DNA from: Neophaeotheca triangularis
Taxonomy: Eukaryota
Length of the DNA: 64,000 nt
Reading direction: 5' to 3'
Assembly: GCA_054600435.1 (NCBI GenBank)
Contig: BAAIJX010000010.1
Span: 496,001-560,000, forward strand
Shown: positions 1-64,000 of the stretch, in pieces
Position numbering within the stretch: position 1 is the stretch's first letter
Layout of the letters: each line of letters begins with the position of its first letter
Made by a program: the position numbers and the translations under genes
The notes under the pieces: model-generated
What the model was told of the DNA's origin: nothing
What the model saw: the letters and a program-made list of their open reading frames with translations, nothing else
Database searches by the model: none

Positions 1-951
1 TTGACCTCGAGCTCGACGAACGGAACAGTCCCGCTTCTGGTACCCTTCCAAAGCGATGTTGATCCTAGTCCCCTCTGCATACATGGACTGCATTCGAGCC
101 TCCAAATCCTTGTTAGTGGTTTCCAGCACCTCGCTCTTTGCTCTCTCGAGACTCAGCTGTGCCAGGAGAGACTCGATCGTAATCGTGTCCAGCGCGGGAA
201 TCATGGCGTCGTCTTGAACCTGGAAAGAAGGCGAGCCGCAGTCTACGGGGAAGTTTGGAGTGTCGAAATTTGGTGGGCAGGTATGTGTTGTTGCTCGTTC
301 GTGGCGAGGTGGCGTGGACTCTGCTTCCTGCACTGCAACGGCTTGCGCTGAGCGTCCGGGCTGGAACGAGTGATTTCCGTACCTGTGGATGAGGTGAGAG
401 CTAGCGTTGGAAGGACTCGAGTCGTAAGCGCCAGTATGGTCGTCAGGGCAGGACCACAGACGAGTGGGAACTCGCTCCGACGCTCCAGGGTTAGAGAACG
501 TGCCAGTCGGCCTCAGCACGTCGCCTATGTTCAGCCCAGAGCGGAGTCCCGCACGGCCATACCCAATCGCTGATGTAGGCGTCTGAAATTCTCTCCAAGC
601 TCCCACCGACGCTCGCTCCCTATCCCGCTGCTCCGCCCACACGCGCACACATTCCTCAACCACGGCCTGGTCCCTTCTGTGCCTGTTACATAAAGACCAC
701 GAAGCTAGCTGCCCCGACAGCTCCAAGCGCTCGTCATCGGGAAACAAGCACCACTTCTCGAGCAAGTCTTGGCGGATTTTTCGTGCGAGCACTTTCGCTC
801 TCGCCCGGTCTTTCCCGGGGCCGTCGCAGTATCTGAGATTGCGGCAGCGCTTGACATCTCCCTTCTTCTTGCCGGTCTCGGTGTCGTCGCAGTAAGGGCA
901 CTGTTCGTCGAAGTTCTCGGAGCTTAGGGGGCAGATCTCGAAGAGGCTCAT
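1..951 (-). CDS. Hypothetical protein, 3'-truncated by the window edge; tandem paralog of 1555-2553 (N-terminal Cys/His motif, C-terminal coiled-coil-like segment)
   Basis: Missing from the ORF track because it has no stop in the window. ATG at 951 and the frame is open to base 1. MSLFEICPLSSENFDEQCP..KRC..YCD..LCNRH aligns by eye with MTLFIQVPLSSKSFDKQCP..KRC..HCD..LCSAH of the neighbour. Confidence 0.75.
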   Translation of the reverse strand, partial: MSLFEICPLSSENFDEQCPYCDDTETGKKKGDVKRCRNLRYCDGPGKDRARAKVLARKIRQDLLEKWCLFPDDERLELSGQLASWSLCNRHRRDQAVVEECVRVWAEQRDRERASVGAWREFQTPTSAIGYGRAGLRSGLNIGDVLRPTGTFSNPGASERVPTRLWSCPDDHTGAYDSSPSNASSHLIHRYGNHSFQPGRSAQAVAVQEAESTPPRHERATTHTCPPNFDTPNFPVDCGSPSFQVQDDAMIPALDTITIESLLAQLSLERAKSEVLETTNKDLEARMQSMYAEGTRINIALEGYQKRDCSVRRARGQ

Positions 952-1554
952 GTCGGCCTGTGTTGAGCAAGGCTCCTTGGTAGAGTCGAAAGGTGGCCGA
1001 GTGATGGGATGGCGTAATAGAGATGGAGAGACGGGAAGCTTAGAGCCTGAGGGAGAGAGAAGTTTATTTAATATTACTTGGTGTGGTCAAGTGAGACATG
1101 ACTTAGACATATAGCTAACATGAGGCTATGTATACTCCTAAGACAGCTCTGGCAAAGTGTGTAGGACCTTTAGGCTAGAGATGGACTTGACGGATCACAA
1201 GTTGTTCGATGTCTTAAGACGATGTCTTTCGTTGCGCTTAGAAGGGACGCAAGGTCTGGACTCTGACAACTGAGACTGGATCAATTGCATTGCAGTGGAG
1301 GATTGTAATCTCGTCATCGGGAAAATCCTACCTATCTCGATGAGCACCCATGCCGAGCAATGTTGGCTTGGTGTCCGAAGAACTCGAACGAGGCCGACTT
1401 GAATTATGTTCCAGCAGGAGAAGCGACTCCCCGCGCATCGACAACGAGAGACCTCCCCTTTCCGCTCCCCCCTCCCATAAGATGGCACCTTAGACAAGCT
1501 CCCATCACATCACAAACGTCACGAAACAGCTGCCAACCCCCATCCCTCGACTCT

Positions 1555-2553
1555 CTACCTAAAAGCAATCTCGCGGATACTCTTAAGCCTGCTTTCCAAA
1601 ATCCGCTTCTGCGTAGAAAGCTTCTTGTTCTCCCTACGAGCGGCTCCGAGCTCTCGCTCTTGAAGCGTCAGACGAGCCATCATGCGATCCACCTGCCGGT
1701 CCTCGTTGCGACTTGTGTTGGAAGCGCGAGCGCCGTCCGAGGATGGTGACGAAAGGATGGATTGAGCGTTGGATCGGGTGTTGTGGGCGACTATGGGCTG
1801 CGTAACGGATGAAGCCTCGGAGGTGTCGGAGTCGGACGAGGTGTCGGAATCGGTTGATGGTTCGGATGAGATGCTTTGAGTCCTTGGCTTGACTTCTGAT
1901 GGTCTGGCGCCCGCTCCGCGCAGGTTGAGGTCAGCGTTTCCGGGATCTTTGACCCGGTGGGGTGGTAGAGCGTAAGACGGGCGAGCGGGGTCTGTAGCCG
2001 ATCGTGTTGTCTTTGTGGTCGCTTTGCGGTTGCCGTGGGAGCCAGTCCAGAAAGCCAGCTCGTCGTGCGATATGGACGATTCATGTGGTGAGCCAGCCCT
2101 TGAGACCGCTGGCTGGATTGTCTGGCGTCGCCCGTTCCTAGTGGATGCCGGCTCTACCGAGGCTTTGGCGGAAAGTGATGAGGATGAAGCAGGTAGAGTT
2201 TCGCCTCGACGCGAAGCTTTCACAGCCTCCTCGTCCTGCTTCTGCCGCAACAAAGTGTGTACGAATTCTTCATTCAGTCCCGGGTTGAGGTAATGGGCGC
2301 TGCATAACACAGGCGCGATCTGTTCGGCATGTCTTAAGCGCTGACTCTCAGGGAGAGTGCTCCATTGAAGGTCTAGGAGGGCTTTAGCAACATGGACGGT
2401 CTCTTTGTAGTGTTTGCGATTTGGATGATCGCAATGGCGTTTCTTTGGGCAGCGCTTGCTTTCGTCTCCGCTCGTTGATTTTCTGGTGTCGCGGAGAGGG
2501 CATTGCTTGTCAAAGGATTTGGAGCTCAGGGGCACCTGTATAAAGAGAGTCAT
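1555..2553 (-). CDS. Hypothetical protein, 332 aa: Cys/His-containing N-terminus, S/T/P-rich middle, C-terminal coiled coil
   Basis: Long single-exon ORF; paralogy with 1-951 supports coding status. Confidence 0.75.
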   Translation of the reverse strand: MTLFIQVPLSSKSFDKQCPLRDTRKSTSGDESKRCPKKRHCDHPNRKHYKETVHVAKALLDLQWSTLPESQRLRHAEQIAPVLCSAHYLNPGLNEEFVHTLLRQKQDEEAVKASRRGETLPASSSSLSAKASVEPASTRNGRRQTIQPAVSRAGSPHESSISHDELAFWTGSHGNRKATTKTTRSATDPARPSYALPPHRVKDPGNADLNLRGAGARPSEVKPRTQSISSEPSTDSDTSSDSDTSEASSVTQPIVAHNTRSNAQSILSSPSSDGARASNTSRNEDRQVDRMMARLTLQERELGAARRENKKLSTQKRILESRLKSIREIAFR

Positions 2554-4704
2554 GATGTGCGATGTGCGAGAAAATGTGAGTGAAGATTTTGGTAAAAGGG
2601 AACAAAAGAGAAGTCGGTGCCTGGGCCATTTAATAGCATACCTTATAATGCTGCTCTTGAAGACAACGCTCTGTAAGACACTAGATACCGATGATTGTCT
2701 GAAACCGCTGCCAGAACAACACTACATGTTAGGAGACAGCACAACACTGAAGGCGATGTTCGGCAGCGGAGAGTCTTCGCCGTACGACAAGTAGCAAGTC
2801 TAGAGTGACTGTACGAGACATGCACGCATCGGCTGCCTATTGTCTAGTCCATTGTCCACTCTTTCGACGAGCGGCGTAAGGGGGTCTGAGTATCGCCGGC
2901 AATTTGAATCGGTCTGCTACTCATGCTTGAAGAACTGAGACGGCCCCAGATGGGAGGGCGGGTTTGCAGGTTCTGGTATCGTCCCATACATATTGCCTGG
3001 ATGTTTGGAGCTGCTCATTGTATTAGAGGCTGTAATTTGTACTCTTGGGTCGGCAGAATGAGATTGACAGCTAGGTACAATAGATGAGGCATCACGGGGA
3101 GATTGTTGAAGACCTAGTCACGGGTCTCCCCAGGTCGTGATGATTCTGTTGCTGGAGAAGAGAAGCAAGAGAAGTCAAGTGAAGCTCAGAGCATGCCAAG
3201 CCAAAGTCATCCAGTCTTGGCAAAGCAGTTTGTTATCTTATCTTATCTTATCTCCCACATCAACCTTCCAATTAGGGAAAAGCCAAGTGCGTGTTATGAG
3301 AAGCTTCAGATTCTTCGCTATAGCATCACCACAAAACATTCACTCAAGATACCTTATCAACACCTCTATACCTCTATCAGCAAAAAGATTTTTTTTGCTG
3401 ATTGACACTAATTAATGCGGGTGTTGCCCTCACAATGATCAACAGTTGATCTCCAGCCCACGGTCCACCCTCCCTGAAGCTCTAGGGGGGGTTGCCATAG
3501 TAGATGTTCCGGATATAGCCCATTAGGACCTCCGGATATGGCATTGCCGTACAATAATAACAAGGTGGGTTGTTGCTCTGAGAACGGACAGAAGAAGCGA
3601 ACAGGCTTCCAGTATGATTCGCCAGCGCCTACTTCGAGGTAGCACCAAATTCGCTACAAACCTTGGCTCGCTCCAACCCGTATTCCATGGGCCTCCTAAA
3701 GCCGATGCAATCATTAGACACCACGAGGAAAAACATTAGGCACCTATAGCAGTAGCTTGCCAGGACCTCCTCATTACATACAAGTTTTTGCTAACTTCAG
3801 GCAGAGTTGTGCCTCCCGTGTGTATTCCTAGACTTCAGCAGCACACTTTTTCTCTACCGCTCATTGAGGGACTAAATCCCTGCTCAAATCGTTACAGGGC
3901 TCCATGCTTGATCTAGAAAGCGGTTTGCGGCAAAGCGAACCGCCGCCCTTACTTCACCTTCTCGCCAATGCTCGCGGTCGAGACCTTGCAAGATCATGCA
4001 CGCTAGCACGTTAGGAGGCAATGCTGTCACCAACCCATTCCCCATATGATGTGCCGTCAAGCCTTTCCCTCGGAATGCAATAGCAACCAATGCTTGATTC
4101 TATACTGCAGGCGTGCTGCAGCAGACGATGAAAGTTGACCAATGGCCCACGACACTCTCCAGTCGGCTTGTCCACACCAACCACTAAGCCAACCCTACCT
4201 TTTGTTCCCGAGTGTAAGGGAAGAGCTAATGGCTTTGACCCCCTGTGCAAGGACATGTTCAGCCTAGGAAGAGGGGAACATGGTACTCGCGTTGCGCCCA
4301 TCGAAGTGGCTTGGTAGAGCTATCACAGCGTACATTCTGAGAGGGTGTGAGGACAGAGGTGTAAGATTGTAATTCCCAACAGGAGGAGCCTCTCGAGGTA
4401 TGGCCTATCCACTAGCTGCAATCCAGAGTACTGGCGCTTGACCACAAAGGGAGCAATCATGTTCAATGCGGTGCAATGATCCCCGGGGCAAGCAGCTGAG
4501 GGAGCGATTTCATGACACCATTGGCCTACGTCGATCAGATCCACACTTTAGACGCGAGATTCTTCTCACTTGGCTCATTCCAAGACGCTGTTGACAACTA
4601 TGTCGCGACTGATTCGGCGAGGGTGCCAGTGCTACATCAGTATCTTGTTCGCGCAACGGACACCATCAGCATCTGTCATGGTTCTACTGCGGCGAAGTAC
4701 AACA

Positions 4705-7700
4705 ATGCGTCTTTTTGGGTTGCTAGGGTGCGCGCTCACCCTACTTCGCTATGGCAAAGCCCATTCAACAGGTATGTGTGTATGCGGGCCGATGGGTGAC
4801 GTTGTTCGTCGCTGACCACCTCTTGATTTGACGCCTGTTGTGATCACGGTATCCATCTATCCCTCGACATGTTCTCTACCGTCGTATTCGCCGTTCGAAA
4901 CGACAAATGGGTTCGATACAACGACTCGCAGCTCATCCTCCGCTATCTCTATCTCCCGTCCGGAGACGCTACAGGAGGTTTCTGAGATTTCGACACCGAA
5001 TATTCTGACAACAACCGTACCCCCGACATATTCATGGTCGCTTTCGCCCAGCTTCCTACCGACTAGCACGTTGTACACCCCTTCTCGCTCTACTAATGTA
5101 GGGGGTATGACTCCGCTCAGCACCATGGCATATGGGAGCGGGAGCGAAGATATTGACTCAGCAACTGCGTATCTATCGTCACAGGTGCCAACTCCAACAG
5201 CAACATGCGCGCTCGCGTCTGCCTCTAGCATTTCCTGCCCTACCTCGAACGGAACTATCTTCACTCCGACTGGCCGCTGTATTGGTGGTGACGATAGCTT
5301 TGAGGTCATCTGCGGCTGGGACTTCTTGGGTGCGGAATATCTTGTCGTCACGGGCGCTTCCACCATGGAAGGATGCATCAACCTTTGCAACCAAGACCCA
5401 GGTTGCCAGGCTGTCGCTTACGATACCATCCTCGATCATTGTTACCAGAAAAGCGATATGGTGATGGGCAATGCCATTTTCAGCCCGAGCGTTATCTTTG
5501 CGTTCAGATATGGCTCGGACCTCGGTGGCATTGTCTCTTCGACCAGCACGTCATTTGTATTGTCCACCGTCGACCTAGAAAGCACCTCCGCATCCAGTAT
5601 TGCCGCTCCAATCACGACGCCCGACTTTGGCTCAAGCAGCACCATCGAGTCGCCCAGCATTGCACTGTCTACCACGACTTCTTTCCCTCTCGAACCAACT
5701 GCACCTCTCGTTTCCAGCCTCACTTCCATTAACTCATTCACGGTCTCCACTGACGATCAAACCTTTCCCGCGCCTTCGCCGAGCACCCCAGCTGTTCCCA
5801 ACTACATTTGCCCGACCGTCGACGGACAATCCGTCGAAGACCAATATGGGACCACGTTCACTATTGATTGCAACGCCGACGCTGTTGATACTGTTGGCAG
5901 CGACCGCAAGATCAAGTCCCGTGCGATTGAGAACTACTATGCAGAATTTGAAGCCAGCTCATCATGGAACGAATGCTTCGAATTTTGCCGCAACAACCCT
6001 TCGTCGAACGGGGAGTGTGCGTCCTTCACGTACGCTGGTTTCAGTGATGAAAACGGCCCGGGCATTTGTTACCTCAAGGACGGAATTAGCCAAACGTTCC
6101 TGGAGAACGATACAGGAGAGATTCGTATCGCTGCAATCAAGTTGGCATACTACGTCGAAGAGTCGTCGCCAACTCTCGATGTTGTTGTAACAAATCCGAG
6201 TTCTCGTACTTTGTTCGGCGACTCCCTCGAACTACAGACTTTGGCCCCGACGACTCAGAGTGCGGTCGCAGACCAATCATTCACTACAGACGTTTCGCTT
6301 ACGGTCTTTGAGAGCACGCATTCTGTTTCGATCACCGGTATTTCCCTAACGGACAGCGCAAGTGCGCTCGATAGCACTACTCTCGCACCCTTGCCTACAA
6401 GCAGCGGAGACGGCGACTCATTTCCATCACGGACTACCTCTACTTCCGACACTGGATCCGGTCTCTCATCACCTGCATCTTCGATGTCAAATAGCCAGAT
6501 CCTACTTGAAAGCGAATCAATTGCCATTGCGTCGAGCAGTGAGCAAGAAAGCACTTCGTTCAGCATCACGGCGGATTTCAGCACCGATGCCTCGGAAACC
6601 CACCTCACCCAAAGCACCACTCCCTCTCTACTGGCCACCCCGAGCCTAAGTATTTCGCCCAACACCACCATGGCCTTCATCACTGGCAGCTCGGACATCG
6701 ACGAGGTATTAAGTATTACAGCTACTTCAACAACTAGCTCAGTTACGACCTTTTCCGCAACCACATCGTACTCAACTCTTCTCGCGATTCCTTCATCATC
6801 TCAGTCCTTTGGCAGCTCCGACTCGACGGTGTTTACGACTTCTTCGCAAAATCCGCCATCCTTTAGCCAAAGCTCTACATCTTATGTAACGCCCTCGTTG
6901 CTCCCGAACAACGGAAGCTCGAATCTCACATCTTCTTCGACTAGCTCAGCTTGGAGCACATCTACCTTTGACGGACTCCTTCCCTCCAGTACGCAAAGCT
7001 CATCAAGTTGCGCGAGGCCAACCTCCGAGCCACAACAAGAAATTTGCCCAGAAGCTCACGGCACATCTTACACGCTGTCTGACGGTTCTGCCTGGGAAAT
7101 ACGTTGTGGATACGGTACATTGGGGGGGTTCGGAAGAGTTGTTACTCGAGAGCGGAACTTCGAAGCGTGCATCACCCGCTGCTCTCAAATAGGTCCCGCA
7201 GCCTGTATGTCTGTGGACTGGGTTCCTGATAGGGTGGGACTTGAGTCGGAATGCTCTCTCGAGCCGCTTTCGCGGAATATTTTCGCATGGACGGATCAGC
7301 CCTCTGCGGCCGTTCGCGCTACAGCACACCGAGCAGAATCTTTTCCTATCTGCCCCCAAGACGATAGCGCCGTCTATTTTCAGCCGGGAGGCTCTCAGTA
7401 CGAGATTCTTTGCGATCAAACTCTTGATGCTGAATGGACACACACTGTTCTACGCCAACCATCGCTTGCGGCGTGTGCAAGAGCTTGTGAGGCTTGGTCG
7501 GACTGTGTTGGAATCTCGCACGTCCTCTCTCCCACTGAAGAGGAAGGCTGCTTTCTCAAGATGACTTGGGCGACCACAGTGGCTCCTCTTGATGGGTTTG
7601 TTGTTGTTTCGGCTCTGAAGCAACGACCGCCGGTCTGCGACGGCAGTGACGGAACCGTGTATTCCAAGGAGAACGGCGCTTCTTTTGAGGTCAAATGCAA

Positions 7701-10700
7701 CATGCAACTATACGACCCGAATCCTAACCCTGAGCAGAGTTCTGTGCAGACCTCTCTACAAGCGTGCATTGACAGCTGCGACGAGCTCCCGGCTGGCGCT
7801 TGCGACGGCGGTGTTACCTGGATACCTCGTGGGCGTGACCAGCAGCTGTAGGTCTACATACTGAGAAAACTACCCGATAACACGTCAGAATGCTAATGTG
7901 GACGGCTAGGTGTTTTTACAAGAGATCAGCATCCTTGACCGAAATACCTTTCAGTAGCGATCAAGGCGAAATACACTCAGCGCTTCGGCTCACGGCAGCA
8001 TCATCTGACCCTCCGATATCTGATTCGCTCGATGCGACTGGGTACCAGCCACCGACGGATGGTTCACAGGTACTCGTCAATGGCGATTTCTCCAGCGGCG
8101 GACTTGAACCCTGGCAGAATACAAGACACTCGTCCTTATCTTATGCCGTTGTCAATGAACACGAGTTGTAAGTCGTATCTCCCAAAGCAGTCGTATTATT
8201 GCGCTGAACAACTATCAGGTATGTTGCGTTCAGCCTTCCGTATGGTGACTATTACGATGCAGCACCCGTTGTCCAGGAATTCGGCGTCTCCGAGAGCGAA
8301 GGGCAAACTTGGTTCTTCGCCGCCGACATCTCGGTCAATATTCCAGAAGGATCCGATATGACTTGCCATGTCATGGCATTCACAGACTATGATGCTGTTC
8401 TTGAAGGCAGAACTTACACGACGTCCGGATCTCACGTGGTATCTGGCCAAGGCTACTTCAGCGAATGCGCTTCGCGGGTGACCCTTTGGTCTGCTTGCAG
8501 AGGCAGCAGCCGCGGCACGGCAAGCCTGACGTGGGATAATGTTCGTTTGTACTTGGGTGGCACCCTGACCGAGCCAGAGCCTGCAACAACGGCCTCAGAA
8601 CCAACCTTTGTCACTCCCTCCAGCACCTCCGGATCCGACTCCGTGATCGTCTCCACGTCATCCACAGCGCCTTCAGAAGCTGAAACTGGTGCAGCTTGCC
8701 CTGTTCCCTCCGCTTGCCCTAGCCCTACGCCCAGCCCCGAGCTTCTTTGCCCAGGTGTTGATAGGACAACGTACACGCAGCCGGACGGATCTACCTGGGA
8801 GATCTACTGTGACCATCGAACAGCTACATTCCCTTATGAAATCGTCAGCCAGCTCCCAACCCTGAACGCCTGTCTAGAGAGCTGCAATCGTGTCGGCACA
8901 GCCATTTGTTCTGGCTTTGACTGGGTCCCCCCTTGGTCTCCGGGGCTTGGTCGTGGATTGTAAGTTCACTGCAAGACCTATCTTTCCTGACCTGTCCTTG
9001 AACCTAACCGCGGACAACAGCTGCATCTTCAAACCTGCTGGCATTGTCCCCTATCGTCAGGTTGGCACCCATGCAGTAGTCCGCAGGTCCGGCCCGGACT
9101 CACCCCAGCCTACCCAGACCTCTTCCAGCCAGAATTTGGCCTCAACTTGCAGCGCCCAGGTGCTTATCAACCCAGACTTCAATACAAGCTCAATCGAGCC
9201 TTGGCAGCGTGACGAGGCTTCAGGTTTCGCCCAATTTCAGTTGCAGAACAGCGCCGTGTAAGTTTCCTATTGCTGGACTTTGGAGGCAGAGTACTGGAGA
9301 AGATCAGGAGCTAATGAACAAACCAGGTCTATCAGCTATCGGGCGAATAGCGTCAATGTTGACCCTTTAATATTGCGTCAAGATTTTACTCCCGCTGCCA
9401 ATGCAGATGACTACTGGTCACTGACGGCTGCTGTAACGGTTGCGTCGTCAGGCGGCAATATCGTTTGTTTCGCCGCGATTTACACCGACTACGAGATGAT
9501 ACAAAACACCATAGTCTATCGGAGCCCGGGCAGCTATAATATCGAGGCTAGTGGCATTTTGGCTAATTGCGCAAATAGATTGACGTTGTGGGCTGCTTGT
9601 GAAGGGCCCGACGCCAGCACGTTTGCTTGGGACAGCGTCGAGCTCGCTGTGCTATCTGGCCAGATTGAGGGGCCGCTCCTGCCCGCTACGCCAAGTCCAA
9701 GTGATGTGGTGAGCTCGACTCCAACGTCGTCTTGCGTGGTCGCCGGCGCTCCTCCAGTCGGGGAGCAAGCGCTCCAGAATGGCGATTTTGTTCAAGGGTT
9801 TGATCACTGGAACATCGAGAACCAATCACCACAGTCGCAAACCGTCACTGTGGAGGATGGTCAAGCGTAAGTCTGATGAAGTCGACTTCTGTGTCCAGTC
9901 AATTCAGCTAATAGGCTTTGAAGCGTTGTGCGCATGGTCCCGAATAACGTCCAAGAGCGCAACCAAGCTCTCCTCACACAAACTCTACCCTTCCCACTCT
10001 CGGGCCGATCTTGGGAGTTTACCGCTGACATTGGCGTGACCATTTTGCCCTCATCCAGCTTGTCCGTCAGCAGCTGCAGGGTGTACATCTACGCAACCTT
10101 TTCCACCATACTGATACTCGATGTCCGAGAGACATCGAACCAATTCAGTGCTGACGAAGTGCAGAGTGGCCGTTTCCCAGAGCTCGATTCGGACGAAGAC
10201 GTACTTTCGATCCAAACCAGGTGCTCTGCCGATACCGAGGTCGTGGTGACTCTGGATAACTTGAACCTCATTGTGTACCAGCCAACGTGCCCCGATACGC
10301 CATCCTTGGCAGTACCGACGGCGACACTTACCTCCACTGACAGCGCCGCTGAGCCGGACCCTACGAGTGGCGCCGCCCCTGAGGAGCGATCGGTACAACT
10401 GCTTCGCAACAACGATTTTAGCAGCGGTATATTCGAGCCTTGGGCGCTTGGCGAACCAGTCTGGAACAGGGGTAGCTCACACGAGATTAATGAAGGGGCA
10501 TTGTAAGTATGGCTTTCCGAACGCAGCGAGCTTTTCAGGCTAATGTTACTAGGGTTGTGCGATACGACCGCCCGCAAAGCTCTTCGCGTTTCTACCAACG
10601 AGTTGACCCCAGGCTCACGAGGTTTGTGGCGGATGGACAAGAAATGTGGCTGAATATAGACATGAGCATAGAGCCTTTGACTGCAGAGTCCGGGGAGCCA

Positions 10701-11956
10701 TCATGCTATGTGGAAGCTGCAATGATATCGGACCAAAATGCGTACGGCCATGGATTCGTCGAACAATTCGAGTTTGATGATGCAGTCTCTCTCCGCTTGA
10801 CAAAACCGCTCCACCGACGAACAGAACGCTTTCAAGTGAACACACACTGCTATACCGCAGCGACGATCCGGTATGACAATATTTACTTGTCAGTTCCGCC
10901 TATACCGCGACAAAGGGTTGTCCAGGTCATTAGAAACTCAGAATTCAGCGATGGCACATTCGCACCATGGCGGCTTACGGGTTTCGGACATCAAGCCAGT
11001 GCCAACAATGGTAGACTGTAAGCCCATTTTCTGCGCTGGCTCATGCCTGGTGGGCCTAGAACTAACCTGCATGCAGTGAGTTTCAACTACTCAGCGGCGA
11101 AATGATCCTCGAACAAGTCGACCCCGTTCCATATGCTCGGCCAGGCGCGGTCGGAAATCTACGGTTTGACCTGCGATTCGATTTTGACAACAGCAGAGGA
11201 GAGTCGTGTCAAGTCGGAGCGAGCAATGCCCGGTTGCAGGAGATCTTCCTCCGCCGGGTAGACGCATCTGAGCTCGTTGAGGTGCAAGAAGCTTTCCTCT
11301 ACAATGACCCTGGTTCTACCATCAGAATTACCATCAGTTGCACCGGAGTGGCGAGTGGTTGGATCGATAACATCTTTCTCGACGTCGAGGCCGGGGATTA
11401 CGAGACTGAGGAGGAGGCCACAACTGAGGTGGATGACGGGAGGACCCAGTTGGTGCAGAACAGTGCTTTTAGGAGCAATGTTCTTGACCCATGGACCCTT
11501 TCGACCGTCCAATCAGCTTCTCACCAGGTCCAAAATGAAGCGCTGTAAGTCGCCTCGCTCACTTGCCGTGCATACATATTCTAACTTGACCGCAGCGTCA
11601 CGATCCACAACGGGGGCGAAAACGAAAAAAGCTCGGTCACTGCTTCAACGTCTTTCGACGAGTCCCTTACGGAAGCCGGACAACCCTGGATCTTGTCAGC
11701 CGATGTTAGCTTCTACGTGGCGACCTTGCGCGGCTCATGCAGTGTTCAGATCCGCGATTCATCTGGCAGCGTGCAATACGTTTTCGAGACTCTACAAACA
11801 CAGGCTTTCGCAATCTTGGAAAGAGGTGTACTTCGAGCGCCAACGTCAACGCTCTCTCTCACTGCCACCTGCAGTGGCGGCTCGAGCGTCACCTGGGACA
11901 ACATACTCTTTTCCGTGCCCCGGATCGCCGGACAGGAACTGGGAATGATCGAATGA
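4705..11956 (+). CDS. Giant secreted mucin-like modular protein A (about 6 PAN/Apple-like and about 6 CBM4/9-like modules; about 2250 aa; 10 exons); first intron acceptor is abnormal
   Basis: Signal-peptide exon 4705-4771 (MRLFGLLGCALTLLRYGKA). Donors at 4772, 7848, 8168, 8960, 9258, 9867, 10503, 11018 and 11545; splicing joins the track ORFs in frame. Repeated CP..G..Y....G..(W/F)EI.C..C...C and L.N.DF..G...PW...DN motifs. Confidence 0.8.
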
Positions 11957-13117
11957 ACGTCGATAAGCCTTCGTTTTGGTAGAGTCGGGAATTCTCAGTG
12001 AAAGGAACACTTTTCGACTTCCCTTGCCTGCGGGAGCGGTCGGTCTATTCTGCAATCAAGTAAAAAGGGGCTGACCCGGAAGCGTTGTTGTGTTAGGTGT
12101 TTCGTCCTTGGTTTTGAAAAAGGCATTTTCACGGCATATGGGTCCACTATGTGTACGTGAGTAGGTAGTTTCAAAGTCGCTTCGATGACGGGAGTCAACC
12201 TTACGACCTCGGTGTTGTAATATGCAGCGGCACGAACTCGATTAATTAATTACTAAGGACTAAACTAGGTACTTGCAGCAAAGCCTGTAAAGACAGGTTG
12301 CAGCTTCTGCCTTAGGCATGCGCTGTCACGTACTGTGCAGTACAGCTCAATACAACACTCGGGACCGTCTCAGAGAGGTCTTGGCAGTGCTGAACACAAG
12401 GCAGGTGAACCGAGCCGGGTTCTACCCGAAGCACTGCCGTCTTCTTGGCTGTCCGTCCTCCAGCAACCTCATCCCTCCCTTTCCTCCGCTCTTCATTTGA
12501 TCCTATGCCCAATGGCATCTTGTATCTCATCTTACAACTTCAAGGTGGTTCAACGTAAGACATGCACGATGAAAGGACGTCACCATTTAGTCGTACAACT
12601 TCTCGAAGCTAGTGATCCCGGGTTTATTAACCTTGTCACATCGAGCAGGCGGTCAACAATCTACTCTAGGTCGGATACTCTTGCAGAAGGCGATTTACAG
12701 ATTTCGGTGGCTGAGCATGCTATTCAATGAAACGTGGCCAAGTTTCGGTTCTTTTCTCCCTGGCACGCGGGTCACCAGCATAATGGATCGACCGGCTGTC
12801 TCTGGAATGCTACATCTCTCAGCATCGCCTGCGTTACAGCGGACCAGGCAGCCTTGGCCCGCGGTCCATGGGAGAATCAAGAAATGCCGTTGGGCGATTT
12901 AACGGCATTGCTGAGGAGGCTCCGTCTCTTAAGCCTCAAACTTAGAACTTGGCTCATTCCATTTGAGGCTCTACTCGCCACTTACGAGTTCGCGTCTCTG
13001 ACGCGCTGTCAACGCGATGCGCTCGGCGCGAGATCTTGGATGGTACATTTTTCTACATTCGTTTTCCCATCATGCTAATCCGCTTCATTCGTGGCATCGT
13101 GCTACTCAGCGGGGAAA

Positions 13118-16100
13118 ATGCGTGTTCCCGGAATAGGAGTACTACTATGTACTCTGTCCTTCTTCGGAAGGAGCACATCCAACTCGACAACCGGTGCGAA
13201 AGTCTGACTGGAGACCAAGTTGTTCGAATGCTAATCAAGCGGAATCACAGAATCAGTGGTGCAGGTAGTCACCATATCTGCTTTCCCGGAATACTGCTTC
13301 ACGACGAACAGTACCCGGCTCCCTACATCCCGCCGTAGCGATGCGCCGCTACCCACATCAACCCCTGTACCAAGTGCCTCAGAATGGCAAACGGCGCAGA
13401 ACAGCACTGATCCTTCAACGGCTGGCACTGCCACGAGCAACTTTTCTCAACGGACAAGTACTGCGTTCACTGACACGATGCGAAGTACTTTCTCTCCCTC
13501 TCCCGCTACGTCAGGCTTTGCCGAGTCGGAGCCACAACCGCCAGGTAGCGTTGACGCTACTTTCCTCACCAGCATCCCGACATCCACTACAGCTCTAGCA
13601 GCCGGTGAGCCTTCGACCGTGAGAAGCAGCTCTATCAGTTCTGAGACCACGCTTTCGCCTACTTTCGCTGAGAGCGCAGAGTCGAGCGTATCTACCACAT
13701 CACTCTTTAGCAGCGAAGAGTTGATACCGGGAACCAGTGGTGCCGTTAGTCCGCCTTCTCGAACTTCACTTCTGATTACTTCTGTCGAGAGCGCAGCATC
13801 GATTGTATCCACTACAACCTTGGCAACTAGCGAGCTATCTCTTACGGAAAGCAGTGCGATCATCAGCTCGCCCTCCCGGACTTCAGCTCTGCCCACCTCG
13901 TATGATGAGGGCACACTCGGTGTCGAGACGAGCACGTTCGTCACCGCTGGTCCCCCAGGCTCGGATACAACCTTAACAGATACGATCGCTTTTGAAAGCC
14001 CCACGACAGCCCCAAGCATCACGTCGTCTCTTCCAGCTCCAACCACATCAGCTCCACCTAGCTATAATTGCCCGGTTGTCGATGGACAACTCGTCCAAGA
14101 TCAGTTCGGGAACCAGCTACTGATCAACTGCAATGCAATTGCGGTGGAGATCGATGTTGAGCTCAACTCTGACTTCGGCCTCAAGAGACGTGCAGTAGAG
14201 AGCTACTACGCCGCATTTCCAATCAATGAAACATGGAACGACTGTTTCGCGATCTGCGAAACCAATCCGCCTCCAGCAGGCGTATGCACTTCCTTCACTT
14301 TTGCCGACTCCGCAGGGAGCAACGACATGGGTACGTGCTACCTGCACGATGGGAGGAGCCAGAGTTTTCAGGAGAGTGGTACTACGGACACACGTGTCGC
14401 GGCTATCAAGCCTGCATTTCTGGCTGAAGAGGATCCGTCAGATACCCCGGTTATCACCTCTGACACTATTCAACCCACTGAATCTGTCACCAGCCTCACT
14501 TCCGACACGAGCAGAGATACCAGCACATCTTTGACCTCCACCCAGTCAGTACCCAGCGAGAGTAGTGTGGGTACTAGCTCTACTGCAATGGGCATTGAGC
14601 AGTCTCCAACTTCGGACCAGGAAGGGTTGAGCAGCATAACCAGCGGAGAAACTTCTTCGCTTGTGGAGACTTCTACATTCCCAACAACGTCGACTTTGAG
14701 CGCTGAGATCACGTCGTCACCGATTGGACCGCCGCCAGGCCCCTCAACATCGACATTTCCCTCGACTAGACCAACGGGCACGTCTAGCAGGCCTGCAACA
14801 GCCTCTCCGACACCACTGGTCCCTGATTTTTCCTGCCCAGATGTCGATGGCCAAGTAGTCCAAGCCTACGGTGATGCTTTTGTGGTCAGTTGCAGCGCAG
14901 ATGCATTTGCCACCGACTACGCAATTGTCAACGCCGCCAATTCCTGGAATGACTGTTTTGGCCTTTGCTATTCAAATCCGCCGAGTACCCTTGTATCGTG
15001 TACTTCCTTCACATATGTTGGTGCTGAACAAGGCGAAGGAAGCGGTCAGTGCTTTCTGGGCAATGAATTGAACCTCAGCTTTCAACCAAGAGAACGAAAC
15101 GACTATCTGGCAGCCATCAAACTGGAAAACTACGGCGGTCCTCCGATAACTAGTCTCTCTAGCAGCATCGCGACGAGTTTGCCAGTATCGAGCCCCTCTT
15201 CCGTTACCGAGATCGGTCAAACAGCTCCCAGTAGCCAGACTGAGCTCGGTCAGACGTCGTCTTCTTTGATTGAGACATCTCTTTCGACGACGAGCAGCCT
15301 TACGGGCTCGACGCCGTCGGTTTCGACTGCTGAGACTGCTTTGAGTACTTCGCAAGTAGTGACCACCTCTTTGCTAACTACCACAGGCCTTTCTTCCGTT
15401 CTTGAGCCTATCGAGACACTTACTGGCGGCGAGACAGATATCAGTGATACATCCATATCGAGTGATACAGTTGAGCTGACTTCTAGTAGTTTCTCGAGTA
15501 CTGAATCTGCGACCTCGGGCGCTGCGAGTTCCGCTACGGAAGCGACAACTTCTACGTCGACTGCAGTCCTTACTACCGCTTCCTCCGTCGAGTCCATCAC
15601 AACTTCAAGTGTTACTAGTCTAGAGATCGGTGAAAGCACGATTAGTCTTGAGACGAGCGAAGCTGTTTCCACCAGCAGCTTTCTCACATCTGAGTCCATT
15701 ACCCTGACAACCGCAACCAACCCCACGACTGCGACAACCCCTACTACTGCGACGACTCCTACGACTGCAGCAACTCCTACTGCCCTCACAACTGCTACTA
15801 CTGCAACAACCCTCAGTGCAGAAACAGCTACATCTTCTACGGCGGTCACGATCGAGGAATCCATCTCTACCAGTACCGAACTAAGTGGGGAAACTAGCGA
15901 GGCTTCTACTAGCACTTTTGTCGACGAGTCAACCTCTTCAAAAGTCTCTTCAACCTCTGAGCTCCTTACCACAACGGATGCAACGTCCATCGAAACTACA
16001 CAAGCCGATACCACACAAGCCAGCACATCATCTCTTCTGTCTACAACTACGTCAACTCGCGATTCTGAAGATCTGTCGCCCAGCCCAGAAACACTGGCTC

Positions 16101-19100
16101 CTACAACATCGACAGGCACGAGCCTCACAGACACATTCACTGCTTCAGAAGCCATCGAAACCCTCACCAGCAGCGAGCCAAGCGAAATTACAACTACCAG
16201 CGTCCCAACAACTTCAGAATTAAGCTTGACGTCAAGCGACGAAACTTTGCCCTTGAGCACAGAAACAAGCTTGGAAACTACCGCGACCTTCACGAGCAGC
16301 GATGCAGAGGAATTCATCACTACGAGCACTCTGCCGATCTTCACGACCAGCGACATAGAAGAATCAGTCACTACGAGCACCCCGTCGACCTTTGATACCT
16401 CACTGCCTTCGATCACGGATACATCTGCTGTCTCGACCGAGGTCGAGGAGTCGCCAACATTAACCCTAGAGACGTCCACCTTGATTACGACGGCCGATTC
16501 TGCTGAGAGCTCTCCTTTGAGCACCGAGACCGATCTCGAGCCCAGCGGTATCTTGACGAGCACCGAAGGTAGCGATACCACCGTGACCGTGAGTGTCTCA
16601 CCGTCTTCAGGGGAATTCACGACAGCAAGTAGTGAAGCCTTGGTCTCTCCTGATGTCACAATCATCTCAACGACAACAGGGTCGAGCTCGCTCCCTGGTC
16701 TTGAACCGGGTGAGACCGTTGAAAGCCTGTCGCCTACAGCGACTGGCTGCGCCGCTCGAACGCCGGTACCAGAATTCCAATGCCCGGGTGCTCACGGCAC
16801 AGTTCATACGCAGCCCGATGGATCGGTTTGGGATATCTATTGCGATCATAATATCGGTCCAGCTCCGATCGCCAACAGAATCAGCAGCCGCCAGCTTACA
16901 CTCAATGATTGCATAGACGAATGCAATCGCGCCGGCATTGAGATCTGCGGAGGCTTAACTTATCTGAATGGAATGTAAGTCAGAACAGCCGAGGACAACA
17001 AAAAACTTTCAAAGACTGATACGTGACGATAGCTGCTTTTCGAAGCCTCTCGGAGCGCCACCTACTCTAAGACCAGTAGCTGGTGTGGGTTTCGCAGTAA
17101 CCAGAAGACGGGGCACAGGGTCCTCATCCATCGTTGTTCCGTCAAACCTGGACACGCCTTTGGTGCAGGGTACTCAGATGATCGTCAACCCGAGCTTTGA
17201 GAACGGAACTCTTGCCCCTTGGCAAACCAGAGAGGATCCCTTCGGGTATCGTTATCGAGTTGCAAACGACGAGGTGTAAGGCACACGTATCGAGAATCCG
17301 TTTCATAAGCTAATTACTCCTTCAGCATCATAACATGGCCTACTCTATATACTTCCAGTTTTGGGGTTTTCGTACTTAGCCAAGACCTTGTATCTGAAGC
17401 CACCGCAAGCCATGTATGGGCTCTCTCGGCCAGCTTCTCGATAGCCTCTGAGAGCGAAGATACCGTCTGTAACGTCATTCTCCATACCGACCGCGAAACA
17501 CTTCTTGGACCTCTGAGTTATAGCGCGCCTGGAAGCTACATTCTCGATTATCGAGGTACGCTAGGCTGCAATGCAAGACGGCTGACGGTTTGGACCGTTT
17601 GTACAGGTTCAAGCCCGTCGATTACCTTCTCGTGGGAAAGCATCTATTTCACCCTTTACCCACCGGCTCTTGACATGTCCACAACGAGTATGCTCGCAAC
17701 TGCAACCACTTTGTCGAGTAATATCTCTGAGACTATGACGACGCCAAGCGAGCCAACTCCGAGTACGCCTTCAGCCATAACACTGTCCACCGCCGGCACA
17801 GGCCCGACACTTTCTCTAACCTCCGCTGGTCTTACGAGTACTACTGCGACAGCCAGTGAGTTGCCAGTACCTCCAGCCTGCATCACTGCGACGCCACAGC
17901 CCGAACTCTTCTGTCCAAGCGCTAATGGGACGCACGTTCAACCCGACGGCTCGGTCTGGGATATTTATTGCGACCAACAGACACAGTCATATCATCCGGA
18001 GATTTTGAGTCGCCAAGCTACACTGAACGACTGCATTGAGAGCTGTAACCGAGCCGGCGCAGAAGTTTGCGGAGGACTTACATACGCTTCCAGAATGTAG
18101 GTCAATGCCTGGTCGCGTAGGTTCTCTCAAAGCTGACACTCTACTTAAGCTGCTATCTCAAACCTATAGGGGTAACTGCCTTCCCACGACCAGATGGCTC
18201 ACGCGGCCTAGCGGTCATAAGAAGAACAGGTCCGAGTTTGTCTCCCGCCCATATCCCCTTGCAGGAAATACCCTCAATTGGAGGCGTTCAAGTGATCTCG
18301 AATCCGACTTTTAGCAATGATACAATCTCACCATGGGAGCTCACACGGCCTGATTGGGCCAGCTATCAGCTGATTGACAGTCGAGCGTGAGTACGCACCG
18401 TGCAAAGTGGTCTGGATGCGCTGACATGTCCGCCAGGGAAACGTCGTGGGCCGCGAATGCAACACACGTCGGGATTTTCTCGCTCGATCAAGATCTTGGC
18501 ACCAGTAGTAGCGAGGGTCAGTTATGGGTGCTGTCTGCTGACATTATCGTTGAATTGACCGGCAACAACGACACTTGCCTCGTTGCCGTCCACACGGAAA
18601 ATGAGACCCTCCAGGCGACTTTGAGCTTCACTGTCTCTGGATCCTACACCTTGGAAGCTAGCGGCTCCTTATGCCACAGCTTCAACCGTATCTCGCTATG
18701 GGCCGTATGTCAGGGATCCGGACCCGGGCTTGGAGCCGGCACCATGACTTTCGCTTGGGACACTGTCGAGTTCACGCTTTACCCGGATCCTGGTGCTTCT
18801 TCGACGACGACATTGGTGCCTACCTCCGGTTCAGGCGCTCCAACTTCTATGATTCCAACGTCTACTACCTCAACGTGGGAAGCGTCAATCCCAACCAGCT
18901 CTGTTTCATCCGGCTGTTTCCCTAGTCCGACGCCACAAGTCGAGCTAGTCTGCCCAGATGCCAATGGTACATCCCTCACGTTGCCTGACGGCTCAGTTTG
19001 GGATGTTTATTGCGATTACGTATCGTCCACGCTCAACCCTGAGTTCAACATCGTGTATGATACTCTTAATGAATGCATTAGCAGTTGTAATGTCGCCGGT

Positions 19101-22100
19101 GTGGAGAATTGCGGTGGCATCAACTACACTACTGGCAGAAGGTATGCGAAGATCTAGTCAGCCTTTTCAACCAGCAACTGACGAGTCTTCTACAGGTGTT
19201 ATTTCAAGCCCGTCGGAGCTGTCACTTACCGGCGGCCAGCGGGTTCCCGTGGCACTGCTGTTGTCAGAAGGCCGGACACGGGCCTACGGCCTGCCATCGG
19301 ATCACCTTCAGAGCGGCCCTCGACTGGAGGCATGCAGGTTCTCGTGAATCCGAGCTTCGGAAATGGAACGCTCTTACCATGGGAGCTCATTTCGCCTTTT
19401 CAGTATCAGTTTCAGCAAATCAACGGAGCGTACGTCTCCTCGAACGGCAAGACTCTATGCTAGGCTAACTCAACTGCAGACTTGCGTTGTGGCCCGTCAC
19501 CAATACGCATAATGGAATTTTCCTCCTCAGTCAGGGCCTTCAAACCAGCATTGGTGTAGGACAGGCCTGGTCACTGGCGGCCAATATCTCGATCACTACT
19601 CCCAGCAGTAATGTATCTTGCATTGCTAGCATCTTTACAGAAAACGAGGTTCTGCAGAATACGGTCGGATACAACAGCTCTGGTAACTACGTAATGGAAG
19701 CCACTGGAATACTGTGTCGCAGCGCCAGCCGCTTGTCGCTATGGGCTGCGTGTCGAGCGTTCCCTGACGATATTAGCTTCGCCTGGAACAACGTCGAACT
19801 TACGGTGTATCCTGGCAGCTCGAACATACCCAGTCCTGCCTCTACAGCCCTTCTTGACTCGATCACTGCCTCCCCGACAGCCAGTGATTCTCCGCCAAGT
19901 AGCTCGACTTTGCTTGCTACCACCACCACGACACCCTCGCAGCCGGTCGGACGCCAAGTACTTCAGAACAACGACTTCGGCACTGGAGACTTCGATCCGT
20001 GGACGACAGAATCGTGGATCGGAGGTGTCTTATTCAGCGTTTTAGACAATCAGGCGTAGGTCATCTGGAGAAAGCAGTACTCGAATGCTGACTGACTTTG
20101 TTCGCTCAGGATTGTGGACGTCGTTGAGGGTCCCGATGATTCGGATGTGTCGCATGCTGCCCTCAATCAGCTAATTCCAATAGAAGACGCGGCAACGTGG
20201 GCATTGGAAGCTAACTTTGTTTCCCGGACTGCTGCCGATGGCTGTATATTTTTCATTGGGCTCGTGGATTCTGAGTGGTCCGAGCTGTTCATCGTGGATG
20301 TGACTCCCTTTCCGTCCGGCGATAACAACTTTACGATTCGTGAGTCTGGGCTGTTCGATCCCGCGATTAGTCTACAGTCCTTTCATATGGTCGTGAACTG
20401 CCGAACCGCCGCAATTCCCAGCCGAATCACCTTCGAGAGCTTCGCACTCTACATATCCGGCACGCAGGCTCAATCACCAGAGTCCTCAGGAATTACGACG
20501 ACTCCAACAGCAACCAGTCTTTCTCCTTTCCCTACAGCTGAACCATCGGGCTCGTCGGAGCCAATCTTTGAAGCAGCAACAACGACTTCTGTAGAGACAA
20601 TACCCACGACGTCCGCCTGTACTACTCCACAAGTACAGCCCGAGATCTCATGTCCACGAGACAATGGTACCGCTTATACTCAACCTGACGGCTCCATCTG
20701 GGACATCTTATGCGACTTTAACATTCCCACTTCACCAGCTCTCGAGTATAGCATCAGTAGTCGTCAACCTACGCTGAATGACTGTATTGCAGAGTGTAAT
20801 CGTGCCGGCACTGAACTATGCAGCGCCGTTACTTATACGCCTGGGGCAAGCATACCCGACGAGTAAGTCAAAATGTTACATCCTCTTCGTGGCTCTTACA
20901 GCAGCTAACAGGTCGCTATAGCTGTTATTTCAAGTCCTCTCAAGGGATCCTCGTTCCTCGTCCAGAGCCAGGCTATGGAATGGCGGCTATCAAAAGAATG
21001 GGCACGGGCTCGCCGACATCCACAGGAAGCTCAAATATCCCAGAAACCTTTCCACTGGGTTCTCAAGTCATCATGGATCCGAATTTCCAGAACTACGTCG
21101 CCTTTGCCACCTGGCAGACCGGACGCCCTCTACGGTATAGATCCCAGATAGGAAACGGCGAGGCGAGTGCGTCGTGGCCTGCGGGAAGTACAAGTTTTGG
21201 GGCTTTCAGCCTTTATCAAGACGTTGAGTCGTTCGGCGAAGGACAACCATGGTACTTTTCGGCCGACGTCTCTGTGAGCGCTCGTAGTGGTGACAACACC
21301 TGCTATGCGGCTGTCTTCACAGACCAAGAAGTCCTACAAGATCCTGTCGTCTACAGCACACCTGGGCGCTACATCTTCGAAGCCAGTGGCGTCCTGTGCC
21401 ACAATATGAGTCGGATTACCCTTTGGGCTGTTTGCACGGGCCCAGACCCAGTGATAACGTTTACATGGCACAATGCTGAGCTCACGCTATACCCCGGTCC
21501 TTCTGCGGCTCCTACTGATACTTCTCTGGCTCCAACTCGGACGGAGCTTCTCGGTCCAAGCGCAGGCTTGACAACTACGACGAGCGTCTTTACATCGAGT
21601 ACGACTACAGTGACCACGCCAATGTCTACAACCTCTCCGACCGCAGTTACAAACTCTGTAGCAACCCCTAGTACGCCTGCTTGCATTATTCCAACGATAC
21701 AGCCTGAGATCCTATGTCCACGAGACAATGGTACGGCCTATACTCAGCCTGACGGCTCCATCTGGGACATATATTGCGATTACACGACCGAAAGCTTCAT
21801 TAGGATGCCTAGGATCAGAGTGTCTACGGTGAACGAGTGCATCAGTCATTGCAATCTGGCCGGCCCCGATGTTTGTGCTGGAGCTACCTATACATTTATC
21901 GGAGGTTCGCCACAAGTGTAAGCTCAAAGCGGAAACTCTGAATGCCTCTGTTTAGGGCAGTGGCTGACATATTACTACCATAGTTGTTACTTCCAGCCTC
22001 CTGGCGCTTTTGCTTTCCCGCGTACGGAGATCGGTCGCGGCATGGCCATGATCCGAAGACCGGGCTCCGGCTCTTCTTCTGGGCCGCTTTTTGGTGAAGT

Positions 22101-23904
22101 AATCACGGCTGAAGGCTCTCAGGTACTTTTGAATCCCAACTTTGATCAAGGACACGAACCGTGGCGCATCGGGGCCATCTTGAATCCAGGTTCAGCTAGA
22201 TGGCTGGATGGGGAAGTGTAAGTCTCACCTTTGCGCCCTAGTTGTCGGAAGCACGCTTACCCGTTCTTCAGCTCTGTGTCGTATCCTGCCCCACCACCAG
22301 AAAGCCACTACGGGATTTTAATTGTCTCTCAAGACATCACTTCCAACGTTCGAGAAGGCCAGAGCTGGTCGCTATCCGCCGACATTTCGATCAATTTCCA
22401 GCCAAGTGGGAGCGGGAACCTTTGTCATGCCGCTGTTTATACAGAGTACGGAAATCTTGAGAGAACTGAGTGGGAGGTCTTGCGAGGCATGGTCACTTAC
22501 ACTAGCTCCGGGCGCTACACAATGGAATCTAGTGGTACCTTGTGCCATAACGTGAGCCGTCTAACATTGTGGGCTGTCTGCCGAGGACCCGCGGAAATCA
22601 CCTTCGCCTGGGATCGAGTCGAATTCACGCTTTACCCTGACCCGAGCACTTTGTCCTCGTCAAGCGCCGTTTCAACAGCGGCGATAGCAAGCTCCACTAC
22701 AACGAGCTTGTTTCCTACAACAACGACCACAACGAGCTACTTCGCTACGACAACGACCACAACGAGCTATTTCCCCACGACAACGACCACAACGAGCTTC
22801 ACACCAACGACCACCACGAGTACAACTACTACTACCACCACCGCCACATATGGAGTGGCAAGTTTTGCATGGGATGAAGTTGAATTCCGAGTGAACACTA
22901 CTCCATCTCCTACCCGTATTTGCGCTGGTCCGACTCCAGAGCCAGAGCTCCGTTGCCCTGGCGCTAATGGTACCGTCTATACACGGCCTGATGGATCTGT
23001 TTGGGACGTCTTATGTGATTACATGACGGATGTCTTCCCTCCTGAGATCATCAGTCGGCAATTGACACTAAATTCTTGCATCGAGAATTGCAATCGCGCC
23101 GGAATAGATGTATGCGGTGGTGTTACCTACCTATTTGTGTCAGGCTCACGCTACGGGTAAGTCATTCAAGCATCCTCTCGATACTGTGAAACTGACTTGG
23201 CTCCAGCTGCTACTTCAAACCTGCTGGTGCTGTGTACTACCCGCGAGAAGAGATTGGACGGGGTGCAGCGGTCGTTAGAAGGCCATCTCCCGGGCTTCCT
23301 CCATCCACTACCCGACAATCTGGGACCCCTTCTGGCCAGGCCGACTCTACAACGGGCGTCCAGCTACTTCAAAATCCGAGCTTTGAGAGCGAAACACTTC
23401 TACCATGGGAGCAGGAACAGCCACTGCGTCCGATCGACGTCCGAGCGGTCAACAACACAGCGTGAGTGTCGCCATCTTCGATCAATCAGAGTCGCAAAAT
23501 ACTGACCTGTCATTCAATGATTCAGATTCGTGACGTGGCCTCAACAAAGCATCCAATTTGGGCAATTCATTCTCTACCAAGATCTTCGGACTAGTGCGAA
23601 TGCGGGACAATCCTGGTCTTTTTTCGCCAATGTGACCGCTGATCTATCCAACAATAAAACCCTCTGCTTCGCCTCTGTGTACACTGAGCACGAGATACTT
23701 CAGAGCACTCTCGTCTACAGCGTCCCCGGACGGTACATCATCGAAGCGAGTGGGGTTTTAAGCCGCTGCGCGAGCCGATTGACCTTATGGGCTGTGTGTC
23801 GAGAACCCAGCTGTGATGCAGTCACCAACGTTCCTCCTTGGGGTCAATGCCTTCCTGAAGGTGTCACTGCGACTGTTTCTCCCACATCGACCTGGAGTTG
23901 GTGA
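13118..23904 (+). CDS. Giant secreted mucin-like modular protein B (about 8 PAN/Apple-like and about 7 CBM4/9-like modules; about 3350 aa; 14 exons)
   Basis: Signal-peptide exon 13118-13193 (MRVPGIGVLLCTLSFFGRSTS) and intron 13194-13250, then a 1240-aa S/T-rich exon. Further donors at 16975, 17276, 18097, 18387, 19142, 19430, 20056, 20863, 21918, 22218, 23157 and 23462. Repeated QPDGSVWDIYCD..TLNDCI..CN.AG...C.G and RLTLWAVC...F.W motifs. Confidence 0.85.
22696..22845 (+). repeat. Coding minisatellite (about 30-bp unit containing acaacgaccacaacgagc) encoding poly-Thr in gene B
   Basis: Three to four near-identical units visible, translating to TTTTTTSYF-type repeats. Confidence 0.8.
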
Positions 23905-24592
23905 AAGACAGTCTTGTTGCTAGCAGCCGCAGAAAGGTATACTAGAGCGCAGTATTCGGTACATCGCTGCGAGATGACTCGCACTCGAAGCGCTATAACG
24001 GAGGGCTTTCCGACGAGATCAGCTGTGCCTGGGGCTGAGTTGAGCCAAAACGTTTCCCGGGCATTCACGACCAGATGGCTCGCGGCAGAGATTTCGCCAA
24101 CGGCGACAGCTTGGGAGCTTCAGCGAGGATAAGTGCATTTTGCCGGCATGCGCGTGCCAAGGGGTAGCATGGAGACGATGTATATATGAAGATTCGCCAT
24201 CTGACCAGCATTTGAAAAGGGCGGAGGAGAGCAGACGTGGGGATTCTCATGGGTATCTCTAGTATCTTTTTTGAGCGCAATTTGAAATATAGACTGTACA
24301 TTCGCAGCATTGTTCGAGAAAGCATACCTATATTGATGCTCTGTCAATCGCTTCACCCTTGCCTCATTTCCTCGTACGTGTCGTTGCAAGACGGGCCGAA
24401 TGTGTTCGTACAAGCGAGCGCAGTATACGGCATAATGTTACTCTGGGGAACCTCGGACGCCGCGGATCTAATTGCGACCCAAAGCTTTTCATAGTCAATG
24501 GTGACGCCAGAAACCGGGTCGTGGGTCATTGTGACCGCATCTTACTGGCGAGATATGTGTTGTAGTATTACGCGTGGCCTATACTCTGGCAA

Positions 24593-25696
24593 TCAAGTAA
24601 TGGTAAGCTCCCGCGCCTCGCCGAATCCATTGTAGCAAACGCCACGCAAATTCCACTGCGACTTCCTGGGTTGCGTATTACCCGCAGCATCAGTTGCCCT
24701 ACTGAGCAGAATCTGATGCTTGCCGACTGACATCTGCACCTTCGCCTGCCAAAGCTTCCAAGACCACTTGCCCTCGTCGGGATAGCTGAGGAGATCGGCT
24801 TCGATCCATTGCTCGCCGTTGGTAGAGACCTCGACTTTCACCACCGGGCCATCATCACCGCTGGGGAGAGCGTAGCCTTTGGCGGTCACACATCCTTCCG
24901 CGTCGCGCTGCACAGTGCTGCCGCCTTCCGGCACGGCAATGACCGAGTTGACAGGCATCTCCTGGATAGGAGGCGTGGTGCCCCAGTAAGGCTTCGCAGC
25001 TTCGGCATCTACAGCCTCCGGGGGCAGGACTTTGTAGTCCCGCTGTTGGTAGTGATTGCTGCTCTCCTCAGTCTGCACAGTAATACGGTCGAGCCACTTG
25101 ACCGCTCTCGCACCCGCGATGCCTGGTGTCACGATCCTGACTGGAAAACCGTGGCCGATAGGCAAGTCTTCATCGTTCATCTTCGTGGCGACGAGCACAT
25201 CGGCATCATCCCTCAGAGCTCGTTGAAGGTCGATGCTGGCGCCATACCAAGTGTCGCCCTGGCATTCTGTAGCGTAGCAGGAAAAGGCGGCATGGGCGGT
25301 CTTCTGCTCCTCCGCGCTCAAAGCTACCCCAGCCTTCTCCAAGACATCCTTTAGCTTCACACCAGTCCATTTGCAGTTCATGACAGCTCCATCGAACCAG
25401 TCAACACCCTGGACCTCCTGAATCAACGTCCTCATAGTGTGGCGTCGATTGCCGGCGCATTGCAAGGCGCAGACTACGGTGTGTTGCGGGAAATCTCGCT
25501 CCAAATCGGCTTTCGTAAGCTGGAGCTCCTTCGTTACAGCGCCATCGATACGGACTCGATGCTTCTCGCCGTCGAGCTTTGGGTGCGGGCAGTGGTTCCT
25601 GTCGTATGCCAAGCCTTCTTTCTGGGTGATGAACGAAGATATCAGGTCACCAATGTCGGGCTCCCTGTTTAGGGGCTTTTCTGATAGTTCCGGCAT
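24593..25696 (-). CDS. Sulfite oxidase family molybdopterin oxidoreductase (Moco-binding plus dimerisation domains, no cytochrome b5 domain)
   Basis: PLNREP, YDRNH, LQCAGNRR (Mo-ligand Cys), HGFPVR..PG..GARAVKWL, WSWKLW and WNLRG motifs. Confidence 0.92.
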   Translation of the reverse strand: MPELSEKPLNREPDIGDLISSFITQKEGLAYDRNHCPHPKLDGEKHRVRIDGAVTKELQLTKADLERDFPQHTVVCALQCAGNRRHTMRTLIQEVQGVDWFDGAVMNCKWTGVKLKDVLEKAGVALSAEEQKTAHAAFSCYATECQGDTWYGASIDLQRALRDDADVLVATKMNDEDLPIGHGFPVRIVTPGIAGARAVKWLDRITVQTEESSNHYQQRDYKVLPPEAVDAEAAKPYWGTTPPIQEMPVNSVIAVPEGGSTVQRDAEGCVTAKGYALPSGDDGPVVKVEVSTNGEQWIEADLLSYPDEGKWSWKLWQAKVQMSVGKHQILLSRATDAAGNTQPRKSQWNLRGVCYNGFGEARELTIT

Positions 25697-26395
25697 CCGT
25701 GATTTGCGTAGTCGAGCTCATATCCGTGTGGGAGTAAGGTATGGTCAACGGAGAGCTCTCCCGTGTTGGTCGAGGTTGCCTTTGTGATGTCAGCTCCATA
25801 TTGGGCTTAGCTCGCATTCCTATTTGAACCTCATGCCAAGACACTGTCCATCGAGATGCCGTTGACAGCGAACAGAACGGGGCAATCTACGACCTCGACG
25901 ACATGATATGATATGATGAGTTGAAACATAAAAGGGCGGTAAATTGATCTCGAGACTCACCGTGTATTTAGGCTAGTTCGCCGACAAATCCCGCGAGGTT
26001 CTTCGAAAACACCATCTTTGTCCGCAGCTCTCGCGGTCTTGAAGGCTTCTCATTGGCCGTGCCATTACCGTCGGATACCTGTCCTCTACGTACCCACCAA
26101 CATTACCCGACTGAGCATCCCTACTGTCTTCTACCGCTTCATACAGGCTCAGGCGAGCTCATGTTTAGACCGACGGTGCCTGCATGTATGCAGTAGCTCC
26201 CGATTAGTTGCGCTCCACCTCACCCCGCCTGTTTAACCCCATGCCAAGGAGCAGTCTACTATATAACTGGCCTCCCGCCGCAGTTTCCCTTCATGTTGTA
26301 AGTAAACTCTTTGCTGGGCCTCTCACTTTGACCACCTCCTTCTTGTTTCAAACGCATTTGCTTCAGATAATCTAGAGGCTCCATCGTAAGGCAAG

Positions 26396-28784
26396 ATGAA
26401 GTTCAAAGACGGTATGCTTAGCCTTCACTCCACTTTAACCTTTACATATGCTCATGGATATCCTCAGGCATGTGGCTGCCAGTGGAGGGCAAGAGGGTCG
26501 AGTACGCAGAGGATATCTACTCTATTGATCAGAGCGAAGACGGCAAGAAGCTGAAGCTACTGTGCCCGACGATGAAGATAAAATCCAGAGGAGACACCCT
26601 CAACAGGCCGACAATCACAGTGGTACGTTTTGTTTTGTAGAAAGGGTCAAATGGCGCTTTTTTGACATCTATCAGGAGCTCGAAGCAGTGGCAGACGGTG
26701 TCATATCCATCGAGACCACTCACTGGCACGGTGCTTTGAAGAGAGGACCAGAGTTCGAGAAGTTCCCTCACGGCAGTCCCTCGGTCAACGCCTCTATCAA
26801 GAAATCAGAGGCCGGTACTACGCTCAATTCCGGCAGCCTAGGAGCTACAGTGACATCTCAGCCAAACACCTTCGATATCCGCTTTCACGGTGCGGATGGC
26901 AAGCAGACACTGACATCCCTACTGGATCGGAGCGTTGCCCTTGCTTATTCGCCGGCGACTAGTACACCAATGCAGACAGCTGACATGAGAGACATTCAAC
27001 ATTACATGCTCACCCAAACGACCCTCGGCGTGGGCGAGCAGGTGTACGGTCTCGGCGAACGCTTTGGCGGCTTCAACAAGATTGGCCAGAGCGTTTCTCT
27101 TTGGAATGCGGACGGTGGTACTTCAAGTGACCAAGCTTACAAGAATGTCTCGTTCTGGCTGAGCAACAAGGGGTATGGTGTGTTCATCGATGCCCCGGAA
27201 AAGGTCGATCTCGAAGTAGGCAGCGAGCGATGCTGTAGAGTGCAGACAAGTGTCGAGGGCCAGAGATTGAAGCAATACATCATTTACGGTCCTTCACCAA
27301 AAGAGATCATCAGCCGATATACCGACCTGACAGGAAAACCTGGAAAGGTGCCCGCATGGAGTTATGGCCTTTGGCTAAGCACTTCGTTCACGACCAACTA
27401 CGACGAGAAAACGGTCAACAGCTTCCTCGAGGGGATGAGAGACCGAGACATCCCGCTCCAAGTCTTCCACTATGACTGCTTCTGGATGCGAGGCTTCCAC
27501 TGGTGTGATTTCGAGTTCATGTCTTCGCACTTTCCCGACCCCAAGGGCCAGATCACCCGTATGAAGGAAAACGGGCTTGCCTCCAAAGTCTGCGTCTGGA
27601 TCAACTCCTACCTCGGGCAAGCTTCGCCCGTATTCCAAGAAGCTGCCGACAAAGGTTACCTCCTCCGCCGCAAGAATGGCGATGTCTGGCAGTGGGATCT
27701 CTGGCAAGCGGGCATGGGCATTGTCGACTTCACCAATCCCGAAGCCTGCAAATGGTTCAAGTCCTGCCTCAACAAGCTCTTCGACACCGGTATCGACTCG
27801 ATCAAGACCGACTTCGGCGAGCGCATCCCCAGCCGAGATGTTCAATGGCACGACAGGTCCGTCGATCCCGCCAAGATGCACAACTACTATGCCTTCCTCT
27901 TCAACCAAGTCGTCTACGAAGCGCTGCAAGAACGCTACGGCGACGATCAAGCCGTCCTCTTTGCCCGCGCAGCTTGCGCCGGAACGCAACGCTTCCCACT
28001 CCAATGGGGCGGCGACTGCGAATCGACTTTCGAAGCCATGGCTGAATCTCTCCGCGGCGGTCTCTCCCTCGGTCTCTGCGGCTTCTCCTTCTGGTCCGTC
28101 GACATCGGCGGTTTCGAAGGCTACCCCGACGCCACAATCTACAAGCGCTGGGTACAATTCGGCCTATTGTGCTCGCACTCCCGTCTCCACGGCAGCAACT
28201 CCTACCGCGTCCCCTGGCTCATCGACGACGACGACAAGAGCGAGCAAGGCTGCAGCGCGGTGTTGCGGAAGATGACGCAGCTCAAATGCCGTTTGATGCC
28301 GTATCTGTACAGCGAGTCCATGGAAGCCATCAAGCACGGCTGGCCGGTAAGCGTACGTGCCATGGCGCTCGAGTTCCCTGAAGACAAGACTGCCTGGTTG
28401 TGCGACCAGCAATTCATGCTTGGGTCGTCGATACTCGTCGCGCCCATTTTCACCGAAGAAGGCGGCGTCGAGTTCTATCTCCCGGCTGGCAAGTGGACTT
28501 CGCTGTGGGATAGCTCCAAGACCGTTTCTGGTCCGGGATGGGTCAAGGAGACGCACGCGCTCGATAGTCTGCCCATTTACGTTCGTGAGGGCAGTATTTT
28601 GGTCATGGGCAAGGAAGGCGAGAAGAGGACGCATTATGACTGGACGAAGCCGGAGGGTCATGAGATCAAGTTGTACGAGCCCAACGCTGATAGTAAGGCG
28701 GAGTTGTATGATGCTGAGGGCAAGCATGTGAGCACGCTCTCTGTTAAGGAGGAGCAAGGTGGTTGGAAAGTTCAAGGGCTGTAG
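26396..28784 (+). CDS. GH31 alpha-xylosidase (YicI-like), two short 5' introns
   Basis: MKFKDG|MWL start; YGLGERF, GGTSSDQAYKN, WLSTSFTT, KTDFGERIP (nucleophile), WGGDC and SHSRLHG motifs. Confidence 0.93.
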
Positions 28785-29122
28785 GATGGCTTCATATAGA
28801 GTTCTACGCACTCACGCCGGGCAGAGCTTACCAATCACTTCACGCACAGGGCAGTATAGACTTACTTTATCAGAGGAATGCTCAAGAGGCAAGTAGGGAC
28901 TCATACAACAGTCACCCAACGAGGCAATGCTCCCTGCTCGAGATTCCGTAGGGTGGTCTTGGGCTTTAGCTGGCTCAGCCTTGTGTAGACAATCTTGCTT
29001 CGAGGCTTCGAGATTATGATCATTTGTCGGGTCGAAGAATACAGCTGAGACAAGTTCATTGAGTCATCATTGCCAGGCGCAATCCTTCGTCGTCGATCAT
29101 GGACTGCTATAGAAGGTTTTCT

Positions 29123-30400
29123 TTACAGCCTGCTCTTTCGGGGTATCTCGAGCATCGATAGTCCTCCGTCTTTCACCTCATAATGTCTGCCTTTCTGCCA
29201 GCCCAACCACATCCCTAGCGTCTCCTCGCCTTCCTCGCCAGGCCTTAAGCCTTTGCTGATCCAGCCTTCACCCTGAATCCCAATACCCTGTCCTTGCGCC
29301 GGCGGCCGGCCCTCTGCATCACCATCCGCGATTCCCCACCCGGGCGTCCTCGAAAGCGTAACAATCGGTCGTTGATCAAACCCAGCCTTCTCAAGCTCAT
29401 GCTGCTCGAAGACAGGAGTACAACAAGCATCCGTCCCATCGAAGACCTTCTCCCACTCATCTCTTGTCTTGCTCTTGAACGTCTTTGTGAACAACTCCCT
29501 AAGGGCTGGCCAAGTCTTCTTATCCTCCCTGGGCTTCGGCGCACTCTCAGGATCAATCCCCAACCCCTTCAGCAACTGCGCATAAAACTGCGGCTCCAAC
29601 GCTCCCACAGCCATGAAGCGTCCATCCTTCGTCTCGTACGTATCGTAATACGGACTACCCCCGTCCAGCATGTTCTCCCCCCGAGGCGCATTCCACATGG
29701 GTCCCTTACTCGCCAGCCGCGGCATACTAGCCATCATCGCACTCCCATCAACCATATTCGCCTCGACAACCTGACCCAACCCGGTTCTCTCGCGCTGAAA
29801 CAAGGCCAACAAGATCCCCAAAACACAAACCGCCCCTCCGCCAGCGAAATCCCCAATCAAATTCCCCGGCGCATAAGGCCTCTCGCCCTTCCTCCCCAGC
29901 ATCGACAACACCCCGCTCACGGCAATGTAATTGATATCATGCCCCGCCATATCCTTGTACTTGCCATCGCGCCTGAAGCCCGTCATGCGCGCGACGATCA
30001 ATGCGGGGTTCATGCGCAGCAGCAGGCCTTCGGGAGACAGGCCCATTTTCTCCAGCACGCCTGGGCGGAAGGGATCGATTACAATGTCGACTTTTGGGAT
30101 CAGGGTTTTGATCAGCTCGACGCCGCCTGGGGACTTCATGTCGACGGCTATGCTTGTTTTGCGGCGGGTTAATTGATCGGGAGTTGGTGGGGGGGGATTG
30201 TCGGAGTGAGCGGAGGGGTGGGCGCGGTCGACGCGGAGGACGGTGGCGCCGTAGTCGGCGAGGAGCATGCCTGTGAAAGGGCCTGTGAGGGCGGTGTTAG
30301 CCAAGGACTTGCGAATGGGAGGGTTATGGTCGTGTCTCGTACCCGGTGCCAGGCCGGCAAACTCCAGCACCCGAATGCCTTGAAGAGGTGGTCCGCTCAT
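29123..30400 (-). CDS. CoA-transferase family III / alpha-methylacyl-CoA racemase-like, C-terminal PTS1 (SRL)
   Basis: [17 protein letters not shown] (after removing a 60-nt in-frame intron), [23 protein letters not shown] and GALEPQFY motifs; ends KSRL*. Confidence 0.92.
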
Positions 30401-30942
30401 GGTTGTAGTGTCTTTTCTTTTCGATCTGGCAATCAATGCCAGCTATGCGCGAGAAGACTACATATTTGATGTACGGCTGCCGTTCGGGTTGGGAGCTCTC
30501 GAGATGAGGAGCTGTGCCTTGTTATCCTCGGTAGTAGACCGTCCTCGCTTATTTTGCTCTTTTGGGACTAGCGCCATCTAGATGAAGTTCCTCTGATGAA
30601 CTGCCCGTGCCGTGCAGTCCAGGTGTTGCGGTTTCTCCCCTTACTGTATCACTACCTCAGCTGCCGCCAGTGATGAAGTACGATTGACCAAAAAGATTGA
30701 ACGTGTTTCTACGTAGCTAAATTACAACAAGCCCACTCGAATGATCGCTTTCCGTCCTAAATCACGAATGAAGTACTCGCATCCCACGGCTTTCGACAAG
30801 ATGTCTGATGCCGGCTCGCGTGATCGAAGTAGCTCATGCCAAAAAGTGCTGCAAAAATTGCTACCCATTGAATCAAATTAAGATCTCTTGATGACCCTGC
30901 CGCTCGGAATCCCCACAGCTCCCATCTCCCCCTGCCTCCGCG

Positions 30943-33900
30943 CTAGCCAATTGACGGGCCGGACACTCTCATGGCGATGTTACTCAAGGCGAATCTGCAT
31001 GGGGCGCCCTCGCAATTGACGTAGAAAACCACGTCGAACCTATTTGCGCCTTGAATCGGTACAGTCAATCGCCGCACGTCGGATGACCCTGCGACGTCTG
31101 ATTCCCAGACAGTGACGGAGTCGAAGACGGGAAGAAGGCGTGCAGCGAGGTAGAGATAAGTGCCTTGAACGAACTGGAAGTCGAAGTCCAAAAACACTGT
31201 CTGACCAGCTCGCGCGAAGGGTAAATCGCCGCTGTTTTGTCTGAATTCAAAATCGCTGCCCTGCGGCACAGAGAACGTGCTGTGGAGTGTTAGCTGCGCT
31301 CATAGATCTACCTATTTGAGAGGTAAAGGGATGATCTTGTAAACTACTTACATTCGGTTCCCGGAAATCGCTCTAGTCACACCGGCGTTATTGAAATCGT
31401 TCACCACCCATGGACTGATCGAGCCGCCCTGGAAAGCCGGGTTCAAGAGCACTGCATTCTGGGGAGGCACTTCGGGCTCAATATCATCATCGGATTGAAA
31501 GCTTAGACGAATATTGCTCAAGGTGAATTGACACGACTGTCCTGGGACAGAGTCGCAGTAGACGTAGAATTGCAAGACCGAAGGATTGCCTGTGATCGGG
31601 AAGCGCCTACGTGTGGTAGTAAGGGCTGCTGGGGGGTTGGCTTGGTTTATGAGAAGGTTGTCACTTCCTAGTTGAACATCAAAGTTCAAGTATTGGGAGT
31701 TTCGGTGTTCGAAGTCGAACTCCAGAACGACGGTCTGGCCGTCTAATGCCAATGGGCCGCCGCTGCTAGTTTGAGAGAAGTCGATTGCACCATTACCTTG
31801 GAAGGCGAACGTTCTAGTCTCGTGTTAGATCATTCTTCTCCGTTTGGAGCGAGATCAGCATGAAACGGTACTCACATTCGACTATTAGCGGCTAACCTGG
31901 TGAAACCGGTTGGACCCGTCTCTACCCATGGTGCAATAGAGCCACCGGCGAAATTTGTGTTCAAAAGTCCTTGAACAGTCGGCCCTTCGGGCTCCTCGGG
32001 CGGGCCAGGCTCCGGAGCATCGTCGGAGTCTACAGCTAAGCGAATGTTGCTTATAGTGAACTGGCATTGTCCATTCGTGGCGGAATCACAGTACACGTAG
32101 AAAGAGAAACTCCTTGGGTTGCCGGCGACGGTAATCGTCTGGCTGATCGACGTGGTCGTAGCGGCTGTCGATGCCGGTATCTCTCTGTCCAATAAGAAGT
32201 AGTTTCTAGGAGTGTCCTCAAGATAAGCTAGGATGTTGATGTACCGAGAGTTGGGTGATACGAAGTCGAATGCCAGTGCTGCACTTTGGCCATCCCTCGC
32301 GAATGGGAGACCGCCGGTGCCGACTTGCTGCAGTTCTACACCGCCACTGCCTGGGAAGGAGAACGTTCTAACCTTCGTTAGCCACTTTCGCAATCACCCG
32401 CTGGTAAACGAACTTTACGACCTAGGGAATACTAACATTCGGCCACCAGAGGCTGTTACTGACAAGCCAGGGGGAGGGCTGCCCGCTATCACCCATGGCG
32501 CGTAAGATCCACCCTCGAAACCCGTGTTGACGAGTTGAGCCAGCGACGTATCAGGAGTGTCGGGCACTTCGGGTTCCTCGGGTTCCTCGGGCTCCTCTGG
32601 GTCAGGAACTTGCGGTTCATCAGGCACTTCGGGTTCTTCTGGTTCCTCAGGCTCTTCTGGTTCAGGCACTTCGGGCACTTCGGGCTCTTCTGGTTCTTCT
32701 GGTTCAGGCACTTCGGGTTCTTCTGGTTCCTCGGGCTCTTCAGGCTCTTCAGGCACTTCGGGCACTTCGGGCACTTCGGGCTGTTCGGGCTCTTCTGGTT
32801 CTTCTGGTTCAGGCACTTCGGGCTCCTCTGGTGTCTCAGGTTCCTCTGGTTCAGGCACTTCGGGCTCCTCTGGTGTCTCAGGTTCCTCTGGTTCAGGCTC
32901 TTCGGGTACCTCAGGCTCTTCAGGTTCAGGAACTGAGGGTTCTTCGGGTTCCTCTGGCTCCTCTGGATCAGGAACTGGCGAGACCGGTTCATCAGGTTCC
33001 CCGGCGTCACTGGACTCAACGCCCAAGCGAATGTTGCTCAGACTGAGCAGACAGGGCTCGCCCGCGCGAGGGACGCAGTAGACATAGATCGAGAAAACCG
33101 ATGCATCAGATGTGAGCACCCTAGTCTCGCGCACAGCGATAGTAGACGCCCCTGGGCCATCGACTGCTGCAAGGCGGTTGGCGGCAAGGTTAGCGTTGAG
33201 GTAGATGAAGCTGCTTTGGTGTCCCATGTCCATTTCCAGTACTACTCTCTGGCCAGCTAGTGCAAAGGGCCCGGTGCTGCTGATTTGCAAAAGCTCAAAC
33301 TCGACTTCCTGCGGGATGGTGAACGTGCTGGCTTAATGTTAGCAGTCATCCTCGGCTCTTCACCTTGACCACTCTTCGAGTCTACTCACATTCGCCCATC
33401 GGATGCTGATGCGGGTACACTGGCTCCGCCTACGGGTACGATTTGCCATGGGAGAATTGAGCCGCCTTCGAATTCAGTGTTCACGAGAACCTGATCAAGG
33501 TTCGACCAATCCGGTTCGGAATCGCCAGGCACCTCGGGCACCTCGGGTACCTCGGGTGGTGGGATCTCAGGTGCCGGAGGCAGCACATCCGGTAGGCTGA
33601 GGACAAGATAGACATCGTCAATATCGATGGTCGCGACGGTGACAGAGGGTCCAACGGTACAGAAGACCTCGATGGTGAATCTGGATGCATCGGACTGCAG
33701 AACTCCCGCGGCTTCGACAGTGGTATCTGTGACTTGTGCGCGAGGGTAGGCGACTTCTGTTCCGACCCAGATGGCGAATTCGCAGTTACTGCCCTCGGTC
33801 TCGCCTTCCCAGGTGGTTTGGATGTCAACGCTGGCACTGTAAGATTGGCCCGCTTGGACACTGATGTCCTGGTAGATCTGGCCGCTGGTGAAGGTGGAAG

Positions 33901-36856
33901 TGTCGTAGGGCCCGCCGGATAGGAGATCAATGTTGCTGTAACGATGCGTGAGCGACTACCACGAATGAAGCAAGATTACAGTTCAACTTACAGAGTGCCC
34001 TCATTCACGGACACGGCCGGCCCGGCTACCGTGTCGTCCGACTGGCGCTTGGCGAGCAAGAGAGGCGTAGGCCCAGTCTGAAGCTCGACCTGCCACGGTT
34101 CCACGGTGCAGTTGTCGAAGTGGCCGTTTTGGAGCACTTGTCCGGAAAGCTGGGGTTGTCCGGTAACCGGTCCGCTACGAGCATAGGTGAATAGAGATGC
34201 CTCCACGATCGTCACGTCGATGTTCTCCTCACCGGTGCACCACACCAAGAGTTGGGTGCCACTTGCTGACTGTTGTAGTATTCCAGCCGCTTGGTAATCT
34301 CCAGTGCCCAAGCCGTAGATCTCGCTGATCAAGATTTGTCCGCCATCTGTGCGTACTTGGAAGAAGCACTGAGCGTCTCCGGTTGGGACGCTTAGCTGCA
34401 CGTTAATGAAATAGTTGCCAGTTCCTGTCGGGCTCAACAAACTCTGTTGGAAACCTGCTGCGGTATCCGGGTTGAAACCTCCGTTGTAGCTCCCAGCTTG
34501 ACCCTGAGAAAGGTCCAGGCTCAAAGTTCTGTAGTTGATGTTAGCATGAAGCATTAAGTAGGTGTTTGAAACATCGATGCTTGCTTACAGTCCTAATAGG
34601 CTCAGGTTGATCGAGAGCCCTTCAGGCTGTGCAGTTATAAGAGCCAGGTCGCCGAGGCCGGGATCCTCCACGACCTGTGAGCTACGCCTACCGCCATCAG
34701 GACCAGTGATGCGGAGAGCACTTTGTTTACCCTCGGGAGCATTTTCAATGACATCGGCTGCGCTCGCCAGCAGAATGCATAGAGGGACCTCCGATCTAAG
34801 CTCTAGGGTGCTGGACACGCAATTGGTTCCGTAGGTCAGGCAAGCTTCAATGCATGCGGATAGCGTGCTGATCTCAACCTCTTCGAGGACATCCAGGGCG
34901 TCGTATCCGAACCTCCTGCCGCACTGTATCAGGAACAGTGACCCATCAAGGCCATGGTAAATTTCGCCGTTGCCGTCGGGGCATTGCGGGGGTCCATCCG
35001 TAGGGACACGAGAAGCAGAGTGTATAACTTGATCAGTAGGCGCGGCTATCGGGAAGGCACGGCGGCTCGCAGACCTGAGGAAGCATGACGATTCCTCGTC
35101 ATCGCCGGACTCGACCCATGAGACGCCAACGCAGCTGGTAGGACCCGCGGCGTCGCATTGCTCAATGCAATCAGCAAGGCTAGCTTGCGTCGTCACAGTC
35201 TCATCATCCGTGCTCCAGAGGTCAGTAGAGCACATTACACGGTAGCTGGCGCCTTCGGACGAGCTGTAAATCTGCTGATCGTCGAAGGGGCACACCACGC
35301 GCGGTGTTGGGTTAGGTGTGCAAGCTTCGCTTGCGCTAGACACGGTCGAGGTCAAGCTGCTGGAAGACAAGGCAGTGGTGGCAGCGGTGGTAGTAAGGCT
35401 TGTTGATGAGCTTTGGACAGTCGAACTGGTCGGAAGTGCGAATGTTGTGGAGCTAGACAGAAGCGACGTGGTTGTCGGCTGGCTTGCGGTGGTACCGGTC
35501 AAGGTGCTAGATGATGCAGTGCTCAACACGCTCTCTGTTGAGCTTTCGCCGCTCGAGGTAGCGGATGCGGAGCTGGTCTCGCTCGTAACATCACTGCCAA
35601 AGCTTGAAGTGACGCTTTCTGAGAACGAGACCACAAACGATTCGCTGGTAGAGACACCATCGAAACTCGAGGTAGTGCTGATGGTTGTGATCGGCGAAGT
35701 CACTGCAGACGTGGTAGTTGTCGTAGACAACGCTGGAGTGGACACATCATCGGTCAACGAAGTTATCGGCGACGTCGCTGCAGACGTGGTAGCTGTCGTA
35801 GACAACACTGGAGTGGACACATCATCAGTCGAAGAAGACATCGAGGTACCCGGTGCGTCGCCAGTGGGAGTCTGCACGGGGGAGCCGTCTCGGGTGGAGC
35901 TCGTCAATCCGGGTAAGCCGGTTGGCGGCACATCACCCGACGTCGCAACGTCGGTCTCTTCGGCAGGGCTCTCGACAAAGAATTCGGTCAGAATGGCCGC
36001 AATACGCACTTCGCCGGAGTCATTGTCTGCAAAAGTCAGACTTTCTCCATCCTTGAGAAGGCAAGTGCCAGCGCCGTTGCCGATGCCATTGCTGTCGTCC
36101 GAGCTGGCGTATACGAAGGAGGTGCAGCGTCCGATGGACGATGGATTGTTCTGGCAGACTTCAAAACATTGGTTCCAGGATGAGTCTACTTCGTAGCTTG
36201 CGTAGTAGAAGTTTTCGACTTGACGAGCTCTGACCTTGCGGTAACTGGTAGAAATGGTACCCACAGCATCGCCATCGCAATTGACGGTGTAGGTGTTTCC
36301 GAACTGGTCTCGCACGGTCTCTCCGTCAACCACAGGACACGAGTAGTCGGGCGTTGCTCCAAACGTAGGGATAGGCAGATTGGTGTCATAAACAGGCGGA
36401 GATTGGGCCGAGCTAGGCACAGGCACAGTTGTTGAAGGCGAGGTGGTGGCGCTGCCGAGTTCAGTCGTTGGCAGGATTGGAGTAGTAAAAGAGCTTGGAT
36501 CATCGTACGGTGGGATCGGCGTGGTAGAAGTCGTGCTCACACCAGGGACAGGTGGGCTTTGCCCCGTACCGGTTGGCAAGCCACCCGTTACGGAGGGAAG
36601 GCCGCTCAAGTCGCTGCTTGCGATGCTCGGAGAGCTCGAGCCTGGTGGTAGCGCATCGCTTTGATCTGACGTGGGGATGCGAGAGGTGAACGTTGTAGTA
36701 CAGTACGAGGGATATTCCGCTATGGTGATCACGTTGACGCCTATCTGTAGTCAGTAATGCAACATGAAGCGCTACGACACTGATTTGGTTCGTACCTTGG
36801 CCTTTGCTGAAACGCAGCAGAGCTAGCACGTATGGCAGTGCCCGAAGAGACCACAT
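30943..36856 (-). CDS. Giant secreted mucin-like modular protein C (3 PAN/Apple-like, about 6 CBM4/9-like modules, acidic Pro/Glu repeat; about 1800 aa; 8 exons)
   Basis: Signal-peptide exon 36856-36796 (MWSLRALPYVLALLRFSKG) and intron 36741-36795. Further donors at 34588, 33991, 33389, 32437, 31875 and 31351. Shares the VITI..YP.YC N-terminal motif and first Cys domain with genes A and B. Confidence 0.85.
32560..33000 (-). repeat. Coding low-complexity repeat (EPEEPEVP)n within gene C
   Basis: Degenerate 9-bp-based tandem repeats; about 145 aa made almost only of P, E, V, D and T. Confidence 0.9.
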
Positions 36857-38541
36857 TCTCGCGTTACCGCCGCGATCTTGAATGAGCGTCTAGAAAAGTA
36901 GTGTGTGCAAGAACACCTCCAAAGTTACAGCGGCATCGCCGAAGAGTATCTACCTCCTTTCATACCGTTGAGTCGCGTGGTTTGCATCATTCCAAGCAGC
37001 GCCACTAATGCACAAAAGGGTGTTTACCAAGTGTGAGTTTCATTCCACACGCGGATCGCAGTTCTAATATGATCTAGAACAGTTGGAATGAGATGCCTGG
37101 GTCGGAAGTCTGTGCGCATACCAGGGAATGCTCCAGCAGCCGCCCTTCTACGGGAGATTTTTGAAATTCATTGGAAGGAATACCTTTTTCCTGAGCAGAG
37201 ACAATCCTCAACCCGTTTCAAACCTACCAGGTCAACATTGACGCCATGAAGCGGCCATAGGAAGGAAAAGAACGCAAAGACCCGTCTAGTAGAGTAGCCT
37301 CGCAACAACAACTGCCATCTGGTCAGAGTACAGGTAGCTTGACCTGGTCTTGTTGTGGTAGAATCGTGGCTGTAACATTCCTCGGTCAACGAACGAGAAA
37401 TTGGCGGCCTGGATGGATATGGATCAGCGTCCGGGAAGAAAAGGGGATTTGCCCGTTTGATGGTGTTCTGATCACCAGTTAGTACTAGCACATACAGCGA
37501 TTATGCAGCCAGAGTAGATGGCCAGATGCCTTTTCCCTCGTTCCAACCGTTGTGCGCAGAGAGGGAGCGTCAACTTGCTGACAACTGCTTGATTGAAATA
37601 TGTTTACCCGTCCCATCTCGGCTGTTTCCTCTTGAAATAAATGTGAAGAAGGAATGTAATGGAGGAATGGATGCCGCATGCTCGGGAGAGGTGAGGTCGG
37701 CAAAAGGACGCTGACTAATAGACCGGTCACCACCTGCACCTCCACGCATTTGCAGCCGCAGGGTTAGAGTTTGGTTTGCACTCCATTCGATCACCCTGGT
37801 CAATATCAACGATATAGGGGGGAAGACTGTTGTAGATATGGAGGGCTAACTTTCTACGATCTCGTGATGCGAGGAAGAACCCATTGATCGCTGGTATCAC
37901 ACCTATTCGTAGAATCATGCCATTGGTCGCGCCGATGTTGATGGTTCAACATTCGATCAACAACGTGCGTACTTTCGAAGTATCTCACTGGTCGGTATGA
38001 GCACCAGTGAATGTCATAGAGACCATGGATACCTCTCTTGCAAGTATTATTCGCCAACGGAAGTACCCTATCACCACTAGACCTGTCCTCTGTCTAGTCA
38101 TAGCCATCAAACGACCCCCCTCTACCCAACCGCCTCTTGTCCAACTTAACATCCATCCTCGTCACCACACCAAACAACGCAAACCGAAAACCGAAGAAAA
38201 CCAAAAGCAAAAGTCAAGGAAGAGATAAATATCCAGTACAAAACGCTAGCAAGACAAACACCAACCCACCCAGCAGTGCACAAAAAGCACAAGAAACAGT
38301 GTAATTTACTCTCCTCCCCTCATACAACTCACGACCGTCCTCATCGGCAGAAACAAAAAATTCCCCCGAACCCGACGAGGAGAGCCGCAAAGTCCACTTG
38401 GACCACGACCGACGGCACACACGCGCGTGCGCAAACCCTTGCCTTTCGCCATCTCCAACCCCTTTCGATCCGAGCACCTTTACTCTAGTCAACCCCAAAC
38501 AACCTCCCCACAGATTCCCAGCCAGGGCAAGCTACAGTAGA

Positions 38542-41177
38542 CTACTGCACCTGACTAACAATCTCACTAGCCCGACCCAGACTCTCCACCATCTGCTGAC
38601 ACTCCTTGCGCCTGCGAACGGTATAATCCGACTCCTTGAGCAACTCATCCAGTTCTTGCGTGCGGTACATTTGCTCGAGGAGTTCGCGTTGCATTTCCTC
38701 CTTCGTGTGCCTGTCGAGAAGAAAACCATGGTCAGTTCAAAATTACGCCAAAATGCCAAAGAGGCTCAGTAGTCAGTTCGGAAGTTTTTCTGCCGTTATG
38801 TGTTCGGCCTTTTCCAAAAATACTGCTTCGACGGGGGCTAGAGGCAAGGGAGAGTACTCACGCAACAAGATTCAGCATAATAGCCTTGGGAACCATATCA
38901 ATCATCGTCCTCCTGACAATATTGAAGTAAGAAGTAATCAGCAACTTGATAACCTCGACCTCCTGCGTCTCCTTCTCAGACAGGGTACCGCTCGCCTTCA
39001 AGCTCGGCGGCGGCGCCTCCATGGCAGCCATCTTCTTCTTATTCTTGGAAGCGAAGAAGGAACCGAAAAACCCACTTCCCTCACCGCCATTCTGCCCATT
39101 CTGCAAGTCCAGGCTAGGGGATTGCGAGCGCGGGGGAGCGGCGGAAGCAGGGAGAGGTTTGCCGGTTTTCGGGTCGACTTGGACGGGTTTGGCGGCGTTG
39201 TGGCGCTCGTTGACGATGGCCATGGCGCGGTGGCCATTGAGAAAATCCGGGTGGCCCGTGTTGACGTAGCAGGCTTCCATGGCGACGAGGTCTTTGACGA
39301 GTTTGGACGTCGGGTCCATGGATTTCTTGAAGAAGGCCACGACGACGGCGTAGAAACGCTCTTTGAGGGCTGGGTAGCGGCGGAAAAAGGGTTTGTTGAG
39401 GAGTTGACCGAGGATGCGGACGAGTTCGTCGTAGACGAGGGACACGCATTTTAGGGAAGGTTCTTCGAGGCGTTTAATTTGTTGTTTGACTAGCAGTTCG
39501 AAGGCCATGGTGCCGACGAAGAGGGCGGGGGAAGGTCCGGAGCTGTTGTAGAGGATGGTACGGATGTCGATGTCCTTGACGACATCGAAGGGGTCGACGG
39601 CTTTGACGCCGTTGGAGTAGAGTTCGTGGTAGACAAAAGAGATACGGGCGCCGCCCGAAAGTTCGAGGGAGGAGAGTTCGGCGTTTTGGCCCTCGAGGAC
39701 GGTGCGGTATTCGTTGCTGAATTCGGTGATGATGTTGAGGACAATGTTGGCGCTGTTGCCGAGCATGCTATCGCCGAGACCGGAGAGTTCGGAAGAGTAC
39801 TTTTGCAGGGAGGCGGAGATGCGCGCTTTGATGTCCGGGAGGGTTTGCTTGATGTGCATCATGAGGATGAGGTTAAGCTTGCGGGCCAGGTAAGGCGTAC
39901 CGCAGTACGAGGCCTTGTTACGGTACGCCTTGTGGTTTTCGAAGAATTGCTTCTCCGCCTCTAGAGCTGAGGAAATGGCGCGCTTGTTCTCGATGTCCCT
40001 CTGTCCTCTGTTCACAACAGGCACGTACCCCAGTCGTAGAGGGATGATGCGCCCGGCCAGAATATCCACAACATCCGTACCATCATCCATCAGATCGACC
40101 TTGGTAAGCACGCCGATCGTCCTTTGACCCTCAGGATCCACCTCTCTGGCCAACTTCAACCCATCCGAGTTCGCCAAATCCGTGTTTCCAGCCGTAACGG
40201 CGAGAATGATCGCATTGGGCTTCTGAATCTGCTTCAACACCATCTCCCGAATCTGCCTCTCGATGTCCCTCGGCTGGTCACCAACGGGCACCTTGGTCAA
40301 ACCGGGCAAATCGACCAGCGTAAGCGTAAGGACATTCGGCGAGTAAATGCGCAAATTGATGGGCGCGGGAGAAATACCCGCGTTCTTGCCCGTCTTGCTC
40401 TCCGTCTCTTTGACAATCTCATCGCGAATCTTGTTGAAATCGTGGAACTTCTGGCCGGGAATATGCAAGAACTCTCCCCACTCGTCCGTGTTCGACTCCT
40501 TGTCCGTCGTCTCGACTTTGTTGTCTTCGCTCTTCTCCTCCGAGTTGCCGTTGGCTTGCGGTTTGGGTGCGGACGAGCGGTTGATGAGTTGGAGGATGAG
40601 CGGTCTTCGCGTTACGATGCCTGTGCCTCGGGGGAGACTGGAAGTAAAGCACAACATTAGCATCAAACACCCATTTTGCCTCCTTTCTGCTTCCACGTGT
40701 AGGTGCAACTCACAAGTCCCTCCCAACAATGTTCTCCAGCACCGAACTCTTACCACTCGACTGAGACCCAACTACAGCAATCTGCGGCAAATCGATCGGG
40801 TTTTGGACCTAAACCAGCAACAGGCGGATTAGCAAAACAGCCCACCACGCCTAGCAATCCCGGTAACCCTAGTCAATCCAACGACCGAAACCAATATACA
40901 ACAACTCCAACAATCCAACGAACCCAACCCCTTCCTCCCCCGCCATATGCAAAGGGACAAACTCACCCCAACAGTAGTAAAAACATCCTGCAACTTGTTG
41001 ACCAAAGTAATAAGCCCAGGGTCATTGACATTGATCCTACGCAACCGCAAAACAACAAGACGTCAGCAATCAACAATCCCAAACTCCTGCGCTCCAAAAG
41101 CCTCCCCTGATCCCTCCCCCGTCGAGCTCTGGGAGTTTCGGCTGGACTCACGCGTTCGGATTCATTTGCGCCGCCAT
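38542..41177 (-). CDS. vps1: Dynamin-like GTPase Vps1 (multi-exon)
   Basis: [51 protein letters not shown] and [15 protein letters not shown] motifs; last exon ends EIVSQVQ* at 38542. Confidence 0.96.
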
Positions 41178-41294
41178 GACGGGCGAGCTGCTCTCTCAGG
41201 TCTGTCTGGTATCTGTCTTTTCCTCTCTTCCTTCAACAACAACGACAACCACGTTTGGGTGTCTGTCGCGCTCGTGAGAGCTAGGGGCTCAGGC

Positions 41295-41325
41295 TAGCTA
41301 GCTAGCTAGCTAGGTAGGTAGCTGG
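41295..41325. repeat. (GCTA)n/(TAGG)n microsatellite in the vps1 upstream region
   Basis: gctagctagctagctagctaggtaggtagct is visible. Confidence 0.75.
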
Positions 41326-41937
41326 TGGGTGTTGGGTTCGGAGGGAGCAAGCAACAGCTGTTAAGAAGTCACTCTCTTCGGCGAGGGTATTTGATTTGAA
41401 GAAGAAGGGTACTGCTGATGCTGGAGAGGAGTGGTATCGGCGACAGTGGTAGTGGTAGAGGGCGCAGGCAGATAAGGTAGAGTAAGATAGTTGTAAGGTG
41501 GTTTGGGGAATTATTCGGTCGCCTGATTGATGGGATGGCCAGGTCAGTCGTCACCCGCGCAGCAGCGAATGGAACAGCCCGAGCCCCAGAGAGCGAACGC
41601 GGCTCACAGGTTCAGGGTTTCCCCAAACGGAAGGTGTGGCGGCGTGGCGTTTGATGGAAAGGCTTGGCGGGTGGATGGGACTGTGGCTGAGCTTCAAGTC
41701 TCTTGTACCTACTGTAGTGAGTGTAGTAGGTACTAAGGTAGGAGGTAGTAGGAGGAGGCAGTAGAATAATACAGCAAAAGACGTTGTACGCGAACACGAA
41801 CACTCACACTCGAATAGCAGCATTAACGCCATACACAATCTAAGAGACACATACGCAAACGCACGCTATATACACGCCCTTACACGCGCATACACACACC
41901 ACCACCACCGACTCTCTCTAACCCTCCTTATCATACC

Positions 41938-43817
41938 CTACTCATCAACAACACTGGCAAACTTGTCGTTCATCCTGCTCATCAACTCCTCATACCTACC
42001 CGTAATCTTCTCCTCCCCTTCATCGGGAACCTCAAACTTCATACCCCTCAAATCCGTCTGGATCTCACTCGTAGCCTCCCTCACCTTGCTCCAGCTCTGG
42101 CCCTGCGCGATGGCCTTCTGGCTCTCGTCGTGGAAACCCATCATGGCCTTCATCATCCAGAAAGTCTTCCACAGCGGGCAGTACTGGTCGTAGTCGCTGT
42201 AGCCGTTCTGCTGCAAGAAGTCCTCTTTGAGGAGATTGGCGACGTCGAGGGTGATTTTGTCGCTGTCGCCCAGGGCAGACTTGCCGACGAGTTGCACCAC
42301 TTGGTCGAGGTCTTCGGACGTGGAAAGGAGCTCCTTGATGCGGTCGCGCAGGCGGGGGAACTCGGGGTTGTTCTTGGCGTAATAGGTTTCCAGCGTGTTG
42401 GTGTACTTGCTGTAGGAAGCGGCCGTATTGATCGAGGGGAAATGCTTGCGCTGCGCCAGCTTCTTGTCCAGACCCCAAAAGACTTGTACGATACCGAGGG
42501 TAGACGAGGTAACCGGGTCGGAGAAGTCACCACCTGGCGGGCTGACGGCGCCGACAATGGAGACGGAGCCCTTGCGGTCTGGGGAGCCGAGGGCGACGAC
42601 ACCACCTGCACGCTCGTAGAACGAGGCCAATTTGGCTCCCAGGTAGGCGGGAAAACCTTGGTCAGCCGGCATCTCTCCCAGACGACCCGAGATTTCACGC
42701 AGAGCTTCGGCCCAGCGGGAAGTCGAGTCTGCCATCATGGCTACGTCTTTGCCCTGATCGCGGAAATATTCGGCTGTTGTGATCCCAGTGTAGATGGAGG
42801 CTTCACGAGCAGCGACGGGCATGTTGGAGGTGTTGGCAATGAGGCAGGTACGCTTCATGATGGGCTCCTTGCGGCCTTCGACGTCGATGGTGAGCTGGTG
42901 GTAGAGTGTTAGTTTTGTAACGTAGCTTGAAGGTGTAAAGGGTATAGTCTTACTTCTGGGAAATCCATCAACACTTCAGCCATCTCGTTTCCGCGCTCAC
43001 CACATCCGACGTAAACGATAATGTCCGAGTTGGAGAATTTGGACACGGACTGCGAGATGACCGTCTTGCCGCATCCAAAAGCACCAGGGATACAGACAGT
43101 ACCACCCTGCACAGACGGGAAGAGCGCGTCCAGAACGCGCTGTCCGACCACGAAAGGCTCATTGCTACTGAGCTTGTCGGTAACGGGCCTGGGAACACGC
43201 ACTGGCCACTCGTGCATCATGCTGTATTCCGTCTTCTTGCCCTCAAATTCGAGCTCGAGGATTTTGGTGTCGACCGTGTAGCTTCCCTTCTTGGGCATGC
43301 GGGTGATGGTACCTCTAGCGCGTGGGGGCAGCAAGATGCGGTGAATGTTGAGCAAGCTGTTCTCGAAGACATGACCAAAGCAGTCGCCGCCCGTGATGTG
43401 GTCGCCAACCTTGAAATCCTCGGATGGGGTAAAGTCCCACTTCTTCTCACGGTTGAGCGAGGGCACGTCGATACCGCGGGGGATGTAGATGGAGTTGGAG
43501 CTGTCCGAGATACCCTTGAGCGGGCGCTGGATACCGTCGTAGATTGTCTCCATCAAGCCGGGGCCGAGTTCGACGGAGAGGGGCTTGCCAGTGCGGGTCA
43601 CTGGATCACCGACTGTAACACCTGCCGTCTCTTCGTAGACTTGGATGGTGGCTTTGTCGGCTTCGATACGAATGACTTCACCGACCAGCTGTTCGTGGCC
43701 GACTTTGCACAATTCGTACATGGCGCACCCAATCATGTTCTCGGCGACGATGACGGGACCGGAGACGGAGAAGATGCTGCCGCCGGTCATCTCGTCCTTT
43801 TCGGCTTGGGAACCCAT
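41938..43817 (-). CDS. vma1: V-type ATPase catalytic subunit A, one intron (42895-42953), no intein; possible in-frame upstream start at 44114
   Basis: [15 protein letters not shown]-loop, [24 protein letters not shown] and PPGGDFSDP motifs. Confidence 0.97.
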
Positions 43818-44299
43818 CTTGGAGGATGAGGAGGAAGGAGGAGGGGTTTGTTGTGGAGGGGTGTGGTTGTTGAAGGTGGTGTAGTCGCTCTCCTCTTCTT
43901 GCTCAGAGCTATCCTGTCGCTGCCAGTGGGGTGCGGTATGAGCGGGCTTGACGGGACTGTCGGGTAGAGCTACCTGGGCTCCCTCTTCGGCGGCGGAGGA
44001 GTGAGACGAGTGGGCGGAGGAGTGGTACGGGTGGTGAGGTTGGTGAGAGTGTCTGATGAGGTCGATGAAGGAAGGACGGGCTCTCAGAGATTTGTTGTGA
44101 TTGAGACCCAGCATACACTATTGGCGCTGGCAGCTCTCGAGATGGGTAGACGGTCGGTCGGTTGCTGAGCTCTGCCCGGTACAAGCCAAGGTCGCCAGCT
44201 GCCACTTCCTCTCGAGCCACCTCCCTCGCGGAGTCGCAAGGTAGTAGCTTCCGTACTTAGCTAGTTCTCTTGGCATGTGGTCCAAGCTCAGATGCAAGT

Positions 44300-44366
44300 T
44301 CAACCTCACCTCACTTCACTTCAACTTCACTTCACTTCACTTACATCACTCACCTCACCTCACTCA
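44300..44366. repeat. (CACTT/CACCT)n pentanucleotide repeat upstream of vma1
   Basis: About 12 degenerate 5-mers are visible. Confidence 0.75.
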
Positions 44367-44549
44367 GTCCTCTCGGGCTTAATTCGTTAGGTATGTTTTC
44401 TTAACCTCATCGTGTTCGCTGGCCGTGTTTGTGCATTGTAGAAGTTGATTTGACGGTTCATGCTACGAGGTATTTCCCATCAGAGTCCACTACATCCACT
44501 CCATAGGACTCTCCCAATTCCACAAGCTGCCCAAGGCGTTCCAGATCCA

Positions 44550-45248
44550 TCATCTCGCTCTCCCATCTTTCTTCAACTCCTCCATAACTTCTCCCATCAC
44601 AGCCCTGTAAGCCAGAAAAATCTTCTCTGCAAAGAGAAACCTCTCCGCAAAATATGGCATGCTAGGCGGCTTGCATTCGACCTGCGCCATCGCAAACCCT
44701 GCCCATGCAAGTTGCAACAATATCGTCCTCGCGGCGTCCTTGTCAAACTCACAAGTACCAAGCTCACGATGGAGACCCGGGTGGTTGTTGTAAAAAGAAA
44801 AGGTAACTTTTGCCCCCCCAAAGCGCAGTGACGGTAGCATCTCGAGAACGCCCTCGGCGCTGATGCTCACGCGGATGCTCCTGAATTTTGCCGCGCGCTC
44901 TCTGCCGATGGATCTGAGCCACTTGATTTGCTGGATCGGGATCAATGTGGTGTGCTCCAAATGAATCGTCTTCTCGTGTTCGTGCATCTGCCGGCTTTCT
45001 TTGTGGATTTGACGACATGTTCTGAACAGGGCTGGTGATTGCTCGCGGAAGGGCCGCCTGACGTGTTCCGTGACTGGCTCGGTTTCTTCGTTTGCGTTTA
45101 CGATGCAGTAGATGTAGATTCGGTTACGGAGTTCGGCTGGAAACTTGTCGAGGAACACGCAGGTTTCGTCAGGGGCTGGGTCGGGCCTCGTTTCGCTGAG
45201 CATGTTAGTCTGGTAGGTCAGAGATATCAAGGTAATTGTATGTAGCAT
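44550..45248 (-). CDS. F-box-like (2EXR/DUF7730-type) hypothetical protein; start codon uncertain
   Basis: CVFLDKFPAELRNRIY ... PALFRTCRQIHKE ... WLRSIG motifs; clear paralog of 50882-51622. Confidence 0.75.
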   Translation of the reverse strand: MLHTITLISLTYQTNMLSETRPDPAPDETCVFLDKFPAELRNRIYIYCIVNANEETEPVTEHVRRPFREQSPALFRTCRQIHKESRQMHEHEKTIHLEHTTLIPIQQIKWLRSIGRERAAKFRSIRVSISAEGVLEMLPSLRFGGAKVTFSFYNNHPGLHRELGTCEFDKDAARTILLQLAWAGFAMAQVECKPPSMPYFAERFLFAEKIFLAYRAVMGEVMEELKKDGRAR

Positions 45249-45681
45249 GCCCGTGTGCTACGAGCACATCGACGTCGAGTGAAGGCTGCGCCATGCTTAG
45301 ATGCGTAGCGCTGTGAGCTTGCTGGTAGTGTCTCCAGCTCGACAGATTGACGGAGTATTAAGAGAGTGGTGTTGGTGGAAAGGTGAATTGGGAAGTGCGC
45401 GCACTGCTGCTGCGCCGCAAACTTGGCAGATGACCCACAATTAATACCTTAGGCACCAGCTGACATCCGAGCTCACCTGCGCACCACCTCATGCACCCGG
45501 ATATGACGTTCCAACCATTACCCGGGCGTGAGAGGCCGCCTCAGGTGGCGCAGCCACTTGTCACCAAGCCACAGGCGATCGACGGGTATCCCCTGGGGGA
45601 AAGTATTCAGACTATATATATTGAACCTGTCGCAAACCAACTATGTAGGAAAAAGCACGCCCTCCCAACAAACTTAAATTA

Positions 45682-45890
45682 ATTACAATGGTCTAATGGC
45701 TGGTAACCACACAGACCTTCCCCTCTTGCTGACTCCCCTTAGATTCTTCAGGTGTAGATAAGACTGCGGTTCGAATCCCAGCTCTATAACCCTTCGCAAA
45801 AGCAAACCAGCCTTCGGGTGCGGGTTGCTGCTAAGTGGTTTCTTCTCCCATTGGGAGTTTCTTTTTGCCTTTGAGTTCTTTTTTTTTGGC
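45682..45890 (+). pseudogene. Degenerate tRNA-like / Pol III-type element
   Basis: A-box TGGTCTAATGG (45689), B-box GGTTCGAATCC (45768), imperfect acceptor halves ATTACAA/CTATAAC, and downstream T-tracts. Confidence 0.45.
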
Positions 45891-46339
45891 CTAGTATCTG
45901 ACTATCTGTTTTGTTTGTGGCAAATATATATCCAATACTCGGCAAGTGAAAGCTGAAAACAGCCGACGTACATTGTTGGGGTATAGAAGCAGACCTCGGG
46001 AAGCAAGGACACTGTCAAGGTCTGAACATCATAATAGACTGCAAATATGGGTGCCTCTTGTCTTCTCTGGGCCCGCATCGCACCGACATTTCCCCCCATC
46101 GGCATGACTGAGACTCTACAGGCAAAGAGATACCGCCACGTAGCACCTATGCATCCCAGGTCTGAAACTATCCCAAGGCTGGAGGTATATTCGTGGTAAT
46201 GTAGCTTCGCCGCTTTGACTGGCCCTCTCAAAACCCTAACAACACCGCTTCATTCAGCGCCACGGCCAAATCGAACCAAAAAACGGCTCAAGAAAACTAC
46301 TCCACAGCCTGACACCGTGACCACACTGAACGAACGCTA

Positions 46340-46700
46340 TCTACTTAGGTGGCTCGAGCCCTGCAACTCCCTCTGTAGCAGCAATCGCCAAAACCACATT
46401 CAACAAGCTCCGCGCTTTCCGCAGATTCCTCCCCGGAGGAATGCATCCGTGCCATGAACCTCTGCCCTGAGTACTCCGGACGAGTGTCGCGACTCGCCAC
46501 CAAGCCGACTCCGGTGTGCTTTTTCCTGAGTACGGCACGCGGACGCCTTCACCGACCTCCAGTCCCGCGCGTAGGAGATCCAACATCACCGCCGTGAGCG
46601 CTCCCATTCTAACACCGGGGCGTTATGGCGTATGTCCAGTTTCGGAGCTCGGCGGGGAGACGCCGAGACGGTCTAAGAGGAGATAAGCAGCCAGAACGGG
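46340..46700 (-). pseudogene. Relic of the same F-box-like family; extent approximate
   Basis: The minus strand encodes LLDRL/PAELRNWTY, interrupted by an 8-nt duplication (cgtctc gg cgtctc) that shifts the frame at about 46655-46670. Confidence 0.55.
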
Positions 46701-47169
46701 AGTCACGAGCTGGGTTTTGGCCGATGACGGATGAACGGTACACTGAAGGTGTATATCCCTGAGTCGATCGTGCCTCGGAGCTTTAAGTGTGAGTGTTCCC
46801 GGGAAGACAAGAGATGGGATATGATGGCGGACCTTGTATCGAATCTCGTGCGGGTAGGTAGTTCGGTATGGAGAGGTAGGTCCGAGGGTAATTGTTCAGG
46901 AGCAGGTTGGTTTTGGGAAGACGGACTTTAGTCTTCCGATGCTGTATCATGATGCTTCTTAGCAGCGAGGTGAATGCCAGCAGGCCCTGTACCAGTGTTT
47001 AAATTGAACGAGCATGTGTTTAGCAAGGTCGCAGCTGATCCAGCGCCAGGCTTCGGCATATGAGGGCCAGCTAAGGGAAAGTAAGGGAGAAAAGTAGAGA
47101 TTGAAAATTTAATTGAACTGATGTAATTGATACAGTTTTCGATGTGGCAAAGGATAGGGCTGCATTAAT

Positions 47170-47974
47170 TTTGTTTGCCAATCTCTCTTTCGTCTTGCTG
47201 CGTATTTGTTGTTTCCGTCTTTTTTGGGCAACTAAGTAGCGTTCCACCAAAGCCGATCCATCTGCTATCGGCTTTTCCTGCGTGGTCAGGAAAGATCCGC
47301 GGCACGCTGAGTCTGTCCTCGTCGAAACGTCCCTCACTTACAGCTGCTGCCGCGACAAAGCATCCAGCACCGTGATACCTCTCACCAAGTCACTCTAGGG
47401 TCCGCTAGGACAGCGAGAACATTGAGTATGATCTTTCCCGTTCAGCACTGCCGCTGACAAACCCCTGATCTCAGAATTCCCGTACCGCCGCATGCGCGAA
47501 TCCAACTTACCAATGCCTAACGTCAAGGACACATCCAGCTCAGTCGCAGTTGGCTGCCCAATCCGCACTGACAAAAGAACTCCGCTTCACCAGAGCAGCC
47601 CCAAGGGGTTAGGTCTGCGCAAAGACGAAAGACCACCTATGAAAGAAAAGAACAGAGGAGTCTGGTCTCCCTCGCCAGAGCTGGTCTCCCTTTCGCAAGT
47701 GGTTGACCACGCCCATCATCAACCTCTGCCAGCGATCCGAGCAGATTTCGATGTAATGCTGGCGGCTGACGCCTGCCGCTGGAGTCGTCTCCAGTAAGAA
47801 GCGGGACCGTAATTCAAAGAGAGGGTGTTTGGGAAGTGTTCCTTGGAAGTATTTGTCGAGGTGGATGGGCAAAGCAGTTTAAAAGACTTCATCGTAGACT
47901 AGGAGGCGAATGTCCTTGCAGGGAGCACCGAGGAAACTGTAGGTTGGATCTGTGAAGCCAGCAGAGTTTGCCAT
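47170..47974 (-). pseudogene. Pseudogene paralog of 49476-50297; 3' extent approximate
   Basis: MANSAGFTDPTYSFLGAPCKDIRLLVYDEVF* versus MAASLGFKDPTYNFLDTLPKDVRLLIYEQVFK. Premature TAA at codon 32; the frame continues afterwards, and DRLSVPRI resembles ERLSLPLI downstream. Confidence 0.75.
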
Positions 47975-48309
47975 AAATGCCGGTGGGTATAGCCTTAGGC
48001 TTGAGTGAAGGTTGAGACTGAAGAAAGTGGTTTCTTATGTATCTCAGGGTGCAGTTGGATGGACTTGTAGAAGGAATTGTTTCGTAGAAGGAGGGTGTTG
48101 CAGCTGGCAGTGAGGCCGGGTTGGTGAGTTGTCGTCAACGAAGGCACCGAGGGTGGGTCTGGCTACATGGTGTTCCAAAAAGTGAAAAAGCTCTCCAGGC
48201 AGTTGATAATAAAAGAGAAGCTGTGGGAAAGCCGATCAATAGCTAGAAGTAGAAAAATCCAGGAGCCTAGGTAAGATGGATGCAAGCGAGAGAGTTCAAA
48301 ACAACGAGC

Positions 48310-48630
48310 GGGCGAAAAAGGGCAAAAAGAAAGCCTCCAGTAACTTAAGCACCGGAGGGAAAGTAAACTCTTCCTATGAAGGAGTTGTTTATCTTTAGCC
48401 TACAGACAGTTGCATTTAACGTCGTTGAACTGCGCGACAGCAGTTGGGTTTAACGTCGACAACTGCACGACGCCTTCAGTCTTATTATTTAACGTCGAGA
48501 ACTGAGGAAGAGCGACAAGGTGGGATCGAACTGGCGTCCAGTCGAGGGCGTATCTGGAATGTTAAGTTAGCGTGAGATCGATCGAAGTGGGAAGTTAGTT
48601 AGGCGAACGTACCAATTGTGCTTCGTTGGA
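48310..48630 (-). ncRNA. Candidate structured non-coding element: tRNA-like boxes, three repeated stem-loops, terminal hairpin and T-tract
   Basis: Three CAGT..TTTAACGTCG..AACTG units at 48407-48504; B-box-like AGTTCGATCCC at 48522-48532; hairpin 48334-48358 followed on the minus strand by TTTCTTTTT. Confidence 0.4.
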
Positions 48631-49475
48631 GGGATTAAAGAGTCTGGTGCGAGGGTGAATATATTGCTTACCCCGTTTCATGGTAAGATAGATGATTTGG
48701 AGCGACGACCCGGGCTCAGGTGTACAGTATACGCTTAGGTCCTTAGAACCTTGTCCTGCCTATATATATACCCAACGCAAGGTACATTACCAGGAGTGGA
48801 ACCAGTGCGTGTAGACGACACGCTGCAAATGGCATAGAGACTGCGCGAGGGACATATTAGGACTGACAGGCGGTGAGGCCATCGTTCCAACTCTTGCATT
48901 CTTCCCTTTTCGTTGGCTCTGCAAAGCTACGTGCTACAAAAGGAGAACGGCTAAGGAGCGTCCTGGCTGTGCTCGATGTGCTCATCTTGAGCTGTCTTTA
49001 CCAGATTTCTTCTACTCATCCCTCCCAAGCGAACTGAGTTCGCAAAAGAACCAAGCTTTAGCGGTCTGAAAAAGGCACACCACCGTCCGTTGAGATGGAA
49101 GTAGAGGTGCTTATACCGCCTCAAGTCTTAACGCTTCGCCGGGAAGCCTAGCTCTGCTCACGGCCCCCTCTAATCTGCAGTGTGATGGTGACGGGGTTCA
49201 GCAATTTACAACCTACCGAACCGTGTTGCGGATAACAATGCAATTCATTTGACCGGCAGTGGTCTTCAATTTCAAACAAAAATTGCATTTGTCCTCGAAC
49301 TTCGGCACCAATGCCTTAGTACACGCGCAGCGGTGAGGTTTGGTTTTGAGCTTTGCATATCTTCATTCCGCTGGAGGGTTCAAAAGCTAAGTAGTACAGA
49401 AAGAAGAAAGAAAAAGGAGTGTGCTGGTCGGGCTCGTCTCGAGCTCTCAGATGAGCTAGGCCATGGCACTATCCT

Positions 49476-50297
49476 TCAGATCTCTTCCACATCCACAAAT
49501 CCCTCGCCAGCAGGCCTCGTCAGCGAGAAAGCGAGACTTGGCTCGCCATGAGGCGCATTCTTGTGCATCCACAGGCGATACCCTTGCCGGAACGCCTCGT
49601 TCACATAGCGTTGCAACCTGTGCCATCGAGCGAAGCATAGATCCATGCCAACCGTCTTACCCGTGGTGCCCAACGCTGTCCGGTCTGACGCTCGACACCA
49701 GTCGTAGCGAAGCCAATCACGCCAGGCGATAGCGCTAAGGTCTACACCTGCTTCGTAAAGGTCGACGTAATCGTACCAAACGTCAAGTATCTCTCTCCGG
49801 GTGAAAATCTCTTTGTCGTCGTGCTTGAGGAAGGCAGGAGGGTCGAGACAGTGAGGAGGGATAAGCGGTAGCGATAGTCTTTCGTATCCATAGTTGGCCA
49901 AGTGAGTGAAAAGGCTTGGAACGGAATGCGGGTTGGGGAGTTCGTATCGCAGACCCAACCGTTTCACGGCCAGGCCGCGAGTGGCCATGTGTCGTAGCCA
50001 CATGAGCTGCGGCTCAGAAATCCTCGGATTCACGATCAGCACAAAGCGAGTCCGCCTGTAAAATAATGGCTCGGCTTCGTCGCGTATGGTTTGATTGGTG
50101 AGAAGTAGAGGATGCATCTCGAATGCCCAGGGATTCTGGCGGCCGATGAGCACAGGCGGGTGCTTCCCAGTGACTTGTTCACGATCGACAAGCATGAAGT
50201 CTTTAAAGACTTGCTCGTAGATGAGGAGGCGAACGTCTTTGGGCAAGGTGTCGAGGAAGTTGTAGGTCGGATCCTTGAAGCCGAGAGAGGCAGCCAT
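49476..50297 (-). CDS. F-box-like (2EXR/DUF7730-type) hypothetical protein, 273 aa
   Basis: FLDTLPKDVRLLIYEQVF ... PLLLTNQTIRDEAEPLFY ... WLR motifs. Confidence 0.8.
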   Translation of the reverse strand: MAASLGFKDPTYNFLDTLPKDVRLLIYEQVFKDFMLVDREQVTGKHPPVLIGRQNPWAFEMHPLLLTNQTIRDEAEPLFYRRTRFVLIVNPRISEPQLMWLRHMATRGLAVKRLGLRYELPNPHSVPSLFTHLANYGYERLSLPLIPPHCLDPPAFLKHDDKEIFTRREILDVWYDYVDLYEAGVDLSAIAWRDWLRYDWCRASDRTALGTTGKTVGMDLCFARWHRLQRYVNEAFRQGYRLWMHKNAPHGEPSLAFSLTRPAGEGFVDVEEI

Positions 50298-50881
50298 GGC
50301 GGATTCGAGTCGTTGATTGTAGATTGTGTTGACAAGGTGTGGATGGATCCTGCTTTTTGACCACCGAAGCAGAGCAGTTTAGGCTGGAGAGTGAAGGCAT
50401 GATTAGCGACGAATCAAGGCGAACGGCGTGGCCGCTGCGAGATTATTAAAGTACTGGTAGCGATGGAGTAGTGTAGCCAGATGAAAGTCTTGCGCTGCGA
50501 CAGGAACGCGAATGCAGGTGATATGCGCTTTCAATCGATAGTGCGTGCGCACGAGGAAGGTGTTGATCTTTGTTTGGCGACGAAGGTGTTGGAAGGGAAG
50601 CTGATGAGAGATGTGAGGTGAGGAAGTCAGAAAAGTCTCTCGGTTGTTTTGGTGCTTGTGGGCGATCTCATAACATCGCTTGGCGCCATCTTCCACTTCA
50701 CTTCACATTGGGACAGCGCTAGCGTGGCTAGCGTTTGCTGGGCCCAAGCTCCGGGAAGCTCGTCGTTTGCATGTCCAACACCCTCGATTTGGTGCCACTT
50801 CAACAAGCCAACGACACTTTCTTATGCTACTCACGCTCCTCACCATCTACAGACAAAACTAACTCGATCAACTCTTACAAA

Positions 50882-51622
50882 ATGTGTGGCATTATCCAGC
50901 TCTTTCGCCTTAAAGGCCGCAAACGCAACAAAACCAACACCGGCAACCCTCCGTCCGAGCCAGAAGCATCGACGACATCACCAGTTCCCACCACAACCAT
51001 ACCAGAACCGGAAGAAGCTGAAGACACGAACCCCCTTTTCCTCCGCAAACTCCCCGCCGAGCTCCGCCTTCTAATCTACGAACTCGCCTTCCAAAACGAG
51101 ACCGATCACGGTGTCTTCCACCACGAAACCGCTACTTTCAAAGAACCAGCCCTCCTCCGCACCTGCACGCAAATCCGCAATGAAGCCGAACCCCTCTTCT
51201 ACAAAGCCATCACACACTCGCTCGTCTTCGCCCGGAGCCCCGAATGCCGCCAACGCCGACGAAGCTGGATGCGCAGCGTAGGCGCCCGCCGCGCAGCTCT
51301 CATCGGAAGCCTCCAGCTCTACGTCTCGCCCGATGCTGTGCTGTCGATGCTGTTGGATATGTCGACCTCGTTTCAACGCCTGACGACTGGACGTGAACTC
51401 TGTGAGGTGGATTTGCTGTTTTGTCGCCAGCTTCTGGATGAGCTTGCGGAAGCGGGTTTCGATGTCGAACGTTTAACTTTCGTGCCGTATCTTGCGGTTG
51501 AGAAGCGTACGCCGGGGGATGAGAGGAGGTTTGAGGCGTGGAAGGGGAACATGTTGGAGGCGAGGGCGTGGCGTAGACATGAGGTGAGGTTTATGGAGAT
51601 GATTTATGCCAGTAGCAAGTGA
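50882..51622 (+). CDS. F-box-like (2EXR/DUF7730-type) hypothetical protein, about 246 aa
   Basis: FLRKLPAELRLLIYELAF ... EPALLRTCTQIRNEAEPLFY ... WMRSVG motifs; ATG at 50882. Confidence 0.8.
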   Translation: MCGIIQLFRLKGRKRNKTNTGNPPSEPEASTTSPVPTTTIPEPEEAEDTNPLFLRKLPAELRLLIYELAFQNETDHGVFHHETATFKEPALLRTCTQIRNEAEPLFYKAITHSLVFARSPECRQRRRSWMRSVGARRAALIGSLQLYVSPDAVLSMLLDMSTSFQRLTTGRELCEVDLLFCRQLLDELAEAGFDVERLTFVPYLAVEKRTPGDERRFEAWKGNMLEARAWRRHEVRFMEMIYASSK

Positions 51623-51660
51623 GAGGCACGGCTGAAGATGGCTGATGGGGTGTGGCCTGG

Positions 51661-52869
51661 CTAGAGGGTTGCGCGGATCGTTAATCTCTTGCGACGGAAT
51701 GTAGCCAGAAATCCTGCTTCAATGGTAGCGACACGTATGTTTGGCAGCATTTCTTCGTTGGGGATAGAGACCATACGATACTCTGAAACAGTATCATCGA
51801 TTTTGCGTAAGAAGATGCCCACGGATTGCTCAGGGCATTCTTGGACACCAAAACCGAGGAAAGCGGTAACTATACCGTCGAGCTCTGTACTTAGCAGCAT
51901 GTAGCCGATCAATCCTGCGCTCGACAGTGACAGCTCGGGCCCTCCGGACTGAAGTGGTCTCGGCTCAATCCAACCCTTGCCGAGAAAGTCGGTAGGCGAG
52001 GTGGCAAACAGCTCGCTGGTGTCTCTTGAGGGCTGCCAAGCGAGTACGGAAAGGTCGCCTTTCATCAAAATCTTTTGCTGCAAACGTCGGAAGGCTTGTG
52101 CACCCTCGCCGTAATTGGCAGAGAAGGAGACGTCGCAAATCCCGAAGAGTGAGTAGGTCATGTCTTCAAGCCTGGTCGTCGTCCGTTCAGCCATCCACGA
52201 TATCTTTTGCGCAGCGCTGTACTCCTTCAATGGCTTTTGATGGTTTAGAGCTTCGACCGGGACCTTGGTGGTGAAAGAGACATAACTTGCCACGTCTCCA
52301 AGTGAGCACAGCTCGCACCAATCGCTCCCAAAAAAGATGATCCGCGGAGATGCTAGCAACTCCTGCAAGGTCCATCCACGAGTAAACCAGCGACTGTCTT
52401 GGAAAGCCGACAACGTCTTTTGTAAAGATGAGCCAGGAACAACCTGCTGGATGTCGGCGTCCGCGAGTTGCAACTTGACGTTGGCACGCACGTCTCGCAT
52501 GTAGACGTAGCATATCGAGGCAGATTTGTACCACTTGAACATGGATGTGATAGATTCCGCCAGCTCTGCATTGTTACTTTTGTTGATGCAGCAAGTGTCG
52601 ACCCAGAGATAGTTGAGCCCGTCTCGGAGTGCTTGTAAGCAAGCACCTTGAATCTTTGCATACCCCTCTTTGTGAATAGCCGGTCGTCTTCTCAATTCTC
52701 GATAAGAGACTTCAGCCCCTTCCCAAGTATGTGATAAAATGGCGTAGCTTGGACCGGGTGCGCTGAAGGACTCGAGCTGGAGTGTCTTCACATTGATGAG
52801 ATGAAGGGGAGGGTTCTCGCAGCCGCCAGTCTCGATGGGGAAGGGTGCGTCGTCAGAATCTGAAGACAT
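51661..52869 (-). CDS. HET-domain (heterokaryon incompatibility) protein, no NACHT or WD40 region
   Basis: YAILSHTW, YLWVDTCCINKS..AEL.E.I.SMF.WY, SRWFTRGWTLQELLA and TTR.ED..Y.L.GI motifs. Confidence 0.92.
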   Translation of the reverse strand: MSSDSDDAPFPIETGGCENPPLHLINVKTLQLESFSAPGPSYAILSHTWEGAEVSYRELRRRPAIHKEGYAKIQGACLQALRDGLNYLWVDTCCINKSNNAELAESITSMFKWYKSASICYVYMRDVRANVKLQLADADIQQVVPGSSLQKTLSAFQDSRWFTRGWTLQELLASPRIIFFGSDWCELCSLGDVASYVSFTTKVPVEALNHQKPLKEYSAAQKISWMAERTTTRLEDMTYSLFGICDVSFSANYGEGAQAFRRLQQKILMKGDLSVLAWQPSRDTSELFATSPTDFLGKGWIEPRPLQSGGPELSLSSAGLIGYMLLSTELDGIVTAFLGFGVQECPEQSVGIFLRKIDDTVSEYRMVSIPNEEMLPNIRVATIEAGFLATFRRKRLTIRATL

Positions 52870-53556
52870 ATTCGAGCCGCTTTCGTTTTATTCTGATAGT
52901 ATCGAGGAGCGGAGATGACGTCGAGGAAACTTCGAGTTTCGAAAGACAGACAAATCTGATAATTGACGGGGCGAAGATTGGAAACGATGCTGAGAACGAA
53001 AGAGAATACGAGGCAATAGCTTCCCGATGAGTAGCAAGGCTGAGCACGACAGGCAGGCATGTGCAATAGCATACTGCGCCTCAATATATCAGTGGCGCGA
53101 GCTGATTTCTTGCGCAGCTTCCCCCACTTCGAAGGATTGGACCACGATGGTGATGTGCTGCGCGCAGTGGTACGAGCGAGCTTTATTGGCTCTCTGTCGC
53201 GAACCCATTTAAGCGATCCCGGCGGTGGAAAGCTGAAGAGCGCCAGGGTGCGCTTTCACAGCGGTCGAGCTCGTGGATCATGCAAGTGGCTTCGCAAAAC
53301 TTCCCGAGCGAGACACTGTTATGCCGAGAGCCGATCCAGAAGTAGGATCAAGCTCGCGGCTGTAAGATAGCAGCCAGGTCAGCCGGCGGAGCACTTTCGT
53401 TGGTGAACGGTTGGATCCGATGCCCAAGCAAGTGTCTTAAGTTGTCCAGAGCGACAAGAAGACCTGACGACAGGTTGCCTGGAAACGCCGAGAGGCTTCG
53501 TAGAACGTATCGTGAATACCGCAACTACCATACCCATCATGGCTGTCTCATCTCCA

Positions 53557-55317
53557 TCATGCATACGCCAAAGTACAATCCTCAGCAATCCTCCACCCCT
53601 TTTCCCTGGGTAATCTAACCTCACCCCCACTCACCGAAGCGCCCTTAACAACCAAGACCTCACCCTCAGGCTCAATCTGCCCTAACTTCTCGTCCTGCTG
53701 ATGAAGAAGCTTAACCTCCACACAACTAAGCGGAACACCAAAATGCGAATGTTCATCACCATCTTTCTTTCGGTAATCGAAAATATTACTCTGCGCTACA
53801 GCGCCCGCGACATCGGGAGCAGTGAGAGCGTAGCAGATCCTGCTTCCGGTAAAGATGCGGAGGTCGGAAAGCATTCCAGAAGACAGCGCCGGGGTGTCGG
53901 AGCCGAAGCGCTCGGAGGTGAGGAGTAAGCGCAGAGTGCCGGGTTTGTTACCGCTGGCGGAGGGGGCGGGCGCGAGGAAGGAGAAGAGGAAATTGTTGCT
54001 CGGCATGCGGCCGGAGGACATTGCTTGCTCATGGGTAAATTTGCCGAGTTTTTGGACTGGGTTGGCGAGGGAGGCGGTCTCGACGCGGTGAACTTCTGCG
54101 AGAGTTTCGGCTGAGGCTATAATGACGGTTGGTTGAATGCCGCGGGTTAAGATTTTGAGGGGGACGCCGGGGGCTGCTACGCTATTGATAGCGAGGGAGG
54201 CGTGGCTGTAGAGGGCGGCGAGGGTGTTACAGAGTACGTAGCTTAGGCTGAAGCTTGAGGCGGGGAGGACTAGGTCGGCGGGAGTCAGGCGTTGACGGAG
54301 GGGAACGGTTGAGATGAGGGCTGCTGTGGCCGAGACGATGTTGCGGTGGGTGAAGGTTGTAATGGTGGGTTTGATGGCGAGATTGGTGGGTTGGGTGGCG
54401 ATAATGACGTCTTGGGGTTTGTCGCCGGTCTCGTTATCTGGGAGGTCGGAGCTCACGTTGGGAATGCCATCCTCGATTATGTCATGCCATACTCCAACCG
54501 CGGGTCGGCCGCCTTCAGGAGATCCGTTCCAATCCATGTGCTTGCCAGCAGGTTCGACGACCCAAATGAGCGTCTTGACGCTGCTGCACTCTTTTGGGAT
54601 ATCGTCCAGTGGGACGTTACCAGCTGCTGCGATCAAGCTGTCGGCACCGGTAGTGTTTAGAAGTTCGTAGATTTTTGGGTGTGGTTGGTTGTACGGCAAG
54701 AGGATCGGGGTGAGTCCGTAGAATGCGCATGCTGGGACTTGTTAGTAATGGGTTGGCAATACGCATCTGCCATGGAACTCACCAAAGATGGTCAAGAGGA
54801 ACTCGACGCTGTTCGGCAAGTAGATCGCAACCTTCCTGACACCCTTGCTCTTGAGATGACTTCCCATGACGGCAATTTGCTTGCTCAGCTGCGCAATATC
54901 ATGCTCCACGATCTGCTCTTTGCCCAGCACAGTCATGATCACGCCCGCCGAGATTTTCTGTCCATCCTGACCCGTAGTTCCACCTCGCTGCACGACCCTC
55001 CAAATATCTCTCAGATCGCCATCCTTGCCGGAAGCCCACCTTGGTGCGCCGGGCTCTTTGACGTTCAAGCCGCTCTTCAACGGAAAGCTAAGCCCAACCT
55101 CGGGGGACCTGTACACAGCAGATTCATTCTTCTGCCTCACCAAGCTGGCTGTCGCTTGTCGGGCTAGTAGCAGAGGGTGCGTATCCGGCTCATCCTGGAA
55201 AAAGATGGGGTAGACGAGGAATGTGACAAGAACTATCGCAAGAAGAGTAGTGTAGAGGTTCCAGTCAGATACGAGATCAGCAATCTGGGCATCCAACCGC
55301 TCAATCCAATTCGCCAT
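53557..55317 (-). CDS. AMP-binding / acyl-CoA synthetase-like protein with N-terminal membrane anchor, one intron (about 54734-54782)
   Basis: N-terminal hydrophobic helix; PDTHPLLLARQ, ESAVYRS, VAIYLPNSVE, FTHRNIVSA and HFGVPLSCVE motifs. Confidence 0.85.
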
Positions 55318-55664
55318 GTTGAGTTGTGTTGGTCTTCAGAACATTGCAGATATGTGAAGTCTTCCCGTTTCACCAAGCGAAGCTGACAGCTTTGGGCGAC
55401 GACTGCCAGGTGACGTCGCAGCAAGCTCGATAAGGTTACGGCACATCCTTATCTACAGCCGAGCCGAGCTAAAGCCGGTGCCTGGCGGCGAGACACGCTA
55501 GTCGCGTCAAAGTCAACATCACCTCCTTCTACGCCTAGCAACGACTCTTCACATGCGCTGAAGATTACAGTAAAGGCCCGGACGGCGGCAGACACAACCA
55601 TACTAACCATAGCAGCATACAACCGGAACCTGGCATCCCCCGAGTGCCTTTCAGGATCTTCGCC

Positions 55665-56726
55665 ATGACTTCCACCGCCATCATGCCCGCCGGCGCATCC
55701 ACTGTAGCGCGAACAGCACAGGCGGCGCCCGCAGCAGTCCGGAACACCAGTCTCACTCCGGTCAAGCAAGCCTTCTCCAGCTCCAGACAGCAACCGGTAT
55801 CTCAACAAAGCACACCCCAAAGCGCCCAGCAAACACCGCAACAAACACCTCAGCAGCGGCGCGCATCTCCAGCAGTATCAACACCGGGCCAGTGGCAGCA
55901 CCCGCGAATGGAGGAAGTTCTACGGCGCCAAAATGCCACCACCTTCAGCAAAACCAATGTATTCCACATCACATATTGCGTTTGCGCCCTCCTGCTCTCG
56001 GTGATCATCCCTCACTTCGCAAGCAAAGCGTAAGAACCATGCCCTGTGCTCCTACCATGACCAAACCCACTAACACCCCGCAGCATCCCCGCTTCACTCA
56101 CCAACTATGCTGGACACTGGCCCCAATACGTCCTCCTCTTCGTCCGCGCCGTCATCACAGGTAGCGCTCTGTTACACCTCAAACCTCTTCTCCTCTCCAA
56201 AGACGCATGCGAAGACATCCCCCTCACCCCCTCCCAACGCCACATGCTTGGCCTTCCACCCAGCAAGCGACCCGAAACCGCCGCCGACCAAGCGAACTAC
56301 ATAACCCCACCGCGCTACAGCCGCTCCAGCACCCCGCGCTCCACCAACTCCCTCCGCGCCCACACCTCCGGGTCACCGCTCACCGGCTCCCCCGCAGACT
56401 TCGGCAGCAGCCAGCAACGCCCTAGCAACGGCTCGCCATACTCTCCCTCCCCCCTCGCGACCAAGAGCTATGAAAGCGGCTTCGCGAGCCGGCGTGAGAG
56501 CGTGGGAGGTCTGGGCACGACGAGGCGGCTCAGCTACGGTGGCAGTCCGCGCGGCAGTCCGAGCAGTCTGAATTTGAGTGAATTCGAGGCGGCGGGGAAT
56601 ATAGGCAGTCCGAGCAAGGGGAACAAGGCCAGCGTGGGGTTGAATAGCAAGTGGCTGTACGAGAAAGGGAGGCGCAGCCCGAGTGGGAATTTCAACGTTT
56701 CAAGGGGGCCGACCATGTTCACCTGA
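55665..56726 (+). CDS. pom34: Nuclear pore membrane protein Pom34-like (NPCC), intron 56030-56083
   Basis: TPGQWQHPRMEEV.RRQNATTF, two hydrophobic segments, DIPLTPSQR..LGL, and SVGLNSKWLYEKGR. Confidence 0.8.
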
Positions 56727-57619
56727 GGGCTTGAGAGTGGGAGAGTGAGGATTTTTAATTTGAGCGTGGCGTTTGGGGGCTTTCTGATCCTGCGGTGTGA
56801 TTGCATAGTGCGCAGCGCTGTAGAGTTCCACTCCAGAAAGAGCAGGGAACTCAAAGGGGTACGGCCTCAGTACCTGACCAGCCATGGCTGCTGTGGCAGT
56901 GTTCGTAGCATGCATGTATCTGCCCCAGATAGACGAGCACGGTTCCATTCATAATCGTCCTTCAGCTAGTATTTCGATCGTGAATATTGCTACCGCAGTA
57001 CGACCACCCAGACTTCCAGCCCCCGTGACAAGGCTCAGGACCATCAGAGCAACAACAGCAACGCGAGCAGGCAGACAGCGTGGCCTTTAAAATCCACACC
57101 GCCACTAAAGTCCAGATTTCCAATTGCAAGCCGGTCAAGAAGAGCCCTCTACCGGAGAGCAGGATGGTGGCCCCCAGCCCTCCTTCGCCCCCCTCCCCCG
57201 AGTCCCCCTGAGTATCAGTCATGGCACTGACAACAAAGCCCTGTCGTGTTGCTGATGGATCAGGTGCGGAATCACATGTTCTGACCTGGTCTCGATCATC
57301 CTATGCTCGTCAACACAACGTCTTGCTGCTGAAAGTTGTGACTGACACTCGGCGAGTACTGTGAAAGCCAACTAGAGTACAATATTCGTTTGGTGCTGTC
57401 ACGGCGTTCCGCTGTGCTCGACAGATACGTAGCAAGGTCCTGGTGTGCTATTTATAGCGGTACCTTGTTAGCTGCTACTAGATAGGCCCACCAGGTCAAA
57501 GGACCCGAACAGTAACAGCTAGACTGTCACTTTCCATACGTCCACGCAACGTCTTGGAACAATCTTCCATCTTCCAGCCATTGCTAGCTGCGAACATAAA
57601 AGACGCAACATCCCCAACA

Positions 57620-58929
57620 ATGCCGCCAAACCCAACTCACCCTGCAGTGCCCACAACGCCTACAACGTCAAAACCACCGATAACACCCGCCACCCCCAAA
57701 CCCACCAAGCCCCGCCATCAGTCCCAAACACCTCCAGGCCTCCACCCCATCCTCAACATAAGCCGCGCACAGCTCCTACTCGGCCCTTCAACTCTAACGA
57801 ATTGCAAAGCAGAGACAGACGAGATGGAAGAGTATTACTCAGCTTTGCACACGCCTGTCAACGAAACAGGAGATCATGGGATTGCGCGAATGATTGAGGA
57901 GGGTTGGCGATGTGAGCGTAAAAGGGCTGCTTTGAGAGCCGATGAGGTTGGTGTTGAGGGTCGTGGCGAGGGGAGTCGAGATCATCGGAAAGGGGGCGAA
58001 TTAAGAGCCATACGGAAAGTGAGCAGAGAAATGCGCATCGAGAAGATTGTCGACTCCGGGCTGGATACTCCAGCTCGCGGCACGGAAAATGTAAACGTCG
58101 CCGCTTCGGAGGCTCTGGTGGGCTTGGTTGGTGAGTTGGAGGAGCTGAGCGTGGAAGTCCACAACTCCGCCAGCGAGAGCACACGAGCCATCGCGGTCCT
58201 GGACGATGCTTTGGCAACGGCGAGAGGTCTGCAGCACGGCTTCTCCACCCGTTGTGGTCTTGGCGTTTTGAAGTCTATGTCGCTCGCATCTCGGGAAGAG
58301 GACTTCGTCGGCAAACCAAGCAAGCCGCTTGATGCGAGGTCAGCCAGAAAAGACGGACAGCAAGCGAGGCTTAGAGGCGACGATGGAAAGACAGCCGATG
58401 TCACCGGGAAAGGGTGCGGGCCTTTTTTAACGTTGTTTGACAGTACCTCGAAGCCATCCTCTCCTCCTGACAGATTCGATCAAGACACCGATAGCGAAAG
58501 AACCGTGAAGCAAAGCCATCACACCCACCGACGCATAATACCAGTCCACATGCCATCGCCCTCGCTTAGTATCCTGGGCTCGAACGAAGGCCCAGGCGAC
58601 TCAGATGCAGACTCAGAATCCGACTGGGAGCCCGACAATGTGTAAGTGTGATTGATGCATGCAGCGTCTCCCAGGCAGTGGCTGTCGGCAGAAAAGCTAA
58701 CCAATCTTGCAGTGTCGTCCCTGCCCTCGCTAAAGCTTTTGAAGACGCCAATATCTTGGCTCCTAGATTGCCTCGGTGGAAGAGGTGGGAAGAGGTCGCC
58801 GAGAAGCGCATCGTACGGCTGTTTGTTGACATCGTATTTGATTGGGTGGTTCTGCTCATCGTTGGTACGATGTCTTACGGCCTCAGGTGGTTTGGCAGAG
58901 GCTCGACGAAACAGGACGACGGCGCTTGA
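57620..58929 (+). CDS. Hypothetical protein with a C-terminal hydrophobic segment (possibly tail-anchored), intron 58642-58712
   Basis: Long ORF plus a GTAAGT..GCTAAC..CAG intron that joins in frame to LFVDIVFDWVVLLIVGTMSYGL. Confidence 0.6.
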
Positions 58930-59711
58930 CTTGAGGTAACCCTCGTATCATCGAGTCAGCAACAGGAAGTGTAGTGACATGTTCTAGAACAAACTTGGAC
59001 TTTAGAGACGGCATCAACTTCGAAAGAGTTCCGTTGGTTAGAAAGCTTTTGTAACTCGAGTCAGAAGGTGGGAATTGCAACCCTCCTCCTTTGGACGACA
59101 GTCGCAAGGGATCTGCAAGAGATTGTTTGCTCGATTTCGTTGCTTCGTGTTTTGTGCTTGTTGATAGCTGCCCAAGCCGCCAACTGGTATCTCAGCATTC
59201 TCTCTCGGCAAAGGGACGAATTAGAATCCTATCAAGGCATTGAGAACTTGAGAGTGAAGGGAGAACTCGCTTTAGTATTATCAGGAGCCCAAAGGGAGCA
59301 GCAGTCGCGGACGGTCGACTCTCGATTCTCGAAGACGAGTCAAGGGTCCCAGCAAGCGGGACTAAAACGTTTGGTGCCTTGCGCACTTGGCGTAGAGTCC
59401 CTAAACCCGAAGCCGGTCTCGGAGCATCTCCTCGCTGTAGTTTTGTATGAGTGGGATTCTAGATTGTTTCGACGAATGAGAAGCTCCTACATAATGATAA
59501 AGCCTTTTTCCTCCAATCTAGAAACAATCTCTCTCAAAGTACGCCGCTCGTACATGGCCGTGATGGTTGACCTGAGGTCTCCCCATTCCTGCGTAGAAGG
59601 TCTTCCGCTAATGGGAACGGCATGAGCTCGCATTGTGACGAACGATTCGCCTACAACGTTTTCGTCGCCCTCGGCGAGCTAGATGTACTCTCTGTAGTCT
59701 TGTCAGCCGAC

Positions 59712-62203
59712 TCAACTGCTACGCTCGTCTAAGTCTTGTTGGACCCGCCGTAGGAGAGATATATAGGCATTTTCATCTTCCTTGGTATGAACACAGAACA
59801 CGATCTTCTTGAAAACCTTGGCTTTCGGTGAGCAAGCGTTAAGCCATGAAGTTATCGTGTCTATCGCGACGTCCACGGCTTCCTCGATCGGGTAGCGCTT
59901 GAGTCCAGTGCTGATCGCCGTGAAAGCAAGCGATTCGCAACCCATTTTCAAAGCAAGATCCAAGCTTCGGCGATAGCAGCGTTGCAGTAGCCATCGCAGT
60001 CGATCTGATTCTCCTGGAAGATATGTAGGACCTCTTGTGTGGATCACCCATTTGCAAGGCAGTCCATACGCTTTCGTCATGACGGCATCCCCAGCGTCGA
60101 TGGGCTTCAAGGTTCGGCATTCTTGCAACAATTCAGGGCCAGCACGCTCGTACACGGAGAGGGGCCCACCTGTCAAATCAAAGTTTGTGGGGTGAACGAT
60201 TGCATCAACTTCCAGAGTTGCTATGTCCGCCCTCACGAGGCTGAAGACATCACCGTATCTCACGTGCGCAACAGAAGGTATACCTGGTTGGGACCGACGA
60301 TAGATCTCATTCAAAGTGGGAATGTCGCCCAAAGGCACTATCGGAAGAGGCGTGTCGCTGGGCCCTTGGGTGTAAACTGGTCTCCAGAGGCTCGTGTCGC
60401 TTTCGGAGTTTCCGGCCGCCGCAGGAATCACAAGCTCGGGAGCTTCTTGGGGGATGATAGGTTTCGTTTCGCCGGGCGATTCGTCGCCTTCACCATCCTC
60501 AGAGACAACTCCATCATGCCAGTCGGCAAGGAGCTATCATCCTGGTCAGACCATAGATGACGCATGCTCGTGACGGTACTTACCTCGTCCTTGCGCTCTC
60601 TTGACCCTTCGCTTGTGCACTCTGAAGATCGTACGTCACTGTCGACAGATGGCGGTATAGCGAAAAGCGCCAACTGCTCCATATGCTGGGCCAGATGTCT
60701 CCGCAGTTTCTCGATTGGGATTAGTAGCACATGGCTCTCTGGTACACCTTTCGATGTAGCCTCTAAGCGCAGTTTTGCGTCCCACTCGTCGCAGAGCATG
60801 CAGCTAGAGCTGGGGACTTCAACAGCCGGCGAAGAGCTGGCCTGAAGAGTGGCGTCCAGATCATCATCCAGTGTACCATGAATTTCTTTGAGATGTTTGT
60901 GGAAGCCGTGTGGATTGTCGTGTGATTGGTCGGGGCAGGTCGGGCAACTCCATTCACGGCGATGAACTTCGGTTTCATGTAGGAACCAGCTGTCTTCGCT
61001 TTCGAATAGTCCTGCGTCGCAATCTTCGAAAGTGCATACATATGCTCGTAGATCCTGAAGGACGTGGTTTCTATGGGCAACTTTCAGTCTACTGGGCGTA
61101 CTCCAGATGCTCTATTGATCCCCTCCCATCTACGGTCTTCGATGGAAGAAGAAAGCAGATGGCAGCGACCACAGCTTCCACATTGATGTGGCGATCACTT
61201 ACCTCCACGTTCGCTGTTTTCTCGCATGGACAATGCCTCTGCAATACGGACACTCAAAAGGCTGCCCATTGCAACAGTGATCACTTAGTCTGGAAACCAT
61301 GAGTCGCTCTGAGCCTTCCAAAGTGTGCATAGTGGAAACGAAAGAAGTCGCTTCCGAGCGAGAGTTGTCTTCTCCACCTTGCTCGAGGTCTTTGAAATCC
61401 ATTGTAGCGAGCTGCCGGGCATTCGCGGTGGAGGCCTTCGTAGGGGCCAACGTTGGCCTGGAGTCCATTGCACGAGATTCTGTTGGTCCTTTGGTGGCTG
61501 AAGTCTCGACAGGTTGTGCCAAGTTTAGTGGCAGGTCCTGGGGCGCCGCCTCCGGTTTGAGAGATAAGCGGCTCTTGTGATCCCGACAATACCTTAGAAA
61601 TTGGCGGCGCTGTGTGATGGCTCGCCCAAGACGCTTTTGAAACCATACTTGATCATTTTGCAGCAGTTTAGGAAACTTGTCTCCGACATGTCGAATGTCG
61701 GGATCGTCGAGGAAAGTGGGATATCTTGCTCGGGCTGCAACTGCGTACCTGTCCCGATGAGTTGCTTTCCTGATCAAGATTGAGATCTTGAACAAGCTCT
61801 GCAAGAGGTCCGTGATCGATAGCAAAAGCTCATGGAGCTCTGTAGTATCTTCGTTGGGGGAGGATTCCGCACCAGGTCGTTGCTCATCGGGAACGAGGCT
61901 TCCATCAGGCCTTGCGCCATTCATGATATCCTGAGCCTCGGTTTGAATCTCGCAGAGTTCATTTAGAACTTCTACGAGCCTATTCACCACTTCTGGGGAA
62001 TCCTTCAGTCGGGCATCGGCGGACCTTGGATCTGAGATTGGGTGATAGGCGCCGATGTTGCCCGCCCAAAGGCGAAAACGGGTATCAGCATCCACGGCGA
62101 GAGCTCGATCGGAGATGTGCAAATCTGCATTATGGACCAATTGATGAGTCTTCTGGAGGATCTTCGACGTTCTCTCTTGGATGGGGGATGGTGTTGTCGA
62201 CAT
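59712..62203 (-). CDS. C2H2 zinc-finger protein fused to a C-terminal Macro domain (introns about 61071-61202 and about 60534-60583)
   Basis: RFRLWAGNIGA, RLG.AI.QRRQFL.Y...H, FECPYC..WR|NHV.QDLR.YVCTFEDC, CMLC..HLA.HMEQLALFA, then ADIATLEVDAIV..AGPELLQEC..AYGLPCKWVIHT.GP..AISTG. Confidence 0.8.
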
Positions 62204-62801
62204 GCTGAGGTTGTGCAGCCGGTCGTCTCGTCAATCTCCCACTTGCTTACATAACCTGTTGCACATGTAAGTTAAGTTAAGGTAAGGTAAATATGGATGT
62301 TAGTTACTCTCAGACCATGTCCCTTCAAATGGACATCAAACAGTGAGCACATTCTCATCTATCTTGAACATGTTAGAGATTATGAATCCACACACTTGGT
62401 CGTCAGTTCTGACCTCTGTAAGAACCTTGCCGTCTCGTTTAGATGTATACCCCGCCTGTCCGCCCAGCTGCAGGCCTTCCAAATGGCCACTGAGAGCTCT
62501 CTGATGCAGCCATGCCTGCACGATGCCTGCATAACACACCACGTGCCTGACTCCTGCTCCGTTCTACAGAGCAAAGCTAGCGGTCGAGTCTAACTTCACG
62601 GAGATTCCTCCTCCTCTACCAAGAAGAAACTCGATCGCTGGTGTCGATTTTCTTTCTCCCTGAAAATCATCGGGAGCCAATGCTAGCTCTCGAGTCGCAA
62701 CACTTTGGCGCGTTCTGGAGCAGGGAACAAGGTCCTCGAAAGTAAGGTCCGCAAGAAGAGCAGAAGATTCCCCGTTGCTGCCCATTCGCTCTGCCTGCGA
62801 G

Positions 62802-64000
62802 ATGAGCGGCGTTGAGATCGTAGGGGTAGTCCTCGGAGCCTTCCCACTACTGATCTCTGCCATGGAACACTACGAAGAGACGAAGAAGGTGTCGAAAGGC
62901 TGGTGGCAAATAAGGCGAGCCCACAAGAAGGACTTGGGCAATCTCAAGGACTGTAGTCTGGCTTTTCGGACCCACTTGAGAGAACTACTGCTGCCCCTTT
63001 TGCTTGAGGAGACTACAGATCGGAGCTCGTACGACGATTTACTCGCCAATCCCGGAGGCGCAGGCTGGCGGGGAGAGAACGTCGACCGTGCCTTAGCTGA
63101 AAGGCTTTCGGACCACCACGAGCGATATCTGGAAATCTTGAAGGAGATGGCGGAAGCTATGGCGAAGCTCTCATCCGAGTGCAAGGTCGAAGACAAGGAA
63201 TTCCAGGCAGGCCTGGCGGGCAGACAGTCACAGACCCAGCTCAGTCTTAACGCGAACGTCAGGTTCGAAGCTAAGCGTGCTGCTTACGCCCTCACCGCAT
63301 TCAAGCGTGACAGCTTGCTGGCAGAGGTAGAGCGGTACGTCCACAAGTTGAAAGAGATACTCGCTGCCAACGATCGTGTGAACGCAATCACGGGACGTAG
63401 CAGGAATCAGACTCCAGGGTCGGGTGTACCCAAAGCTTTCCTCCAGCTTTGGCAGCATGCTGAGAGCATCTTCAAGTTAGTAAAGAAGGCCTGGCAATGC
63501 CAATGCACAGGAAAAAGCGACATGACTCTGTGGTTAGGGCATCGAATCATCACGAAACCTGACATGAGACTGCTGATCAATTTCTGCCATGGGCCTAGCT
63601 GCTTACACGTGAAGCTTTTCGAGAGCTCAGATCGAGCCCAGCAGAACGTCGGAAAGAAAGTTCGACTTATGGCTCCGCCTGGGAGAGACACCGATCAAGA
63701 CAGCGAATCTCGCGACCGTGCCGACGCAAGCCGTGCGCTCAACATCAGCGCCCAAACATTAGCAGGGTCAAGGCAAGTCAGGCATCTTTCCTCTATCACA
63801 CCCTGGGTATCTAACGGGCCATCACTGCATCAGTACCTCGTCCAATTTTCTTCCCACCACACCATCCGATCCCAACGCGATTACTTCCCAGCTTGGGAAG
63901 ACCTGCAACCCGATGAAAGAGGATTTGTGCAAGGTTACAAGTCATAGTCTCTGCGAGTACGGTACATTGGTGGATGAGTGCAATTCCAGAGAATACCATC
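62802..64000 (+). CDS. Fungal 'MSGVE..GVVLGAFPL' family protein (DUF7580-like, helical N-terminus), truncated by the window; probable GC-AG intron 63773-63833
   Basis: Characteristic N-terminus MSGVEIVGVVLGAFPLLISAMEHYEE and W.C.C motif; splicing gives a frame open to the window end (DLC...C.YG.L.D). Confidence 0.75.

Follow-up and report, generated by a model that had tools for sequence, protein, structure and literature searches.

The three large genes A, B and C in the 64,000-nucleotide stretch of Neophaeotheca triangularis DNA analysed here (the window) are interrupted by short internal introns of one and the same phase, which raises the question of whether such uniformity is the mark of combinatorial splicing or of exon shuffling, or whether it was inherited with the modules that these genes repeat. 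The gene models were rebuilt from their coordinates and each corresponds to one open frame. Their features are given below with the strand in brackets; PAN site and CBM site designate the position of an intron within a PAN-type or a CBM-like module.

4705..11956 (+): gene A, 10 exons, 2245 aa
4772..4825 (+): first intron of A, phase 1; frame and homology call for an acceptor that ends in TTG instead of YAG
7848..7909 (+): A intron, PAN site, phase 2
8168..8218 (+): A intron, CBM site, phase 2
8960..9020 (+): A intron, PAN site, phase 2
9258..9326 (+): A intron, CBM site, phase 2
9867..9923 (+): A intron, CBM site, phase 2
10503..10552 (+): A intron, CBM site, phase 2
11018..11076 (+): A intron, CBM site, phase 2
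11545..11595 (+): A intron, CBM site, phase 2
13118..23904 (+): gene B, 14 exons, 3355 aa
13194..13250 (+): first intron of B, phase 1
16975..17032 (+): B intron, PAN site, phase 2
17276..17325 (+): B intron, CBM site, phase 2
18097..18149 (+): B intron, PAN site, phase 2
18387..18436 (+): B intron, CBM site, phase 2
19142..19195 (+): B intron, PAN site, phase 2; GTATGC donor, retention stop at codon 5
19430..19479 (+): B intron, CBM site, phase 2; GTACGT donor, retention stop at codon 11
20056..20109 (+): B intron, CBM site, phase 2
20863..20921 (+): B intron, PAN site, phase 2
21055..21510 (+): fifth CBM-like module of B, intronless, empty site at ~ 21163-21165
21918..21983 (+): B intron, PAN site, phase 2
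22218..22271 (+): B intron, CBM site, phase 2
23157..23206 (+): B intron, PAN site, phase 2
23462..23525 (+): B intron, CBM site, phase 2
30943..36856 (-): gene C, 8 exons, 1825 aa
36741..36795 (-): first intron of C, phase 1
34529..34588 (-): C intron, CBM site (degenerate module), phase 2
33936..33991 (-): C intron, CBM site, phase 2
33328..33389 (-): C intron, CBM site, phase 2
32368..32436 (-): C intron, CBM site, phase 2; GTTAGT donor at the homologous column
31814..31875 (-): C intron, CBM site, phase 2
31280..31351 (-): C intron, CBM site, phase 2

Gene A encodes a signal peptide, Ser/Thr-rich stalks and six PAN-type and six CBM-like modules, with no obvious GPI tail by eye; gene B encodes a signal peptide, a long Ser/Thr stalk and eight PAN-type and seven CBM-like modules that mostly alternate, and gene C a signal peptide, a stalk, three PAN-type and six CBM-like modules and a Pro/Glu spacer. 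By eye, no C-terminal anchor is evident in any of the three products. When all exons are joined, intact frames with complete modules are obtained, and the order of the modules varies between the three genes and P0004, a fourth paralogue. In gene B, a partial extra last strand is found at ~ 22850-22900 with both ends within one exon; a decayed last strand considered behind the stop of the same gene (24002-24061) was dropped, its score being only E 0.43.

The CBM-like module is predicted to form a beta-sandwich (pLDDT 87), as is the fifth, intronless one of gene B, and in Foldseek this fold matches CBM_4_9 / galactose-binding-like modules (PDB CBM4, CBM16, CBM29 and CBM61) at E ~ 1e-5 and TM ~ 0.5. 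The predicted sandwich (jelly-roll) is common to both, but the modules of A, B and C carry two conserved Cys, stay below the PF02018 (CBM_4_9) cut-off and are only putative carbohydrate binders. Indeed, this profile matches 4 of 23 window pieces with at best 16.5 bits against a cut-off of 25.9 and gives no match on the whole intronless module of B; among homologues in relatives, 4 of the 13 proteins scanned pass the cut-off. Pairwise identity among the CBM-like modules is 9-46%. As for the PAN/apple profiles (PF00024, PF14295), exon 2 of A and exon 2 of C score above the cut-off and exon 2 of B below it (19.7 vs 27 bits), and the intron-split PAN-type modules, which have no profile match on their own, were assigned through their aligned six-Cys pattern. 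Taken together, A, B and C are most likely paralogues from a black yeast, each encoding a large secreted protein of mucin-like type made of PAN-type and CBM-like beta-sandwich modules, and because of the fold these proteins would most likely bind cell-wall or matrix polysaccharide.

As the first-pass annotation had claimed, all traced internal introns are phase 2 in the rebuilt models (26/26; eight in A, twelve in B and six in C) and lie at two homologous sites inside modules. On module alignment, 18 fall in a single column of the CBM-like modules (profile column 36-37), at the start of strand 36-42 within the sandwich of the predicted fold, while eight fall one codon upstream of the last Cys of PAN-type modules. 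The same column and phase, the pattern looked for in tandem repeats, recur in 18 of 19 CBM-like and 8 of 17 PAN-type modules, and these two columns hold all 26 introns, which supports the tandem duplication of an intron-bearing unit that the annotation had also put forward. The intronless modules are nine of the PAN-type, including all three of gene C, and the fifth CBM-like module of gene B. The first CBM-like module of C has a degenerate N-part and was aligned via its C-side. An alternative in-frame donor, likewise phase 2, is present at 32418 in the C intron 32368..32436. The internal introns are GT-AG introns of 50-72 nt in which a branch-like motif precedes the AG by 7-21 nt, flanked by exons of 234-996 nt, and the first introns of the three genes, behind the signal peptide, are phase 1 in 3/3.

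Counted as independent, 26 introns in one phase would have a chance of 0.25^26 ~ 2e-16. However, since they represent two homologous sites, the uniform phase does not amount to 26 independent coincidences, and the chance that both sites are phase 2 is 0.04-0.11, given an assumed phase-2 share of 0.2-0.33. A phase-0 excess is reported for Neurospora introns, with no share stated in the accessible text (PMC4317165), and seven introns of neighbouring genes, chosen by eye from 69 candidates since they join long frames, are distributed 2/2/3 over phases 0/1/2.

A profile search gave 56 related proteins, while word-index protein searches gave no match at E <= 0.001. A metagenome DNA scan returned one locus (L001), a bacterial-looking, unrelated match that was set aside, and the intron positions in relatives were for this reason read from the ends of ORF calls only. 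In 20 ORF calls, which are the records among the 56 with a looked-up source in Logan, ENA or JGI, 40 CBM modules are uninterrupted at the intron site, 36 of them with <=5 extra residues, and 5 of the 20 ORFs end at or just behind this site. The remainder of the 56 comprises 3 own-species records, 5 gene models, 2 unrelated low-complexity records and 26 without source look-up; P0025 and P0054, being NCBI gene models, are outside the ORF-call count. On the 54-kb contig of P0002, seven uninterrupted modules stand between two interrupted ones. P0063 (GAB7360728.1), the public model of gene A, is identical at 1732/1732 aligned residues, and this predicted model splices the first donor of PAN type directly to the first acceptor of CBM type, so that exon 7910-8167 is left out in frame; no mention of its prediction method was found in the accessible part of PMC13064199. 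The seven named family records (Neophaeotheca, Oleoguttula, Zasmidium and Cercospora) are without exception listed as hypothetical or uncharacterised, and a literature search with most subscription journals outside its reach gave no paper on A, B or C, nor any that describes Dscam-like arrays for secreted proteins of fungi. Compared by description, Ss-Sl2 of Sclerotinia sclerotiorum has two PAN modules and no CBM-like array is mentioned in its accessible account (PMC3338822). The secreted PAN/CBM-like family appears to be unstudied.

We favour, with a probability of roughly 0.85, the explanation that the introns were inherited through old module duplication, that each gene gives one main mRNA and that retained forms are decayed. 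An ancestral CBM-like module would have held one phase-2 intron and one PAN-module lineage another; old tandem duplication, mostly of a complete module or of a PAN+CBM pair that contained the intron, would have passed its position and phase to each copy, and one CBM-like copy in gene B would later have lost it exactly. By short-intron definition, the introns would be spliced out singly to give one main full-length mRNA per gene, and a retained intron would bring a premature stop and most likely nonsense-mediated decay, not a designed isoform. The positions, phases, stops, fold, age and intronless copies are the observed part of this explanation. The exon pattern of nebulin similarly recurs per repeat block with borders inside domains, and according to the authors its duplication points are not assignable to introns (PMC1553488, accessible text); A, B and C differ from it in being fungal and in having two module types, very short introns and old diverged copies. 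In the CBM tree, the intronless module of B is nested within a set of intron-bearing modules from the same gene (support 85/85; 92/91 for the wider group), consistent with a single intron loss at moderate support. The PAN tree is poorly resolved and displays three intron-label changes, although the labels are clustered (a value as low is reached in 9-10 of 500 shuffles); the PAN intron may or may not have had a single origin. Four-fold sites differ between modules by 0.67 for CBM (55 pairs) and 0.66 for PAN (30 pairs), near saturation. An observation against inherited introns is that 18 of the 19 copies keep the intron while relatives are mostly without it, which, descent apart, has no functional explanation.

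Classical exon-shuffled modules carry same-phase introns at domain borders. Their introns are enriched in linkers (PMC1553488, accessible text), whereas none of the 26 internal introns lies in a linker, all being within modules. Strict exon shuffling, by which the arrays would have grown and would still change through recombination in introns with the exon as mobile unit, would fit the symmetric 2-2 phases of all 23 internal exons past exon 2, the unlike module order among A, B, C and P0004 and the positive exon-as-unit correlation, where the N-half of a module is compared with the C-half on its own exon (rho 0.34, p 0.02, ten junctions). However, the N-half tracks its own C-half across the intron more closely (rho 0.69). 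This module-as-unit rho may also be raised by co-evolution of the two halves of one fold. Moreover, introns of one gene have no mutual similarity (mean longest match 4.34 vs 4.36 in shuffles, 109 pairs), the best DNA repeats lie within exons (two PAN starts share 89% over 79 nt), as do the bounds of the extra partial strand of B, and arrays without introns exist both in relatives and in the nine intronless PAN modules here. In addition, four A exons are matched gaplessly, at 97-100% identity, by seven ORF records of other assemblies that end at the same donors, exon order not being readable from them. We regard strict shuffling as unlikely, and the present-day intron-mediated recombination suggested in the first pass has against it introns that share no excess sequence, synonymous sites near saturation and module halves that track across the intron. 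Regulated cassette skipping, Dscam-like in effect, would instead join donors to downstream same-type acceptors and yield variable-length arrays with chimeric CBM/PAN modules. It is true that every skip keeps the frame and that the symmetric exons are real, as had been claimed, but this follows automatically from homology; and although same-type jumps make up 16/28 in A, 30/66 in B and 15/15 in C, same-type single-exon skips are only 11/23 (2/11 in B). In C, and in A over its second half, each internal exon consists of a CBM C-half and the next N-half. The chimeras would probably combine poorly matched halves, as the site is inside the sandwich and the CBM modules are so divergent. The P0063 model does lack A exon 3, though this skip joins sites of different type and disrupts two modules, and Tuber melanosporum offers a fungal precedent of splicing-based receptor diversity (review PMC10197012, accessible part). 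Against this, arrays of relatives are mostly without these introns, the introns are short with consensus signals, and among 23 fungi exon skipping accounts for 3% of alternative events and intron retention for 61%, which is attributed to intron definition (PMC3925392, accessible text). Dscam1 shares with A, B and C tandem homologous exons and an extracellular multi-domain protein; its arrays are, however, mutually exclusive with one variant per transcript (PMC1397879, accessible text), whereas here all exons join in one intact frame, so that the gene anatomy itself argues against a Dscam-like choice, and in gene B two exon types alternate over most of the gene.

In Dscam-type arrays, docking and selector RNA elements pair between introns. 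Pairing was examined by duplex energy against dinucleotide shuffles, helix measures, cofold and context folds. Neighbouring introns pair weakly above expectation (mean z -0.67 for 23 pairs vs -0.18 and +0.05; post hoc permutation p 0.013-0.016 within genes and 0.0015 overall), the strongest pair being A 9258-9326 with 9867-9923 (-36 kcal/mol, z -3.6). Yet the signal is in duplex energy only: cofold interaction is borderline (p 0.07 and 0.03), perfect-helix measures are null (p 0.19-0.55), the 26 expected base pairs of the A pair shrink to 0.1-0.5 when the windows are widened, a value of 25 was attained by 1 of 33 null windows and one between-gene pair attains -34.6 kcal/mol. The excess is lost in wider context; pairing was not retained as a mechanism, and the duplex excess was left unexplained. 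Dscam-like combinatorial splicing has nothing positive beyond the P0063 skip and this weak post hoc pairing, with several tests against it. We consider regulated skipping very improbable, and equally so that the intra-domain introns were recruited as a combinatorial splice switch giving secreted, variable-length lectin-like proteins with chimeric binding sandwiches through same-type skips, chiefly in C and the second half of A, helped by pairing of neighbouring introns; were it true, such a switch would be a system of surface diversity by exon skipping, otherwise rare in fungi. The most doubtful proposal is that regulated retention provides a functional ladder of shorter secreted proteins. The first-pass annotation rightly placed a stop at or near the junction for most donors: all 26 introns contain one in frame, at the first full intronic codon in 23 and within 11 codons in the other 3. 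Retention is also the commonest fungal alternative event (PMC3925392, accessible text), and truncated forms would remain secreted, as no C-terminal anchor is evident by eye. The isoform ladder does not follow, since the stops are mechanical: in phase 2, a GTAA, GTGA or GTAG donor reads TAA, TGA or TAG. The same is described in Drosophila, where phase-2 GT(A/G)A donors turn the first complete codon of the intron into TAA or TGA and a retained intron makes the mRNA liable to nonsense-mediated decay (PMC2809761, accessible text), with three further GTAG donors giving TAG here; GTAA/GTGA donors also occur in 6/7 introns of neighbouring genes. Furthermore, each truncation would leave its final module incomplete: a PAN would lack the last Cys, and of a sandwich ~ 36 residues would remain.

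Overall, the first-pass interpretation is partly supported, and the uniform phase is most likely an ordinary outcome of repeat expansion and not the mark of a combinatorial splicing system. For gene finders and genome scans, this calls for caution, as a uniform phase across a repeat gene does not count as independent evidence. Genes A, B and C represent a clean fungal case of intron position and phase carried by domain duplication, with one exact loss, and the by-product of greater interest is the family itself, made of giant secreted PAN and CBM-like proteins.

Three paralogous genes, A, B and C, were rebuilt from coordinates in the window, which is fungal DNA:

4705-11956 (+), gene A, 2245 aa
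13118-23904 (+), gene B, 3355 aa
36856-30943 (-), gene C, 1825 aa

In each gene a signal-peptide-like first exon is followed by a phase-1 intron and by a long second exon encoding Ser/Thr-rich stalks and PAN-type modules, after which come arrays of PAN-type and ~ 150-residue, CBM-like modules. The Pfam PAN match exceeds its cut-off in A and in C, and falls short of it in B. For the CBM-like type, the copy without an intron has a predicted beta-sandwich fold (pLDDT 87), a structure search with it retrieved CBM4/16/29/61-type structures (E ~ 1e-5, TM ~ 0.5), and the language-model neighbours are consistent with these matches. Gene A is identical over 1732/1732 aligned residues to a public Neophaeotheca triangularis gene model, P0063 (GAB7360728.1). 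Between B and C (24596-30442) lie what we take by eye to be sulfite-oxidase-like, GH31 alpha-xylosidase-like and CoA-transferase-like genes, and beyond C (38200-43830) presumably dynamin-like and V-ATPase subunit A-like genes, also by eye.

As claimed in the first-pass annotation, all 26 internal introns, i.e. those after the first (8 in A, 12 in B and 6 in C), are phase 2 and occupy two homologous sites: 18 are found at one CBM-like column, at the start of strand 36-42 in the predicted model, and 8 at one PAN-type position, one codon ahead of the last Cys. Their length is 50-72 nt, donors, branch-like motifs and acceptors are consensus, and 14 of the 16 internal splice sites of A are also used by P0063. 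Absent from that account were the intronless modules (1/19 CBM-like and 9/17 PAN-type). Taken as independent, 26 phase-2 introns would have a probability of ~ 2e-16, a figure which does not apply because they are copies of two sites; for two sites the probability is 0.04-0.11 (assumed phase-2 share 0.2-0.33). Exon symmetry and the frame-keeping of skips between sites of the same type follow from homology alone. In a small control of 7 introns of neighbouring genes, picked by eye from 69 candidates, phases 0/1/2 number 2/2/3.

Retention of an internal intron does bring in the in-frame stop that had been reported, at the first full intronic codon in 23/26 and within 11 codons in the other 3. This follows from phase 2 and the donor consensus, since the donor G ends a codon and the next one is TAA, TGA or TAG, as described before in PMC2809761; donors of this type are present in 6/7 of the hand-picked neighbouring introns. 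The first intron of A (4772-4825, +) has a donor and a branch motif. Both the reading frame and comparison with the homologous introns of B and C call for an acceptor that here ends in TTG, and the nearest downstream AG is out of frame; a splice mutation, a rare acceptor or an assembly error may account for it. The public model of A begins at residue 123 and thus has no signal peptide. In the fifth intron of C two in-frame phase-2 donors lie 18 nt apart (32418 and 32436, -), and the homologous one, GTTAGT, is the weaker-looking of the two.

Tandem duplication of an intron-containing unit, the plain form of the earlier interpretation, is the most likely origin of the pattern. At 10 CBM-CBM junctions, similarity of the N-half is correlated more closely with that of the C-half of the same module, on the far side of the intron (rho 0.69), than with that of the C-half encoded by the same exon (rho 0.34), a difference in favour of complete modules, intron included, as the probable unit of duplication. 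Co-evolution of the halves within one fold could contribute to the rho of 0.69, and would itself argue against interchangeable halves. The modules are old, given the low identity among copies (CBM-like 9-46%, PAN-type 15-57%), the four-fold site difference of 0.66-0.67 and the sequence sharing among introns of one gene, no greater than in shuffles. In the tree, the intronless B module groups within the intron-bearing modules of B (moderate support; PAN-type modules do not resolve) and is therefore best read as a likely exact intron loss within the repeat array. The intron is precisely absent at 21163-21165 (+), in one of 19 CBM-like modules. Elsewhere in B, at 22699-22900 (+), a 30-nt Thr-rich tandem repeat is followed by one more copy of the strand that closes the CBM-like module, and the final module is without this strand, a weak decayed look-alike (E 0.43) being found at 24002-24061 (+), 100 nt past the stop. 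These features look like signs of array turnover with breakpoints within exons.

In relatives, 40 modules run uninterrupted through the CBM site in 20 ORF-called records of known source, 5 of which stop at the site or just behind it, and P0002 has 7 uninterrupted CBM modules flanked by two interrupted ones. Read in this way, at protein level from ORF calls of which some could be transcript-derived, the relatives show the CBM-site intron to be apparently dispensable. Four exons of A have gapless matches (97-100%) in seven ORF records of other assemblies, which end at the same donors, exon order not being readable; this is a small hint that the structure of A may be stable among isolates.

We consider it about 85% probable that each gene produces one main mRNA. 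Indeed, short introns flanked by long exons would be spliced by intron definition, where failure would result in retention and not skipping, and in the survey of 23 fungi in PMC3925392 retention makes up 61% of alternative events and skipping only 3%. It is very improbable that the intra-domain introns act as a combinatorial splicing switch producing surface diversity, a reading kept at all because, according to the review PMC10197012, receptors are diversified by splicing in another fungus, Tuber. Two results speak against one main mRNA per gene. P0063 does skip an A exon (7910-8167) in frame, but the skip joins sites of different type and breaks two modules, and the model also has a ~ 900-nt in-frame gap inside exon 2 and its late start at residue 123; for these reasons the skip looks like a prediction artefact. 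Neighbouring introns show slightly better duplex energy than expected (mean z -0.67, 23 pairs; p 0.013-0.016 within genes and 0.0015 overall, in one of many post hoc tests), the strongest pair, A 9258-9326 with 9867-9923 (+), flanking a 540-nt exon and being able to form an imperfect duplex (-36 kcal/mol). However, uninterrupted-helix measures give no signal (p 0.19-0.55) and two introns of different genes pair almost as strongly as the best A pair. Moreover, in wider folding windows that A pair falls from 26 to < 1 expected base pair and is not stable, and in context folds null windows average 3.2 base pairs versus 2.9 for the 23 real pairs.

Among known systems, the pattern would work like that of nebulin-type repeat genes, described in PMC1553488 as repeating one exon pattern with borders within domains; A, B and C likewise repeat one exon pattern with borders inside modules. 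The variants of Dscam-type arrays are mutually exclusive according to PMC1397879, whereas in A, B and C an intact protein results when all exons are included, and only 11/23 single skips connect sites of the same type, so that the suggested Dscam-like array is not matched. Nor is this classical exon shuffling, because 0/26 introns lie in linkers. The earlier interpretation is supported as duplication of intron-containing modules and not in these two other forms.

A profile search for homologues gave 56 proteins; among the 30 looked up, those with a named source come from Neophaeotheca, Oleoguttula, Zasmidium and Cercospora and are all uncharacterised. A fourth paralogue from the same species, P0004 (GAB7366676.1), has A's first two PAN modules in common (45% over 333 aa) and a module order unlike A's, and its gene model stops at the CBM intron site. 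In C, a Pro/Glu/Val spacer of ~ 150 residues made of 9-nt-based repeats (32542-32978, -) separates two CBM-like modules. Dibasic motifs (KSR, KRR, RARQ, KRQ) at about 5900-5930 and 14170-14200 (+) and about 36215-36245 and 34035-34050 (-) are located in loops within PAN-type and CBM-like modules, and the relatives P0021, P0034 and P0045 have similar ones. These loop motifs look like Kex2 cleavage sites, and the proteins may be cleaved after secretion. In the records and literature searched, giant secreted proteins with arrays of PAN and CBM-like modules appear to be uncharacterised, and they are a better lead than the intron pattern.
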